A DNA stretch of 53,965 nucleotides from Parcubacteria group bacterium Athens0714_12. Lineage in GTDB: Bacteria > Patescibacteriota > Patescibacteriia > UBA2591 > VMGY01. Below the pieces are notes generated by a model. The model worked only from the letters and a program-made list of their open reading frames with translations, searched no databases and was not told the origin of the DNA. The position numbers were made by a program, and so were the translations under genes. Shown piece by piece: positions 1 to 53,965 of this stretch (position 1 is its first letter; the number at the start of each line of letters is the position of its first letter). Where the stretch lies: assembly GCA_007378955.1 (NCBI GenBank), contig VMGY01000002.1, forward strand, positions 1 through 53,965, written 5' to 3'.

Positions 1-725
1 GCTCTGGCGACCGCCTGAGTTTTGGCGATTTTTCTTTCCGTGGGAAAAACTTTATCACAGTAAAATTCCGGGTCTAATTTGTCGTTGTTAAAGTAAACTT
101 TGATAATCATAGTTGAAACTGGCGAAAAAATAACCGGCACCACCAATTGGTTGTCATTTTCCGGCAAACCAGAAGGATTATCTTTTATCAAAACCAACTT
201 CCCTTTTTTGTCTGACGGCGCGTTAAATTCAAGCATTACCGTAAATGGCACAAAATCTTCAGTCATCCATTCGCCTTGAGCCGAGGCAATGCCAACCGCA
301 ACAACATTATCATTTTGGTCTAATAATTTCACCGGAAAATCGCCTTCAAAAAACCATATGCCTCGTGCTTCGCCTTCTATCATTAAAGGGCTATTAATAG
401 TTTGATTAGGCCTCGGAACATTGACTCTGATTAAATTTGTTTTTTCAAGCTCATTGCTAATCTCCTCAACATATAAATTCCCCTCCGTGTCGCGGCATTG
501 CCGAGGATAAGATTCCATTACCGGATTGCCGGCCTCAAGGCAAGTTTTAAAATCATAAATTTGCCCTTCCTTGAAAGGACAAAACTCTGTCGGCATTGGC
601 GCGCTTGGATTGCCATGCCTAATCCACTGCCCGTTTTCGCAAATCCAACTATCCTCGTTGCTCAAAAGTTTTATCGCGAAAATAATTATAACAACAATAA
701 TAAGAGCTAAAAAAACTTTTTTCAT
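1..725 (-). CDS. Membrane-anchored protein with Gmad2-like Ig domain and start of a GerMN-like domain (runs off window start)
   Basis: Manual translation from ATG at 725: MKKVFLALIIVVIIIF (TM), ESYPRQC, EGEARGIWFFEGDFPVKLLD, GEWMTEDFVPF, KDNPSGLPEND; absent from ORF track because open at the edge. Confidence 0.75.
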   Translation of the reverse strand, partial: MKKVFLALIIVVIIIFAIKLLSNEDSWICENGQWIRHGNPSAPMPTEFCPFKEGQIYDFKTCLEAGNPVMESYPRQCRDTEGNLYVEEISNELEKTNLIRVNVPRPNQTINSPLMIEGEARGIWFFEGDFPVKLLDQNDNVVAVGIASAQGEWMTEDFVPFTVMLEFNAPSDKKGKLVLIKDNPSGLPENDNQLVVPVIFSPVSTMIIKVYFNNDKLDPEFYCDKVFPTERKIAKTQAVAR

Positions 726-749
726 AAATTATTTAAAAAAATTTAAAAA

Positions 750-1907
750 TCAATTTCTATTTCTTTCCAATTTTGCCATTGCCTTTTTCTTTTCCGAAAA
801 AGGCATTTTGGTTTTTTGGATTAATTTGTTGAAAAAATTAATCGTCGCGTCGTAAGTTTCTCGGTCAACAGGATAAGGCGTGGCGTCTTTGCCGCCATGG
901 GCGAAAGAATATCTGGCCGGGTCCTCGTAAGACGGTTTGGCGCCGTAAATCACTTCTGAAGTCAAACTCAATGCCCTGATTGTTTTCGGTCCCACCCCCT
1001 CCAATGACAAAAGATTTTCATAGCTTTCCGGTCGGCGTTCACAGACCTGCCATAAAACTTTTTCCAAATATTTGCTTTTGGAAAAATCCTCACGCTCCAC
1101 GGGGTGATGATGAAATTCCTTATTTTCCAAATTTAAAAATGTAGTTTGCCTCTGTCCGCATTTTAAAGAAATCATTTGAGATAATTTTGATGAGTGCTTC
1201 CTTAAAATTTTTATGTCTTTCATTAAACTGGCATAGCCGCCTTGGACTAATTCTTTACTTGTTTCACGGGTTTTCCCGCTTTTTTTGGCGGTCAAATCCA
1301 AAGTTGAAGATTTCATCTGACTGGCAATGCCTGAATGCGGTTCGCTCACCAAATCAGTGATTTTTTTGGAATACCAATGGTAACGCCGCGCGGTCTGATT
1401 TTCCGCGTTCATCCCCTGCTGAACAACTGCCCATGCGCCATTTTTAGAAAAGAAAAAAGTATGATGGTAAATCTGGAAACCGTCTTGCACCAAAGCGCTG
1501 TCAACTTTAGCCGCCATTCTGGAATTATAAACCAAATTATCAACTTGAGCCGCCGGCAGACTCAAAATACTTCCCCATCCCTTGATTTGCTCCGGCGTTT
1601 TGCGGGAAGTTTTTCCCTTGCCGCCGCAAATAAAAATTCCCAATTCTTTTTCATTTCTTCTGAGTGCCTCTTTCAAAGCCGCGGTCAAAATTGTCGTCAA
1701 TCCCGAAGCGTTCCAATCAAATGCTAAAACCGTGCCCAATGACTGGAACCAAACAGGATCAGCGATTCTTTTGATAAATTCATCTGGCCCGTATTCAATA
1801 TTCATCACTTCTATAATTTCTCTGCCCAATTTCACCATTCTTTCAAACAGCCATTTCGGACACTTGCCATAGTCCAATGTAAATGTGGCAATCCCTTTTT
1901 GTATCAT
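750..1907 (-). CDS. DUF763 family protein
   Basis: Motifs DPVWFQSLG, DWNASGLTT, GGKGKTSRKTP, VQQGMN, ARRYHW, SFAHGGKD. Confidence 0.85.
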   Translation of the reverse strand: MIQKGIATFTLDYGKCPKWLFERMVKLGREIIEVMNIEYGPDEFIKRIADPVWFQSLGTVLAFDWNASGLTTILTAALKEALRRNEKELGIFICGGKGKTSRKTPEQIKGWGSILSLPAAQVDNLVYNSRMAAKVDSALVQDGFQIYHHTFFFSKNGAWAVVQQGMNAENQTARRYHWYSKKITDLVSEPHSGIASQMKSSTLDLTAKKSGKTRETSKELVQGGYASLMKDIKILRKHSSKLSQMISLKCGQRQTTFLNLENKEFHHHPVEREDFSKSKYLEKVLWQVCERRPESYENLLSLEGVGPKTIRALSLTSEVIYGAKPSYEDPARYSFAHGGKDATPYPVDRETYDATINFFNKLIQKTKMPFSEKKKAMAKLERNRN

Positions 1908-2042
1908 ATTTTTATATTAACAAAAAATTCTCTGTTTGACGAATTTGACTTTTTAATAGAATGCTGATAATTTAAAAATTAAAAAGAATGGGACATCTGA
2001 TGCTCAAATTCATCAAAAGAGAATATTAAACGCAAAAAAAGT

Positions 2043-2072
2043 AAAGGGACGGAATTTATCCGTCCCTTTTTT
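2043..2072. terminator. Intrinsic terminator hairpin, probably bidirectional
   Basis: aaagggacgga-attta-tccgtcccttt with T run; directly after the stop of 2074..2664. Confidence 0.7.
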
Positions 2073-2073
2073 A

Positions 2074-2664
2074 TTAATAATAATTCAATCCTTTATGTTT
2101 TAACTGTTTTTTAATTTTGGAATAATCGGGAATAGTTTCAGCGAGCAAATTCCAAAAATTTCGCGAATGGTTGAATTCTTTTAAGTGGCACAATTCGTGG
2201 GCGATGATATAGCCGGCAAAATTTTCGGGAAGCAAAACAATTTTATAATTAAAATTCAAGTTTCTTTTTTTTGAACAGCTCCCCCATCTGGTTTTCTGAT
2301 TTTTAATATTTATTTTATTGAATTTAAAGTTATAAATTTTATTGAAATAATTAATTCTCTCATTTACTAATTTCCGCGCCTCTTCTTTGTATTTTAAATA
2401 ATTCCCGCGGCTATTTTTAATCGGAATGTTTTTAAATTTTTTAAAATGTTCTAATTTGGACAAAATCCAGCTCGCTTTCTGGATTATAAATTTTTCTGCG
2501 ATATTATCGCTCAAACGCATTGGCTTAGTCACCACCAAGCTGCTGTCGCAATAAACTACCAGCCGCATCCTTCTCGCCTTCTTGCTTGTCCTCAAAATAT
2601 AACCAACATTTTGATTACAAAGTATTATCTCTCTGCGCTGTTCGGAATAATCTTTTCTTTTCAT
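2074..2664 (-). CDS. YgjP/DUF45-like zinc metallohydrolase (M48/SprT-like)
   Basis: QKTRWGSCS, YIIAHELCHL (HExxH), NHSRNFW. Confidence 0.85.
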   Translation of the reverse strand: MKRKDYSEQRREIILCNQNVGYILRTSKKARRMRLVVYCDSSLVVTKPMRLSDNIAEKFIIQKASWILSKLEHFKKFKNIPIKNSRGNYLKYKEEARKLVNERINYFNKIYNFKFNKINIKNQKTRWGSCSKKRNLNFNYKIVLLPENFAGYIIAHELCHLKEFNHSRNFWNLLAETIPDYSKIKKQLKHKGLNYY

Positions 2665-2681
2665 AATTCGTATAATAAAAT

Positions 2682-2805
2682 GAGATGGTTACAAAACTCT
2701 TTCGTGGCGAAATTTAGATAGTTTCAGTCAAGGCGAGGAAAACAAGTAAAATGATTTGAGTCGTAGTAGAATTACGGCGAAAATCATTTTGCGCCGTTTG
2801 ACGAA
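2682..2805. mobile_element. Truncated copy of MITE-like family A
   Basis: Reverse-complement match to the right ~125 bp of 37834..38008 (gagatggttacaaaact...aaggcgaggaaa...aattacggcgaaaatcatttt). Confidence 0.8.
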
Positions 2806-2881
2806 TTAATTATACCAAAAATCGCCGCTTGCGACGATTTTATTAAATAACATCATTACACGTTGAATAAAGTTTTGAAGG

Positions 2882-3490
2882 TTATTTTAATTTAAAACTT
2901 TGCGCTGTCTGATAAAATAAATCTTTGTAATTCGGCCAATAATTTTTCGTAGTGTTAAAACTTATTGTCCAAACGTCATTATTTTTTCCTTTAATTAAAA
3001 CAATTAAAACTTTAAAATCCGCCCCTTTTTGATTAACCTCTGATTCTATAAAATAAAAGTTCTTATCGCCAATAACATTGGATTTTTCATCAGTAAAAAT
3101 AATTCCCGGCACAGCTTGGACTAAAGAATCTTTGATGTATTTAACATATTCTTCTTCCGAGCGTCCATTAAAGGTGTCATAGCCAATGGAAAGATAGCTT
3201 TTAAAATTAATCTTTTTCACCGCTTCATCAATAATCTCTTCGTCGGCATTAACTACCATCGCGGAAACTCCGGTCGGCGCCGGCACTTCTCTCCATCCTG
3301 CCGGCTTATTTAAAGAAAAATCAGCTGTTGCTAAAATATTATTTTGATTTGGCTGGCTTTCTTCCCCTGATTTCACTATCTCCTGTTCAGCGCCTGTTAT
3401 TTCATTATTTTTGGAAAAATAAATCCCGATGCCGATTCCCGCGGCTAAGACAATTAAAATTACCGCGATAATTAAAATTTTGTTTTTCAT
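2882..3490 (-). CDS. Membrane-anchored PsbP/DcrB-like protein
   Basis: N-terminal TM, FSLNKPAGW, C-terminal FYQTAQSFKLK pattern. Confidence 0.55.
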   Translation of the reverse strand: MKNKILIIAVILIVLAAGIGIGIYFSKNNEITGAEQEIVKSGEESQPNQNNILATADFSLNKPAGWREVPAPTGVSAMVVNADEEIIDEAVKKINFKSYLSIGYDTFNGRSEEEYVKYIKDSLVQAVPGIIFTDEKSNVIGDKNFYFIESEVNQKGADFKVLIVLIKGKNNDVWTISFNTTKNYWPNYKDLFYQTAQSFKLK

Positions 3491-3566
3491 AAATTATTTG
3501 GATTAATAATAAATCTAATCTCTCCCACCGCAATATTTTTTAATTTTATTTTTTAGCCCGCGAGAA

Positions 3567-4031
3567 TTATACCTCTTCAAAACTCACTAATTCCTGCTCG
3601 AGAATAATATCAGATTCTCCAAAAAGGAACTTTCCTTTAAATTTTTTTCCGCTTAAAAACAATGGCATCCAATGTATACCATCCGGCCACATTTCTTTGA
3701 ATGGAATTTCATTAACGTGAAACCATCGCGGTTTCATTTCTTCGCTTTCCATCGGCTCTCCTGAAAAATTTTCCGACTTAAAAATGTGAACTTGCAAGAT
3801 TTCAGGATCGCCCTTGAATTCAAAATCTATAATTCCGACTTTATCCAAATTTATAATTTCTATTCCCGCTTCTTCTTTTATCTCTCTTTTCGCCGCATCT
3901 TCTATTGTTTCCGCCGCGGAAACTTTACCGCCGAAACCATTCCATCTCCCCGCTCCAAATCCACGCTTCTTCATTCCGAGTAGTATTTTCGGATGTTGAT
4001 GAATTATGCAGAGTGTTAATAATTTTTTCAT
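3567..4031 (-). CDS. NUDIX hydrolase, MTH1/MutT-like 8-oxo-dGTP diphosphatase
   Basis: LLGMKKRGFGAGRWNGFGGKV and Nudix box AAKREIKEEAG; start placed at ATG 4031 just after the secA stop. Confidence 0.85.
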   Translation of the reverse strand: MKKLLTLCIIHQHPKILLGMKKRGFGAGRWNGFGGKVSAAETIEDAAKREIKEEAGIEIINLDKVGIIDFEFKGDPEILQVHIFKSENFSGEPMESEEMKPRWFHVNEIPFKEMWPDGIHWMPLFLSGKKFKGKFLFGESDIILEQELVSFEEV

Positions 4032-4032
4032 A

Positions 4033-6771
4033 TTATTTTCCGCAACATTTCTTATATTTCTTCCTCGATCCGCACGGACAGGGGTCGTTGCGGCCGATTT
4101 TATGGCCGGATTGGTCGCGGACTTTTTCAGAAACAATGCTCTCTTCGTACCCCTGCCCCTCCATTGGTGATTTGCCATTTTTAAATTCCGTGAATTCTCC
4201 CTTTCCCTTTTCCATTGTTTTCGCGGGTGCCATTATTCTCATTCTTGCCGTTCTTTGCATCGCCGAAGGCGCGATTTCGCGCGCCAAACCAACTTTATAA
4301 ATACTGTAAACAACCTGGGAATTAATCATATTTATTAATTGGGTAAAAGATTTATACGCTTCTTCTTTATATTCAACCAAGGGGTCCCTTTGAGCATATC
4401 CGCGCAAGCCAATACCTGTCCGCAAATAATCCATCTGTTCCAAATGTTCTATCCATAAAGTGTCAATCGTCCTTAAAACAATCGCTTTTTCCAATTGGTG
4501 AACTAAATTTTCATCAGCGATTTTTTCTTCCAGCTTGTCGTAAGCCTTGGCCGCCAAAGCCGCCAAATATTCTATAATCTTGGTCCTGCTTTCCATTGCC
4601 TCGCTTTTATTGCCATTTCTTAATTCGCCCAATTTAATTCTGTCATTCTGACGTAAAGGAAAAATAGTGTTTACCACTTCATAAATTTCTTCCAGATTCC
4701 AAGTTTCTTTTGTTTCGCCGGCAGTATGGAATAAAATCACCTGTTCAATTTCATTTTCCACCATTTCTAAAATTTTCTTCCGCAAACCCCTTGACGCCGC
4801 TTTGCTTAATCCCAAAATTTCTTTCCTTTTTTTATAAATCGTCTGGCGATGTTTATTCATCACATCGTCATATTCTAAAAGATGTTTTCTTAAATCAAAA
4901 TTATAACCCTCCACTTTATTTTGGGCAGTTTCAATGGAGCGGGAAATTAATTTATTTTCAATCGGCATATCATCAGGCACGCCCAAACGCTCCATAATAT
5001 TCTTCATTCTCTCCGAGCCAAAAACGCGCATCAAATCATCCTCCATGGAAACATAAAACTGCGAAGAGCCCGGGTCTCCTTGCCTGCCCGCGCGCCCTCT
5101 TAATTGGTCGTCAATTCTTCTCGCTTCGTGCCTTTCAGTACCCAAAACATGCAAACCGCCTAATTTTTTCACTTTTTCTTGTTCCACTGAATCAGCCGGA
5201 CTGCCGCCTAAAATAATATCCACGCCCCTGCCCGCCATATTTGTCGCTACAGTCACCGCACCCAATCTTCCTGCCTGCGATAAAATTTGGGCTTCTCTTT
5301 CATGATACTTGGCGTTTAAAAGTTGGTGCGTTACGCCTTCTCTTTCCAATAATTCGCTAATTAATTCATTTTTTTCAATAGAAATCGTGCCAATTAAAAC
5401 CGGCTGGCCTTTTTGATGAAGATTTTTCACCTCTTCGGCCACGGCTTTTAATTTGCCCATTTCATTTTTATAAATCCGGTCGGATAAAACTTTTCTAACC
5501 AATGGCTTGTTGGTCGGCGCGACAATCACATCCAAATTATAAACTTTATGAAATTCTTCGGCGTTAGTGACGGCCGTGCCGGTCATCCCGGCTAATTTTT
5601 GGTACATTCTAAAATAATTTTGAAAAGTAATACTCGCCAAAGTAACGCTTTCTCTTTTTATTTGGACTCTTTCTTTGGCTTCAATCGCTTGGTGCAATCC
5701 TTCGCTATATCGCCTTCCATTCATTAAACGACCGGTAAATTCGTCTATGATGATTATTTCCCCTTCTTTGACTACATAATCTTTGTCTTTTTTAAATAAA
5801 GTTTGGGCTTTTAGCGCTTGTTCCAAATGATGAACCATCTGCAAGCCGCCTTCAGTATAAATATTTCCCATATTCAGCCATTTTTCAATTTTATTAATAC
5901 CTTCTTCAGTTAAAGTCGCGCTGCGCATTTTCTCGTCAATATTATAATCTCCTTGCCCTGAGCTTGTCGAAGGGTCATTTTCTTTTAAATGTTTTATTAA
6001 TTCAGCGAATTTATAATATAAATCAGCCGACTCTTCGGCCGGCGCGGAGATAATCAAAGGCGTTCTCGCCTCGTCAATTAAAATAGAATCCACTTCGTCA
6101 ATAATGGCGAAATTCAAAGGCCGCTGAGCCATTTCTTCCGAATCATAAACCATATTATCGCGCAAATAATCAAAGCCGAATTCATTATTAGTGCCGTATA
6201 AAATGTCTGCTTGATACGCTTCCTTGCGCAAAACTTCCCGCAATTCCTCGCCGCTGCCCAAATCAGTTTCCCGGCCATTTGCTTTAGGTTCGTATAAATA
6301 AGATTTTTCATGATTTAAAACACTTGTTTTTAATCCCAATAAATAATAAATCTTGCCCATCCATTCCACGTCTCTTCTAGCCAAATAATCATTGACTGTC
6401 ACCAAATGGCATCCTTTGCCAGTTAGCGCGTTTAAATAAAGCGGCAAAGTGGCGACTAAAGTTTTTCCTTCGCCTGTTTTCATTTCCACGATTTTTCCTT
6501 GATGCAAGGAAATGCCGCCTAATAATTGAACGTCAAAATGACGCATTTTTAGGGCTCTTTTGGACACCTCCTTGACCACGGTAAAAGCTTCGGGCAATAA
6601 ATCTTCTAAAGTTTCGCCTTTGACTAAACGTTCTTTAAATTTATCGGTTTGCCCTTTTAATTTTTCAAGCGAAAAAGACTGGAATCTTTCTTCCAGTTGG
6701 TTTATTTTATCTATTGTTGGCTGAAGTTTATTTAAAAATTTTTTATTCGGGTCGCCGAAAAAATTAAACAT
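4033..6771 (-). CDS. secA: Preprotein translocase ATPase SecA
   Basis: EMKTGEGKT, VTVNDYLA, IIDEVDSILIDEARTPLIIS, ATNMAGRG, C-terminal GRNDPCPCGS..KYKKCC. Confidence 0.98.
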   Translation of the reverse strand: MFNFFGDPNKKFLNKLQPTIDKINQLEERFQSFSLEKLKGQTDKFKERLVKGETLEDLLPEAFTVVKEVSKRALKMRHFDVQLLGGISLHQGKIVEMKTGEGKTLVATLPLYLNALTGKGCHLVTVNDYLARRDVEWMGKIYYLLGLKTSVLNHEKSYLYEPKANGRETDLGSGEELREVLRKEAYQADILYGTNNEFGFDYLRDNMVYDSEEMAQRPLNFAIIDEVDSILIDEARTPLIISAPAEESADLYYKFAELIKHLKENDPSTSSGQGDYNIDEKMRSATLTEEGINKIEKWLNMGNIYTEGGLQMVHHLEQALKAQTLFKKDKDYVVKEGEIIIIDEFTGRLMNGRRYSEGLHQAIEAKERVQIKRESVTLASITFQNYFRMYQKLAGMTGTAVTNAEEFHKVYNLDVIVAPTNKPLVRKVLSDRIYKNEMGKLKAVAEEVKNLHQKGQPVLIGTISIEKNELISELLEREGVTHQLLNAKYHEREAQILSQAGRLGAVTVATNMAGRGVDIILGGSPADSVEQEKVKKLGGLHVLGTERHEARRIDDQLRGRAGRQGDPGSSQFYVSMEDDLMRVFGSERMKNIMERLGVPDDMPIENKLISRSIETAQNKVEGYNFDLRKHLLEYDDVMNKHRQTIYKKRKEILGLSKAASRGLRKKILEMVENEIEQVILFHTAGETKETWNLEEIYEVVNTIFPLRQNDRIKLGELRNGNKSEAMESRTKIIEYLAALAAKAYDKLEEKIADENLVHQLEKAIVLRTIDTLWIEHLEQMDYLRTGIGLRGYAQRDPLVEYKEEAYKSFTQLINMINSQVVYSIYKVGLAREIAPSAMQRTARMRIMAPAKTMEKGKGEFTEFKNGKSPMEGQGYEESIVSEKVRDQSGHKIGRNDPCPCGSRKKYKKCCGK
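5953..5973. repeat. Short hairpin element (family H) in frame within secA, encodes PSTSSGQ
   Basis: ttgccctgagcttgtcgaagg; related copies at 30914..30941 and 51263..51291. Confidence 0.7.
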
Positions 6772-6913
6772 ATAAATAATTAAAATAATTAATTCCTAAT
6801 TCTAAATAAATCCCAATGACCAATTTCCAAATACTAACTTAAATTCTAAATCTTAATATTAACCCTGAACTTAATTCGGGACAAAATCCAAATATTCAAA
6901 ATAGACGCAAATT

Positions 6914-7160
6914 GTCATTGCTCGCCCTGTTAAATAATTCGCGCAGCGAATTAAAAATCTCTAAAAATTTTATTTAACAGGGCAAGGAGCAACTCGGCCT
7001 TTAGCCGCGAGCGAAGCGTGACGGGACGCAGCAATCACCTTGTCTGCCGCAACTACCACGGGATTGCCGCGCTCCTTCCAGTCGCTCACAATGACAGCGT
7101 GAAAGAATGTCCTTGCGAGAAACCTCATTGGAAAAATCTTTTTGCTCCGCTCAGAATGGC
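6914..7160. repeat. Family D palindrome cluster (GTCATTGCGAG...GCAATC) interrupted by a family C element
   Basis: gtcattg...gcaatcacc, gggattgccgcgctccttccagtcgctcacaatgac. Confidence 0.85.
6925..6982. mobile_element. MITE-like family C element, 58 bp
   Basis: Terminal inverted repeats ccctgttaaata / tatttaacaggg. Confidence 0.75.
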
Positions 7161-7245
7161 AACCTTGATGTCAATTTAGAATTTGGGTATTGAAACTTGA
7201 TTAGACATTAGGTTAATTAAAAATTGGAATTTTAATCTTAGTGTT

Positions 7246-7659
7246 TTATTCATCCTCCCTTTCCTTATCTTTTATTTTCCTGAATAATGCCAAAGGATCT
7301 ATTGATTTCAAACTTTTAAAAAATCTCGCGCCGCGCAAATATAACGCTTTATCGCGTCCTTTATGTTTTTTAATCTGCTTAGTCAAAGATGTTTCGGCCA
7401 TATCCATCGCTGTCTGGACGTCCATTGCTCTTTCTTCGGCTCTGATTACCTTTTGTCCGGTCAATAAATCAATATTTACTTCCAATCTGACTAATTCGTC
7501 CGGGGTATGGCCAAAATTTTCACTTAAATCCACTTGAATTTGCCTGATATCATTGGCCGTATAACCGGCTTGCTTTAAAACTTTTTGCAATTTGCCAATA
7601 ATATAATCTTTGATTTCCTGCGTGAGATTGAAATTTTTCGCGTAGAATTGAACTTGCAT
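7246..7659 (-). CDS. hpf: Ribosome hibernation factor (HPF/RaiA family)
   Basis: MQVQFYAKNFNLTQEIKDYI..KL, IRAEE..DVQTAMD..LTKQIKKHK; upstream of secA. Confidence 0.8.
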   Translation of the reverse strand: MQVQFYAKNFNLTQEIKDYIIGKLQKVLKQAGYTANDIRQIQVDLSENFGHTPDELVRLEVNIDLLTGQKVIRAEERAMDVQTAMDMAETSLTKQIKKHKGRDKALYLRGARFFKSLKSIDPLALFRKIKDKEREDE

Positions 7660-7690
7660 AAATTAAATTGTTAAATATTAAAATGGAAAA

Positions 7691-9475
7691 TTATTCCATA
7701 ATCGCTTTAATTCGCCGCACGCCGGCGCTGGAACTTTTCTCGCTGATAATTTTAAAATAACTTATTTCTGAAGTATTTTCAATATGCGGACCGGCGCAAA
7801 TTTCTTTTGAATAATCGCCAATGGAATAAATTTTAACTATTTTTGGATATTTTTCTTTAAAGAAAGCCAAAACGCCTGATTTAATCGCCTCTTCGTAAGG
7901 CATTTCTTCTGTTTTAATTTCCAATTTTTCTTTGATTTTTTGATTGACGATTTCTTCTATTTTTTTCTTTTGTTCGTCAGTCAATTTTTCCGGATGCGTA
8001 AAATCAAATCTTAATCTTTCCGGCGTTAAATCAGAGCCAGCTTGCTGGATATGTCCGCCCAAAACATCTCTTAACGCTTGATGCAATAAATGAGTCGCAG
8101 TATGCAATTTAGTAATCTTGTATTTTTCCTCTTTTCCTATTTCTCCATTCAAGCCATGGCCGCCAAATTTATTTTTAACGCCGGCTCGGGAAATTTCCTG
8201 ATGACGCGCGAAAAAATCTTGAAAACTTTTTTCATCGATTTTTAAACCTTTTTCTTGCGCCAATTCTTTAGTTAATTCCAAAGGAAAGCCGTAAGTGTCA
8301 TAAAGATGAAAAACTTCTTCGCCGCTAATTACATTGTTAAATTGCTTTATTGTTACATTGTTAAATTGTTTTAAGCCTTTTTCTAATGTTTTGTTAAATT
8401 TTTCTTCTTCGTCTTGTAAAACTACTAAAATATCATTTTCTTTTCGCTTTAACTCTGGATAAGCTTCTTGATAATTTTTTATTACCGCTTGGGCGACAGG
8501 AATTAAAAAATTTTTCGGCAGATTTAAAATTTTACCATATCTGATTACTCGGCGCAAAATCCGGCGTAAAACATATCCCCTATCTTCTTTGCTCGGCAAA
8601 ATGCCGTCAGAAATTAAAAAGCAAGCGGCGCGCGAATGGTCGGCGATAATTCTGAATAATTTAACGTTATTTTGATATTTTTTTTCGCTTAATTCGGAAA
8701 TTTTTTCAATCATCGGCGCAAATAAATCTGTTTCAAAAAGGTCATCCTTATCCTGTTTAATCAAGGCCAATCTTTCCAATCCCATGCCTGTGTCAACATT
8801 TTTCGCCGGCAACTCTTTTAACTTGCCGTCGGCATCCTGAAAATATTCCATAAAAACCAAATTCCAAATTTCTATAAAACGTTGGCAATCTTTGTTTTTA
8901 CAAGCCGGAGAATGGCAATCCTCTCCGCATTTAAATTTTTTACCCAAATCATAATGAATTTCCGAGCAAGGGCCGCAAGGCCCTGAACTGGTTACCGGCC
9001 CCCAAAAATTACTTTCTCTTGAAAGTTTGACAATTCTTTTTTCGTCAACAAATTTTTGCCAAATTTTAAAACTTTCCTCGTCAAAAGGAGTTTCTTTATC
9101 GCCTTCAAAAACAGTAATCCAGAGTTTTTGTTCCGGGATTTTCATTTCTTTGGTGATAAAGTCCCGGGCAAAAACAATCGCCTCTTCTTTAAAATAATCG
9201 CCAAAAGACCAATTGCCCAACATTTCAAAAAATGTCAAATGCCTCAAATTGCCGACACTGTCAATGTCGGAAGTTCTGAAACATTTTTGCGTTGAAACAG
9301 CTCTTTGATAAGGCGGTTCTGTTTCGCCTGATAAATAAGGGACAAACTGCTGCATCCCCGCCGAGGTGAATAAAGCCGTAGGATCAGCTGGAATAAGAGA
9401 AGAAGAAGGCACAATTTGATGCCCTCTCTTCTCAAAAAAAGATAAAAATATTTTTCGCAATTCTTTTGAAGACAT
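7691..9475 (-). CDS. alaS: Alanine--tRNA ligase, short form lacking the C-Ala domain
   Basis: LFTSAGMQQF, HLTFFEMLGNWSFGDYFK, GPCGPCSEI, VDTGMGLER, HTATHLL, EICAGPH, AGVRRI. Confidence 0.95.
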   Translation of the reverse strand: MSSKELRKIFLSFFEKRGHQIVPSSSLIPADPTALFTSAGMQQFVPYLSGETEPPYQRAVSTQKCFRTSDIDSVGNLRHLTFFEMLGNWSFGDYFKEEAIVFARDFITKEMKIPEQKLWITVFEGDKETPFDEESFKIWQKFVDEKRIVKLSRESNFWGPVTSSGPCGPCSEIHYDLGKKFKCGEDCHSPACKNKDCQRFIEIWNLVFMEYFQDADGKLKELPAKNVDTGMGLERLALIKQDKDDLFETDLFAPMIEKISELSEKKYQNNVKLFRIIADHSRAACFLISDGILPSKEDRGYVLRRILRRVIRYGKILNLPKNFLIPVAQAVIKNYQEAYPELKRKENDILVVLQDEEEKFNKTLEKGLKQFNNVTIKQFNNVISGEEVFHLYDTYGFPLELTKELAQEKGLKIDEKSFQDFFARHQEISRAGVKNKFGGHGLNGEIGKEEKYKITKLHTATHLLHQALRDVLGGHIQQAGSDLTPERLRFDFTHPEKLTDEQKKKIEEIVNQKIKEKLEIKTEEMPYEEAIKSGVLAFFKEKYPKIVKIYSIGDYSKEICAGPHIENTSEISYFKIISEKSSSAGVRRIKAIME

Positions 9476-9611
9476 AATTCTTTTAATTATCAATTCTCAA
9501 TTTTCAATCAAATCCCAATACTACGAACTTTGAATAAATCTGACAAGGAAAAAAAGACTCCTTGCAATGATAATTTATGCCAGTTTTGAACATTTAAATT
9601 TTTATTAGCAA

Positions 9612-11261
9612 TTAGTTATTTAACTTCACCACTTCTCCCGGCTTTATTTTTTTGGGACCATTTTTTTCATTTTCATTATTTTCATCTGCTTCTTCTCTTT
9701 TTTTATGAAAAGGCGTTGGTTTTTTTTCCAAAATTTCTTTTAAACTGATTTCCGACGTTTCTTTTTGGATTTGAGGAGCTATTTCCGCTTTTATCGGATT
9801 TTTAGGGGTTTTTATTTCTCCTTTTCTCGCTTTTTGCAAACAATCTTTGCAAAAAATCGGCCTCACATTATCCGGCTGAAAAGAAACTTTCGTTTCCTTC
9901 CCGCAATTCCAGCAAACTGAAGAATATTTATACGCGGAACTTTTATCTTCCTCATCCTCCTCGCCATTGTTATTATTATCGTCTTTTTCGCTCCAGCGCA
10001 TTATTTTGTCTTCCACTTCACTTTTCGGCTTGGCATATCTTTCCCGCGAAATCCTTAAAATCTTTTCCGTATTAATAGTTTCGGGATAAGGAAAGGGAGG
10101 CAAAGTGCTGGCGGAGAAAGCATCGCTGGTAATTCCGTCAATCATTAATTTTAAATAAATATTGTATTTCGGCAAATTAACGAGATCATTAACATTGAAA
10201 ATCGGCTCAAATTCGCGCTCTAAAAATTCCGCGTCCTGGGCTCCGACTCTGAAAGTAATAATTGTTCCCACATTGCCAAAAACCGCGTCCCTGACTTCTT
10301 CCGGCACTTGAGTAATATACTGATGAGCAATAATTAAATTAAGGCGGTATTTTCGCGCCTCTGATAAAATATCGGCGAAACTGTCGGTAGCGAAATTCTG
10401 GAACTCATCCACGTATAAATAAAAATCTTTTCTTTTTTCTTCAGCTATGTCAACGCGCGACATCGCCGCGAGCTGAATTTTCGTCACCATCATCGCGCCC
10501 AACAAACTGGATGCGTCCTCTCCGATTGCGCCTTTAGAAAGGTTTAAAATTAAAATTTTCTGTTCGTCCATTGCCTCTCTGATGTCAAAAGTCGTTTTTG
10601 TTTGGCCGACAATATTCCTAATTAAAGCGGAAGATAAAAATTGTCCGACTTTATTTTGAATCGGCGCCACAGCCTCGGATTGGAAGCGGTCGGGATATTT
10701 GATAAATTCTTCCGTCCAAAATGATTTAACCATTGGGTCGGTAATATTGGCAACCACTTTTTTGCGATATTCCTTATCCACCAAGATTCTCATTATTCCC
10801 AACAAGGTGCTGTTCGGGTATTCAAGCAAGGCTAAAATTGCGTTTCTTAAAACATATTCCAATCTCGGTCCCCAGCTTTCCGACCAAATCTTTTTAAATA
10901 CGCCGACTAAACCCGAAGCTACTCTTGACCTGTGTTCAGGGTCCACCTTTTCCACCACATTAAAAGCAATGGGATTGCTTAAATCAGCCGGATTAAAATA
11001 AATCACATCATTGATCCGATTTGAAGGGATAAAATCCAAAACTCTTTGGGCGAATTCTCCGTGCGGGTCAACAATCGCCACGCCATGCCCGGCTTGAATA
11101 TCGGCAATGGCCATATTTTCCAATAAAACAGTTTTACCCATGCCAGTTTTGCCAATCACATACATATGCCTTCTACGGTCATCTCTTTTAATGCCAAAAT
11201 TTTTACGCTGATTGCGAAAATTGGTTTCGGCAAAAATTGTGATATCATTATTATTATTCAT
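9612..11261 (-). CDS. VirD4/TraD/HerA-like P-loop ATPase with C-terminal CxxC-x17-CxxC domain
   Basis: Walker A GKTGMGKT, DPHGE, Walker B LYVDEFQNF, EARKYRL, CWNC...CKDC. Confidence 0.85.
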   Translation of the reverse strand: MNNNNDITIFAETNFRNQRKNFGIKRDDRRRHMYVIGKTGMGKTVLLENMAIADIQAGHGVAIVDPHGEFAQRVLDFIPSNRINDVIYFNPADLSNPIAFNVVEKVDPEHRSRVASGLVGVFKKIWSESWGPRLEYVLRNAILALLEYPNSTLLGIMRILVDKEYRKKVVANITDPMVKSFWTEEFIKYPDRFQSEAVAPIQNKVGQFLSSALIRNIVGQTKTTFDIREAMDEQKILILNLSKGAIGEDASSLLGAMMVTKIQLAAMSRVDIAEEKRKDFYLYVDEFQNFATDSFADILSEARKYRLNLIIAHQYITQVPEEVRDAVFGNVGTIITFRVGAQDAEFLEREFEPIFNVNDLVNLPKYNIYLKLMIDGITSDAFSASTLPPFPYPETINTEKILRISRERYAKPKSEVEDKIMRWSEKDDNNNNGEEDEEDKSSAYKYSSVCWNCGKETKVSFQPDNVRPIFCKDCLQKARKGEIKTPKNPIKAEIAPQIQKETSEISLKEILEKKPTPFHKKREEADENNENEKNGPKKIKPGEVVKLNN

Positions 11262-11266
11262 AATTA

Positions 11267-12634
11267 TTATTCTATAATCGGAAGATTGCCCGGAGGCCCT
11301 CCTTTTTTATCATCTTCTTTTTTTTCCTTTAAAGACTTTTCCGTTGTCGGCAAAATACTGGGCGCTTCGCCTCTTTTCATTTCCACTCTTTTTAATAAAG
11401 GCGCTTTCAGTTCTACTGTCGGGAAATGGAATAAAGTGGCCAACTCTTCGGTATTAAGGATAAAAAATGGTTCCATGTTGCTTCTATTTTTATAATTAGC
11501 CATAATTCTTTTTTGCCTTGCCGCGACTCTGGTCTTGACGAACCAATAATCAACCGAGGTTTTTGTTTTGCCGTCCGGTTTAAAACCGTTCATATTCAAA
11601 GTATTAAATTGCTGAAGAGCGCCAAAAATTCCGCTTATCGCTTTTCCTTTTTGCGAAAATTCTTTCTTGGCCAAATAAATTACTCTGAATTTGGATTTAA
11701 ATCCGGTTTTGGAAAGTTTTTCCTGCATCGCCCCCGCCACGTCTTTTTCGCCGGGGCTAAGATACGTCATCAAGCTATGGGGCTCTTCTTTTTTCGGCTT
11801 TTCACTGCTTTCCTGGGGAATAATAATACTGCCCAATTCCTGCAATAATTTAATCGGCGAATTCAAAATATCGTCCATTAAATTTGTTTTTACTTTTACT
11901 TTTTGGCCGATTAATTTTTTCACCTCATTTACTCCTTTATCTTTCCAATCACTCTTGCAAGGCGTGATGATTATTTGCAGCCAAAGCTGTTCTCCTTCCG
12001 TCATTTTTCCCAAAACTTCCAGCAAAGAAGCTATTGGGTCTTTAAATTTAAGATCTTTCGCCATTTTATCTTCAAAAGAGGGATAAGTTCTGATTGGATA
12101 GGCGTCTTTGTTGTAAAAAACTAATTCAGTTCCCCATAAATCATATTCTTTGTCAGGAAATAAATTCGGCGTTTCTTTGGCATAATCGTCAACTTCGCTG
12201 ATTTCCGCGTCCGGATATTGGGCGTAAAAAGCCGCTTCCGCCAGGTCCCTGAATTTTTCCGGCGTTCTGATTAAAAATTGGATGTAGCCGCCCAAACTGA
12301 CAATTTCCAAAGAAAACGGCCGCTGGGTATAACCTTCTATATATTTATCTATTAAATTCCCGCTTGATTGAGCGGCGGCCAAGCTGGCAAAAATCTGCTC
12401 TACCGCCTTTGGGCCCTGCATATTTTCTTTAGGCACGTCTATGGCCAATAAAACATATTTAGTGTTTTCGCGGTATCTTTCTTGAATGTAAAAAACATAA
12501 AAATCCCAGGCAAATTTCAAAAAAATAATCAAAAAAATAACCCAGCCGCCATGGCTGAATAAGAACCATAACATTTCCAAAGGGGGCATTTCCAGTAAGT
12601 CATAAAAAAAAGAAAAATCAAGAACGATATTCAT
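11267..12634 (-). CDS. Conserved membrane-anchored partner of the adjacent ATPase
   Basis: N-terminal TM, FSLEIVS, YAQYPDAEI, YPIRTY, LNTEELATLFHFP; 5 bp from the ATPase gene. Confidence 0.65.
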   Translation of the reverse strand: MNIVLDFSFFYDLLEMPPLEMLWFLFSHGGWVIFLIIFLKFAWDFYVFYIQERYRENTKYVLLAIDVPKENMQGPKAVEQIFASLAAAQSSGNLIDKYIEGYTQRPFSLEIVSLGGYIQFLIRTPEKFRDLAEAAFYAQYPDAEISEVDDYAKETPNLFPDKEYDLWGTELVFYNKDAYPIRTYPSFEDKMAKDLKFKDPIASLLEVLGKMTEGEQLWLQIIITPCKSDWKDKGVNEVKKLIGQKVKVKTNLMDDILNSPIKLLQELGSIIIPQESSEKPKKEEPHSLMTYLSPGEKDVAGAMQEKLSKTGFKSKFRVIYLAKKEFSQKGKAISGIFGALQQFNTLNMNGFKPDGKTKTSVDYWFVKTRVAARQKRIMANYKNRSNMEPFFILNTEELATLFHFPTVELKAPLLKRVEMKRGEAPSILPTTEKSLKEKKEDDKKGGPPGNLPIIE

Positions 12635-12754
12635 AAAAATAAAAATTTCAAATTTTAAATTCTAAAAAATCGCGTATAATTATCAATTTCAGCCTTAAAT
12701 TATGCTTTGATTTTTTTGAAAATTGAAAAATTGATAATTGATAATTTTTAACGT

Positions 12755-13795
12755 TTATAATTTGTTATTATCATTAAAAGTGTATTTCCCGTCTTCTTGC
12801 CTTTTGAAAGATTTTTTATCCATTAAAGCGGTGTAAACCGTGCTTTCTTTGGCGAATCTTTGACTCTGAATTTCTTTAGCAAGCTCTTCTTTGGAAAGAG
12901 GTTTTTTTGCTTTTTTTAAAATATTTATTAGGATATCTTTCACTGTTCCTTTTTGATAACCCCATTCTTTCAAAGCGTAAACCCCTCTGCCAATAAGCAC
13001 ATATCTTTCATCTAAAATCAATTCGTTGTGGACCGCGCGAGGATAAGCAACTTTATGGTCAAATTTCAATTCATTTATTTTTTGAGTCAGATCGCTGAAA
13101 TGCAAAGGTTTCTTTTCTTTTTGAAAAATCAAATAAATCTTATCAGCGATTCTTTTGGGAGTTATTTCACGCCAAACAGACAAGCCATACATTCCTAAAA
13201 CATTTTTTTTTATTTCTTTGCTTGTCTCCAAATAAGATAATAAATGCTCATCATTTAAATCGTATTTTTTATAAACCGGAGATTCTTTTATGAATTTCAA
13301 CAATTCTTCTTTCTTTAAAGAACATTTTTTTTCTTTGATAAAATTTAAAATCATTTCTAAAAATTCTTCAATAATGCCCAATGATATTGATTTTAATTTC
13401 CAAGCGCTTTCTATCTTTGGATGATTGTTTAATTTTTCCAAATCTTGCTCTAAAAAATGAGAAATGATAAAAGAAAAAGATTCCGGCTTATTAGTCTGTT
13501 TTAAGATAAATTTTTCAGTAACAATGCCGCCTTTCCGGTTAAAAATTTCTAAAACACCGATTCTCACGGGATTGATTAAATCATTTAAAAAATTTAATTG
13601 TCTTAATTTATCAAGCGCGTAATTTTGCACCTGCCTGATTCTTTCTTTGCTTAAGCCGTAATTCTTGCCGATTATTTCCAATGTTTCTTTTCTTTTGTTT
13701 TCCAAGCCAAAACGAGCGCGCAATATCTCACTCTCTTTACTATTTAAATTACTAAATAAATTTTTGATAATCTTGTCAAAATCAATCTTTTCCAT
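12755..13795 (-). CDS. Sigma70 region-4-like HTH plus HARE-type HTH protein
   Basis: RARFGL..ETLEIIGKNYGLSKERIRQV; PLHFSDL, VHNELILDERYVLIGRGVYAL. Confidence 0.75.
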   Translation of the reverse strand: MEKIDFDKIIKNLFSNLNSKESEILRARFGLENKRKETLEIIGKNYGLSKERIRQVQNYALDKLRQLNFLNDLINPVRIGVLEIFNRKGGIVTEKFILKQTNKPESFSFIISHFLEQDLEKLNNHPKIESAWKLKSISLGIIEEFLEMILNFIKEKKCSLKKEELLKFIKESPVYKKYDLNDEHLLSYLETSKEIKKNVLGMYGLSVWREITPKRIADKIYLIFQKEKKPLHFSDLTQKINELKFDHKVAYPRAVHNELILDERYVLIGRGVYALKEWGYQKGTVKDILINILKKAKKPLSKEELAKEIQSQRFAKESTVYTALMDKKSFKRQEDGKYTFNDNNKL

Positions 13796-13804
13796 ATAGA
13801 TTTA

Positions 13805-13833
13805 TTTATAGCATAAAAATAATCCACAGTCAA
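13805..13833 (-). promoter_or_regulatory. Sigma70 promoter for 12755..13795 (near-leaderless)
   Basis: Minus strand TTGACT-N17-TATAAA with extended TG; -10 ends 10 bp before ATG. Confidence 0.6.
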
Positions 13834-13872
13834 CATTTTTCAAAAAAATTAATAAATAAAAATAAAATAAAA

Positions 13873-13902
13873 AAACGTCTGAATTTAAAAATTCAGACGT
13901 TT
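13873..13902 (-). terminator. Intrinsic terminator of the cohesin/dockerin operon
   Basis: aaacgtctgaattt / aaattcagacgttt hairpin followed by a T run on the minus strand. Confidence 0.7.
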
Positions 13903-13937
13903 AAATATCTCAATAGATAATAAAATGGTTTCAATGG

Positions 13938-16676
13938 TTATAATTTAATAATTTTCAAATCAGGGCTGCCGTCGGAACAAGGAAGGATTAAAATCTCAAA
14001 TTTTCCATCGCCGTCTAAATCGCCCGCGCCGACATTTACGCCGCCGATAAAATCTTTTTCATAAGCAGTAAAATCGTCTTTAAGACTCTCTCCTTTTTCA
14101 TTTAAAATACGAATTTGCGAGCCGCCATTAATGCCCACGCCAACAACAAATTCATCTTTTCCGTCGCCGTTTATATCGCCGCCAGCCACCGAACCGCCGC
14201 CTTTAAAATTTTGGTTAAAAGCGTAAAATCCGGGATTAATTTTTTTTCCGTCGCCGGTAAAAGTTTGAATATGCGTGGTTCCTACTTCCGGCACGGTCAC
14301 GATTTCATCCACTCCGTCTCCGTTTAAATCTGCCTTTGATACGGAAATACCGCCCCTGAAAGTATACTGGTCATAAGCGAAAAAATTCAATAAAACTTTT
14401 CCATCTTTGTCATAAGCCATCACTTGAGCGCCACCGCCTTTGCCGGCGGTAACAATAATTTCATCTTTTCCGTCGCCGTTTATATCGCCGCCAGCCACAA
14501 AAACGCCGCCTTTAAATTTGCCGTCTAATGCCCAAAATCCCGGGGTTAAACGTTCGCCCTTGCCGTTAAAAATTTGAATATGCGGCGTGCCGCCAGGCCC
14601 GGAACCAGTAATGATTTCATCAACTCCGTCTCCTTCCAAATCCCCGACTGCCACTCTAATTCCTCCGCGCAAATGTTTTTGGTAAGCAAAAAATCTGACT
14701 AAAGGATTGCCCGCTTCGTCAAAAACACTTACTTGCGGACCAAAACCCTGCCCCGTGCCTGTAACAATCTTTGTTTTTCCATCCCCTAAAACCTTCCCTG
14801 AACTTATAAAATATCCCCCTCTTAAATGAGGTGCGTAAGCCATAAAACTTGTTCCTGGGATTGTTTTACCAACTGATGAATTAGGCATTAAAGACGCTTC
14901 AGGAGTGGAAATCTCTTCTCCGCCTGTTGATTGTTTTCTTAAGTAAATATTAACATTATTAATTTTTTCTTCGCTTACAGTCACTTTCGCGGCTGTATAA
15001 GAAAAATAACTCCCCTTAGAAACTGTGAGGGAATACGTGCCAATAAGAATATTATCTAATTGGTACGCGCCATCGCTCAATGACGTGGTTTTGTAATTTC
15101 CCGGGGAAAGGACAATCTGGGCGCCGGCCAATGAATTACCAGTTAAAGAATCATTGGTTATTTTTCCTTTTATGGTACTCACATGATTAGCGGAAGAACC
15201 TCCTTCGCCCGCCGCCGTGGCAGTAGTAAAATTCGCTGTAGAAGATGTTCCTTTATTTCCCGCTTGGTCTTTGCTGACAAGCCGATAATAATAAGTCACG
15301 CCGGAATTTAATCCGGAAATAATTACTGAATGGGAAGCAAGATAGCTTTCAGTTAAGGGGCTTACATTGCCGTAAGTGGAAGTTAAGCCATATTCTACTT
15401 GCGAAATGGCGTTTTCATTTGTTCTCCAACTAATCGTAATTGAATTTTGCGTGGTGTTGGTCGCGAGAATTTCACTGATCATCGGAGCTGTGGAGTCAGA
15501 AGGAGTGGGACTTCCCCCTCCCCCTCCGCCACCTCCCCCTCCGCCGTCGGGAGATGGCGGAATGTATGGGGTAGTTGGGGAAGTTGTGGTAAATGTAGCG
15601 TCCCCTGATGTTGCCTCATTACTGCTGGAATCTTCGCTGCTAACCGCGTAATGATAAGTAACGCCCGCGGACAAGCCAGACAGAGATACTGAATGAGTTT
15701 TTGTCAATCCTGAAGTATTCGCGGTAGAGCCATAATTCGCAGTCGCGCCATATTCCACTTTTGAAGAAGAATCTTCGTCCGTTATCCAGGTAATTTTGAC
15801 TGTTGTTTGCGTAATTTCACTAACCGCGCGGCCGCTAATTTGAGGCGCTTGATTATCCGCGCTAATGGTCGTAAAAAAATTATCCCCGGAAATTTTTTCA
15901 TTATTACTGACGTCTTTGCTTATCACCCGATAATGATAAATAGCGCCTGCTTGCAAATTAGAAAGCGCTACTGAATGGGAAGCAACTAAATTAGAATCCA
16001 AAATGGTTAAATAACCATAAGAAACAGTCGTGCCGTATTCCACCCTTGAAGTAGAATTTTCATCCGTCGTCCAAGTGATTGTCGCGGAAGTTTGGCCTAT
16101 ATTGGTTGAAGTAATGTTGCTGATTTGCGGCGCCGTGGTGTCAGCGGCCTGTGTTAATGTATAACTGCCATTTACCACGCTATTTAAAACATCTTGGCCT
16201 AAGCAAGCGACATTAGTATCAATAGTGCTCCCTAAAGTAAAATTAAAAGTTAAATTAGCCGCGCCTGTAGTAAGGGGTTTAAAAGTAATACTCGCTAAAA
16301 TGCCACTGCCATTATATACCACTCCCCCGCTTGAAGTTTGGGAAAAATTTATTCTGCCATTGCTGACATCAACTGAATTAAGATTCGTATTGGTGTATAA
16401 ACTGCCTGGTTGAATTTGCGCGCCGGGCGACGTAAGATTGCTGTCTTGAACCTCTAAAAGCGCGGGATTATAATTAAGATATTTAATATCAGTCCCGTCT
16501 GTATTATTGCCATTAGTGTTTAATCTTATATTTAAAGTAAAATTACTGCCAAGACTATAAGAGCCTGACGCCGGTTCCAAAGAGAGGGCCGCGGTCTGAA
16601 GTTGCGCGTGAATATTTATCGGAAATAAAATCAAAAAAAGAAAAAATGGAGTAATGAAAAAAAATATTTTTTTCAT
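13938..16676 (-). CDS. Secreted protein: cohesin + 3 FN3-like domains + carboxypeptidase-regulatory-like domain + FG-GAP repeats
   Basis: Signal peptide; cohesin-like (YLNYNPALLEV, GRINFS, GSGILASITFK); 3x ITWxTDE..S.VEYG..HSV.LS.L..YHY; repeated GDxNGDGxDEI. Confidence 0.8.
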   Translation of the reverse strand: MKKIFFFITPFFLFLILFPINIHAQLQTAALSLEPASGSYSLGSNFTLNIRLNTNGNNTDGTDIKYLNYNPALLEVQDSNLTSPGAQIQPGSLYTNTNLNSVDVSNGRINFSQTSSGGVVYNGSGILASITFKPLTTGAANLTFNFTLGSTIDTNVACLGQDVLNSVVNGSYTLTQAADTTAPQISNITSTNIGQTSATITWTTDENSTSRVEYGTTVSYGYLTILDSNLVASHSVALSNLQAGAIYHYRVISKDVSNNEKISGDNFFTTISADNQAPQISGRAVSEITQTTVKITWITDEDSSSKVEYGATANYGSTANTSGLTKTHSVSLSGLSAGVTYHYAVSSEDSSSNEATSGDATFTTTSPTTPYIPPSPDGGGGGGGGGGGSPTPSDSTAPMISEILATNTTQNSITISWRTNENAISQVEYGLTSTYGNVSPLTESYLASHSVIISGLNSGVTYYYRLVSKDQAGNKGTSSTANFTTATAAGEGGSSANHVSTIKGKITNDSLTGNSLAGAQIVLSPGNYKTTSLSDGAYQLDNILIGTYSLTVSKGSYFSYTAAKVTVSEEKINNVNIYLRKQSTGGEEISTPEASLMPNSSVGKTIPGTSFMAYAPHLRGGYFISSGKVLGDGKTKIVTGTGQGFGPQVSVFDEAGNPLVRFFAYQKHLRGGIRVAVGDLEGDGVDEIITGSGPGGTPHIQIFNGKGERLTPGFWALDGKFKGGVFVAGGDINGDGKDEIIVTAGKGGGAQVMAYDKDGKVLLNFFAYDQYTFRGGISVSKADLNGDGVDEIVTVPEVGTTHIQTFTGDGKKINPGFYAFNQNFKGGGSVAGGDINGDGKDEFVVGVGINGGSQIRILNEKGESLKDDFTAYEKDFIGGVNVGAGDLDGDGKFEILILPCSDGSPDLKIIKL

Positions 16677-16687
16677 AGGTTTATTAA

Positions 16688-17296
16688 TTATTCAATGATA
16701 TAAGTATTATTTATTGCCGCCAATAAAACATCAATGCCCTTTCTGCTGACATTGCAATCTGCCGTTGAACCGGGAATAAAAATAAAAGAAATATTTGCCG
16801 CGCCTTTTTTTAAAGCCTTAAAATTAATAGCGGCTATTTCTCCTTGGCCATGAAAAGTTTCTTTCGGCTCGGAAAGAATTGAAAATTTTATTAATCCGCT
16901 TTCTTTGTTTATTTCCTTCCCCGCGATATTTTTAAAAATATTTCCTATTTGTAAAAAATTATTGCCTTCTTCTAAAACTTCCATCGCTCCTGAATCATAT
17001 TTTATAAAAATATCCGCCCCGTCTATTTCAGCGTCCATCGTATTTAAAAAAATTTTTACGGGAAAAGTCTGCCCAACCTCATAGTTTTTTTTCTGGGAAG
17101 ATAAAGTTAACACAGCTTTTCTTTCTTTTTCTAAAGATTGAGATTTTTCAACTTTGGATTTTACATTCAAAGAAGAAACCAAAGGAAAAATATAATCCGA
17201 AGATGTTAAAAAAATATTATAACCAATGGCGCTTAAAAAAATCGTCGTTATGATTATAAAAACCATCCAGTAAATAAAAGGCAGTTTTTTCTCCAT
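16688..17296 (-). CDS. Membrane-anchored cohesin domain protein
   Basis: N-terminal TM; IDGADIFIKYD, GLIKFS, GQGEIAAINFKALKKG; ATG 17296 preferred. Confidence 0.75.
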   Translation of the reverse strand: MEKKLPFIYWMVFIIITTIFLSAIGYNIFLTSSDYIFPLVSSLNVKSKVEKSQSLEKERKAVLTLSSQKKNYEVGQTFPVKIFLNTMDAEIDGADIFIKYDSGAMEVLEEGNNFLQIGNIFKNIAGKEINKESGLIKFSILSEPKETFHGQGEIAAINFKALKKGAANISFIFIPGSTADCNVSRKGIDVLLAAINNTYIIE

Positions 17297-17343
17297 AAAT
17301 TTAAATTTATTATATTTTAAATAAATAACAACTTGCCCCGATT

Positions 17344-18138
17344 TTACATTCCTGTTTTTCCCCAATTTTTATTCATCAAGCTCCAATCCAAAGTATTAAC
17401 TATTCCATCATTATTAATATCAGCTTTTTGGTCATTTGTTCCCCATTTTCCACTCATTAAGCTCCAATCCAAGGAATTGATTATGTTATCGCTGTCTTGT
17501 AAATTACCGGCAATAATATCATCAAATTCAATTTCTGCTTCCGAAGGCCATGTAATTTTAGAAACTTTTTTACTTAAATAATTAGGAATTTTAATCTTAA
17601 AATCATAAACACCGGCAGGAAGAGAAGATTCGTCAGTATCTATCTCCAACTTGCCATTACTCCCAGAAGTGCCACTTGTTTGAAAAACGATATTTTCCGT
17701 CCCAGTTCTTAAAACATAAAGTGTTAGCTGGCTGGCAAAATTTTGCTTGCCTTCTAATTTAATTTTAATTTTTATCGGTTTTATTTTATTTTCTTTTGTC
17801 ACAGTGGTTGTGACTACATTACTAAATACCGGACCATAAACATTCCCCTTGCTGTCTTTAAATGTCAAGGATGCTTGATTGGTAATTGTCTCCTCCCCGG
17901 CTAAATAAATCTTACCCATTTCATCCTTAGAAACGGACCACATTAAAACGCCGAAAGCTCCCGCGACAAAAGCAAGAATAACAAAACTTTTCCAAGTTTT
18001 AATTCTAATCTTACTGACCAAGACAAACTTCTGCCCGATGTTATTGAATGTCTCTCTTATTACTTCGTCAACGTTGTGCTTAGAATCATTGATTTCTGTG
18101 AAAGATTGCATTTTTTTTCTTTCATTTTTTTTAAGCAT
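17344..18138 (-). CDS. Membrane-anchored dockerin domain protein
   Basis: TM; two EF-hand-like dockerin repeats GNLQDSDNIINSLDWSLM and ADINNDGIVNTLDWSLM. Confidence 0.8.
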   Translation of the reverse strand: MLKKNERKKMQSFTEINDSKHNVDEVIRETFNNIGQKFVLVSKIRIKTWKSFVILAFVAGAFGVLMWSVSKDEMGKIYLAGEETITNQASLTFKDSKGNVYGPVFSNVVTTTVTKENKIKPIKIKIKLEGKQNFASQLTLYVLRTGTENIVFQTSGTSGSNGKLEIDTDESSLPAGVYDFKIKIPNYLSKKVSKITWPSEAEIEFDDIIAGNLQDSDNIINSLDWSLMSGKWGTNDQKADINNDGIVNTLDWSLMNKNWGKTGM

Positions 18139-18172
18139 GGAAAAAAAATTATATTATAAAATTATATTCATA

Positions 18173-18625
18173 TTATGAAGCTAATAATTTAATCAAATCA
18201 GCCCTTGAAACTATGCCTGCTAATTTATTATTTTTTACCACGGGAATGGGATTAATTCTCTTTTGGGTAAAAATTTCGGCTAATTTTTCAATCAAAGCTT
18301 CTGATTCAACGCAGATTGGATTTTTAGTCATGATATCTTTTGCCGTAAGATTGATTATTTTTTCGCATTGTTTTTTCATTTTATCATTTTTCTCTTCTAT
18401 GGCGCAATCAAGTTTTTTTAAAAACTGAATGTACGAAGGGATATGAATCTTCGTATCTCTGGAAATTAAATCTGATTCAGTAACAATGCCTATTACCTCA
18501 TTTTTTTTATTTATTACCGGCATACCGGTTAAATTATTGTCAAAAAGTAATTTAGCTATTTCTCCGATTTTAACCTCGGGAGCCACGGAAATTACTTTTT
18601 TGGTCATTATATCTTTAACTTTCAT
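18173..18625 (-). CDS. CBS-pair protein
   Basis: MKVKDIMTKKV, MPVI..VIGIVTESDL, AKDIMT, IPVV..GIVSRADL. Confidence 0.9.
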   Translation of the reverse strand: MKVKDIMTKKVISVAPEVKIGEIAKLLFDNNLTGMPVINKKNEVIGIVTESDLISRDTKIHIPSYIQFLKKLDCAIEEKNDKMKKQCEKIINLTAKDIMTKNPICVESEALIEKLAEIFTQKRINPIPVVKNNKLAGIVSRADLIKLLAS

Positions 18626-18797
18626 AAATTTATTATAAAACAATCTTAATAAAAAAACAATAAACTGCTTGCGAAATTATTTAATTTATCATACTTGGAA
18701 TGAATCCAATTCATCTATCTAATCTGCTCGCGCTCAATTGATACTATAAAAATTTAAAAAATTATAGAGATGGCCGCAAGATAGCTTTGCCGCCATC

Positions 18798-19904
18798 TCA
18801 CAGTCCTTCGTTTTCCAATTCTTCTAATAATTGCTTTTGTTTTTTGGTTAAATTTTCAGGAATTTTAATAATTACCTCTACTAATTGATCTCCTTTCGCG
18901 TAACCATTAAGATGAGTTACTCCCTTGCCCTTGAGTTTAAAAATTTTACCGCTTTCCGCGCCGGAAGGAATTTTTAACCAGACATCCCCTTCTAAAGTTT
19001 TTACTTTTATTTTGTCGCCCAAAACAGCTTGAGAAAAATTGATAAATGCTTTGGAAAAAATATCATAACCTTGGCGCTTGAATTCTCTGTCTTTTTTTAC
19101 ATTAAAGGTGATATAAAGATCTCCTGGTTCGGAATTTTTGGTCCCGGCTTCTCCTTGACCGGATATTTTAATGGTCTGGCCATGGTCAATCCCTGCCGGT
19201 ATTTTAATTTTTAATTCTTTTTTTTCTCTGTGTCTGCCCTCACCTTTGCATTTCGGACAAATTTTTTCCGGCTTTCTGCCTTGCCCGCCGCAATCAGGAC
19301 AAATAGACGCTGTTCTGAATTGCCCGAAAAAAGTTTTTTGGACATGCGTAATCTGGCCTCTCCCTTTGCAAGTGGAACAGGTGATGAATTTGCTGCCCGG
19401 TTCATTGCCGGAACCGCGGCATTCGGAACAAATTATATATTTATCCAAAGCTATATTTTTTTCCGCGCCGAAAACCGCCTCTCTAAAATCAATTTCCATT
19501 TCTAATTCTATATCCTTTCCTCTTTTCTTTCTGCCTTTTCTTGTTCCGCCGCCAAAACCAAACGCATCTCCAAAAATATCCCCTAAATCAAATTCAAATC
19601 CTCCGGAATTTTGTCCATTTTTCATTGCTTCGGCAAAATCGGAAAAATCCCTAAAACCTTCAAAGCCGCTAAATCCGCCTCGCGCCTGAGTTTGTTCAAA
19701 GGTAGTGCCGAATTGATCGTATTGGGCTCTTTTTTGAGGATTATTTAAAATTTGATAAGCTTCGTTGATTTCCTTAAATTTATCCGCGTTGCCGCCGGCT
19801 TTGTCAGGATGATGCTTATTGGCCAATTTGAAAAATGCCCGCTTTATTTCTTCGGGAGAAGCGCTTTTATTTATTCCTAAAATGTGGTAGTAATCTTTGG
19901 ACAT
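18798..19904 (-). CDS. dnaJ: Chaperone DnaJ
   Basis: J domain with HPD; four CxxCxGxG repeats. Confidence 0.97.
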   Translation of the reverse strand: MSKDYYHILGINKSASPEEIKRAFFKLANKHHPDKAGGNADKFKEINEAYQILNNPQKRAQYDQFGTTFEQTQARGGFSGFEGFRDFSDFAEAMKNGQNSGGFEFDLGDIFGDAFGFGGGTRKGRKKRGKDIELEMEIDFREAVFGAEKNIALDKYIICSECRGSGNEPGSKFITCSTCKGRGQITHVQKTFFGQFRTASICPDCGGQGRKPEKICPKCKGEGRHREKKELKIKIPAGIDHGQTIKISGQGEAGTKNSEPGDLYITFNVKKDREFKRQGYDIFSKAFINFSQAVLGDKIKVKTLEGDVWLKIPSGAESGKIFKLKGKGVTHLNGYAKGDQLVEVIIKIPENLTKKQKQLLEELENEGL

Positions 19905-19969
19905 ACTGAAATTAAAATTCTAAATAAATCATAAATTTAAAATTCAAATATTCAAAACCAGTATAAATT

Positions 19970-20075
19970 GTCATTGCGAGGAGCCCAGCAGGGCGACGAA
20001 GCAATCCCGCGTCCATTCCACTATCCTCGGGATTGCCGCGCTCGGCTGCCTGCTGGCAGCCTTGCTCGCAATGAC
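19970..20075. repeat. Family D inverted pair between dnaK and dnaJ
   Basis: gtcattgcgaggagcccagcagggcgacgaagcaatccc ... gggattgccgcg...ctcgcaatgac. Confidence 0.9.
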
Positions 20076-20123
20076 AGTAAGTAAAGTAAAATTTTTCACT
20101 TCAATAAATTACATATTGGTCAT

Positions 20124-21968
20124 TTACTTCTTTACTTCTTCAAAGTCCCCTTCCGTTGGCTCGTCATTTTTCTTTTCCTCTTTCTTTTCATCTTTCTTCC
20201 CTTCGCTTTTCGGCGTTTCCTGCTGTTTGTATAATTCCGCGCCGATTTTCTGGATTGCCTGATTCGTCTCATCCATTACTTTTTTAATCGCTTCGCTGTC
20301 ATTCTCGTTTTTAACTTTTTTAAGTTCAGCCACTTTGTCTTTAATCTGTTTTTTATCTTCTGCTTTTATTTTATCACCCGCGTCCTTAATTGTCTTCTCG
20401 CAAGTATAAATCAAACCGTCCGCCTGATTTCTAATATCTATCAAATCTTTTTTCTTTCTGTCTTCAGCGGCAAATTGCTCGGCTTGCTGTTTCATTTTTT
20501 CAATTTCCTCTTTGGATAAGGCCGAGGAATCTTTAATCGTGATGTGCTGGGTTTTATTTGTCGCTTTATCTTTGGCGATCACTTTCAAAATGCCATTAGC
20601 GTCAATATCAAATTCAACCTCTATCTGGGGAATGCCGCGAGTTGACGGCGGAATACCATCTAAAACAAATCTGCCCAAAGTGCGGTTATCGGAAGCCATC
20701 GGCCTTTCCCCTTGCAAAACATGGATTTCCACGGAAGTCTGGTTATCCGCCGCGGTGGAAAAAACCTGGCTTTTAGAAGTGGGAATAGTCGCGTTTCTTT
20801 CTATTAAAGCCGTCATCACGCCGCCTAAAGTTTCAATGCCCAAAGTCAAAGGCGTCACATCAAGCAATAAAACATCTTTTACTTCTCCGCCTAAAACTCC
20901 TCCTTGAATCGCCGCACCCATCGCCACGCATTCCATCGGATCAACGCCGCGTTCAATTTTTCTGCCGAAATAATCTTCAATGAATTTTTGGACAATCGGC
21001 ATTCTGGTCGGACCGCCGACTAAAATAATTTTTTCAATTTCTCGCGGACCGAGTTTGGCGTCTTTCAAAGCGTTTTCTACCGGCTGGCGGCATTTCTCAA
21101 TAATCGGCTTAGCCAATTCCTCTAATTTGGTTCTGGTTATTTTTATTAAAAGATGTTTAGGCCCTTCTTTAGTCGCGGTAATAAAAGGCAGATTAATTTC
21201 TGTTTCTAAGGCGGATGAAAGTTCAATCTTGGCTTTTTCCGCCGCCTCTCTCAAGCGCTGGGTGGCCATATTATCTTTTTTTAAATCTATGCCCGTATCT
21301 TTTTTAAATTCTTCTTCTAAATATTCAATTAAAAAATTATCTATGTCCGTGCCGCCTAATTGCGTGTCGCCGCTCGTGGAAATCACTTCAAAAACACCGG
21401 CGCCGAAATTCATAATCGTCACGTCTAAAGTGCCGCCGCCCAAATCAAAAACCAAAACCTGCTGGTTTTTTTCCTTAACCTTGTCCAATCCGTAAGCCAA
21501 GCTCGCCGCTGTCGGTTCGTTGACAATCCTAATTACTTCCAAACCGGCAATCGCGCCCGCGTCTTTGGTTGCTTGCCTTTGCGTATCATTAAAATAAGCC
21601 GGTACGGTAATGACCGCTTTTTCCACCCTGTCACCTAAATACGCTTCTGAATCTCTTTTAATTTTTTGCAAAAGAAAAGCGGAAATTTGTTGGGGCGTAT
21701 ATTCTTTGCCGAAAACTTTATATTTAAAATCAGTGCCCATTTTTCTTTTAAAAGCGTACAAAGTGCCTTCTGGGTTAGCGACTGCCTGCCTTCTGGCCGC
21801 TTCGCCGATTAAAAGCTCTCCATCTTTAGTAAAAGCGACATAAGAAGGAAACGCTTTTCCTCCGACTAAAGTTGTTCCTTCGGCTGAAGGAATCATTTTT
21901 GGTTTTCCGCCTTCCATATAAGAACTGGCGGAATTTGATGTTCCTAAATCAATACCGATTATTTTCAT
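20124..21968 (-). CDS. dnaK: Chaperone DnaK (Hsp70)
   Basis: [37 protein letters not shown]. Confidence 0.98.
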
Positions 21969-22059
21969 AATATTTTGCCTTTCTAACTCGTGCTTTAATT
22001 TATAAACACGATATTAATTATTTATAATAATTACTTTGAATTACGAAATAACGGTTTCA

Positions 22060-22131
22060 AGGGAGGTAGCTATGCCTTTTTTGCAGACGCGGCGATTAGT
22101 CCGCGCGCAAAAAAAGCATATCTACCTCCCT
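22060..22131. repeat. 72-bp imperfect hairpin between grpE and dnaK
   Basis: agggaggtagctatgc...gcatatctacctccct with inner stems. Confidence 0.7.
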
Positions 22132-22137
22132 AATTGT

Positions 22138-22650
22138 TCATTCACTAATAATCACTTTTGCCGGTTTAATCACTTCTCCATTCATTGTATAGCCCGGCTG
22201 AATTTCTTTAATTATGGCGCCTTTATCGCTTCCTTCCGATTTTTCTTTCGCTATTGCTTCGTGCTTTTGTAAATCAAATTTTTCGCCGACTGTTTTTATT
22301 TCTGCCACGCCCAAGCTTTTAAGCAAATTTTTAAATTGTTCTTTAATCTGGATTATCCCCTTGGACCATTCTGATTTTTTTTCTTCTTCTGAAATATGGT
22401 TCACCGCTTGTTTAAAATGGTCGTAAATTTCCAGAAACCGCAAAATTAATCCCGCGTGGGCGAATTTAATCCAATTTTCTTTGTCTTTTTTTATCTCTTT
22501 TTCCCGATTGGCGTAATCAGCCTGCGCCCTTTTCCAGCCGTTTAAATATTCTTCAACTTTCTTTTTTTCTTCCTCCAATTCTTTTTTTAATTTTTCTATC
22601 TCTTTATCTTCCATCGCTTTAGGGAAAGAAGATTTGTTTTTTGTGTCCAT
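22138..22650 (-). CDS. grpE: Nucleotide exchange factor GrpE
   Basis: WKRAQADYAN, GEKFDLQKHEA, QPGYTMNGEVIKPAKV. Confidence 0.95.
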   Translation of the reverse strand: MDTKNKSSFPKAMEDKEIEKLKKELEEEKKKVEEYLNGWKRAQADYANREKEIKKDKENWIKFAHAGLILRFLEIYDHFKQAVNHISEEEKKSEWSKGIIQIKEQFKNLLKSLGVAEIKTVGEKFDLQKHEAIAKEKSEGSDKGAIIKEIQPGYTMNGEVIKPAKVIISE

Positions 22651-22662
22651 TTGTTATTTATT

Positions 22663-22823
22663 AGACCTGCTGCGCAATAATCTTTTCTGCTGCAACTTGA
22701 AATTTTGGCTGCAAATTATTCAGAACTCCTCACCTTATACTCCGTATAAAGCTTTGTCGTCCTTCATAATTTTCGCTCAAAATTTCCGTGTTTCGCGACG
22801 AAAAATTATTACGCAGCAGGTCT
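22663..22823. mobile_element. MITE-like family B, copy 1; supplies the hrcA C-terminus and stop
   Basis: TIR agacctgctgcg / cgcagcaggtct; ATT on both flanks. Confidence 0.85.
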
Positions 22824-23516
22824 ATTTAATAATTCTTTTATATATTTTAATAAAGCGAGGTTATGTTCATAATCCATCCTCATCGGTCCCAAAATGCCGA
22901 TTATTCCCTTGGAACCCTCAGGCAAGTGGTATTTGGTTATAATCATACTGCATTCCTCGTTGAAAGGATTTTTGCGGCCAACCATCACTTCCACCTCTTC
23001 GTCAATTTGAGTGAAAATATTTTCTATTTGTTCGTCAAAATGGTCGATAACTCGCGATAAATGGCTGATTAAGCCAAATTCCCTGAACTCCGGCTGGCTG
23101 AATAAATTAGTCAAGCCGGTAAAATAAACATCATGGGGCTGGGAAGAAACTAAAATTGTTCCTTCAGACGATTCGGTTAAAATTTTAGCTATTTCTTTTA
23201 ATAAAAACTGGGGCGATTTTTTAAATTGTTTTTTAACTTTTTTTAAATTGTTTTTTATTTTTTTATCTAATTCCTTTTCTTCCAAAAAATTTTCCAGATA
23301 AAAATAATAACCTTTTTCCGTCGGAATCCTGCCGGCCGAAGTATATGGATGGGTTAAATAGCCTCGTTTTTCCAATTCCGCCATTTCATTTCTAATCGTC
23401 GCCGAACTAAGTTTTAAACCATGCTTGCCGGCTAATAAATCAGAACCTACTGGTTGGCCGGTTCTAATGTGCTCTTTAATAACGCAATTTAATAAATTTT
23501 CCTCTCTTTTTTTCAT
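22809..23516 (-). CDS. hrcA: Heat-inducible repressor HrcA (short form)
   Basis: QPVGS, SSATIRNEMAELE, HPYTSAGRIPT, GILGPMRMDY. Confidence 0.95.
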   Translation of the reverse strand: MKKREENLLNCVIKEHIRTGQPVGSDLLAGKHGLKLSSATIRNEMAELEKRGYLTHPYTSAGRIPTEKGYYFYLENFLEEKELDKKIKNNLKKVKKQFKKSPQFLLKEIAKILTESSEGTILVSSQPHDVYFTGLTNLFSQPEFREFGLISHLSRVIDHFDEQIENIFTQIDEEVEVMVGRKNPFNEECSMIITKYHLPEGSKGIIGILGPMRMDYEHNLALLKYIKELLNRPAA

Positions 23517-23535
23517 ACCTCTTTAAAAACATTTT

Positions 23536-23562
23536 TTAGCACTCTCTTGCTTAAAGTGCTAA
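23536..23562. promoter_or_regulatory. CIRCE operator
   Basis: TTAGCACTC-N9-AAGTGCTAA, one mismatch to consensus, 20 bp upstream of hrcA. Confidence 0.92.
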
Positions 23563-23566
23563 TTTC

Positions 23567-23594
23567 ATTTTAGCAGAATAAAAAATCGTGTCAA
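23567..23594 (-). promoter_or_regulatory. Sigma70 promoter of the hrcA operon
   Basis: Minus strand TTGACA-N16-TAAAAT with extended TG. Confidence 0.7.
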
Positions 23595-23632
23595 CCCCGC
23601 GCCTTTTATGGACAGGCTAAAATTTTAAAAAA

Positions 23633-23663
23633 CCCTTAGCTTATTATTTTAATAAGCTAAGGG
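23633..23663 (-). terminator. Terminator after the response regulator
   Basis: cccttagcttatt / aataagctaaggg followed by a T run on the minus strand. Confidence 0.7.
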
Positions 23664-23727
23664 ATCAATTTTTAACCGCTTCATCCGTCCGCCAATTTTT
23701 CGCCCGAGTGGATTTTTTCGTTCAATT

Positions 23728-24180
23728 CTATGGTTTCTTTACGCGATGCATGCCGATAATTTTTGCCGCTGTATCTAAAACTTCTTTCGGCGTGCAATCT
23801 CGTTTAAAAATATAAGCGGCCGCTCCCATCTTTTCGCTTTTCTTTCGGTCTTGATCCGTATCTAAATTGGTAAAAACCGCGATTGGAATATTTTTTGTCT
23901 TTGGATTCTTTTTAACCGCTTCTAAATAATCATAACCTTGTTCGGCCATTAAATTAATAGCGCCTTTTTCCTCTTTCGGAATGATAATATCAAGAAAAAC
24001 TAAATCAGGTTGTTCGAATTCCGTAATTTGCAATGCTTGCCGAATATCTTTAGTTGATAAAAAATCATAGCCATTTGTTTCAAAATAATCATGATAAATA
24101 TCAATTAAATTTTTCTCATCCTCCACAAACAGAATTCGTCCTTTATTTGATCTCATTATATTGGTTATTCCTTTCCTCAT
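23728..24180 (-). CDS. Single-domain response regulator (receiver only)
   Basis: ILFVEDE, PDLVFLDIIIP (phospho-Asp), FTN, YIFK; start could also be 24156. Confidence 0.88.
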   Translation of the reverse strand: MRKGITNIMRSNKGRILFVEDEKNLIDIYHDYFETNGYDFLSTKDIRQALQITEFEQPDLVFLDIIIPKEEKGAINLMAEQGYDYLEAVKKNPKTKNIPIAVFTNLDTDQDRKKSEKMGAAAYIFKRDCTPKEVLDTAAKIIGMHRVKKP

Positions 24181-24190
24181 ATATATCAAG

Positions 24191-25387
24191 TTAAACGGGA
24201 TTATTTTTTTCAAAAACCATTATTTTATCCTTTTTAACCATTTGGTCAGCCTGTTCGCCATTAAGTTGTTGATTGCGATAAATTGGCACAGTGAAGCTAA
24301 AAGTAGAACCCTTGCCCGCGCCTTTGCTGATGCATGTCATTTCGCCATTATTACCTTCAATAATTTTTTTGGAAATGTAAAGACCTAGACCGGAACCGTC
24401 GGGGTGAAGGGAACTCGCGCCTCGACCGCGGGAAAATTTTTGAAATAATATTTTTTTGTCATCTTCGGAAATGCCGGCGCCCGTGTCAGTAACATTAATT
24501 TTAAAATATTTACTATCAATTAATTCGTAACTTATGGTAACGCCGCCTTGCTCGGTATAATAAATGGCATTATCTAAAAGATTGGAGATAACATGGGTTA
24601 TTTTTTTAGAATCACACCAGACCGGCGGTATTTTAAAGGATGGTCTACTGACGGATATGTATAGCTTGCGCTGAATCGCCAATGGCATTTTTTGCTTTTC
24701 GAGAATCAGCTTTTCAACAATGGCAGTAATATCAGTTTGGATTGGCTTCATCTCCATTTTTTCGCCCTCCAATTCATAGGCGTCCCAGAAATCTTGGACT
24801 GTTTGGGCGATTCTCTTAAAGCCGGCTTTAATGGTTTCCAATGATTTGGCAGTGTCCCAAATTTTTTCGTCCATCATAGAAAAAGCCCCTAGGACCACAG
24901 AAATCGGCGTGTTGAGCTGGTGATTAGCCACTCTTAAAAAATCCGTCTTGATATTCAATAATTCTTGAAGGTATCGGCTTTTCTCTTGGATGTCTTTGGT
25001 TTGATCGCTGACTTTATCTTTAAGGTTGTCTGTTAAATCTTTCAAGGCATCCTTGGCTTTCTTTAAAGAAAAATTAGATTTGATAATTTTCTCGGTGCTA
25101 CTGTTAAAAAAATATCCGTAGACAATAATTAAAACAAATACCACGATTACCGCCAGTAGTGAGAGTCTCTTCTCAAACAAAAGAAAAAACGAGAAAGACA
25201 AAACCAATAAAAGCAAACTGACAACTTGATATTGTAAAAATAAACACTGGTGAAATTTAAATTCACAATATTGACAACGTTTATAGGGCGCGTAATTAAG
25301 ATTTTTAACTATCCAACAATTTTTATTAAGATAATTACATCCACCGATTTTTCTTTTTCCATTTTGGCTTTTTTTGCATTCCTCCAT
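24191..25387 (-). CDS. Membrane sensor histidine kinase with Cys-rich N-terminus
   Basis: H box ANHQLNTP, N box NLLDNAI, DTGAG, GSGLGL; 6 Cys before 2 TM helices. Confidence 0.9.
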   Translation of the reverse strand: MEECKKSQNGKRKIGGCNYLNKNCWIVKNLNYAPYKRCQYCEFKFHQCLFLQYQVVSLLLLVLSFSFFLLFEKRLSLLAVIVVFVLIIVYGYFFNSSTEKIIKSNFSLKKAKDALKDLTDNLKDKVSDQTKDIQEKSRYLQELLNIKTDFLRVANHQLNTPISVVLGAFSMMDEKIWDTAKSLETIKAGFKRIAQTVQDFWDAYELEGEKMEMKPIQTDITAIVEKLILEKQKMPLAIQRKLYISVSRPSFKIPPVWCDSKKITHVISNLLDNAIYYTEQGGVTISYELIDSKYFKINVTDTGAGISEDDKKILFQKFSRGRGASSLHPDGSGLGLYISKKIIEGNNGEMTCISKGAGKGSTFSFTVPIYRNQQLNGEQADQMVKKDKIMVFEKNNPV

Positions 25388-25389
25388 AT

Positions 25390-25827
25390 TTAATGATTGC
25401 GCTGATTATAAATTAGTTTTGCTAAACAATTTTTTAAAAAAATATACATTAAAGTTGCTACGCAAAAACCGACAAAACAGGCCAAAAATATCATTAAATC
25501 AACTATCAAAAGATAAACCCAAGCGAAGTCAACAAATTTATTAAAATAAATAAGAGCAAAACCAACAAGCAGAAGTAGCCCCGTCGCGGCAGCCACGAAA
25601 TTTAATTCCCCCAATTCTTTTGGTGTCGGATTCGACTTCTTTTTAAAGATTAAAACATGAAATTGATACGGTATATTCAGCTTTAGTGAAAAGGCCCCCA
25701 AAATTGTTAAAACAGCGACCGCCAAAACCAACCATTGATTATGAATTAAAACCGCAATCAATAGCAATACCCCATAAGTCGCCCGTGAAAATCGTAAAGA
25801 ATTGTTATAGATTAAACATTGTTGCAT
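25390..25827 (-). CDS. DUF4395-like membrane protein
   Basis: About 4 TM helices, C-terminal ACFVGFCVATLMY resembling the family GxC motif. Confidence 0.6.
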   Translation of the reverse strand: MQQCLIYNNSLRFSRATYGVLLLIAVLIHNQWLVLAVAVLTILGAFSLKLNIPYQFHVLIFKKKSNPTPKELGELNFVAAATGLLLLVGFALIYFNKFVDFAWVYLLIVDLMIFLACFVGFCVATLMYIFLKNCLAKLIYNQRNH

Positions 25828-25857
25828 ATATGGATAATTTTAAATTAAAAAAATAAA

Positions 25858-27177
25858 TTAAATACATTTTTTGACAGCTCGGCACACCTTTTTTACATCT
25901 TCAATATTGTTGTAGACGCAAAAACTCAACCGACAACTGGCGGGGGGGTTTAGTCCGTAATAATGATGCGCCAACGTCGCGCAATGACAGCCAGCCCTTG
26001 ATTCTACCCCTAATTTACTTAACTCCTCGGCAATTTTAAATGGACTTTTGTCTTTACAAGTAAAAGCAACTAAAGATGTTCTATTGACAGGATTTTTTGG
26101 GCCAAAAATATTTAATGACGGCATCTCTCCTAATAATCCCAATGCTTCTCTAATCAGAGTTTGCTCATGAGACTTTATATTTTCCATCGCTTTTTTTATG
26201 TCGGACGCTTCCAGTTGTTTATTGGCCAGAAAATATTTGCGTTTTCTCGGATTGATAGCAAAATCAATTAATAATCTGATGGCCTGGGCGGAAAGAATCG
26301 TCCCTAAAATATTTGGGGTACCGGCCGTAAACTTCCAAGGAAGTGAATTATAACTAACTTTTTCTTGACTAACCATTCCTTCGGCAATCATGTCGCCGCC
26401 ATAAAGAAACGGTCTCATTTTTTCAAGCAATCCTTCTTTGGCATACAAAGCCCCAACCCCAAAAGGCGCCAGCATTTTATGGAAAGACCAAACAAAGAAA
26501 TCCACGCCCAGCTCGTTAACATTAACAAAAGTATTGGGAACAACTTGAGCGCCATCAATTAAAAGATATGACCTTGTTTCTCCATTGGGCTGGATATAGC
26601 CGCTGGAATCGGCGATGGCTTTTATTTTTTTAATCGGATTGATTGTTCCTAAAAAATTTGACGCCCCGGTGCAACAAACCAATTTAGTTCTTTGGTCTAC
26701 CAAAGATTTTAGGTGATTCAGATCAAGAACGCCGGTCTCTTTATCAAATTTGGCAATTCGGCACTCTGTATTAACGCCGAATTTCGGCAATATTTCTTTG
26801 CATAATCCGTACCAAGGAACATAGTTTGAATTATGCTCCATGAAGGTTGTGACCACATTATCTCCATTTTTGAATTCAGTCATTAAAGAGTACATGACCG
26901 AATTAATTGCTTCTGTGGCGTTTCGGTATAAAACAATATTTTTTCGCGAAGTGGCGCCGATAAATTGCGCAATCGTGTCATAAGATGATTCAAACGCTTC
27001 GGTAGTTAATAGCGAAGAGCGGGACTGGCCCCGATGGACATTATCGTACTGAACGACAAGCTTTTTCAGCAATTCTAATAATTGGACAGGGACTTGCGTG
27101 CTCGCCGCGTTATTGGAAACTATTCTTCCGGCTTTTATTGCCGGAAAAAATTTTCTTATTTTTTTGGTGTCTATCAT
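25858..27177 (-). CDS. SufS/CsdA-like PLP-dependent cysteine desulfurase
   Basis: NAAST, NVHRG, MEHNSNYVPW, DGAQ, SFHKM (PLP Lys), RAGCHCA; start 27177 or 27210. Confidence 0.88.
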   Translation of the reverse strand: MIDTKKIRKFFPAIKAGRIVSNNAASTQVPVQLLELLKKLVVQYDNVHRGQSRSSLLTTEAFESSYDTIAQFIGATSRKNIVLYRNATEAINSVMYSLMTEFKNGDNVVTTFMEHNSNYVPWYGLCKEILPKFGVNTECRIAKFDKETGVLDLNHLKSLVDQRTKLVCCTGASNFLGTINPIKKIKAIADSSGYIQPNGETRSYLLIDGAQVVPNTFVNVNELGVDFFVWSFHKMLAPFGVGALYAKEGLLEKMRPFLYGGDMIAEGMVSQEKVSYNSLPWKFTAGTPNILGTILSAQAIRLLIDFAINPRKRKYFLANKQLEASDIKKAMENIKSHEQTLIREALGLLGEMPSLNIFGPKNPVNRTSLVAFTCKDKSPFKIAEELSKLGVESRAGCHCATLAHHYYGLNPPASCRLSFCVYNNIEDVKKVCRAVKKCI

Positions 27178-27468
27178 AAGTTGATTTTTGACCAGATTAA
27201 TAGTTTTCATTTTCCCGTGTGATGTATTTATTGTATATAATACATTCTTTTATTGTTTTTTACAACAGAAACCAAAAATACCATAGGAAAACCTCTAAGG
27301 CCAAACTTCAGCGACTTTTAGATAGCTATTTAGAGCAGGATATTGAGTGAATTGAAATAAAAAGAAGCGCTTCTATTTTCGAGGCGCTCTTTGAGTGCAG
27401 TCCTTTTTTAAAAAGTCAATAAAAACGCCTTTCGGCATAGTTATAAGTTATTAGTTATAAGTTATTTT

Positions 27469-27545
27469 TGGTAGCGCCTAGGGGATTTGAACCCCTGATC
27501 TTCTGCCTGAGAAGCAGACGTCCTAGGCCACTAGACGAAGGCGCC
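27469..27545 (-). tRNA. tRNA-Glu (anticodon CTC), CCA encoded
   Basis: Cloverleaf: acceptor GGCGCCT/AGGCGCT, anticodon arm TCTGC-TTCTCAG-GCAGA, T arm AGGGG-TTCAAAT-CCCCT. Confidence 0.95.
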
Positions 27546-27643
27546 GCGATTAACTCACAACTGACAACCTATAACTAAAAACTAATAAATTACAACCGAT
27601 AACTCATAACCTGCAACTGACAACTTAAACTGATAACTGGCAA

Positions 27644-28906
27644 TTAAAAATCTTGGCGGACTAATAACTCTTTGGCTTTCAATGGTTCTGCCATTAACTC
27701 TTTTGTGATCTTTTCCATTCTCGCGCCCTGCGAACCTTTGATTAAAATTATATCTCCTTCTTTTATTCTGTCTTGAGCAAATTTACCAGCTATTTTCAAA
27801 TCTGTAAAGCTGAAAATTTTATTCTCTTCCATGCCCGCTTCTTTCGCCCCTCTGGCAATATCGCGCGCCATTTCCCCTACCGTGATCAAAGTATCAGCTA
27901 TTTGAGCCGCTTTTTTGCCAACCTCTTTATGGCCTTCTTCGGTGTAATTTCCTAATTCCAGCATATCGCCCAAAATAATTATTTTTTTACCTTCACAAGA
28001 AATCTCTTTTAAACTTTCCAAAGCAGCAATCGCGGAAAAAGGCGAAGCATTATAAGTATCATCAATAATTAAGCTATTTTTTATTCCTTGAATTAAATTC
28101 ATTCTGCCTAATGGCGGCCTGTATCGCCCCAAAGCCTCGCTGATTTCCAATAAATTCATCTTGTAAATTATTCCGACGCAAGTACTCGCCAAAGCGGCGT
28201 AAACCTGTTGTTTGCCTAAAACATAAGGAAGAAAGACAGGCATTATTTTACCCTCGCTAATCAATTTGAAGTTAATTCCTTTTATTCCATTATGCTCGCT
28301 GATAACCGCTTCCGAAGCTCTGATATCAGCTCCTTCCGAAAAGCCAAATGTATGTATCTTGGCTTTTGTCTTACTTTTCATATTATAAACCAATTGGTCG
28401 TCTAAATTTAATATCGCGTGGGCGTCGCTTTTTAAATCATTGATTAAATTTTGTTTTTCTTCGGCGATTTTTTCAATTTGTTTAAAAAACTGCAAATGAA
28501 CTTTTCCCACGCTGGTAATAATAGCTATTTTACGCGGCACAAAAGAGGTTAAATATTTTATATCCCCTATTCTGTCTGCCGCCATTTCTAAAATCAAAAT
28601 TTCGGGATAATTTTTTTTCTTATTGATAATCAAATCCAAACCATGCAAAAAAATTTTTAACCAGCCGATTAATGATTTTTTAGCGCTCTCGCATCCTAAA
28701 ACGCTCAAAGGAACGCCTATTTCATTATTATAATTTTTAATGCTTCTCCCGACCTTATCGGAAAATTTGCTTTTAAGCACGGCGTAAATCGCCTCTTTGG
28801 TTGAGGTTTTCCCCACGCTGCCGGTAATGGCGATTATTTCCGGCTGATATTTTTTTAAAACTTTAATGGCTAAAATTTTTAAAATTATTTGAATAATTTT
28901 TTTCAT
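27644..28906 (-). CDS. murF: UDP-MurNAc-tripeptide--D-Ala-D-Ala ligase
   Basis: AITGSVGKTSTKE, NNEIGVP, IDDTYNASP, LGDMLELG, IKGSQG. Confidence 0.93.
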   Translation of the reverse strand: MKKIIQIILKILAIKVLKKYQPEIIAITGSVGKTSTKEAIYAVLKSKFSDKVGRSIKNYNNEIGVPLSVLGCESAKKSLIGWLKIFLHGLDLIINKKKNYPEILILEMAADRIGDIKYLTSFVPRKIAIITSVGKVHLQFFKQIEKIAEEKQNLINDLKSDAHAILNLDDQLVYNMKSKTKAKIHTFGFSEGADIRASEAVISEHNGIKGINFKLISEGKIMPVFLPYVLGKQQVYAALASTCVGIIYKMNLLEISEALGRYRPPLGRMNLIQGIKNSLIIDDTYNASPFSAIAALESLKEISCEGKKIIILGDMLELGNYTEEGHKEVGKKAAQIADTLITVGEMARDIARGAKEAGMEENKIFSFTDLKIAGKFAQDRIKEGDIILIKGSQGARMEKITKELMAEPLKAKELLVRQDF

Positions 28907-29023
28907 AATGTACGCGCGCTAATAAATTTTATCACTAAAACAATTTACTTCTCTTGAATTATGGAATTCTCAAAAAAGTGTCATTAATTTCCCGCGCTGC
29001 CATCGCGAGGAACAGCTGAATAT

Positions 29024-29130
29024 ATCGAGGTCGAACCTCAATATATTATCGAGGTCGAACCTCGATATTTTCCTCAATATATTATCAAGGTCGAACCTCG
29101 ATATTTTCCTCAACCTCGATATTTTCCTCA
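29024..29130. repeat. Family F palindromes (ATCGAGGTCGAACCTCGAT), three copies plus a partial
   Basis: Tandem copies between ftsI and murF; another copy at 46747..46771. Confidence 0.85.
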
Positions 29131-29139
29131 GTATTTTAT

Positions 29140-30873
29140 TTATTTCTCCGGTGGAATTTGGTAATAGTTTAGCATAAACTCGGCTAATTTTCCAAATAAA
29201 GGAGCGGCGCTGCTTTCCGCCCAGGCAACATCTTTAGGGTTATCTATCTTAACCAGCATGGCAAATTTTGGGTCATCAACCGGCGCGAAACCGGCGAACG
29301 AACCAATATTTACGCCCTCCTCATAGCCGCGTCCATCTTTCTTGGGTACCTGCGCCGTGCCCGTCTTTCCCGCCACGTAATATCCTTTTACTCCGGCGTT
29401 TTTACCATGGCCATTCTCCACCACGCTCACCAACATTGCTCCTAAAGTGCTGGCTGTATTTGATGAAATAACCTCTCTGATCAATTTGGGCTTAATTTCT
29501 GAAATTTCTTCATTAGAATAAATTATTTTCTCCACTAAATAAGGTTTCATTAATTTTCCTTTGTTGGCAATCGCGGAAAAAGCGCTCACAACTTGCAATG
29601 GAGTAACGCTGATTCCTTGGCCGAAAGAAGCGGTAGCGGAATAAATTTCTTCTTTCTGGCTCAAGGAGTTTATATCTCCTTTACCTTCAACGGGAAGTTC
29701 TATGTCCGTAATTTTTCCAAAGCCGAATTTTTCCACATAATCTTTGAAAATTTTTACTCCGACTTGCCTAACCGCGAAAATAGCGCCGGTATTCAAAGAC
29801 TCTTCTAAAACTTTTATCATATTGACTGCGCCGTGTTCTTTTTTATCTGAATTTTCAATAGTATGCCCGTCTATTTTGACAAATCCCTCGTCTTGGTAAG
29901 TGGTTTGCGGCGTAACTTTTTTTTCTTCCAAAGCCGCCGCCATCGTGATGGCTTTAAAGATCGAACCGGGCTCATAAGTGTAAGAAATAGCCGGATTGGC
30001 AAATAAATTCAAATCTTTAATTTGCCCGTAATTATTAGGGTCAAAATCAGGATAATTGCAAAGGGCTAAAATCTTGCCGGTTTTCGGCTCCATAATAATA
30101 ACCGTTCCTCCGTCAGCGCCATGCTCTTGAACTGTATTTTTTAATTCTTCGCAAGTTTTATATTGGATTGTCCTTTCAAGGGTTAAAATTAAATCCGCCC
30201 CATTTTTTGCTTTTTCAAGATTATAATCCGAAAGAAAAATCAATGACCCTAAGGCGCTTCTTTTCGCCTCCAAGCTTCCCTTCTGTCCCGACAAAATTTT
30301 TTCATAATATTCTTCCAAGCCGTATTGCCCGGCCTTCCCATCGCCTTGATAGCCGATAAATCCGGTCAGCTGGCTGAAAAGATTTTTTTCCGGATAAAAT
30401 CTCTTTGTTTCCGGAATGAATTCTACGCCTTTTATTTTTAATGTTTTTATTTCTTCTACTTTTTCTTTAGCCACATAATGCTTTAAAATTTCATAAAAAT
30501 CATTTTCCTTGGACAATTTCGGCAAAATATCTTCTTTTGAAAGCTCTAAAATAGGCGCGATTGTTTCAGCTGTTTTTTCGGGTTCTTTAATATGAACCGG
30601 TACCGCAAAGACCAAATACAATTCAAGATTAGCGGCAATCGGATAAAGTTTTTCTTTTTTATCCTTAATAAATATTTTTCCGCGCGTCGGATAAAGCTCT
30701 TCGGAAAATTGCTGGCTCCCCGAAGCCAAAGCAATGTAAAAATTATGCTTTACAATCTGCAAATTAAACAAGCGGATAATTATCAAAGAATAAAAAATAA
30801 AAATCACTACGATAGGTAGTGTAAAACAATCTGAAATTTTTTTATTTTTCAGTTTTTTTTTATTAAAAATCAT
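29140..30873 (-). CDS. ftsI: Class B penicillin-binding protein (FtsI-like)
   Basis: RGKIF, YEPGSIFK (SxxK), SLN (SxN), KTGTAQ; dcw context. Confidence 0.88.
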   Translation of the reverse strand: MIFNKKKLKNKKISDCFTLPIVVIFIFYSLIIIRLFNLQIVKHNFYIALASGSQQFSEELYPTRGKIFIKDKKEKLYPIAANLELYLVFAVPVHIKEPEKTAETIAPILELSKEDILPKLSKENDFYEILKHYVAKEKVEEIKTLKIKGVEFIPETKRFYPEKNLFSQLTGFIGYQGDGKAGQYGLEEYYEKILSGQKGSLEAKRSALGSLIFLSDYNLEKAKNGADLILTLERTIQYKTCEELKNTVQEHGADGGTVIIMEPKTGKILALCNYPDFDPNNYGQIKDLNLFANPAISYTYEPGSIFKAITMAAALEEKKVTPQTTYQDEGFVKIDGHTIENSDKKEHGAVNMIKVLEESLNTGAIFAVRQVGVKIFKDYVEKFGFGKITDIELPVEGKGDINSLSQKEEIYSATASFGQGISVTPLQVVSAFSAIANKGKLMKPYLVEKIIYSNEEISEIKPKLIREVISSNTASTLGAMLVSVVENGHGKNAGVKGYYVAGKTGTAQVPKKDGRGYEEGVNIGSFAGFAPVDDPKFAMLVKIDNPKDVAWAESSAAPLFGKLAEFMLNYYQIPPEK

Positions 30874-30884
30874 CTAAATAAATT

Positions 30885-31066
30885 AGATCTGCTGCGTAAT
30901 AATTTTTCGTCGGGATCCTTCGCTTCACTCAGGACAGGCTCTGAAATTTTGGCTGCAAATTATTCAGAACTCCTCGCCTTATACTCTGTATAAAGCTTTG
31001 TCGTCCTTCATAATTTTCGCTCAAAATTTCAAGTTGCAGCAGAAAAGATTATTGCGCGGCAGGTCT
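30885..31066. mobile_element. MITE-like family B, copy 2, with nested family H hairpin at 30914..30941
   Basis: TIR agatctgctgcg / cgcggcaggtct; flanks ATT/ATC; 70-bp core near-identical to copy 1. Confidence 0.85.
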
Positions 31067-31067
31067 A

Positions 31068-31430
31068 TCATCTGCGCGCTGTTACGGAAACTGACGAAGA
31101 GATATAATCCACTTGGCCGGCCTTCACCATATTTAATTCTTTTTTAAGCTTTTCTATGTTTGACAAAGATTGTAACTCGGTCACATTCATTTCTAAATTT
31201 TTATTTTTCTGCTCAATATCATTTATTTTATCTTCCAAGCTCTTAATTTCAAACCCCTTGATCGCCAAATCATTTATCTGGAATAGATAGGTTATTGCCA
31301 ATAAAAAAACTGTGATAAATAAAAACGCGGACATTTTATGCTTAAGATTCAAATTTTTTAAAAAACCTTTTTTCGCGGGATAATAATGTTTCTTTGTATT
31401 TTTCTTGGAAAAGACAAATAAAGGAGACAT
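31068..31430 (-). CDS. ftsL: FtsL-like cell division protein
   Basis: Single TM plus coiled coil; between rsmH and ftsI. Confidence 0.7.
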   Translation of the reverse strand: MSPLFVFSKKNTKKHYYPAKKGFLKNLNLKHKMSAFLFITVFLLAITYLFQINDLAIKGFEIKSLEDKINDIEQKNKNLEMNVTELQSLSNIEKLKKELNMVKAGQVDYISSSVSVTARR

Positions 31431-31457
31431 AAAATATAATTTAATTGATAATGGGAA

Positions 31458-32402
31458 TTATAATTTCTCCGCCACTCTTAGTTTGGCGCTTCTGCCGCGC
31501 GCGTTTTCTTCAACTTCCTCTAAGCTTGGCCTGATTGGCTTTTTGGTAATTATTTTCAGACCGCTTTTTTCTTTAAAAAATCTTTTGACTATTCTGTCTT
31601 CCAAAGAATGGAAGCTAATCACCGCCAATCTTCCTTCCGGCGCTAAAATTTCAATCGCCTGGGGCAAAACTTTCCTTAAAACGCCTAATTCGTCATTAAC
31701 CGCTATCCTTAAGGCCTGAAAAACTCTGGTGGCAAAATGAATTCTTGAATGCTGGAATCTGAAAGGAACCGCTTTTTTTATAACTTCAACTAATTGGTTA
31801 GTTGTTTTAATAAAATCTGTTTTTCTTGACTCTATGATTTTTCCCGCGATTCTTTTGCTGAATCTCTCTTCTCCATATTTTTCAAAAATTTCAGCCAACT
31901 CTTCTTCTTCGTATGAATTAATTATTTTTTCAGCCGTTAAATCATCATTTAAATCAAATCTCATATCCAATGGCTCATCCCTTAAAAATGAAAAACCTCG
32001 GCCGCTTTTTTCCAATAAATCAGAACTAAGCCCTAAATCCAGCAAGATACCGTTAACCCCGTTAGAAAGCCCCGTCCCCTGTGACTCTTTATTTTTAGAA
32101 AGAGCGGTTGAGTTTGAAGATCCGCCCTTTCTAACGGGGTTAACCGGAAAAAAATTATTTTTTTCAGCGATTAATTTTAAATTAGCGAAATTTTCTTGAA
32201 CTAAAATCAAATTCTTGATTCCTTGCAATCTTTTAATCGCTTCTTTATCCAAATCAATGCCTAAAACCTTTCCTTCAGGCTCTATTTTTTTTAAAATAGC
32301 TAAACTATGCCCGCCGCCGCCAAGAGTGCAATCAATAAAATTTTGATTGGCTCGCGGATTCAAATATTCAATTATCTCTTTCAAAAGAACTGGTTTATGC
32401 AT
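31458..32402 (-). CDS. rsmH: 16S rRNA m4C1402 methyltransferase with a 29-aa insertion
   Basis: HKPVLL, DCTLGGGGHS, LLDLGLSS, RGFSF, PLDMR, FQALRIAVN, ISFHSLEDR, RSAKLR. Confidence 0.96.
   Translation of the reverse strand: MHKPVLLKEIIEYLNPRANQNFIDCTLGGGGHSLAILKKIEPEGKVLGIDLDKEAIKRLQGIKNLILVQENFANLKLIAEKNNFFPVNPVRKGGSSNSTALSKNKESQGTGLSNGVNGILLDLGLSSDLLEKSGRGFSFLRDEPLDMRFDLNDDLTAEKIINSYEEEELAEIFEKYGEERFSKRIAGKIIESRKTDFIKTTNQLVEVIKKAVPFRFQHSRIHFATRVFQALRIAVNDELGVLRKVLPQAIEILAPEGRLAVISFHSLEDRIVKRFFKEKSGLKIITKKPIRPSLEEVEENARGRSAKLRVAEKL
32057..32139. mobile_element. MITE-like family C element (83 bp) in frame in rsmH
   Basis: TIR ccccgttagaaag / ctttctaacgggg; TTAA on both sides; 83+4=87 nt. 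Confidence 0.92.
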
Positions 32403-32447
32403 TTTGTTGTTGGTTGTAAATTGTAGGTTGTTAGTTATTAGTTATCC

Positions 32448-32879
32448 CTAAGCGTTCATCTCTCCTAAAGTTTCGGCGATGTTTTCACTTTCTTCTTCCG
32501 CGCCTTGTTTATACTTTTCCCATTTTTCCTCATCCCAAATTTCCAAACGATTATACAAACCGGCAATCACTGCCTTCTTTTTTATGCCGGCGAATTTTCT
32601 TAAATAATCAGGCAAGATAACTCTTCCCTGTTTGTCTATTTCTATATCCATCGCGCCGGCTAACATAAATCTGGCAAATCCCCTGCTGTTAGATTTATTA
32701 ATTGGCAGCTTGGCTAATTTATCAGCCAATTTTTCCCACTCGCTTTGAGTGTATAAAAATAAACAATTATCCAATCCCTTAGTTACGACCGCGCCTTTTT
32801 CCAACTGATTGCGAAATTTGATTGGCACAGCCAATCTTCCTTTTTCATCAATATTGTGATGATATTCGCCGATGAACAT
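32448..32879 (-). CDS. mraZ: Division/cell wall cluster repressor MraZ
   Basis: MFIGEYHHNIDEKGRLAVP, DKQGRVILP, RLEIW. Confidence 0.97.
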   Translation of the reverse strand: MFIGEYHHNIDEKGRLAVPIKFRNQLEKGAVVTKGLDNCLFLYTQSEWEKLADKLAKLPINKSNSRGFARFMLAGAMDIEIDKQGRVILPDYLRKFAGIKKKAVIAGLYNRLEIWDEEKWEKYKQGAEEESENIAETLGEMNA

Positions 32880-32973
32880 AAATTTTTCGAATTATTACAA
32901 ATTCTATATTTCTAATTAATTCGTGGAGATTCGTTCTAATTCGTAATAATTGACGAATGAGTTATGCACAATT

Positions 32974-33039
32974 TTCTCCACTTATCCCCACTTTTATCCA
33001 CCATAGTTTAATTATAAACCACTTTACCCCATTGGTCAA
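32974..33039 (-). promoter_or_regulatory. dcw promoter with MraZ-type binding repeats
   Basis: Minus strand TTGACC-N17-TATAAT followed by three GTGG repeats at 10-bp spacing. Confidence 0.8.
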
Positions 33040-33133
33040 CCATTACGCAAGTATGATTTTCCCTTTATTTAAAACAAAAAAACAAGGGCTAACCTTGTTA
33101 TGTGTATTATTTGTGGATAACTTAAGTCTTTGT

Positions 33134-33610
33134 TTAAATTTTCGACTCGCCGTGGAGGGTCAGAATATTAGGCTCCTTGCCGTAAAACGGCATAATCGGC
33201 TTAAAAAATTTTGGCGGGAAAAAATCTATTTTTCCCGTTGAATTTGTTTTAACGCCTTTAATCGGAAGATTTAAACTCCAAGCCAAAGCATTCGCGATTG
33301 ATATACCCGCTCTTAAAGAAGTAAAAGCTCCCGGCCCCTTAACAACGATTATCCCTTTTAAATCCTTGCCCCGTAGGATATTGCCAATCTTATCAAATTT
33401 TAATAAATCTTTTGCTGGAGATAATTTTGAAGAAAATATCCTATGGGGTTTGATTTTTATTTTATTATTCTTTAATAATTTATCTATCACTAATAATAAT
33501 TTTTCCGTTTCTCCGAATTCTCTTTTAAAATTAATTTTTTGGATTAATTTTCCTTCTTTTATCAAAGCGACTGATTTATTTTCTAACGCCGTGTCAATAA
33601 AAAGCAACAT
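33134..33610 (-). CDS. tsaB: Short TsaB (t6A37 biosynthesis) with a 28-aa insertion
   Basis: MLLFIDT, VKGPGAFTSLRAGISIANALAW, PFYGKEPNI. Confidence 0.85.
   Translation of the reverse strand: MLLFIDTALENKSVALIKEGKLIQKINFKREFGETEKLLLVIDKLLKNNKIKIKPHRIFSSKLSPAKDLLKFDKIGNILRGKDLKGIIVVKGPGAFTSLRAGISIANALAWSLNLPIKGVKTNSTGKIDFFPPKFFKPIMPFYGKEPNILTLHGESKI
33369..33448. mobile_element. MITE-like family C element (80 bp) in frame in tsaB
   Basis: TIR ccccgtaggatatt / aatatcctatgggg; flanks cttg/tttg; 80+4=84 nt. Confidence 0.85.
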
Positions 33611-33633
33611 ACTAAAATTGTTAAAATTATCTT

Positions 33634-34278
33634 TTATTTTAAATTATCTATTAAAACCACTTTTTTATTTTCTAAAATATCAAATAAAAAACAATCCGTT
33701 AAATCGCTCCGGTATTTAAATTCCTGTAAACTCATAACCGTATAATTAATTTCTCTTCCCAAATCAGTTTCTATTTTTTTAATTAAATATTTAATCTTTT
33801 TTCTTTTCACCCTGCCAACCACCAACAAATCCGTTTTAGAAGGCGTGTTGGTAAAAAATCCGGACAGCGCCAAATAATAAATTTTGCCTAATTTTTTAAT
33901 TCTCGCGACTAAAAATTCTTCTAAAAGAAGTTGTGATTTCGCTAAAAGGGCTTTTAATTCGGGATAAAGAATAAAATCTTTATTCAAAATATAATGCTGT
34001 TCAAACTTTATTTTATCTTCCATTCGCTCAACGGTTAATGGCTCTTTTTCGCCTTTTTCTTTAATATTTTTTTTAGCCGGCTTCTTGGGAGGCGCTTTCG
34101 CTTTTACCTCCTTGATTAAATTTAAATTTTTTAAATTTTCTATTTCTTTCTTGACGGAATTAATTTTAAGGCCGGTTCTCTGGCAAATATCTTTTAAATA
34201 ATAAACTGCTAAATCATTGATTAAAAATAATCTTAATAATTTAACTCTTGTTTTTGAAGCAAAAAGTCTTTCAAGCAT
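33634..34278 (-). CDS. Winged-helix protein with nucleotidyltransferase-like C-terminal domain
   Basis: LFASKTRVKLLRLF HTH start; LSGFFT..TDLLVVG..INYTVMS..EFKYR. Confidence 0.65.
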   Translation of the reverse strand: MLERLFASKTRVKLLRLFLINDLAVYYLKDICQRTGLKINSVKKEIENLKNLNLIKEVKAKAPPKKPAKKNIKEKGEKEPLTVERMEDKIKFEQHYILNKDFILYPELKALLAKSQLLLEEFLVARIKKLGKIYYLALSGFFTNTPSKTDLLVVGRVKRKKIKYLIKKIETDLGREINYTVMSLQEFKYRSDLTDCFLFDILENKKVVLIDNLK

Positions 34279-34281
34279 AAT

Positions 34282-34297
34282 TATTCATATATGAATA
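34282..34297. promoter_or_regulatory. Perfect 16-bp palindrome, candidate operator
   Basis: TATTCATATATGAATA, 3 bp upstream of the wHTH gene ATG, within a divergent intergenic region. Confidence 0.5.
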
Positions 34298-34347
34298 TTT
34301 ATATATATATAGTATAATACTCTTATAATCCGATGTAAACCCATCTT

Positions 34348-36405
34348 ATGATTGGATATAATTTAGAAATGGCCAAACTTTTTATCTATAATGCTAAAAA
34401 AAGCAAATCTTTCCCCTATTGCGATATTTCTTTATTCGCGGATGAAAAAAATCCTTTAATCATGCTGGGAGAAATCAAGCTGAATATTCCGGAAAATAAA
34501 AAAATCTTGCAATTTATTTTTGACTCTTTTAAAAAGCATTATCAAATATTATCCATAGACAGCCTTGTTAATAATTTAGAATTGCGGCTTGAAAGCGCCT
34601 TGCAAAAAACCAACCAAGAATTGCAAGTAGAATTAATAAGAAGGAATAAAAAAGAATGGCTGGAAAAATGCAGTTTGCTTATCGGCGCGATGGAGGAGAA
34701 AATGGTCCATTTTACTTATTTGGGCGATGAAATGGAAATTTTTTTAATCCGGGGCAATAAAATTATTAATGTTTTAAATGGCCGAGCGAGCAATAAAATA
34801 AATCCTTTGAAAATATTTACCCACATAACCTCGGGAAGTTTGAATGGCAATGACAATCTCCTTTTTTGCAATTCAGCTCTTTTGGATTATTTTTCCCAAG
34901 AAAAACTTAGAAAAGTTATTTTAAGCAATCCCCCGGAAAAGGCCTGCCAATACCTGAAATCATTGATTATTACCGAATTAGAATCAAAAACCAGCGTCAT
35001 CGCCGCGATCTTTAAAATATCTTCATTTAAAATAAAAGAAACGTTGCCTCCCTTGCCCCAAGAGCAAGAAATAGAGATCGAAGCAAAGTCTTCTCCCCTG
35101 CCGATGCCTCAAATTATTTCCTCGCCGCCGATTTTTAAAAAATGGCTGGAAATATTTTTAAACAAATTAAATTTTCTTTTAGATTTTTTAAAAAAGATTA
35201 AAAGCCTTGCCGTTAAAATCGCGCCTTTCTTTAAAGAAAAGTTTTCCATAAAAAAATTAAAAGAAAAAATCGCGGTACTTAAAATTAAATTTAAATTTTT
35301 ATCGCCTTACCATAAAATAATCCTTTTGACCTGCTTGTTTCTTTTTCTTTTGTTCGCCCAAAGCATTGCTTTCCTTGGCGGAAAGCAAATAGCTAAAAAA
35401 CAACAAATTGAAGAAAATAAAATAACCATGGAAATTCAAGACAAGCAAATAGATATAGAAATTTCGCTGAATTACGGGGATAAAGAAAAAGCGGAAAAAA
35501 CAGCCCTTGAAACAAAATTAATGATTCAAAAACTTTCTTCCCGAACCGAAAAACAAAAAAATTTAATCAAAGAATTGGAAGAAAAAAATCAAATTTTATT
35601 GAATAAAGCTCGAGATATTTTTATCGCCAAGCCCGAATTAATCGCCAGCCTTTCATCCCTGAAAGAAAGTTTTAATCCTCAAAAATTATTTTTCTCCGGA
35701 CAAGAGCTTTACGCGCTTGACTTGGAAAATAACATTTTTTCTAAAACCGTTCTTCAAAATAAAGAGACTTCTTTCAATGAAATGCCATCGGAGGAAAAAT
35801 TTAAAGCCGCGGTCTTGCTGGATAATGAAAACTTGCTGCTTGTCGACGCCGAAGGAAAATTATCAAAGCTTAATCTGAAAGAAAATTCATTGACTGATTA
35901 TAAAATTAATTCGGAAAAAGAAAAAGAAATCCGAGACGCGGCGATTTATCAGGATAAACTTTATTTATTGGACATAAAAAATAATCAAATTTTAAAATAC
36001 AAAAAAATACAAAATGAATTTTCAGAGGAAGCAAATTGGCTGAAAGAAAAAATGACCCTTGAAGATTCAACTTCTTTCGCGATTGACGGCAATGTCTATT
36101 TAACAAAAGAAAACGGCCAAATTTTAAAACTATATAAAGGAAAGATAGAAAACTTTAACATTTCTAATTTAAAAGGAGAACCGATAAAAGAAAAAATTAA
36201 AGTATTCACTGATTTGGAAATGAAATTTATTTACCTCCTTGACTCTCTAAACAAAAGGGTGGTAATTATCAATAAAGAAAATAAAACCATAGAGAAGCAA
36301 TTAAAATGCGAAGAATTTTTTGCCGTGAATAATTTGCTGATCTTGGAAAAAGAGAAAAAAATTTATTTATTAAGCGAAAGAAATCTTTTTGAAATTAAAA
36401 TTTAA
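34348..36405 (+). CDS. Membrane protein: degenerate PP2C-like N-terminus, TM, C-terminal beta-propeller
   Basis: SGSLNGNDNLLFCN; TM around aa 325-345; YQDKLYLLD, FAIDGNVY, IYLLD repeats. Confidence 0.6.
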   Translation: MIGYNLEMAKLFIYNAKKSKSFPYCDISLFADEKNPLIMLGEIKLNIPENKKILQFIFDSFKKHYQILSIDSLVNNLELRLESALQKTNQELQVELIRRNKKEWLEKCSLLIGAMEEKMVHFTYLGDEMEIFLIRGNKIINVLNGRASNKINPLKIFTHITSGSLNGNDNLLFCNSALLDYFSQEKLRKVILSNPPEKACQYLKSLIITELESKTSVIAAIFKISSFKIKETLPPLPQEQEIEIEAKSSPLPMPQIISSPPIFKKWLEIFLNKLNFLLDFLKKIKSLAVKIAPFFKEKFSIKKLKEKIAVLKIKFKFLSPYHKIILLTCLFLFLLFAQSIAFLGGKQIAKKQQIEENKITMEIQDKQIDIEISLNYGDKEKAEKTALETKLMIQKLSSRTEKQKNLIKELEEKNQILLNKARDIFIAKPELIASLSSLKESFNPQKLFFSGQELYALDLENNIFSKTVLQNKETSFNEMPSEEKFKAAVLLDNENLLLVDAEGKLSKLNLKENSLTDYKINSEKEKEIRDAAIYQDKLYLLDIKNNQILKYKKIQNEFSEEANWLKEKMTLEDSTSFAIDGNVYLTKENGQILKLYKGKIENFNISNLKGEPIKEKIKVFTDLEMKFIYLLDSLNKRVVIINKENKTIEKQLKCEEFFAVNNLLILEKEKKIYLLSERNLFEIKI

Positions 36406-36439
36406 TTTTATTTTTTTAAAAATTTTATTCGCTTAACAC

Positions 36440-36568
36440 GGGATTGCTTCGTCGTCGGACTTGAGTCCTCCTCCTCGCAATGACACTCTTCCTTTTGTCA
36501 TTGCGAGCGAGGCAGCAGCCGAGCGCGGCAATCCCGTTGTCTATCGCGCCCCCCTTTGTCATTGCGAG
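36440..36568. repeat. Family D cluster
   Basis: gggattgcttcg...ctcgcaatgac; gtcattgcgagc...gcggcaatccc. Confidence 0.9.
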
Positions 36569-36589
36569 AAACAAAATAAAAACGCGATA

Positions 36590-36624
36590 AAAAAGAACTC
36601 CGCTTTAAAACGGAATTCTTTTTT
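36590..36624. terminator. Terminator downstream of rplL
   Basis: aaaagaactccg-ctttaaaa-cggaattctttt with A/T runs on both sides. Confidence 0.65.
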
Positions 36625-36646
36625 ATTAAAACGCTCTTTGATAAAT

Positions 36647-37075
36647 CTATTTGAGAGTTACTTTCGCGCCAGCTTCTTCCAATTTCTTTTTAATCGTTTC
36701 CGCTTCTTCTTTGGCGGCGCCTTCTTTGATAATCTTAGGAGCGGCTTCTACTAAATCTTTGGCTTCTTTCAAGCCCTTTTGGGTAATCTCTCTGACTGCT
36801 TTAATCACATTTATTTTATTCGCCCCCATCTCCGTAAGCTCAACATTAAAGCTGGTTTTTTCTTCAGCTTGAGTTTCAGCTCCCGCGGCGGAAGCAACGG
36901 CCGCGCCAGCCATCATTTGAGGCTGGGAAGAAACGCCGAATTTTTCTTCTAAAACCTTAACTAACTCCGCTAAATCCAAGGCGCTTAAGTTAGAAATTTT
37001 TTCCACTAAATCTTTAAATTTAGCGGGAACTTCTTTCTCTTCTTGTTCTTGATTTTGTTTTTTTTCTTCTGACAT
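36647..37075 (-). CDS. rplL: 50S ribosomal protein L7/L12
   Basis: [40 protein letters not shown]. Confidence 0.98.
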
Positions 37076-37128
37076 AAATTTTCCTTAGGTTTAATAATAA
37101 CAAGCAAATTATCTTGCCATTATATTAA

Positions 37129-37647
37129 TTATTTTTTTGATAAATTATTTAAAAGGCAAGTTAATCCTCTTAAATTCCCTTGTAAAACATTGACTAAGCG
37201 ACTTACGGGCGATTTAATTTGCCATAACAATTTACTTATTAATTCCGGCTTGGACGGCAATTTGGATAATTCCAATACTTTTTCTAAATTAATAAATTTT
37301 CTTTCCAAAATACCTCCTTTTATTTTCAACGCTTTATGCTCTTTACTGAATTTAGTTAAAACCTTGACTGGCGTTATTTCATCTTCATAACCGAATAATA
37401 TGCCTAAACCGCCTTCCATTTCGCCAAGCTTGATATCTTCTATCCCCGCGTTTTTTAAAGATAATTCAGTCAAAGTTTTTTTAGATATTATATAATCGCT
37501 CTGTTGTTTTTTTAATAAATTTTTTAATTCTTGAATTTCTTTGACCTTTAAGCCAAAATAATCGGCAAAAACAGCGATTTTCATTTTGCCGAATTTTTCT
37601 TTTAAATTTTCGACCATTTGTTTTTTTTGTTCTTTTGTTTTAGCCAT
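37129..37647 (-). CDS. rplJ: 50S ribosomal protein L10
   Basis: ADYFGLKV, KKTL, IKGGILE, LSKLPSK; upstream of rplL. Confidence 0.95.
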   Translation of the reverse strand: MAKTKEQKKQMVENLKEKFGKMKIAVFADYFGLKVKEIQELKNLLKKQQSDYIISKKTLTELSLKNAGIEDIKLGEMEGGLGILFGYEDEITPVKVLTKFSKEHKALKIKGGILERKFINLEKVLELSKLPSKPELISKLLWQIKSPVSRLVNVLQGNLRGLTCLLNNLSKK

Positions 37648-37684
37648 AATGATATTTTTTAACGCAACAAATTACGAATCCCTG

Positions 37685-37728
37685 TCAGCAGGGTAGGTTG
37701 AATGACGTCATCCAACCTACCCTGCTGA
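37685..37728. repeat. GTAG-type REP-like palindrome in the rplJ 5' UTR
   Basis: tcagcagggtaggttg-aatgacgtcatc-caacctaccctgctga. Confidence 0.75.
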
Positions 37729-37741
37729 TTTAGTCATAAAA

Positions 37742-37825
37742 TTAAAAATCTGCATTACCGCAGATTTAAAAGACTTTCGCCTAAATAGGATATTAAGCCT
37801 TTCAGCGCCTATTTTCTACGGCAGA
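37742..37825 (-). promoter_or_regulatory. L10 ribosomal protein leader RNA with attenuator hairpin
   Basis: Minus strand CCGTAGAAAATAGG...TTAATATCCTATTTAGG (L10-leader pattern) then AAATCTGC-GGTAAT-GCAGATTTTT. Confidence 0.8.
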
Positions 37826-37833
37826 TATTGATT

Positions 37834-38008
37834 GAGATGGTTGCAAAACTGCTTCGGCTGCAATTTGCTATTTTCAGCCAATGCTTCGTCAAGCTGCGTA
37901 AAATGATTTTCGCCGTAATTCTATTACGGTTCAAATCATTTTACTTGCTTTCCTCGCCTTGGCTGAAACTATCTAAATTTCGCGACAAAACAGTTTTGCA
38001 ACCATCTC
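37834..38008. mobile_element. MITE-like family A, complete (175 bp)
   Basis: 18-bp perfect TIR gagatggttgcaaaactg / cagttttgcaaccatctc; ATT on both flanks. Confidence 0.9.
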
Positions 38009-38017
38009 ATTGTTTAT

Positions 38018-38046
38018 ATTTTAAACAAAAACAGAATTTATGTCAA
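38018..38046 (-). promoter_or_regulatory. Sigma70 promoter of rplJL
   Basis: Minus strand TTGACA-N17-TAAAAT. Confidence 0.75.
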
Positions 38047-38073
38047 GTACATGTACAAGATGAGTGCATATTT

Positions 38074-39996
38074 TTACTCCACCCTCGCCTGAAAACTGAC
38101 TTGGCCGGAAACGCCCGCGGAGAGAGAAGAAATTGTCCAAGTGAGTTCGCCTGCTCCGGAGTTATATGTTCCTCCGTTGGTAGCGCTGTTTGCGATATAG
38201 GTTGTTCCTTCGGGAATTTCGTCGGTGATGACAATATTCCTTGCTTCCACGGCAGAGGTGTTTTGATAGGTTAAAGTGTAAGTAAGGGTATCTCCTGTTG
38301 AAGCTTCCGCCCTATCTACTTGTTTGGTAAGAGTAATGGAAGGCGGGATGATTGGTTCGGGTTCAGGAGTTGAACCGTAATTGCAAATATCAGACGGACA
38401 AGGATTGCCAAGATATTCCCAGATATATGAAGTGAGAGTGATGGGACCGCCATAGAGACCGTTGCCGTCGGTAACGAAGCCCCGATTCCCGGAAACCCCA
38501 TGCAGATTGTATTGCCGCATCCAACTACGAATCGTATCCTCTTGTGGAAACGGCCAAAGATTATCATCTGTCAATGTATCCCAACCAGCATCACCATACA
38601 ATGTTCCCGATATGCCTAGTCTCTTGATGATTTGAGGACCAATTTGCCCTTCGTTCATACCTCCTGTCTTTAAATAAGACCCATCCTCTATACGAACTAA
38701 ATATAACAGCCCGTTAGTTATAGGATTCCTATTCGTAATATCATGCGCACCTGCATTAGTTCCTGAATAATTTGCCCGATTACCATATAAACAATTATAA
38801 TCAACCCCACTATCAGATTTAACTAAAGCAATATCACTTAGCTTATAAAAAATATTATTCCTTACAAATTGGGCTCGATCTTCTACATTCAAACCACATC
38901 CATAAGGATCTGTACCCGGCCCCAAATCACCGAATAAACAATTCTCTACTCGAATATCTGACAATGCAGGAGGGGTATACCATTGCGATCCCTGAGCCAT
39001 ATCATAAAAAACAGAATTCTTCAAATAGGTACCAGTACTAGCGGACTCCCAATAGAGTCTACCATCCACATTATTCAAAGCTATAGAGGAATCAACTACA
39101 ACTCCCGTAGAACCATTAGCTCCATAAAATGCTCGCATTGTCCCAGATCCGCAATTACCTGGATCAGCACCATCGATTGATATACAGTTCTGAAACCAGT
39201 TAGGACCAGCACCATAATTAGTAAAACAACCTGCTTGTTCATTAGAATCTTCTTCACTCTTATCATATCTAGCTACACATCGTCTTAGAATATTATTGCT
39301 GCAAATACTGTGGTTACCCCATTCTCCTCCAAGTGAAAATTGATACCGCGCACGTCCCCAAGCAAAACAATCTTCTAATAAGCAATATGTACTCCTTTGA
39401 ACATAAAAATTATAATACACATCATCCGCTGGCGGATTAGCACTAGACATAGGCTCGTATGCAGCACATCGTAATACTTTAATATGATTGCAATAATAAA
39501 GATGAAAATTGGTAGCACCAGGTCCACCTGAATTCCTAAACACTAAACCCTCAAACTGAATATATGAGCGATTATAAATATACACAGGATTTCTTGGTGA
39601 TATACCTTCCCCATCTATAATAACTCCAAAATCATGCTCAGCTTTAATCGTCGTGTAAGCGTCAGCTGAGCCATTTGGAATTCCATTCCATTCCCATCCG
39701 GTATTCGTGCACATCATATTCTGCATGCCAGTATATACTCCGCTCTTAATAATAAGTGTGTCCCCTTTGGACATTAAAGCAATTCCGGATTTGATATATT
39801 TCTTGGGATTTAATTCTGTTCCTGTTCCGCTATCATTAATCGCGGAACCATCAACATAATAAGTCGCATGAGTCTGGGCGTTGGCGGGTTGATATATTTT
39901 ATTTGAAAAAATAAAAATAATCATAGCAATTATTAAAATTGCTATAATTAAAACAAGCTTATTGTTCTTGCGGGAAAATGAAAAAATTGATTTCAT
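38074..39996 (-). CDS. Exported right-handed beta-helix (pectin-lyase-like fold) protein with C-terminal DUF11-like domain
   Basis: N-terminal TM; YYVDGS..GTGTELNP, GDTLIIKSGVY; Asn/Cys ladder; ITLTKQVD..GDTLTYTL..VITDEIPEG. Confidence 0.7.
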   Translation of the reverse strand: MKSIFSFSRKNNKLVLIIAILIIAMIIFIFSNKIYQPANAQTHATYYVDGSAINDSGTGTELNPKKYIKSGIALMSKGDTLIIKSGVYTGMQNMMCTNTGWEWNGIPNGSADAYTTIKAEHDFGVIIDGEGISPRNPVYIYNRSYIQFEGLVFRNSGGPGATNFHLYYCNHIKVLRCAAYEPMSSANPPADDVYYNFYVQRSTYCLLEDCFAWGRARYQFSLGGEWGNHSICSNNILRRCVARYDKSEEDSNEQAGCFTNYGAGPNWFQNCISIDGADPGNCGSGTMRAFYGANGSTGVVVDSSIALNNVDGRLYWESASTGTYLKNSVFYDMAQGSQWYTPPALSDIRVENCLFGDLGPGTDPYGCGLNVEDRAQFVRNNIFYKLSDIALVKSDSGVDYNCLYGNRANYSGTNAGAHDITNRNPITNGLLYLVRIEDGSYLKTGGMNEGQIGPQIIKRLGISGTLYGDAGWDTLTDDNLWPFPQEDTIRSWMRQYNLHGVSGNRGFVTDGNGLYGGPITLTSYIWEYLGNPCPSDICNYGSTPEPEPIIPPSITLTKQVDRAEASTGDTLTYTLTYQNTSAVEARNIVITDEIPEGTTYIANSATNGGTYNSGAGELTWTISSLSAGVSGQVSFQARVE

Positions 39997-40183
39997 TTGA
40001 TTGATTATATTTTTTTATCTTTTATTTATTCTCGAAGTTTCCATTATTAAAAGACAACTATCTTTAGGGAAATTGATTTTTTTATGAGTATTTTTATTGA
40101 GAGTGTTTTAGACATTATTGCTTAGGATTATTATAGTATAACTTGATAAAAAAAGATACGCTGCTGCGGATAAAATAATATTA

Positions 40184-41191
40184 TTATTTTAAATATTTTG
40201 CTTTATTTCTATTATGCTCTTCAATGGTCTTGCTAAAAATAATTTCGCCGTCGTCTTTTGATAAAAAATACCAATAATTCGTCTTTTCGGGATAAATCGC
40301 CGCTTTGATAGAGCTTAAAGAGGGATTGCAAATCGGACCGGGAGGAAGGCCGGGATTAATGTATGTGTTATAAGGAGATTTTATCTTTGTGTCCTCAAAG
40401 GATAATTTTTTATTATTTCCTAAAATATAATTTATCGTCGCGCAAGATTCCAGCGCCTTGCCTATTTTCAACCTTTTATAAAATACATCCGCCACAATTT
40501 TTCTGTCCTCATTCTTGCGAGCCTCTTTTTCCACCAAACTCGCCATAATTAAAATTTCAAAAATAGTTTTACTCTGGCTCTTTATTTCTTCCCTCAAATC
40601 CTTATTTAATTTTTTATTAAAATTATCAAGCATCTTTTCAATAATCTCTTTGGCGTTGCTATCAATATAAACCTGATAGGTATCAGGAAAAAGATATCCT
40701 TCTAAACCGGTTAAAGCCGGCTTATCTTTTAAAAAATCGTATATTTCCAGCCACTTTTGACTGCCACCATTAACAATTTTTAAAAAATCGTCCTTTTTTG
40801 CCAATTTCCTCTCTTCCAAATATTCAGCTATTTTTTTGCTGTCCCAATCTTCAATAATAGTAATTTTTATTTCTCGTAGCGCGTTTTTGGATGTTAGGAT
40901 ATTCGCGATATCCTCCATTTTCATTCCCGCGTATAATTTATATTCCCCGATTTGAAATTTATTTTCCAGTTTTTTTAAAAAAATATAAAATCTGAAAGCA
41001 AACCCGTTGTCTATCAATCTTTCGTTTCTTAAATTATAAACAATCGCGTTTGCCGACTCGCCTTCGTCAATCTTAAAAATAACTTCTCTTGAGCCTTCAA
41101 AATTAACCGCTAAAGTATTGGAATAATAATTTATTCCCAGTAGCGGGATAATAACTAATAAAATAATAATTGAAATAAATTTCCTATTCAT
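40184..41191 (-). CDS. mltG: Endolytic transglycosylase MltG
   Basis: EGYLFPDTY, ASLVEKEA, SPYNTY, GLPPGPICNP. Confidence 0.95.
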   Translation of the reverse strand: MNRKFISIIILLVIIPLLGINYYSNTLAVNFEGSREVIFKIDEGESANAIVYNLRNERLIDNGFAFRFYIFLKKLENKFQIGEYKLYAGMKMEDIANILTSKNALREIKITIIEDWDSKKIAEYLEERKLAKKDDFLKIVNGGSQKWLEIYDFLKDKPALTGLEGYLFPDTYQVYIDSNAKEIIEKMLDNFNKKLNKDLREEIKSQSKTIFEILIMASLVEKEARKNEDRKIVADVFYKRLKIGKALESCATINYILGNNKKLSFEDTKIKSPYNTYINPGLPPGPICNPSLSSIKAAIYPEKTNYWYFLSKDDGEIIFSKTIEEHNRNKAKYLK

Positions 41192-41820
41192 TTATTTTCT
41201 TTGATTAAGGGCACAAAAACAAAACCAGGATAATGTTTTTCTTTATATTGATTCTCGCCGATTTTTTCCAATAAAATCAATTCTTGCGAAGAATCGCCAA
41301 CCGGCATAATCAGCCTTCCACCTATTTTTAATTGGTCTTTTAAGGCGGTTGGGATTTGAGCCGCGGCGGCTGCCACATGAATCTTATCAAAAGGCGCTTC
41401 GTCGGGCAAGCCCTTGCTTCCATCCAAACAAAAAAATTTTATTCTGCCATTTTTGATAAAATTATATTTAGACGCGTTTTTCTCGCCCATTTCCTTAAGT
41501 TCCGGGATTCTTTCCACCGCGCAAACTCTTCCTTTTTTACCCGTTATGTAAGCCAATAAAACCGCTGTCCAGCCCGAACCAGAACCAATGTCTAAAATTT
41601 TCTCTCCTTCCTTCGGCTGAAGCAATTCCAACATAAAGGCGACTGTCAAAGGCTGTGAAATAGTCTGGTTGTGGCCAATAGGGAGGGGAATATTCAAGTG
41701 AGCGTCTTTTTTAAAATCCTCGGGCGTGAAATCCTCTCTTTTTATTTTTAAAAAAGCCTCTATGATTTTAGGCGTTTTGAGATAATTTTGACTGATTAAT
41801 TCTTTGATTAAATTTTGCAT
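41188..41820 (-). CDS. pcm: Protein-L-isoaspartate O-methyltransferase
   Basis: QTISQP, LDIGSGSGW, APFDKIHVAAA, QLKIGGRL, FVPL. Confidence 0.95.
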   Translation of the reverse strand: MQNLIKELISQNYLKTPKIIEAFLKIKREDFTPEDFKKDAHLNIPLPIGHNQTISQPLTVAFMLELLQPKEGEKILDIGSGSGWTAVLLAYITGKKGRVCAVERIPELKEMGEKNASKYNFIKNGRIKFFCLDGSKGLPDEAPFDKIHVAAAAAQIPTALKDQLKIGGRLIMPVGDSSQELILLEKIGENQYKEKHYPGFVFVPLIKENK

Positions 41821-41842
41821 AAATACATTAGATATCTCTTAT

Positions 41843-42164
41843 GCCGTTGCGAGGAGCCACGGGATTGCTTCGTCGGCTGCTGCCTCCTCGCAATGACACT
41901 CTTTTGTTTGCCGTCGCGTCCCCACTCTGTCATTGCGAGGAGCGACACCAAGGAGCGACGAAGCAATCCCGTTTCAATTTGTCCATTGCGTTTCACTTTG
42001 CCGTCGCATCCCCCCTGTCATTGCGAGGAGCGACCTCAAGAAGCGACGCGGCAATCCCGTTGTCCGTCGCAACCACCACGGGATTGCTTCGTCGGCTACT
42101 GCCTCCTCGCAATGACAAACAAGAGTGTGTCATTGCGAGCGACTGGAAGGAGCGCGGCAATCCC
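41843..42164. repeat. Family D cluster (about 6 units, mixed orientation)
   Basis: Repeated gtcattgcgaggagc..gcaatccc and gggattgcttcg..ctcgcaatgac. Confidence 0.92.
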
Positions 42165-42196
42165 GTTCATTAACCGCAAAAGCATAGTTATTAAAT

Positions 42197-43000
42197 TTAT
42201 TTAAATATATAAATAATTATTATTCCCGCCAAAATAAAACGATAAATGGCGAAAGGAATCAGAGAGTGATTTTTTAAATATTTCAAAAAATATTTAACGC
42301 AAAAATAAGAAGAAATAAAAGCGGATAAAAATCCTAAAATAAAAATCATCCTTTGGCTAAAAGACAGCGAGGCGAAAGAAAAATCAAAAACTTTTTTTAT
42401 CCCGGCGCCGAAAATTATTGGGACTGCCAAAAGAAAAGAAAATCGCGCCGCCGCTTCCCTGTTTAAATTTCTTCCCAATCCTGCTATAATGGTAATGCCG
42501 GACCTGGAAACCCCGGGGATTAAAGCGCATACCTGGCTGAAACCGATAATCATCGCGCTTTTAAAATTCAAATTTTCCAAAGAATCTTTTTGTGAAGATA
42601 TTTTTTCAAAAATAATAAAAAGGATGCCGCCGATTATTAAAGCCATAGCCACGCTGATTAAAGAAGAGAAAAATTTTTCTATCACACTTTCAAAGAAAAA
42701 ACCGGAAATGGCGGCGGGCAAAGAAGCGATTAAAATAAAATAAGCGATTTTTTGCTCGGAATCATGAGAATCTATTTTTTTCAGAAAAGCTTTTATGTAT
42801 TTCGCGAGATCGCTTCTGAAAAAAATAATCAAAGCCAATAAGCTGCCTAAATGAAGCGCCACGTCAAAAGTTAAATTGTCCGCCAAGTCAAAAATTAAAA
42901 ATTGGTGAAATAAAATCAAATGACCTGAACTGGAAACAGGCAAAAACTCGGTTAAGCCTTGGATAATTCCTAAAATTATTGAATAAAAATATAAAATCAT
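42197..43000 (-). CDS. uppP: Undecaprenyl-diphosphate phosphatase
   Basis: GIIQGLTEFLPVSSSGHL, PGVSRSGITI, AARFSFLL; ATG 43000 preferred. Confidence 0.95.
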   Translation of the reverse strand: MILYFYSIILGIIQGLTEFLPVSSSGHLILFHQFLIFDLADNLTFDVALHLGSLLALIIFFRSDLAKYIKAFLKKIDSHDSEQKIAYFILIASLPAAISGFFFESVIEKFFSSLISVAMALIIGGILFIIFEKISSQKDSLENLNFKSAMIIGFSQVCALIPGVSRSGITIIAGLGRNLNREAAARFSFLLAVPIIFGAGIKKVFDFSFASLSFSQRMIFILGFLSAFISSYFCVKYFLKYLKNHSLIPFAIYRFILAGIIIIYIFK

Positions 43001-43417
43001 ATGTCTTATCAAATGTTTTTAGTCCCTATTTTAGCGGGCCTAATCGCCCAAATTATTAAATTATCAACTGACGGAATAAAAGGCAACTTCAAATGGAAAA
43101 ATTTTATTTCTGATTACGGCAAAATGCCCTCTTCCCATACCGCTTTTGTGGTCGCGTTAGCCGCGGAAATGGCTTTATTTCAAGGATTTAAAAGTTCGGA
43201 ATTCGCGATTTCTTTAATTTTAGCTCTTGTTGTTATCCGCGATGCCACCGGCTTAAGGCGCAATATGGCAAGACAAAATAAACTTTTAAATAAAATTTGC
43301 TCAAAAATTGGATTAAAAGAAGAACAGTTGGAAGAAACGCTGGGACATACGCCCTTGGAAATATTTTTTGGCTGTCTTTTGGGGATAAGTTTGGTTTTGG
43401 TATTTTATTTTATTTAG
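43001..43417 (+). CDS. Divergent PAP2 (DUF212/YuiD-like) membrane protein
   Basis: AQIIK, GKMPSSHTAFV, VIRDATGLRR, LGHTPLE. Confidence 0.88.
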   Translation: MSYQMFLVPILAGLIAQIIKLSTDGIKGNFKWKNFISDYGKMPSSHTAFVVALAAEMALFQGFKSSEFAISLILALVVIRDATGLRRNMARQNKLLNKICSKIGLKEEQLEETLGHTPLEIFFGCLLGISLVLVFYFI

Positions 43418-43512
43418 AGGCTAAAGCCTCCAATCCTTTTTAAGCAACCAAAGGCTAAAGCCTCTAATCCCTTTCCGCTGTTCTCTTTTAGGGACTAGAG
43501 ACTTTAGTCTCT
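43416..43512. repeat. Family E REP-like palindromes (three units)
   Basis: agaggctaaagcctccaatcc, aggctaaagcctctaatccc, gggactagagactttagtctct. Confidence 0.8.
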
Positions 43513-43516
43513 CTTT

Positions 43517-45235
43517 TTATTTTATATTCGTAATATCTATATCAATAATCTTCATCTGCAATTCTTTATTGCCATTCCATTCATTGACTCCCAGCTCAAA
43601 AACTATATCTACCATATCCCCTATTTTCAATTTTGAACCAATGGTTTTGCCCAAGCCAAAACCAATAAATTTTTTGGAATTAAAACTACTCTGAATAACG
43701 GAAAGTTTTAAATGCTGTTCATTCTTCCCTAATTTTTCCAATCCCGTTATCTGCAAATTAACGCTCAAAAATTTTGGCTTTTTATTGGATTCGCCAAAAG
43801 GTTCAAATTTTTCCAACTCTTCCTGAAGGTCCCAATTTATATCCCCTAAATCTAATTTTGCGTTTATTTTAAGCCAAGAAAACAGCTCTAAATTTTTTAA
43901 TTCTCTTTCGGCGATTTTATTTATCTCTTCTTTAAATTCCGACAATTTATTTTCTTCCAAACTGAAACCGCTGGCCTCGGGATGTCCGCCATAGCGGAGT
44001 AAATGCCGGCCGCACTCTTGAAGAGCTTTAACGATATTAAATTCGGGGACGCTTCTGGAAGAGCCTTGCAGGCCCTTTTTGTCAATTTTTGTGATTACAA
44101 TCACCGGCTTATATAATTCATCTTGCAGCCTGCCCGCGACTAAACCGATTATCCCCACCGGCCAAAACCATTTTTTTGGGCTTTCCACGATAATTATCTT
44201 TTTATCTTTTTCGCCTTTGATTTGCTCTTTCGCTTCCTGCATTATTTTTCCTATCATTAATTGCCTTTGCTGGTTTATTTGATTAAGTTTTTTAGCTATT
44301 TCCCGCGCTTCTTTTTCTGATTCTGTCGTTAATAATTCAAAAGCAGTGTTGGCATGGTCCATTCTGCTGGCGGCATTTAATCTCGGGCCTAATTGAAAAG
44401 AAATATGCTCGCTGTCAAGCAAATTATTCAAGTTAGATATTTTTATTAATTCTTGCAAACCCAATCGGCGCGTTTTATTCAAAACAACTAATCCATATTT
44501 TACCAAAGTCCTGTTCTCTCCCAATAATGGTTCGCAATCAGCCACGGTGCCGAGAGCGACTAAATCAAGCAGCCATTTCTCAAATCCTTTTTCTATATCA
44601 ATCTTGCTCTCTTTTAATAAAGCCTGAGCTAATTTAAAAGCTACTCCCACGCCGGCCAATTCCCGAAAAGGATATTTTTCTTTTTCTAACTTTGGATTAA
44701 TAATCGCGTATGCTTTAGGCAATTTTAAAGGCTGCGAATGGTGGTCCGTAATAATTAAATCTATGCCTAATTTTTTAACTAATTCCGCTTCTTCCGCGTT
44801 GGAAATTCCGCAATCCACGGTAATAATTAATTTAATTTTTTTATTTTTTAACTTTTTTAAACCTTCTATATTAAGCCCGCAGCCTTCTAATTCCCTGTCT
44901 GGCAGATAAACCTCCACTTGAGCGCCTAACTTTTTTAAAGTTGAATAAAGCACAGCCGAGCTCGTTACGCCGTCCGCGTCATAATCTCCCCAAATTAAAA
45001 TTTTCTCTTCTTTTTTAATGGCTTTAAAAATTCTTTTTACCGCTTTTTCCATATCCAAAAACAAAAAAGGATTATGTAAATCCTGGCCGTAATCAGGATT
45101 CCAAAACTCATCTATTTTTTCTTGCGTATTAATTCCCATCTCATCTAAAAGCTGTAAAACGATGGGATTTATTTCCGGGAATTGATTTTGCAAATCAGGA
45201 GTGATTTTAGGATTAAGCCGCCAATTTTTTTTCAT
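43517..45235 (-). CDS. recJ: Single-stranded DNA exonuclease RecJ
   Basis: GDYDADG, ITVDCG, ITDHH, LGTVAD, PRLNAASR, YGGH, EPFG. Confidence 0.96.
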   Translation of the reverse strand: MKKNWRLNPKITPDLQNQFPEINPIVLQLLDEMGINTQEKIDEFWNPDYGQDLHNPFLFLDMEKAVKRIFKAIKKEEKILIWGDYDADGVTSSAVLYSTLKKLGAQVEVYLPDRELEGCGLNIEGLKKLKNKKIKLIITVDCGISNAEEAELVKKLGIDLIITDHHSQPLKLPKAYAIINPKLEKEKYPFRELAGVGVAFKLAQALLKESKIDIEKGFEKWLLDLVALGTVADCEPLLGENRTLVKYGLVVLNKTRRLGLQELIKISNLNNLLDSEHISFQLGPRLNAASRMDHANTAFELLTTESEKEAREIAKKLNQINQQRQLMIGKIMQEAKEQIKGEKDKKIIIVESPKKWFWPVGIIGLVAGRLQDELYKPVIVITKIDKKGLQGSSRSVPEFNIVKALQECGRHLLRYGGHPEASGFSLEENKLSEFKEEINKIAERELKNLELFSWLKINAKLDLGDINWDLQEELEKFEPFGESNKKPKFLSVNLQITGLEKLGKNEQHLKLSVIQSSFNSKKFIGFGLGKTIGSKLKIGDMVDIVFELGVNEWNGNKELQMKIIDIDITNIK

Positions 45236-45300
45236 AATTTTTAAATTTTAGTGGTCGCGAATATTTGTCATTCTTTTACGCTGTCTTCATAGAGAGAAAC

Positions 45301-45575
45301 GGGATTGCCGCGCTCCTTCCAGTCGCTCGCAATGACACTCTCTTGTTTGCCATCGCGTCCCCCCTGTCATTGCGAGGGAGCCCGCCCTCGGGCGACCGCG
45401 GCAATCTCGTTGTCTATCGCAACCACCACGGGATTGCTTCGTCGTCGGACTTGTGTCCTCCTTCTCGCAATGACAAACAAGAGAATGTCATTGCGAGGAG
45501 CCCAGCAGGGCGACGCGGCAATCTCGTTGTCTATCGCAACCACCACGGGATTGCTTCGCTATCGCTCGCAATGAC
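45301..45575. repeat. Family D cluster (5 units)
   Basis: Alternating inverted units with duplicated spacer gttgtctatcgcaaccaccac. Confidence 0.92.
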
Positions 45576-45603
45576 CGCGCAAAAAAATGACAAAAAGAAA
45601 AAC

Positions 45604-46662
45604 TCAAAATGACATCGCTTTCACTTCCCGCGCAATCATTAATTCTTCATTGGCGGGAATAGTAAAAATACTGACATTTTTTAAAATATCCATTTTCTGG
45701 CAAATTTTATTTCTGGTGAGCGGCTTGCCTGTCCCGACTGTTCCGGTGAATACCAGGGCGTCTATGCCATTTAAAATTGCGCAATAAGCGCCAATATATT
45801 TTTTCGCGCGATAAATAAAAATTTCAAAAGCTAATTTTGCTTTTTCGTCGCTTTTCATCGCTTTTAATAAGTCTAAAAAATTTTCACAGCCGGACAATCC
45901 TTTGATTCCACTTTGATGATTTAAAAGTTCGTCTATTTTATTTAAATCAAATCCTTTATTTTTCATTAAATATAAAATAATGCCCGGGTCTAAATCTCCT
46001 GGCCTGGTACTCATCACTAATCCTTCCAAAGGCGTAAAGCCCATGCTGGTATCTATCACCTTCCCCTTATCAATCGCGGCAATGCTTGAACCGCCGCCCA
46101 AATGGCAAGTAATTAATTTTAATTTATTTAACGGCTTCTTTAATTTTTGGGCCGCTTCCTGGGCCGCGTATTGATGCGAAATGCCGTGGAAGCCGAATCT
46201 TTCTATGCCTTGTTCATAAAATTTATAAGGCAAAGCGTAAATTTTTGCTTTATCAGGCAAATCTTTAAAAAAAGCAGTGTCAAAAACCGCGAAATTAGAA
46301 ACTTTCGGCAAATATTCCAAGCATGCTTTAATGCCCTCTAAATTATATGGATTGTGCAAAGGCGCCAATTGATTATATTTTTCCAATTCAAGCAAAGTTT
46401 CTTTAGTCACTTTTCTTGTTTCCTTAAATTCTTTTCCGCCATGCACTACCCGATGGCCGACAGCCATAATTTTTGACAAATCGCCGATTTCTCTCAATAC
46501 TTGCTTTAATGCTTGTTGATGGCTTTTTAAATGCTGAAAATTATTTTCTTTAATTAATTTTAAATTTTCCGCTTCAAAAAGCTTATATTTCAAAGAAGTA
46601 CTGCCGCAATTAATGACCAAAATTTGCCGCGACCCGTTAGAAATTTTATAATCTTGTAACAT
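45604..46662 (-). CDS. ackA: Acetate kinase
   Basis: ILVINCGSTSLK, GHRVVHGG, APLHNP, VFDTAF, GFHGISH, CHLGGGSS, TSMGFTPLEG, NEE. Confidence 0.93.
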   Translation of the reverse strand: MLQDYKISNGSRQILVINCGSTSLKYKLFEAENLKLIKENNFQHLKSHQQALKQVLREIGDLSKIMAVGHRVVHGGKEFKETRKVTKETLLELEKYNQLAPLHNPYNLEGIKACLEYLPKVSNFAVFDTAFFKDLPDKAKIYALPYKFYEQGIERFGFHGISHQYAAQEAAQKLKKPLNKLKLITCHLGGGSSIAAIDKGKVIDTSMGFTPLEGLVMSTRPGDLDPGIILYLMKNKGFDLNKIDELLNHQSGIKGLSGCENFLDLLKAMKSDEKAKLAFEIFIYRAKKYIGAYCAILNGIDALVFTGTVGTGKPLTRNKICQKMDILKNVSIFTIPANEELMIAREVKAMSF

Positions 46663-46711
46663 AATGATTGATTTTATTATCCCATTAAAAATAGCAAAAT
46701 TTCTAATGGGG
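46632..46711. mobile_element. MITE-like family C element (80 bp) overlapping the ackA 5' end
   Basis: TIR acccgttagaaatttt / aaaatttctaatgggg. Confidence 0.8.
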
Positions 46712-46746
46712 CTTGGGCATATTTTAATTTTTTAAATCATAGAGCA

Positions 46747-46771
46747 ATTATCGAGGTTCGACCTCGATAAT
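46747..46771. repeat. Family F palindrome
   Basis: attatcgagg-ttcga-cctcgataat. Confidence 0.8.
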
Positions 46772-46807
46772 AAAACCCCGATAATAACCTCATTTTTTTA
46801 TCAATTA

Positions 46808-47359
46808 TCAATTTTCAAAACCGCCTGTCACCCAGTCAAATTCGCCTTGCCAATTGCGTCCGGGACAACTCCAACCAGGACTGCTCGAGTACGGATTGCC
46901 ACTAGTTTCCATATCATTAATACTTATTACATAAAAAGCTCCTCTACTTGAATCACAGCCATTACTCCCCGCGTTATAGCGAAAATAGCGATAATTATAA
47001 CCACCGCAAGTTCCTGCCGTGCCGATGGGATCTCTTGGTACTTTGCCCATTAATTCAACGTCTATTAGTGGCTCAATAAATGACCTGCCGTCGCTGTCAT
47101 TATCCACGGTGGAGCTATCCCAACCGCCGCAAGCGCCTTCCGCTTCCCCATAACTTGAAGTTGGGCCCGGGTATTTTTTATTATTATCATAATACAATTC
47201 TAAAGTAGTGATAATCTGCTTTATATCAGCTAATCTTTTCGCATCCCTGGCTTTTTTGCGGGCATTGTTCAAGGCAGTCAACGCTAAAGTGGAAATCAAG
47301 GCAATGACAGCGATGACAATTAAAAGTTCAATTAAAGTAAAAGCTGATTTGTTTTTCAT
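46808..47359 (-). CDS. Type IV pilin / GspG-like prepilin
   Basis: KSA-FTLIELLIVIAVIALI class III signal, ARDAKRLADIKQI..LELYY, PRDP, four Cys. Confidence 0.88.
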   Translation of the reverse strand: MKNKSAFTLIELLIVIAVIALISTLALTALNNARKKARDAKRLADIKQIITTLELYYDNNKKYPGPTSSYGEAEGACGGWDSSTVDNDSDGRSFIEPLIDVELMGKVPRDPIGTAGTCGGYNYRYFRYNAGSNGCDSSRGAFYVISINDMETSGNPYSSSPGWSCPGRNWQGEFDWVTGGFEN

Positions 47360-47377
47360 AGAATTCTTTTTAAATAC

Positions 47378-47635
47378 GGGATTCTTCGGCTGTTGCCTCA
47401 GAATGACATTGTTTTTGTCATCCTAAATGTCTTCTACGCTGTCATCCTGAACGATAGTGAAGGATCCCGTGTCTATCGCCTTCCCCTCGGGATTGCTTCG
47501 GCTATCGCCTCGCAATGACCGCGTAAAAGAGTGTCATTGCGAGGAGTGAATGAAGCGGAGCGGAATGAACGACGCGGCAATCCCGTCGCTCACCCTGTCA
47601 TTGCGAGGAGCCCAGCAGGGCGACGCGGCAATCCC
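47378..47635. repeat. Family D cluster including GTCATCCTGA and CTCAGAATGAC variants
   Basis: gggattcttcg..ctcagaatgac, gtcatcctgaacgatagtgaaggatccc, plus standard units. Confidence 0.9.
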
Positions 47636-47656
47636 GTTTTCTACCGCTTTCCCCCA

Positions 47657-50600
47657 TTACCGCCAAAAAAATTTTCGTTTAACTTTAAGCTCTATATTCT
47701 GATTCACCGGCCGACCTTCTAAAACTTCAAATCTTTTTGAATTATACTCTTCATAGCCATTTTTTACAACTTTCAAATAATATTTTCCTTCTGGCGCTAA
47801 AAATGAATATTGCCCTGTTTTATCCGTAATTTGCGGATTTTTTTGGTCGTAGATTTCCGCGGGCCAAATTTCAAATTCATTAGTTATTTCATTATAGCGA
47901 TAAAGCGTAACAACAACGTCTTCTAAACGTATTTCTCCCCTCTTGTCTTGGGTATAAATATAGCCCTCCGGGTCAATTAAAATTTCTATTTCTAAAATTT
48001 TTTTATCTCCGTCGGCGTAATCAATTAAAGTTTTTAAAGAAAAACTGCCTGCTACCGGCGGCAATTGGATATCAGCTTCATAAATCCCGTCGCCGTCTGA
48101 ATCAGTATAGACATATTCCCCTACTAACCATTCTTTAGCCAAGGCCTGATTAATCGCCAATTCTTCGGCTTGGGCAAAAGGAACGCCAAGCATCATTGCG
48201 AGAAGCGGCCGTTCTTTCTTTGTCATCGCGCCCCCATTGTCATCCTGAGGGAGGACGCCAGCAGGCGACTGACCGAAGGATCCCGTGTCCATTCCAATTC
48301 CCGCGGGATTGCTTCGGCTATCGCCTCGCAATGACAGCGTGGGGACGCTCTCTAAACTCAAAGATTTCACAAAAATCAACTGCGCTTTAATTTCCTTAAC
48401 CTGCTTAGCTGGCTTGATAAAAGACTTGAATTGCGAACCGGCTATTAAAACCGCTTTTTCTTTTTCTACGCTCTTTATTTTAATATCCCCGTAATTGGAA
48501 ACCAAAATAATTTTTTCCGGTTCAATTATTTCCGGCGGCACGCTCGGCGTTTTCACTAAAACTGGCGGCGCGGGCTTTTCTTTTTCCGGCCCTGCTGGCG
48601 CGAACTTAAAAACAACAGCTATTTTTTGAGCCGCGTTCTTTAAATTGCTTACAGCCAACAAAACATTTTCCCGAATATTATCAGCCAATTTTATAACTCC
48701 ATTTTTAATTTCTAAAACAAATTTAACCGCTCCATTTTTAATCGCAAAAACGAATTTTGCCGCCGCGTTCTGAAAAGCGATTTTCGCGTTAACCAAAACA
48801 TAAAACCCTCTTTTGCCGGCGTAAAAAACTTTTTGCCCGCCGTTTAAAACCAGTTCTATGGTTTTTTGTATTATTAAAACAAACTGCTTGGCGGTTTTTT
48901 CTAAAATTCGGCCTAAAAAAGCCAATGAATCATAAACGGTTTTTTGAAACCTGTAAACAACCAACCGCCATCCTTTTTTCAGCCCAAACGCGAATTTAGA
49001 TGAAAAATAACTAAAATTTTGGCCCGCGCCTTTCGCGATTCTGACAGTCGTCCAATAAAATCCTTTTGACAAATCTTTGCCCGCTTCTTTAAAATCCTGA
49101 AAAGTTTCTTTAAACGCCAAAGCCGGATTTTTAGCGAGCTCTTTTAATTGAGGAATAAAATCTTGGGCAAATTCTTTCTTAAAATAATCGGCGCTGTCTT
49201 TGATATTTTCTTTAAAACCCCGCCAAGCTTTTTTAAATTCTTTGTTGATTGAAATTTCCGGCAATTTAATATCGGGAAATTTTATCTCCGGAAATTCAAT
49301 TTCGGGAAATTTTATTTCGGGAAATTTTATCTCCGGAAATTCAATTTTAATCGGTTCCGGAGCGCCCGGCGTTTCAACAGGCGGGATAACGGGCGGGATA
49401 TAAGGAATCGGGAGCAACGGCTCAACCGGCAAGGGCTTCGCGGGCTCTCCGCCGGGCGGCGCAATCGGGATAATCGGAAAAGGCGGCTTGATTTCAGGCG
49501 GAACAATCGGGCGCTCTTCCGCCGCGGTTTGAATAATAAAATTAGATTTTAAAGATTCGCTTTGATTTCCCGCTTCATCTTGAGCTTTAATTTCCACGCC
49601 GTAAATTCCGTTTTCCAATGGCGCGGGAATTTCATACTGCCAATTTCCGTAATTATCCGCCATTGTTTGATAAAAAAGAAGCGGGATAAAATCAAATTCC
49701 TTTTTATTTTTAGAAACTAAAGTTTCTACTCCTCCTCCCGAAGGGCTGTTTTCCTTTGAGGGATTAGAGGCTTCAGCCCCTTCCTTTGAACTTTCCTTTG
49801 AGGGATTAGAGGCTTCAGCCTCTTCCCCTAACGCCCCCAAACCAATTAAAACTTTTGAATTCGCTTCCGCTTTGCCCTTCAGCAAAGGCGTGTTATCGGC
49901 TAAAACCTCGCCGGATTTAGGAAAAATCAATTCCGGCGGGGCAGGCGCGATCGTATCCAAAATAATAGAATCAAAAACCACCGGCGAAACTTTTCCGTAA
50001 ATATCATAAAATTTAACATAAATAGTTTTTACTCCTTCGCCGCTTTTTAAAATCCATTTTTTAATCTCAATATACGATTCTTGGCTCGCCCCCTCAAAAT
50101 CAGAAGCTCCTTCGGAAATAGCCATCATTTTACTGTCAATCCCGCCGCTCAAATTCAAAGCCACTTCCCTGCTGTTTGTATACTTCAATCCTTGATTGAT
50201 TAAAACGGAAAAACCTTTTGGCGCTGGCGGATTATATGGAATAAAAGCTCCGGGGAAAGAGCCGCCGGAAGGAACCACGGTCGCCGGTCTCGCGCTCAAT
50301 GGCCGCCAATCAGTCAAGACTTGAACATTAGAGTTAGCGCAGGAATTGTCATTCATACAGGAAAAACTGATTTTTCCGGTAATGTCGCCATTGGCGTAAC
50401 CCCTCAAACGGCCTTCTCTGTCAATATAAATGCCTTCAAAATTAATCCAGCCGACATTTTCGCCCCAAGCGTAACCGGATAAATTTCCTTCGCCGTCATT
50501 TCTTACTCCGCTGGTTGAAGGATTTAAATTTATCCAGCCGATATTTTCTCCCCAAGCGTAGCCGGAGACAGTGTCATCAGTAATCCGGACGCTTCCCGCG

Positions 50601-50752
50601 CCAAAATTGAACCAACCAAAATTCTCGCACCACGCGTATTTATATATTGAATCAATAGCGCCTTCAGTTTCGGAAGCCAAAGCAAAATTAAGAGGCGTTA
50701 ATTGCCCCAATAATAAAAATAAAAATAAAATACAGCAAAACCTTTTAAACAT
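47657..50752 (-). CDS. Large exported protein: GYAWGENxGWI repeats, Ig-like domain, Pro-rich linker, carboxypeptidase-regulatory-like C-terminus
   Basis: Signal peptide; 3x YAWxENxGWxN; DNTPLLKG..GNWQY..DEAGNQS; (KFPEI)n; DPEGYIY..QKNPQITDKTGQYSF. Confidence 0.75.
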   Translation of the reverse strand: MFKRFCCILFLFLLLGQLTPLNFALASETEGAIDSIYKYAWCENFGWFNFGAGSVRITDDTVSGYAWGENIGWINLNPSTSGVRNDGEGNLSGYAWGENVGWINFEGIYIDREGRLRGYANGDITGKISFSCMNDNSCANSNVQVLTDWRPLSARPATVVPSGGSFPGAFIPYNPPAPKGFSVLINQGLKYTNSREVALNLSGGIDSKMMAISEGASDFEGASQESYIEIKKWILKSGEGVKTIYVKFYDIYGKVSPVVFDSIILDTIAPAPPELIFPKSGEVLADNTPLLKGKAEANSKVLIGLGALGEEAEASNPSKESSKEGAEASNPSKENSPSGGGVETLVSKNKKEFDFIPLLFYQTMADNYGNWQYEIPAPLENGIYGVEIKAQDEAGNQSESLKSNFIIQTAAEERPIVPPEIKPPFPIIPIAPPGGEPAKPLPVEPLLPIPYIPPVIPPVETPGAPEPIKIEFPEIKFPEIKFPEIEFPEIKFPDIKLPEISINKEFKKAWRGFKENIKDSADYFKKEFAQDFIPQLKELAKNPALAFKETFQDFKEAGKDLSKGFYWTTVRIAKGAGQNFSYFSSKFAFGLKKGWRLVVYRFQKTVYDSLAFLGRILEKTAKQFVLIIQKTIELVLNGGQKVFYAGKRGFYVLVNAKIAFQNAAAKFVFAIKNGAVKFVLEIKNGVIKLADNIRENVLLAVSNLKNAAQKIAVVFKFAPAGPEKEKPAPPVLVKTPSVPPEIIEPEKIILVSNYGDIKIKSVEKEKAVLIAGSQFKSFIKPAKQVKEIKAQLIFVKSLSLESVPTLSLRGDSRSNPAGIGMDTGSFGQSPAGVLPQDDNGGAMTKKERPLLAMMLGVPFAQAEELAINQALAKEWLVGEYVYTDSDGDGIYEADIQLPPVAGSFSLKTLIDYADGDKKILEIEILIDPEGYIYTQDKRGEIRLEDVVVTLYRYNEITNEFEIWPAEIYDQKNPQITDKTGQYSFLAPEGKYYLKVVKNGYEEYNSKRFEVLEGRPVNQNIELKVKRKFFWR
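48192..48335. repeat. Family D cluster translated within 47657..50752
   Basis: Encodes SLRGDSRSNP...SFGQSPAGVLPQDD...LLAMM. Confidence 0.85.
49711..49823. repeat. Family E palindromes translated within 47657..50752
   Basis: gggattagaggcttcagcc twice and tagaaactaaagtttctactcc; encode EAEASNPSKE / GVETLVS. Confidence 0.8.
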
Positions 50753-50807
50753 TTTTTTGAACCGCTAAATACGCGAAAAAATTATTTTAAGGCGCCTCTT
50801 TTATATT

Positions 50808-50844
50808 GTCATTGCGAAGAGTCAGCAGGCGGCGCGGCAATCCC
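50808..50844. repeat. Single degenerate family D unit
   Basis: gtcattgcgaagagtcagcaggcggcgcggcaatccc. Confidence 0.8.
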
Positions 50845-50912
50845 GTTTTATTACTCTTCTCTCAAATCCGGCATTACTAAAAATTCTTTTTTGTTTTTTA
50901 AAAATACGAATA

Positions 50913-50942
50913 TTGACTTGTGGATAACTTATTTGATATACT
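50913..50942 (+). promoter_or_regulatory. Sigma70 promoter antisense to the NYN remnant
   Basis: TTGACT-N18-TATACT with extended TG. Confidence 0.65.
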
Positions 50943-50948
50943 TAAATA

Positions 50949-51006
50949 ATTACCACGAAAAAAACCCTTATAAGGTTTTGTCCTTATCGGGGGTTTTTTC
51001 TTTTTT
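50949..51006 (+). ncRNA. Candidate ~58-nt hairpin small RNA
   Basis: aaaaaaccc-tt-ataagg-ttttgt-ccttat-c-ggggg-tttttt then T run, directly after the promoter. Confidence 0.45.
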
Positions 51007-51183
51007 AACGCCTAAAATTGATCTAGGGACTAAACCAATAAAAATATATGCTTGTTCAATAAAATATTTTTCCCTAAGCCATACGCGAAAACGGCGGTAA
51101 TCTAAATTCCATCCAAGCCCTTTAACGCCCTTATGCAAATTTGCTCCGTCAATATAGGCAAAATTGTTTTCTTTTCTTTGCAT
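50968..51183 (-). pseudogene. Internally deleted NYN/LabA (DUF88, PIN-like) nuclease
   Basis: N-terminal AYIDGANL..LDY..F..WL..KY..AYIF; 71 aa only, lacks central and SGDGDF acidic motifs. Confidence 0.75.
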
Positions 51184-51235
51184 TTTTTAAATTATTAATA
51201 ATTTTCATCAGAATTCTTCTATCACCTCTCACTTT

Positions 51236-51418
51236 GTCATTGCGAAAATCCTCGGGATTGCGGAGCCTGTCCTGAGTGAAGCGAAAGGATCTTCCTGCTG
51301 CCTCCTCGCAATGACAAACAAGAGTGTGTCATTGCGAGGAGCGGAACGCAGTGGAGCGACGCGGCAATCCCGTTTCAATTTGTCATTGCGAGGAGCTATC
51401 AGGCGGCGCGGCAATCCC
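51236..51418. repeat. Family D cluster with nested family H hairpin; supplies the stop codon of the upstream large gene
   Basis: gagcctgtcctgagtgaagcgaaaggatc inside a D unit; TGA at 51383..51385 lies in caatgac. Confidence 0.88.
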
Positions 51419-53965
51419 GCCATCTCCCGATTCCTGATTCATAATTCCTGATTCATAATTCAAACTCCCGCACTCGCCTTTTATTTTTACCCACTCGCCA
51501 TTTTCAACCCAAGTGCAATAAATTTCCCCGGTTGCTTGGTCAACCATTTCCAATTTTTCAATCCGCGCTTTTTTAGCGAAAAACTTGTCCGTAACAATTT
51601 CTTTAAACTTAACCAAACCATTCTGAATCCAAATGCCGAAATTCTCTAATTTTTCCAAAACTACGGCAAAAATTCCTTTTTTTATTTCTTCTGATTCTAA
51701 CATCTTTAATTGCTGTTCAAAGTCTGTTAAAGGAATATTTTTTAATTCTTCCGGCGGCGCGTAATGCCCGGGATGAACTAAAACTAAAACCTTGCCTATA
51801 GCGATGTCATTGCGAGGAGTCCCGCTGTCATTGCGAGCGGAGCGAAGCAATCCCGTTTCCTCATCATCACCATTAAAATCCCCTAAAGCCGTGCCAATAA
51901 TCGGACCGGCTGAAATCGCTTTTGCCGCCGCGCCCGGCAAAGAAGAAAAAGTCAGATAATCGCCTTGCTTAATTTCGCCATTCTCCAAAGAAACTTTAAC
52001 AGGGACTCTTCCCGATAAAGTCATTAAATAAGCATGGTCGGGATATTGCTCTTTTAAATATCCGGCGGCCTGAAATGAAGAGCCGGAAGTAATTATGCCA
52101 ATCAAAACTTCATTCTTTCCTTTTTGCGCCTTTTCCGCCAATGGCTCATCAGACGGGAAATCTACTCCCCATCCTTCTTCCTCCCCATCTCCGAGGGTGA
52201 GGGGCGCCACTGCTACCAAATCCCCATCCTCCAAATCTTCTTTAGACAAAATATATTCTGCGTAGTCAGGAGCAGAATTCGCGGTCTGCGGACCTTTAGT
52301 TATCCAACTGCCGCCAATATCCAAAGAAGCCAAAGTAGTGGTACTGCTTTGAAAACTTAATTTATTTCCCGCAGAAGCAGGCGTCCATTGGATAAATGGA
52401 TTGGCTGAATTTAAGGTAAGGTTGCCAGTGCTCGTAGCATTTCCCGTAATAGAATCAACGACAAACTTGGTATTGCCCGAGCCGTCTTGAATAACAAAAG
52501 CCGTGGACGAGGCGATATTCATCAGCAGACCGCCGGAAGCGGTAAAGCCGGACAAAAATGTTCCTGCTTGGGATTGGAGTTCAAAGAAATTGGCGGTTGG
52601 CGAAGTGCCTGAATGCGTTATCATGATGCCAGTGGTTGATTCATTGGTGGTGGAGGCGTGAAGCATTGCCCCCGGGGCAGTTGTCCCGATGCCGACGTTG
52701 CCGCCAACAGTTAAATTGTTTGAACCATCAATTATAACAGGGTCGCTTATACGCACCGCTGTCCAATCTTGAAACTGAAATTCATCAGCATCCGTGCTTC
52801 CATCAAAACGAAAATGTCCTGTATTGGTTGGTCTATAATATGTTCCTATCATTCCCCAACTATTGTCTGCTTTCCCCCTAATAGTCCCTGCAAAAGTTGG
52901 AGTATAAGAAAGTTTACCAAAATAGATATTATTGCTATCAACCATAAATATCTCAGTGTTATCGTAAGACCGTAACCTTAGACGGTAAATTGAACCATCT
53001 AAATGTGTAGATATCCCAGCTGAACCAGAATTAAAAAATTTGATAACAGTTGTTTCTGTAGTCTCTTGTGGAAATTTTAAAGAACCATTTACTGTCAAAG
53101 CGTGAGAAGGCGTCGTCGTCCCGATGCCGACATTGCCCGTCTGCGAATTAACAAATAAGGTTGGTCGGTCTGCCGAAGTAGTTGAGGAGACGGCAAAATT
53201 GCCAGTGGTGGTAGAATTGCCTTGGATATAAACATTCCCGCCGAAGTTAGCAGTCGTGGTGGAATTTGGCTGGGCTGTTCCCGTGGCGAGAGAGGTGACG
53301 ACTTGGAGCGTCCCCGTGGTAGTGGAATTTCCGGAATTATACACATCCCCGCCAATCCAGATTTTGCCGTGATTATTGGTGGGCTGGGTTGTTCCGATTA
53401 CTAATCTGCCCGTGCTCGTCGCATTGCCTGTAATAGAATCAACGACAAATTTGGTATTGCCCGAGCCGTCCTGAATGACAAAAGCCGTGGTTGAAGCGAT
53501 ATTCATCAGCAAGCCGCCTGAAGCAGTAAAGCCGGACAAAAATGTGCCTGCTTGGGATTGGAGCTCAAAAAAATTGGCGGTTGGCGAAGTGCCTGAATGC
53601 GTTATCATGATGCCAGTGGTTGATTCATTGGTGGTGGAAGCGTGAAGCATTGCCCCCGGAGCGGTCGTCCCGATGCCGACGAGGCCTGAAGTATTCTTAA
53701 TAACCATTGGAATGGATGTATAATTAGTATAAAAATTAATATCCTTATTATACCCACTTCCAATTTGCACCAATGCGCCACTATATCCGAAAAACGCCCT
53801 ATCTTCAGAAAAAGATATTATCTTCTCAACATTACCAGTTCCAACAGAAATTTGTCGTGTAGACGCCATCGTCCCAATCCCCACTCTTCCCGTCTGCGAA
53901 TCAACAAATAAGGTTGGTCGGTCTGCCGAAGTAGTTGAGGAGACGGCAAAATTGCCAGTGGTGGT
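51383..53965 (-). CDS. Large fibre-like repeat protein (VGIGT repeats) with intramolecular-chaperone-like C-terminal domain; 5' end outside window
   Basis: Frame stays open to the window end (TTTGNFAVSSTT...); repeated VGIGTT and GNxTxTG; DYAEY...GRVPVKVSLENGEIKQGDYLT..IIGTAL. Confidence 0.8.
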   Translation of the reverse strand, partial: TTTGNFAVSSTTSADRPTLFVDSQTGRVGIGTMASTRQISVGTGNVEKIISFSEDRAFFGYSGALVQIGSGYNKDINFYTNYTSIPMVIKNTSGLVGIGTTAPGAMLHASTTNESTTGIMITHSGTSPTANFFELQSQAGTFLSGFTASGGLLMNIASTTAFVIQDGSGNTKFVVDSITGNATSTGRLVIGTTQPTNNHGKIWIGGDVYNSGNSTTTGTLQVVTSLATGTAQPNSTTTANFGGNVYIQGNSTTTGNFAVSSTTSADRPTLFVNSQTGNVGIGTTTPSHALTVNGSLKFPQETTETTVIKFFNSGSAGISTHLDGSIYRLRLRSYDNTEIFMVDSNNIYFGKLSYTPTFAGTIRGKADNSWGMIGTYYRPTNTGHFRFDGSTDADEFQFQDWTAVRISDPVIIDGSNNLTVGGNVGIGTTAPGAMLHASTTNESTTGIMITHSGTSPTANFFELQSQAGTFLSGFTASGGLLMNIASSTAFVIQDGSGNTKFVVDSITGNATSTGNLTLNSANPFIQWTPASAGNKLSFQSSTTTLASLDIGGSWITKGPQTANSAPDYAEYILSKEDLEDGDLVAVAPLTLGDGEEEGWGVDFPSDEPLAEKAQKGKNEVLIGIITSGSSFQAAGYLKEQYPDHAYLMTLSGRVPVKVSLENGEIKQGDYLTFSSLPGAAAKAISAGPIIGTALGDFNGDDEETGLLRSARNDSGTPRNDIAIGKVLVLVHPGHYAPPEELKNIPLTDFEQQLKMLESEEIKKGIFAVVLEKLENFGIWIQNGLVKFKEIVTDKFFAKKARIEKLEMVDQATGEIYCTWVENGEWVKIKGECGSLNYESGIMNQESGDGGIAAPPDSSSQ
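51806..51854. repeat. Family D units translated within the fibre-like gene
   Basis: Encodes GLLRSARNDSGTPRND. Confidence 0.85.
52424..53681. repeat. 274-bp near-identical direct repeats at 52424..52697 and 53408..53681
   Basis: Both encode VGIGTTAPGAMLHASTT...DSITGNATSTG; offset 984 nt. Confidence 0.92.

Follow-up and report, generated by a model that had tools for sequence, protein, structure and literature searches.

The window, an entire 54-kb contig, has at least six families of short, gene-less repeats. These probably represent several independent non-autonomous families of three mechanistic classes and, to judge from sequence, each would rely on an enzyme that is encoded elsewhere. The genome is a 27-contig draft of 0.83 Mb (826,950 bp) from an ultra-small groundwater member of the Patescibacteria (CPR). 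The families are the TIR MITEs A, B and G, the large hairpin family D and its stem variants, the small hairpins E and F, and heptamer tracts (Table 1). The earlier note counted eight or more families. Many families are real, but two of those proposed, "C" and a GTAG palindrome, fail, and the total depends on whether the D stem variants are counted apart.

Profile searches of the whole genome (GIY-YIG, Y1_Tnp, TnpB zinc ribbon, DDE_3, rve, DDE_Tnp_1 and DDE_Tnp_1_2) give no match on this contig, and a Pfam scan of the 42 window ORFs did not find a transposase or nuclease. This is as the earlier note had it, which reported no transposase, RAYT or GIY-YIG gene in the window. The helper enzymes are likely to be encoded on other contigs of this genome, or to be found in other bacteria alone. 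The suggestion that several mobilization mechanisms act in trans is supported by candidate partners from three enzyme classes that are located outside the window.

Table 1. Repeat elements and related features of the window.
Feature	Position	Strand	Context
A, truncated, single TIR	2682..2810		17 nt upstream of YgjP-like gene start; one TIR match at 2682, no partner
D, one full unit and fragments	6913..7119		between secA and hpf (box map, Pfam gene names)
D tail-to-tail pair	19969..20076		from dnaK stop to dnaJ start
G MITE, right terminus degraded	22027..22142		grpE stop / dnaK start spacer; -29.3 kcal/mol, z -7.2
B	22662..22824		fills hrcA-grpE spacer; hrcA stop codon 22809-22811 inside right TIR
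Inverted heptamer (NNRGTTR) tracts	27437..27627		bracket tRNA-Glu (27469-27545, - strand)
E array of ATCGAGGTCGAACCTCGAT hairpins	29012..29139		ftsI-type PBP gene stop / Mur ligase start; one unit z -4.2
B	30884..31067		fills spacer between DivIC-like stop (31068) and PBP start (30873); nested D-variant unit 30905-30945
D cluster	36436..36571		convergent genes either side: 685-aa ORF, rplL
44-nt palindrome	37685..37728		between L10 leader and rplJ; arms 95% complementary
A, full 175 bp, ATT target duplication	37834..38008		abuts 5' end of L10 leader match (37734-37839)
D array, about 6 units	41842..42168		uppP stop / pcm start spacer (box map)
F hairpins, TAGAGGCTnnAGCCTCT type, three units	43401..43515		after recJ stop
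D array, about 6 units including head-to-head dimers	45293..45592		ackA stop / recJ start spacer
E hairpin locus	46738..46801		pilin-like gene stop / ackA start
Mixed D locus: ATTCT-, ATCCT- and ATTGC-stem units	47377..47654
D units in frame	48191..48340	-	residues 805-854 of 1031-aa surface-protein ORF 47657-50752
F, two tandem units in frame	49750..49826	-	residues 309-335 of ORF 47657-50752
Solo D unit	50799..50853		upstream of ORF 47657-50752 start
D array including CCTGTCCTGAGTGAAGCGAA variant	51234..51432		last unit = C-terminal 16 codons and stop of ORF 51383-53965
D unit in frame	51805..51857	-	residues 703-721 of ORF 51383-53965

Family D and the GIY-YIG gene

The D box (GTCATTGCGAG) occurs about 106 times (106-108) in the genome compared to 0.39 expected from length alone, and 24 of these boxes are in the window. 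The unit has the layout TGTCATTGCGAG, 12-25 nt and GCAATCCCG. The box map places D at 10 loci with about 28-30 units, close to the 11 loci and roughly 30 units claimed before. D would be a TGTC-tagged REP-type unit whose outer stem (ATTGC/GCAAT) holds a variable, GC-rich inner part and whose tail is CCCG, and the units lie mostly in head-to-head and tail-to-tail pairs within arrays. For the head-to-head dimer at 45427-45528 the fold energy is -30.4 kcal/mol (z -5.9); the folds of single units are no more stable than those of shuffled sequence (z -0.7, -0.7 and +0.4). A separate TIR family "C" of four copies was not found. The D head-to-head dimer, with 5 copies, matches it best, and the "C" elements are probably such dimers. 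The sequences assigned to a family "H" (three) are present, but fit D-type units with other stems (ATCCT and ATTCT, at 47377-47470 and 48239-48285).

A 93-aa single-domain GIY-YIG gene on contig C5 sits within D arrays, with D on both sides. Among the best 80 loci of its homologues, which come from many phyla, a D box lies within 3 kb in 66, with 284 boxes in 400 kb compared to about 6.5 expected. A box is found within 300 nt on both sides of the gene at 55 of the 80 loci, and in 3 of 115 control windows placed 1.5 kb away. In a sample of 401 genomes of the phylum, the gene is present in 33 of the 38 genomes with at least five boxes and in 95 of the 362 with fewer. The counter-cases are the five D-rich genomes without the GIY-YIG gene and the 95 gene-bearing genomes with few or no exact-sequence boxes. 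The C5 protein has 39.5% identity over 86 aa (E 3e-22) to the product of L368, an Ssn-type GIY-YIG gene with NTS on its flanks. The best explanation of this sequence association is that D is the cognate repeat of the C5 protein, a putative nuclease of the Ssn type. Another GIY-YIG gene, on contig C15, has a solo A terminus inserted in frame.

The pair resembles the Ssn/NTS-SRM system (Chenal et al. 2025, PMC11893778) in several respects. With its one GIY-YIG domain, the C5 protein is 93 aa long compared to 94 aa for SsnA, the gene is flanked on both sides by its own repeat, and the pairing holds across phyla. The D layout also matches the NTS order of YGTC, AT.. stem, ..AT and C-rich tail. However, the D stem is ATTGCGAG...GCAAT and that of the NTS is ATTCCCGCG...CGCGGGAAT, and D also has a long variable insert. 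The published SRM search motif matches the genome once, at a site that is not a D unit, and shuffles give 0-4 matches. The main text of Chenal et al. 2025 (PMC11893778) makes no mention of Patescibacteria. By analogy to SsnA and the NTS, the nuclease would recognize and cut the D unit as single-stranded DNA, and the cut might spread the repeat or serve the host.

The parallel drawn earlier with Rickettsia palindromic elements and REP sequences is apt. RPE-4 and RPE-6, together with the Neisseria dRS3, are placed in a CGTC/TGTC-tagged REP class that D resembles (Di Nocera, De Gregorio, Rocco 2013, PMC3733652). Like the members described there, D is tagged at one end with an unpaired TGTC, its stem begins with A-T pairs and its tail is short and C-rich. 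Its units join into head-to-head dimers and large clusters and are mostly intergenic with some intragenic copies, and D has no DDE-type or RAYT partner. The stems given for that class are 8-9 bp long and the loops 4-5 nt, whereas the outer stem of D is 5 bp and is followed by a variable GC-rich part of 12-25 nt. The tail is CCCG instead of CCA, and the comparison with CGTC-1 to CGTC-4 covers the described layout.

It is possible, if somewhat doubtful, that D, and perhaps E and F, are structural or regulatory sites that serve the host, such as terminators, mRNA stabilizers or Ssn-type cutting sites that control single-stranded DNA uptake and recombination as the Neisseria NTS do. Long ORFs cover 83% of the genome and 84 of the 108 D boxes are outside of them, which is in line with host sites; the 24 boxes inside long ORFs, the D units in frame in two surface-protein genes and the D unit inside a MITE are not. 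The strongly folding head-to-head dimers are placed after or between genes, the gene-repeat pair is kept across phyla, and SsnA with the NTS is reported to modulate natural transformation (Chenal et al. 2025, PMC11893778). However, the D copy number ranges from 0 to 100 over the 401 phylum genomes, with this genome at the top of the list; therefore, expansion as a parasite fits better than a conserved regulon. The host-serving and mobile readings of D are compatible.

MITE families A, B and G

The two A copies of the earlier note are one full and one truncated element. The truncated element at 2682 is 99% identical over 124 nt to a full copy on another contig (C11:3956-4079). Genome-wide there are 11 full copies and about 11 solo TIRs, and identity between copies reaches 99%. 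A perfect 3 bp target duplication is associated with 8 of the 11 full copies, and the remaining three agree at two of three positions. Of 55 genomes of the order, only two have the A TIR, this one with 31 matches and G016 with 29, which suggests a recent, probably horizontal spread. Paired copies are also found in Falkow-, Gribaldo- and Saccharibacteria and in other CPR records. A 908-bp element in a Kuenenbacteria genome has the A termini and encodes DUF4096 and DDE_Tnp_1_2 proteins. A is probably a deletion derivative of an IS5-family element that had two ORFs (DUF4096 and DDE_Tnp_1_2), and makes 3-bp target duplications.

Both B copies that had been claimed were found. The D-variant insert is in one of 10 B copies and missing from all nine others. 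Copies of 161 bp are present in many CPR records, and a 1040-bp element with B-like ends in another Patescibacteria genome encodes a 309-aa DDE_Tnp_4 protein; 5 of the 20 positions of the query TIR are different at the left end of this parent element. TA is on both sides of B in 10 of 11 copies from other genomes, and could be a part of the terminal repeat rather than a duplication. B is probably a deletion derivative of a DDE_Tnp_4/HTH_Tnp_4 element, and B itself would always be flanked by TA. A transposase for A or B was not found in this assembly or in G016; these two families may therefore no longer be mobile.

G has 13 other BLAST copies in the genome. It may lie outside the lettered families of the earlier note, whose letters could not be mapped onto it. 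The G TIR core (TTGAATTACGAAA) occurs 55 times with at most one mismatch, including at both ends of an insertion sequence (C22:4679/5676). This 1-kb insertion sequence (C22:4675-5690) has an intact 267-aa ORF that matches DDE_Tnp_1_3 at 106 bits, and has its termini and a 6-8-bp target duplication in common with G. Direct repeats of 5 nt or more are found at the ends of 15 of the 16 paired G copies (the C22 insertion sequence included), mostly 6-7 nt long and at one fixed offset, compared to 66 of 240 mismatched flanks. G would be an internally deleted DDE_Tnp_1_3 element, presumably of the IS982-like type, with 6-8-bp duplications, and the sole family of the three with a transposase in the genome. 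A and B would have been mobilized by a transposase that has since disappeared, is unassembled or entered transiently.

Correia/NEMIS elements are bacterial MITE comparators. As in bacterial MITEs derived from DDE elements (IS5-family and IS982-type), A, B and G are 120-180 bp, share TIRs with a full-length insertion sequence, have no ORF, have hairpin-forming bodies and target duplications, and are intergenic by starts and stops. They differ in that two of the three (A and B) have no transposase in the host, and in that the host is a 0.83-Mb CPR genome. No description of A, B or G as particular families was found in the literature searched.

The families could instead be dead relics of old bursts or vertical inheritance, with nothing in the present genome to move them. 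This is unlikely. The missing A and B transposases, the many solo or truncated ends (e.g. 2682-2810 and the solo A TIRs) and the interrupted C15 gene would all be expected of relics, although multi-copy insertion sequences are often dropped from MAG assemblies. The identity of up to 99% between A copies and the restriction of A to two genomes of the order, with about 30 TIR matches each, speak against old insertions, and for G there is an intact transposase gene in an element that has the same ends and a target duplication of its own.

Small hairpins and heptamer tracts

E and F are each present at two loci, as claimed. The genome has 10 E-type hairpins, and three of these are at a Y1 gene on contig C12. 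At 25 of 27 loci of homologues of this gene, the same word of 12 nt or more, in most cases a hairpin, is present on both sides. The window E stem is CGAGG and that of the C12 hairpin is GGAGG. On sequence, E resembles the hairpins beside the RAYT-like gene on C12; F does not flank a Y1 gene. Classical RAYTs are known as single-copy genes, whereas three Y1 genes are present here and up to seven in other genomes of the phylum. The three score 61, 78 and 43 bits, all below the NCBIfam RAYT cut-off of 80 bits. E, and perhaps F, would belong with the short perfect hairpins found beside RAYT-like Y1 (HUH) genes in the phylum. As in REP/REPIN-RAYT systems (Nunvar 2010; Bertels and Rainey 2011), E and the C12 and C18 hairpins are short perfect palindromes that flank a Y1 (HUH) gene, and the best NCBIfam match of the C12 gene, below the cut-off, is "REP-associated tyrosine transposase". 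Unlike those systems, E has no GTAG tag and its copies are few. By analogy to IS200/IS605 and RAYT elements in the literature that Chenal et al. (PMC11893778) cite, E would move by single-strand "peel and paste".

The heptamer repeat tracts reported earlier are present and flank tRNA-Glu. There are 27 such tracts in the genome and none in five shuffles. The 44-nt palindrome, claimed as a GTAG-type repeat element, is single-copy; a BLAST of the genome returns only itself and its own reverse complement. It was excluded as a repeat family, having no second copy in the genome.

Insertion sites and overall picture

The hrcA-grpE spacer is occupied here and near zero in six of seven order-level relatives by tblastn coordinates. 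The nearest genomes compared are from other families of the same order, with dnaK at most 77% identical, and no empty site was obtained at nucleotide resolution; for RecJ, the best metagenome relative is 52% identical. The claim that the families nest, become protein sequence and supply start or stop codons is confirmed as to nesting and coding use (D in B, D and F in frame, and stops). At 48191-48340 only one of three frames is open. The segment falls in a 56-residue gap relative to the homologue in genome G005, where the D-coded residues are absent. In a paralogue of this ORF on C12, D units occupy the corresponding position.

It is very improbable that the repeats are artefacts of assembly or binning (chimeric joins or contaminating DNA): the draft has 27 contigs and the first 99 nt of the window are the end of contig C19, so contig ends do fall in shared sequence, but the elements are internal to the contig with intact housekeeping genes around them in conserved order, contamination is given as 0.65%, 85-98% of sampled words of 19900-29800 are in contigs of three runs (one study, two maybe of the source DNA), and the same families are in many independent assemblies.

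The repeat pattern is real, yet the elements are all of known kinds. The earlier note had named prior cataloguing of the families as a point against its reading; that the kinds are known counts against novelty, and not against the mechanism. The families of the window would thus be several non-autonomous elements that depend on enzymes encoded elsewhere. Their insertions would fall mainly in very short operon spacers, and some may be tolerated in frame in the linkers of surface proteins or as substitutes for the final codons of a gene.

Repeat content of the contig and its genome

The Athens0714_12 genome (G000) is 826,950 bp in 27 contigs, with completeness given as 100% and contamination as 0.65%. 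Short repeats make up about 6% of its DNA. The genes of the window are nearly all on the minus strand and of the housekeeping type; they include secA, alaS, a TrwB/TraG-like ATPase, dnaJ-dnaK-grpE-hrcA, a Mur ligase, a transpeptidase, DivIC, mraW, mraZ, rplJ, rplL, an MltG-like gene, pcm, uppP, recJ, ackA, a pilin-like gene and two large surface proteins. GC content, taken in 2-kb steps, ranges over 31-44%. When the window is compared with the whole genome by BLAST, 6,481 of its bases (38 intervals) have a further copy, so the repeat richness reported in the earlier note is real. Rfam at gathering thresholds matches only a tRNA and an L10 leader in the window; the repeat families are unmatched. 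The elements are of previously known kinds, present here as new variants or members (positions are in the table). We infer their mobility from duplications, copy identity, patchy distribution and nesting.

The public records with the same repeat families are Patescibacteria/CPR assemblies, and the runs containing window sequence are groundwater metagenomes of a single study. The best metagenome relative in a RecJ scan has 52% identity, and the closest available relatives belong to other families. Search listings gave no paper on MITEs, REPs, REPINs or RAYTs in Patescibacteria/CPR. The D-box sequence returned only unrelated primer matches in full-text literature, judged by title and abstract start.

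Two further observations concern the contig itself. Positions 1-99 are 100% identical to the end of contig C19 (C19:3821-3919), so the two contigs probably join or meet at an assembly-graph repeat. The TrwB/TraG-type coupling-protein-like ATPase has a treble-clef zinc finger and sits amid housekeeping genes; it may be linked to type IV secretion genes elsewhere in the genome.

Positions of repeat elements and related features in the window
Feature	Positions	Strand	Basis
Family A, full copy, 175 bp	37834-38008		repeat/TIR match
Family A, truncated copy	2682-2810		repeat/TIR match
Family B, first copy	22662-22824
Family B, second copy (B2)	30884-31067
Family G	22027-22142		
Family E	29012-29139, 46738-46801
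Family F	43401-43515, 49750-49826		pattern scan
ORFs of 97-129 aa, wholly or largely in GC-rich D arrays	41815-42204, 45265-45612, 36461-36754	+	ORF positions vs arrays
Inverted 7-nt (NNRGTTR) runs bracketing tRNA-Glu(CTC)	27437-27627		genome tract count
Similar 7- and 8-mer tracts	32413-32445, 8326-8372
15-nt tandem repeat, 5.7 copies	49253-49347
TrwB/TraG-type ATPase gene	9612-11261

Family D and a small GIY-YIG gene

Family D is a TGTC-tagged hairpin repeat whose unit reads TGTCATTGCGAG, 12-25 nt and then GCAATCCCG. The exact 12-mer TGTCATTGCGAG occurs 100 times in the genome, and the 11-mer GTCATTGCGAG occurs 106 times versus 0.39 expected, with 24 occurrences in the window. The box map places roughly 28-30 units at 10 loci of the window, close to the 11 loci and roughly 30 units of the earlier note. 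Units are found in both orientations, with a spacer of about 10 nt head to head and about 19 nt tail to tail, and the two kinds of pair alternate in arrays of up to six units. The head-to-head core recurs five times (family D4) and is the likely source of what had been described as a four-copy TIR family C, for which no separate family was recovered.

Single D units fold no better than shuffled sequence (z -0.7, -0.7 and +0.4); the head-to-head dimer folds at -30.4 kcal/mol (z -5.9). In the predicted fold TGTC stays unpaired, and the outer stem, ATTGC/GCAAT, starts with A-T pairs and has only 5-6 contiguous pairs, after which the inner part is irregular. Further units keep this layout with other stems. 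These are TGTCATCCTGA...AAGGATCCCG, whose tag-and-stem word GTCATCCTGA has 13 occurrences in the genome, a unit with an ATTCT stem at 47377-47408, and CCTGTCCTGAGTGAAGCGAAGGATCCC; they fit the repeats set apart as family H in the earlier note.

Stop-to-stop ORFs of 150 aa or longer take up 83% of the DNA; across the genome they contain 24 D boxes, and the other 84 fall outside them. Residues 805-854 of ORF 47657-50752 are encoded, in its sole open frame, by the D units at 48191-48340. The homologue in another genome (G005) has a 56-residue gap at these residues, and a paralogue on contig C12 has other D units in the same place. In ORF 51383-53965 an in-frame D unit forms residues 703-721, and the last 16 codons and the stop lie within D. 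The elements thus encode predicted protein sequence, as had been proposed. They also supply stop codons, here and in the case of B at hrcA; for start codons, no demonstrable case was found. Repeat units probably give rise to spurious GC-rich ORFs (e.g. 41815-42204); they change the ends of genes and contribute peptide stretches to genuine proteins. The three plus-strand ORFs in the table are probably spurious and a trap for gene callers. The 15-nt tandem repeat encodes a (K/E)FPEI pentapeptide run at residues 469-500 of a 1031-aa surface-protein ORF and is a coding repeat rather than a mobile element.

Whole-genome profile searches find four small GIY-YIG genes in G000, one on C27, one on C5 and two on C15, and none on the window contig, C7. 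The C5 protein is 93 aa long from the second ATG and contains PF01541 alone, at residues 4-77. Its gene lies within D arrays, with D units on both sides, five and three respectively. The best 80 homologue loci (51-69% identity) come from Desulfobacterota, Planctomycetota, Chloroflexota, Omnitrophota, Nitrospirota, Bacteroidota, several CPR groups and others. At 66 of these 80 loci GTCATTGCGAG is found within 3 kb with at most one mismatch, and together they have 284 boxes in 400 kb versus about 6.5 expected. A box lies within 300 nt of the gene on both sides at 55 of the 80, on one side at 10 and on neither side at 15. The corresponding figure for control windows 1.5 kb away is 3 of 115. The D-type unit elsewhere consists of YGTCATTGCGAG, a variable GC-rich hairpin and CGWRGCAATCYC, and its length varies, from short to long, among the relatives in other phyla.

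Of 401 genomes sampled evenly from the phylum, 93 have the exact 12-mer; G000 has the most, at 100, followed by genomes with 41 and 40. With a cut-off of E ≤1e-12 for presence, the GIY-YIG gene is found in 33 of the 38 other genomes with at least five boxes versus 95 of the 362 with fewer; no statistical test was applied to this co-occurrence because related genomes are not independent.

The GIY-YIG mini-elements with their own arms, on C27 and C15, were rejected as parents of the window families, as their arms have no copy on C7. A small GIY-YIG gene with its own inverted arms, at C15:41921-42238 (L023:1422-1739), contains an in-frame solo family A terminal repeat of about 19-21 nt, adding roughly EFCNHLK to the protein. 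It is a GIY-YIG mobile element scarred by another mobile element.

Other families and their candidate enzymes

Family A is a TIR MITE with the terminal repeat GAGATGGTTRCAAAACT and has 11 full copies and about 11 solo ends in the genome. A perfect 3-bp target duplication (ATT, ATA, TAA, AAT or TTT) is present in eight of the 11 full copies, and two of three positions match in the other three. Only two of 55 genomes of the order have the A TIR: G000, with 31 matches, and G016, a member of a different family, with 29. The species-representative collection has paired copies in Falkowbacteria, Gribaldobacteria, Saccharibacteria and further CPR records; single TIR matches in unrelated bacteria correspond to the chance expectation for a 17-mer in 596 Gb. 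In a Kuenenbacteria record (L139:2817-3724), A-type ends with 1 and 2 TIR mismatches enclose an element of 908 bp that has two ORFs, DUF4096 and DDE_Tnp_1/DDE_Tnp_1_2. This A parent has an IS5-family layout.

Family B (TAGACCTGCTGCGYAATAAT) has copies of about 161 bp in many CPR records. In a record from another genome (L243:6772-7811), a 1,040-bp element has a good B-type right end (1 mismatch), a poorer left end (5 of 20 mismatched) and a 309-aa DDE_Tnp_4 and HTH_Tnp_4 ORF (92 bits for DDE_Tnp_4). TA is found on both sides of 10 of 11 B copies examined in other genomes and of most G000 copies; this dinucleotide may belong to the repeat itself or be a duplication of 2 bp. Neither the A-parent nor the candidate B-parent transposase has a homologue in G000 or G016.

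The position of B among conserved genes is evidence of insertion. In six of seven order-level relatives, tblastn coordinates place hrcA directly beside grpE (about 20 nt or less); one relative has a spacer of about 290 nt. The G000 spacer is 158 nt and is filled by B, and the hrcA stop lies within the right terminal repeat of B. The second copy, B2, fills the spacer between a DivIC-like stop and a PBP start and contains a D variant that is absent from all nine other B copies (three in G000 and six in other CPR genomes). The elements therefore nest in each other, as was suspected from the window. No clean target duplication was seen at this D variant; the insert replaces a few bases. A family G copy at C20:2880-3011 also appears to hold a D-variant unit (…GGGATCCTTCGCTGGCGCTCAGGATGACA…), which would be a second nesting case, outside the window.

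Family G, lettered here, is bounded by the termini CTTTGAATTACGAAAT and folds internally into a long hairpin (z -7.2). BLAST detects 13 further copies, and the TIR core occurs 55 times in the genome at no more than one mismatch. An element of about 1,015 bp on contig C22 carries the G terminal core at its ends and a 267-aa ORF that scores 106 bits on DDE_Tnp_1_3. Among the paired G-type copies, including this insertion sequence, 15 of 16 have an end direct repeat of at least 5 nt, mostly 6-7 nt and at a fixed offset, versus 66 of 240 in a mismatched-flank control. Since the ends and the duplication match those of the C22 element, G is a MITE with an autonomous parent in the same genome. The pair is presumably IS982-like in ISfinder usage.

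The whole-genome profile searches gave no match on C7 to GIY-YIG, Y1_Tnp, the TnpB zinc ribbon, DDE_3, rve, DDE_Tnp_1 or DDE_Tnp_1_2, in agreement with the observation that the window has no transposase, RAYT or GIY-YIG gene. Candidate partners for A, B, G, D and E lie outside the window, which supports the suggestion that several mechanisms act in trans. Elsewhere in G000 the searches find a single DDE_Tnp_1 gene, the G partner on C22, together with an rve gene on C14 and a fragment of rve, again on C22; TnpB gave only a weak sub-threshold match, on C20. The rve-type gene at C14:21774-22823 was discarded as a parent of A or B because its flanks are an unrelated GC-rich inverted repeat. G016 has both A and B (e.g. 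G016:C116:1193-1399, L230), and the 53 other genomes of the order are without A. In its public record it is labelled Gammaproteobacteria, apparently in error.

Family E (ATCGAGGTCGAACCTCGAT, z -4.2) comprises ten hairpins in the genome. G000 has three Y1 genes by PF01797 matches, on C12, C18 and C22. The C12 gene is flanked on either side by the hairpin TATGGAGGTTGAACCTCCATAG and contains a third, in-frame copy, and the C18 gene is flanked by GTGCCAGGCAC hairpins. The stem of E in the window differs from the C12 stem by one compensated pair. In the C12 gene (C12:1509-2192, L026) the in-frame hairpin (…SQTMEVEPQYLKK…) lies between the N-terminal part and the HUH motif, and Pfam matches residues 73-151 only. 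Y1 homologues are found in 126 of the 401 sampled genomes, often in several copies. Flanks of 260 nt were compared at 27 loci, after 3 of 30 were dropped at contig ends, and in 25 of the 27 a word of at least 12 nt recurs in both flanks, mostly a lineage-specific hairpin. The Y1/HUH genes on C12 and C18 thus resemble REPIN-RAYT systems in their flanking REP-type hairpins. However, E units read TATCGAGGTCGAACCTCGATA, without a GTAG tag, and all three Y1 genes, with 'REP-associated tyrosine transposase' as best NCBIfam match, score 61.2, 78.4 and 42.6 bits and fall under the curated RAYT cut-off of 80 (NF047646). Family F (TAGAGGCTnnAGCCTCT) has six hairpins in the genome, including one C15 locus; since it does not flank any Y1 gene, the class given to it is a guess.

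The genome has 27 heptamer tracts (NNRGTTR, at least four units), and five shuffles had none. In the stretch 37685-37839, the L10 leader scores 45 bits in Rfam against a 44-bit threshold, and its 5' end abuts a family A MITE. A 44-nt near-perfect palindrome with the centre TGACGTCA lies between the leader and rplJ and may be part of the L10 leader or an attenuator in this lineage. At 37685-37728, it is the only GGGTAGG palindrome and is single-copy in the genome, so the GTAG-type palindrome listed in the earlier note is not a repeat family.

Relation to described repeat systems and implications

Di Nocera et al. 2013 (PMC3733652) describe CGTC/TGTC REPs as having an unpaired tag, stems of 8-9 bp that open with A-T, loops of 4-5 nt, a short tail and head-to-head dimers. 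They are noted there to be without a dedicated transposase, and Neisseria dRS3 and Rickettsia RPE-4 and RPE-6 are assigned to them. D is similar in its unpaired terminal TGTC tag, its head-to-head dimers and its clustered arrays of up to 6 units. Its stem also opens with A-T but has only 5-6 contiguous pairs compared to the published 8-9 bp, and 12-25 variable nt separate its boxes in place of a loop of 4-5 nt.

According to Chenal et al. 2025 (PMC11893778), SsnA is a 94-aa GIY-YIG protein that cuts single-stranded DNA beside the NTS repeat (CGTCATTCCCGCGMAVGCGGGAATCYRG), ssn genes of many phyla are flanked by such repeats, and homology is defined by E < 1e-10 to N. meningitidis SsnA. The C5 protein is also a single-domain GIY-YIG protein of similar length (93 aa), and C5-type genes have their repeat on both sides in many genomes (55/80 best loci). 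D has the layout of the NTS, but a different stem. The SRM motif HGTCWYN(0-2)YYVSBRHN(0-5)WNVSBRGN(0-2)RNCYNB has one match in the G000 genome, which is not a D unit, versus 0-4 in ten shuffles. Among 120 loci with an exact NTS, two encode a homologue of the C5 protein. The GIY-YIG protein of L368, a locus from another genome's record, is 39.5% identical to it over 86 aa (E 3e-22, 0.86-Mb database); an exact NTS abuts the start of the gene and an NTS-like unit follows the stop. The shared layout with another stem, and this NTS-flanked homologue, allow D to be read from sequence as the putative cognate repeat of a distinct Ssn-type subclade. This subclade may already be within the supplementary lists of Chenal et al. 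2025.

The D and GIY-YIG pair occurs in many phyla, is missed by the published SRM motif and is tractable. It offers a means to ask if Ssn nucleases propagate the repeats that belong to them or serve only to police single-stranded DNA. If the nuclease is the mobiliser, it would add to IS200/IS605 and RAYT a third system of single-strand 'hairpin transposition'. The subclades of that system would have diversified together with their stems (ATTCCCGCG in Neisseria, ATTGCGAG in G000, plus the ATCCT/ATTCT variants), and G000 would be an extreme case, with the most boxes among the 401 sampled genomes of the phylum. This wider proposal, namely that an Ssn-type GIY-YIG nuclease mobilises the TGTC hairpins and that A and B spread via an enzyme from outside the cell lineage, seems unlikely; under it, A and B would have spread in G000 and G016 without a resident transposase.

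The presence of A and B both in G000 and in a single distant member of the order suggests that co-occurring CPR bacteria exchange DNA horizontally, and points to transfer among ultra-small cells. CPR/Patescibacteria genomes are taken as streamlined, yet this 0.83 Mb genome hosts non-autonomous elements of three enzyme classes; therefore, selfish DNA persists even there.

Follow-up and report, generated by a model that had tools for sequence, protein, structure and literature searches.

The window analysed here, a 53,965-nt stretch of contig VMGY01000002.1 from Parcubacteria group bacterium Athens0714_12, carries two copies of a short non-coding element, both sitting between genes of conserved chromosomal operons and not at replicon ends (Table 1). 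Copy 1 separates hrcA from grpE, with the final 15 nt of hrcA and its TAA stop falling within arm B of the element. Copy 2 separates an ftsL/DivIC-like gene, whose TGA stop lies 1 nt away, from a gene for an ftsI-type penicillin-binding protein. Further upstream of the ftsL/DivIC-like gene lie mraW and mraZ, and both flanks of copy 2 run into the expected conserved operon, mraZ-mraW-ftsL on one side and ftsI-mur ligase on the other. From dnaK to mraZ, all genes are on one strand. The 12 ORFs scanned around the copies (20124-32879) comprise chaperone, two-component, cysteine-desulfurase-type, Mur ligase and cell-division genes, and no recombinase or invertase gene was found among them. Other contigs of the genome encode four large serine and two tyrosine recombinases.

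Table 1. Coordinates of the two element copies, their parts, the adjoining genes and related repeats in the window
Feature	Position	Strand	Evidence or remark
grpE, downstream of copy 1	22138..22650	-	Pfam GrpE, E 5.7e-41; ATG 12 nt past the end of arm A
Copy 1, canonical layout	22663..22823	+	Flanks ATT (22660-22662) / ATT (22824-26)
Copy 1 arm A	22663-22698		
Copy 1 inner repeat GAAATTTTG	22699-22707		
Copy 1 core, 70 bp	22708-22777		
Copy 1 inner repeat CAAAATTTC	22778-22786		
Copy 1 arm B	22787-22823		
hrcA, upstream of copy 1	22809..23516	-	Pfam HrcA, E 4.5e-22
ftsI-type penicillin-binding protein, downstream of copy 2	29140..30873	-	Pfam Transpeptidase, E 2.9e-77, and PBP_dimer
Copy 2, rearranged	30885..31066	+	Flanks ATT / ATC
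Copy 2 arm B'	30885-30912		
Copy 2 foreign filler, 30 bp	30913-30942	+	GC-rich dispersed repeat fragment at the left inversion junction
Copy 2 inner repeat GAAATTTTG	30943-30951		
Copy 2 core, + orientation as in copy 1	30952-31021		
Copy 2 inner repeat CAAAATTTC	31022-31030		
Copy 2 arm A'	31031-31066		
ftsL/DivIC-like gene, upstream of copy 2	31068..31430	-	Pfam DivIC, E 1.6e-06, slightly below the curated cut-off
Sister-family member, termini GAGATGGTTGCAAAAC..., canonical phase	37849..37992	-	nhmmer match, profile positions 19-144
GC-rich repeat copy resembling the 30-bp filler	51257..51291	-	Sequence match

Anatomy of the two copies

Copy 1 is closed by a perfect 12-bp terminal inverted repeat (AGACCTGCTGCG / CGCAGCAGGTCT), and the longest internal perfect inverted repeat of the element is the 9-bp pair GAAATTTTG / CAAAATTTC. 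An earlier note on this DNA had described the two cores as near-identical and in the same plus-strand orientation, as we also found: on the same strand they agree at 68 of 70 positions, against only 46 of 70 when one is compared with the reverse complement of the other. The note's further statement, that the arms are swapped as reverse complements, is correct for arm A, which is identical to the reverse complement of the copy 2 right arm at 35 of 36 positions, but is only partly so for arm B. Here the correspondence is limited to the first 28 nt of the copy 2 left arm (27 of 28 identical to reverse-complemented arm B of copy 1); the remaining 9 nt of canonical arm B', CGAAACACG, are lost, and 30 nt have been gained in their place. 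Relative to its own arms, the copy 2 core thus matches the reverse-complemented canonical core at 68 of 70 positions, and the inverted segment is bounded exactly by the perfect 9-bp inverted repeat, in agreement with the switch points that had been proposed.

The inversion is non-conservative at the left junction. Within the filler, a stretch of 23 nt is identical to sequence elsewhere in the window (51263-51285) and on two other contigs (C23:6462-6484 and C12:13545-13567). Aligned on the same strand, the two copies are 89% identical over the core and one arm, and on opposite strands 70% identical over the whole element. The copy 2 core also has one private base, the T in ACTCTGT. When scanned for consensus promoters and terminators, neither copy showed a site within it or beside it, and these regions scored at or below shuffle expectation. 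The sole exception in the scan, a terminator-like hairpin at 30821-30805, is unrelated.

A widespread family of hairpin elements

Both copies belong to a family, called Family B in the earlier note, of non-coding, quasi-palindromic MITEs of about 160 bp that is widespread in Patescibacteria. The family is common in ultra-small groundwater bacteria. Its members have AGACCT-type termini, a 12-bp inverted repeat with the sequence AGACCTGCTGCG..., and non-identical subterminal arms (A, ...TTTTCTGCTGCAA; B, TTTCGCGACGAAAAATTAT...) on either side of a core that forms a variable hairpin. Elements are 158-187 bp long, and one genome holds about 23 copies. Insertion duplicates 3 bp of the target: of 89 distinct insertions, 55 have identical flanks, which read TAT in 38. 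In the genome studied here the duplication is perfect at copy 1 (ATT/ATT) and at a copy on C18 (AAT/AAT), and imperfect at copy 2 (ATT/ATC) and at a copy on C2 (TAT/TTA). The latter, at C2:73959-74119, is a third near-identical copy (94%, canonical), and the one at C18:36621-36781 is a divergent fourth, likewise canonical; because both exist, the likeness between copies 1 and 2 is not a chance resemblance. The three near-identical cores are 97-99% identical, and all four genomic contexts differ (hrcA/grpE, ftsL/ftsI, a coupling-ATPase locus, and a Pyr_redox_2 oxidoreductase beside LemA). An nhmmer profile of the family matches copy 1 on the minus strand with 136.5 bits.

The inner region of the element is unstable in the family. 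Subfamilies differ in their cores but have the subterminal arms in common. The inner repeat forms part of one uninterrupted stem, co-varying with the remainder of the hairpin. Seven derivatives consist of arms only (54-75 bp, for example), with differing deletion end points, and in several copies a palindromic insertion is nested close to where the core meets arm B. A sister family, with a member in the window, has other termini and shares the subterminal arm motifs of the main family; each of its approximately 12 copies in the same genome matches the canonical-phase profile in one piece.

The family is also oriented relative to downstream start codons. At 41 of 89 sites TATG directly follows the arm-B end, whereas CATA is found at the left flank at only 2 of 89; of the 41 ATGs concerned, 26 begin an ORF of 60 codons or more. 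Neither window copy directly adjoins a start codon in this way; the nearby ATGs are 11-12 nt off, that of the ftsI-type gene being 11 nt past the end of copy 2.

Rfam yielded no match to either copy, whether the whole window was searched at gathering scores or 22600-22900 at E up to 1, and the arm-B pattern had no match in a viral contig collection. Among the papers listed by literature searches on MITEs in Patescibacteria or the Candidate Phyla Radiation, none described the family, nor did Rfam; the words Patescibacteria, Parcubacteria and Candidate Phyla are absent from a 2024 MITE survey (PMC11602168).

Orientation of the core across the family

The earlier note had held that the family exists as flip/flop isomers, and had named a lone rearranged copy among many uniform ones as an outcome that would speak against this. 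Arm B was used as the census pattern, which gave 57 loci in genome contigs and 78 in metagenome contigs; with three copies added from the window's own genome, there were 138 matches altogether. Both termini were present in 103, representing 90 distinct insertions. The layout of copy 1 was found in 74 of these and an inverted core in one, copy 2; eight had divergent cores and seven were arms-only. Hence one of 75 classifiable distinct insertions is inverted. Among the 35 matches that had no second terminus, 17 carried canonical core motifs and none carried inverted ones. The internal phase of the family is fixed as arm A, core, arm B, and copy 2 is the lone rearranged copy among uniform ones. 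The near-identical subfamily in this genome comprises three full copies only, so that one in three is inverted, a proportion that may still be compatible with a recurrent process specific to this lineage.

Strand asymmetry and the search for a parent element

The two strands of the element do not fold equally well. For copy 1 the minus strand reaches -73 kcal/mol and the plus strand -49, and across 73 distinct full-length sequences the strand reading from B' to A' folds better in 71 (mean -72.1 versus -54.8 kcal/mol). When the asymmetry is taken segment by segment, copy 2 is an extreme outlier and the only strongly discordant element, with +15.6 kcal/mol in the outer and -14.4 kcal/mol in the inner segments. 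Per-strand folding energies were used in place of an alignment of the left half to the reverse-complemented right half, in which G.T and A.C mismatches would be signed; that alignment was too noisy, with many apparent transversions.

The spacing of paired termini in two element-rich genomes is about 140-250 bp, for the most part near 183 bp; several other termini are unpaired or at contig ends. No terminus pair was seen at insertion-sequence distance in these two genomes, which are draft assemblies that may miss a full-length element. Small GIY-YIG/Ssn-like nucleases have been treated by Chenal et al. 2025 (PMC11893778). Five element-rich genomes gave 17 GIY-YIG matches, and in the 13 loci inspected no such gene was framed by AGACCT-type termini; one element-rich genome gave no match, and in the window's genome none of four GIY-YIG ORFs was framed by family termini. 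At one GIY-YIG locus, a family copy merely lies beside a degraded gene.

Origin of the rearranged copy

We propose that copy 2 is probably a single derived copy, produced by one in-place inversion at the 9-bp inner inverted repeat through template switching in replication or repair. The ancestral phase would be the canonical one, judging by the 74 canonical copies. Starting from such an element, the central segment between GAAATTTTG and CAAAATTTC would have been turned around in place, most likely by an inter-strand template switch, or by break repair at a hairpin or cruciform, in the course of replication. As a precedent, PMC8794818 describes how an inter-strand switch of this kind can turn a loop around in place where the stems on either side pair perfectly. 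The 30-bp filler, derived from a dispersed GC-rich repeat, could date from the same event or from a separate one; it may be an independent nested insertion, and small palindromic inserts are found at a similar place in other copies. The hairpin-mediated template switching suggested earlier fits the anatomy, then, as a one-off event and not as a state of the family. Because only one event is seen, its mechanism is not readable from the product; we infer both the mechanism and the timing, and the change could have followed insertion or taken place as the copy arose.

Several other routes to the same arrangement deserve consideration. An unlikely one is ectopic gene conversion, by which a canonical copy 2 inserted in the opposite orientation had its core overwritten in the 'wrong' register, for example from copy 1 some 8 kb away. 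The quasi-palindrome does let the copies align in both registers, the tract ends would lie in the 9-bp repeats, the three cores of the genome are nearly identical, and the product would equal that of an inversion. However, each end of the tract would have to fall inside 9 bp of homology, the filler would be left unexplained, and the private T of the copy 2 core is absent from both possible donors. It is quite unlikely, too, that the family is copied via a single-stranded hairpin stage and that copy 2 is the fossil of a hairpin-primed strand switch during such copying, although a stage of this kind would account for the much better folding of one strand in nearly all copies. If it were so, inverted-core copies would be born at transposition and could recur, and the core hairpin strand in the ftsI messenger would change. 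An assembly or library artefact, in which a chimeric read or a mis-threaded repeat created the arrangement, seems very unlikely. It would be in keeping with a metagenome-assembled genome in 27 contigs, with an element that is a repeated quasi-palindrome and whose relatives are often at contig ends in other assemblies, and with copy 2 junctions that are known from the assembly alone. Against this, a de Bruijn assembler should be unable to make both new junctions, each of 9 bp with unique sequence on either side, unless such reads existed, and both flanks continue into the conserved cell-division operon. Moreover, 88-98% of sampled 31-mers of 22000-31500 occur in three DNA runs of one groundwater study, two of which may be the source sample, these words not being specific to the junctions; the runs listed as containing them included no RNA.

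The most improbable explanations are those that predict both orientations to be usual. Under a programmed or recurrent flip/flop, a recombinase or hairpin transfer of the rolling-hairpin type would turn the core at the 9-bp repeats, and both isomers would be normal. The exact bounding by a perfect inverted repeat is suggestive of this, as are the recombinases encoded elsewhere in the genome and a review's statement that Correia elements can invert (PMC10969869). In addition, the same core strand faces the mRNA of the flanking genes in all four genome copies, for which the chance is 1 in 8. In the wider family, however, 41 of 89 sites have the other core strand towards the downstream gene, so no single core orientation is required. 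Nor do the other data point to site-specific inversion or rolling-hairpin replication, both of which had been raised earlier: the left junction lost 9 bp and gained 30 bp, no recombinase is among the 12 ORFs, the copies are internal to operons, and canonical cores outnumber the inverted one by 74 to 1, with no inverted core among the 35 partial matches. Equally improbable is a reading in which the core would be a small mobile element in its own right, with termini GAAATTTTG / CAAAATTTC, that entered arms-only elements independently in either orientation. Arms-only forms do exist (7 of 90 distinct insertions), and cores differ across subfamilies while arms are conserved. Independent insertion, however, predicts that both orientations are common, and 74 of 75 are the same. 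All three core matches in this genome lie inside elements, with no core found outside arms; the inner repeat belongs to a continuous, co-varying stem; and the end points of the arms-only forms differ, as deletions would give. A large chromosomal inversion between the two copies was rejected by reasoning: exchange at the inner repeats, direct or inverted, never leaves one partner unchanged and the other reading arm B', core, arm A', and all genes from dnaK to mraZ have kept a common strand.

With template switching in a single copy as the preferred reading, copy 2 serves mainly as a clean natural case in which 70 bp were turned in place, at a short inverted repeat, within a hairpin element. A flip/flop system, if true, would have pointed to an unknown mechanism of inversion or hairpin replication in bacteria with very small genomes. 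As by-products, the analysis has characterized the family itself: its wide occurrence in Patescibacteria, fixed polarity, strand-asymmetric folding, and orientation relative to downstream start codons.

Comparison with known systems

In general design, the family resembles the Correia elements of Neisseria (CREE, NEMIS) and the ERIC/IRU elements, which are likewise short, non-coding and multi-copy, have terminal inverted repeats and a short target duplication, lie in transcribed intergenic regions near gene starts, and have a long hairpin as their folded form. In sequence the family is unrelated to these elements, and its host phylum is a different one, Patescibacteria. Correia elements can invert and this could alter expression, according to a review's remarks on the subject (PMC10969869, citing Elbeyioglu et al. 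2017). In contrast to CREE inversion, the piece inverted here is bounded by an internal 9-bp repeat and not by the terminal repeats, and this concerns one copy only. A further difference from Correia/ERIC-type MITEs is that the scans revealed nothing resembling a promoter or terminator within or beside the two copies.

The hairpin termini of parvoviruses and poxviruses likewise present an asymmetric inner palindrome in two orientations relative to an outer stem. These flip/flop hairpins are at the ends of linear genomes and their isomers are about equally abundant, whereas the elements described here lie within chromosomal operons, with 74 canonical cores to one inverted. Invertible segments such as Hin/Gin, fimS and the Bacteroides invertons are also flanked by short inverted repeats; copy 2 differs from them in that no invertase gene is nearby, the junction is non-conservative, and the segment holds no promoter-like site. 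Template-switch mutations that invert hairpin loops in place were reportedly described by Loytynoja and Goldman in 2017. The template-switch loops in the cases presented by Monttinen and Loytynoja (2022, PMC8794818) measure 4-8 nt, compared with 70 nt and a 30-bp filler at one junction in copy 2. These hairpin-loop inversions share with copy 2 the in-place reverse complement between perfectly pairing repeats, in a single lineage and with the stem intact.

Results

The cores of the two family B copies in the window, copy 1 and copy 2, are identical at 68 of 70 positions on the same strand, against only 46 of 70 when copy 1 is compared with the reverse complement of the copy-2 core, which bears out the near-identity and shared plus-strand orientation described in the earlier note. 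The swapping and reverse-complementing of the arms reported there holds in full for arm A, matched by the right arm of copy 2 at 35 of 36 positions. For arm B it holds for the first 28 nt of the left arm (27 of 28 positions) but not for the 9 nt CGAAACACG at the end nearest the inner repeat, in whose place copy 2 carries 30 nt (30913-30942). Within this filler, 23 of the 30 nt are identical to a GC-rich dispersed repeat that occurs elsewhere in the window (51263-51285) and on two further contigs. The entire element forms a long imperfect palindrome whose 12-bp termini are perfect; AT-rich direct repeats of short length flank it (copy 1, ATT/ATT; C18 copy, AAT/AAT; copy 2, ATT/ATC).

Coordinates of the features discussed; C numbers are other contigs of the window's genome and L numbers family copies in other genomes
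Feature	Location (strand)	Description
Copy 1	window 22663-22823 (+)	arm A AGACCTGCTGCGCAATAATCTTTTCTGCTGCAACTT, inner repeat GAAATTTTG, 70-bp core, inner repeat CAAAATTTC, arm B CGTGTTTCGCGACGAAAAATTATTACGCAGCAGGTCT
Copy 2	window 30885-31066 (+)	arm B', core on same strand as copy 1, arm A'
C2 copy	C2:73959-74119	core near-identical to copies 1 and 2
C18 copy	C18:36621-36781	divergent full copy
C8 copy	C8:69431-69489	truncated: arm A, inner repeat, first core nucleotides
GC-rich dispersed repeat (...TGTCATTGCGAGGAGGCAGCAGGAAGATCCTTTCGCTTCACTCAGGACAGGCTCCGCAATCCCG...)	window 51257-51291; C23:6456-6490; C12:13539-13573	fragment at copy-2 inversion junction
Sister-family copies	window 37849-37992 (-); about 11 more loci, e.g. 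C18:37404-37550, C27:20639-20774	nhmmer profile
Small GIY-YIG ORFs	C27:916-1131; C5:2101-2322; C15:13404-13616; C15:41969-42175	open frames of 103-121 aa
tRNA gene	window 27472-27545 (-)	between cysteine-desulfurase-type and Mur ligase genes, in the 8-kb stretch separating copies 1 and 2
Arms-only derivatives, core lost (54-105 bp)	L043/L128, L070, L099/L146, L152, L141, L060, L109	
Small palindromic inserts nested in hairpin	L028, L061/L137, L114, L059, L081	

The window is contig 7 of a 27-contig genome (827 kb, 35% GC, completeness rated 100%) whose relatives have genomes of 0.5-1.3 Mb. Its region is present in three groundwater metagenome runs from one study, and element-bearing public records are labelled Patescibacteria or Parcubacteria. 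Three near-identical cores occur in this genome, those of copies 1 and 2 and the C2 copy. Copy 1 lies between hrcA and grpE in an hrcA-grpE-dnaK operon, with the hrcA stop codon inside the element, and copy 2 separates a DivIC/FtsL-like gene from an FtsI-type PBP gene in an mraZ-mraW-ftsL-ftsI cluster; the C2 and C18 copies have unrelated gene contexts. Since the copies occupy unrelated contexts, are palindromic and have short direct repeats at their flanks, they represent a non-coding mobile element (MITE) inserted at dispersed sites. The truncated C8 copy extends over the stop codon at the 3' end of an ORF at 69484-70200 (-).

Core orientation was tabulated using the arm-B pattern, which both isomers carry. 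The pattern occurs at 57 loci in genome_contigs and 78 in metagenome_contigs, with no matches in viral_contigs; the census set comprised 138 hits, including the three near-identical copies added from the window's genome. A second terminus was found in 103 of the 138, and 90 of these 103 are distinct insertions. By core motifs, 74 of the 90 are in the copy-1 phase (arm A, core, arm B) and a single one, copy 2 itself, has an inverted core; eight have divergent cores lacking the motifs, and seven are arms-only forms of 54-105 bp. Canonical motifs stand beside arm B in 17 of the 35 hits lacking a second terminus, and inverted motifs in none; the remaining 18 comprise stubs at contig ends, truncated solo arms and chance matches from unrelated phyla.

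As a motif-free check, each strand of 73 distinct full-length sequences was folded, with the inner part treated apart from the paired outer arms. In most copies the two parts prefer the same strand (outer arms 69 of 73, inner part 67 of 73), and copy 2 is the extreme outlier (outer +15.6, inner -14.4 kcal/mol). Weaker outer/inner discordances were seen in L040 (+11.7/-3.3), L056 (+9.8/-4.1), L112 (+9.3/-1.2) and L059 (+9.7/-0.1); read by eye, L040 and L056 are in canonical order, with GGCT...CTCCTC towards arm A and CGTCG...AGCTC towards arm B. Outer values are slightly negative in L045, L049 and L050, and L110, negative in both parts, is simply a match to the opposite strand.

In the window's genome, the nhmmer profile built for the MITE family also detected a sister family of about 12 copies, which differs in its termini (GAGATGGTTACAAAAC) and core and shares the subterminal motifs (TTTCGTNGCGAAA and TTGCAGCAGAAA); every copy aligns to the canonical-phase profile in a single piece. 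Taken together, the count of 74 against 1, the folding check and the sister-family matches point to one fixed internal polarity for the family, with copy 2 as the lone exception. The proposal that the family exists as flip/flop isomers is thus contradicted: copy 2 alone is rearranged, an outcome that the earlier note had itself named as refuting. The sister-family copy in the window lies directly upstream of an Rfam L10 leader match (37734-37839, -).

In an alignment of 57 copies the consensus is a single long hairpin, and 35 of its 56 predicted pairs have changed on both sides in at least one copy with pairing retained. Across the 73 distinct copies, the arm-B'-first strand folds better in 71 (mean -72.1 vs -54.8 kcal/mol) and has more G.U pairs (5.0 vs 1.5), outer-arm folding being biased by the search pattern, which fixes arm B. 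Inner pairs, outside that pattern, give 77 G.U cells against 29 A.C cells; G.U is favoured because the structure was itself predicted from that same strand, and the copies are related, so that the counts are not independent events. This asymmetry may hint at a stage in which the element is single-stranded, as DNA or as RNA.

In 55 of 89 insertions the two 3-bp flanks match exactly (TAT in 38). TATG is abutted by the arm-B end in 41 of the 89 distinct insertions, compared with two in which CATA lies at the arm-A end, and 26 of the 41 abutting ATGs begin, within the 300-nt flank, an ORF of 60 or more codons. Insertions of the family thus show a strong orientation towards downstream start codons, and the message carries the strand that folds less well; at docked sites the terminus ...GAGGTCT stands 4 nt upstream of the ATG. 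In the window's genome, by contrast, the message carries the stronger-folding strand of the three canonical copies, which lie 12-42 nt from the next start codon. At L101 and L107, solo terminal pieces of arm B (about 35 nt) stand immediately before a TATG start codon and have unrelated sequence on their upstream side; the element end apparently persists there as the 5' leader of the gene.

The search for a parent element yielded none. In two copy-rich genomes the spacing of paired termini is about 140-250 bp, most often about 183 bp, and no pairs were seen at insertion-sequence distance. The family's termini frame none of the four small GIY-YIG genes in the window's genome, which lack AGACCT-type termini, and none of the 13 examined among 17 matches in five other genomes; one copy-rich genome had no GIY-YIG match. 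At least two of the four ORFs sit between inverted arms of their own, and C15:13404 has TATG on both sides.

Discussion

The inverted segment of copy 2 is bounded by GAAATTTTG/CAAAATTTC, by our reading the longest perfect internal inverted repeat. Its right junction is seamless; at the left junction 9 bp were lost and 30 bp, from or common to the dispersed repeat, were gained. Where the inner repeats of two different copies recombine, whether as direct or as inverted repeats, the products are unchanged elements or A...A' and B'...B chimeras. Because such exchanges cannot yield arm B', core, arm A', this arrangement is obtainable only by a within-element event. In addition, the whole run of genes from dnaK to mraZ still lies on a single strand.

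Copy 2 is probably the product of a one-off replication or repair error at the hairpin, which would have inverted its core in place; the filler may have arrived in that event or by a nested insertion of its own. We favour this reading because of the bounding inverted repeat, the non-conservative junction, the lack of a nearby recombinase, a template-switch precedent and the unstable inner part of the family. The precedent is inter-strand template switching in replication, which turns a loop of 4-8 nt around in place between perfectly pairing stems (PMC8794818). Instability is seen in arms-only derivatives with differing deletion end points and in small palindromic inserts near the core/arm-B junction of several copies. 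Gene conversion from another copy aligned in antiparallel register would give the same product as inversion, and we consider it unlikely. An assembly artefact is quite improbable, as the junction sequences would have to exist in reads.

The earlier note had offered site-specific inversion or hairpin-mediated template switching; the latter is retained as a single event. A conservative site-specific recombinase would not lose 9 bp and gain 30 bp at a junction, no recombinase genes were found among 12 ORFs scanned around the copies, and those of the genome (four large serine, two tyrosine) all lie on other contigs. With a single inverted core among 90 insertions, programmed flip/flop is highly improbable, and it is equally improbable that the core is a small element in its own right that inserted independently. 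The earlier observation is thus confirmed and its interpretation partly supported, as one-off hairpin-mediated switching and not a flip/flop family.

No description of this MITE family was found in the literature searched, Rfam, or a 2024 MITE survey (PMC11602168). The element differs from rolling-hairpin flip/flop termini in that it is not terminal and its isomers are not balanced, and from site-specific invertible switches in having no nearby recombinase and a non-conservative junction. Its workings resemble those of hairpin MITEs from other bacteria (Correia/CREE, ERIC), and Correia elements can invert, according to a review (PMC10969869) citing Elbeyioglu et al. 2017.
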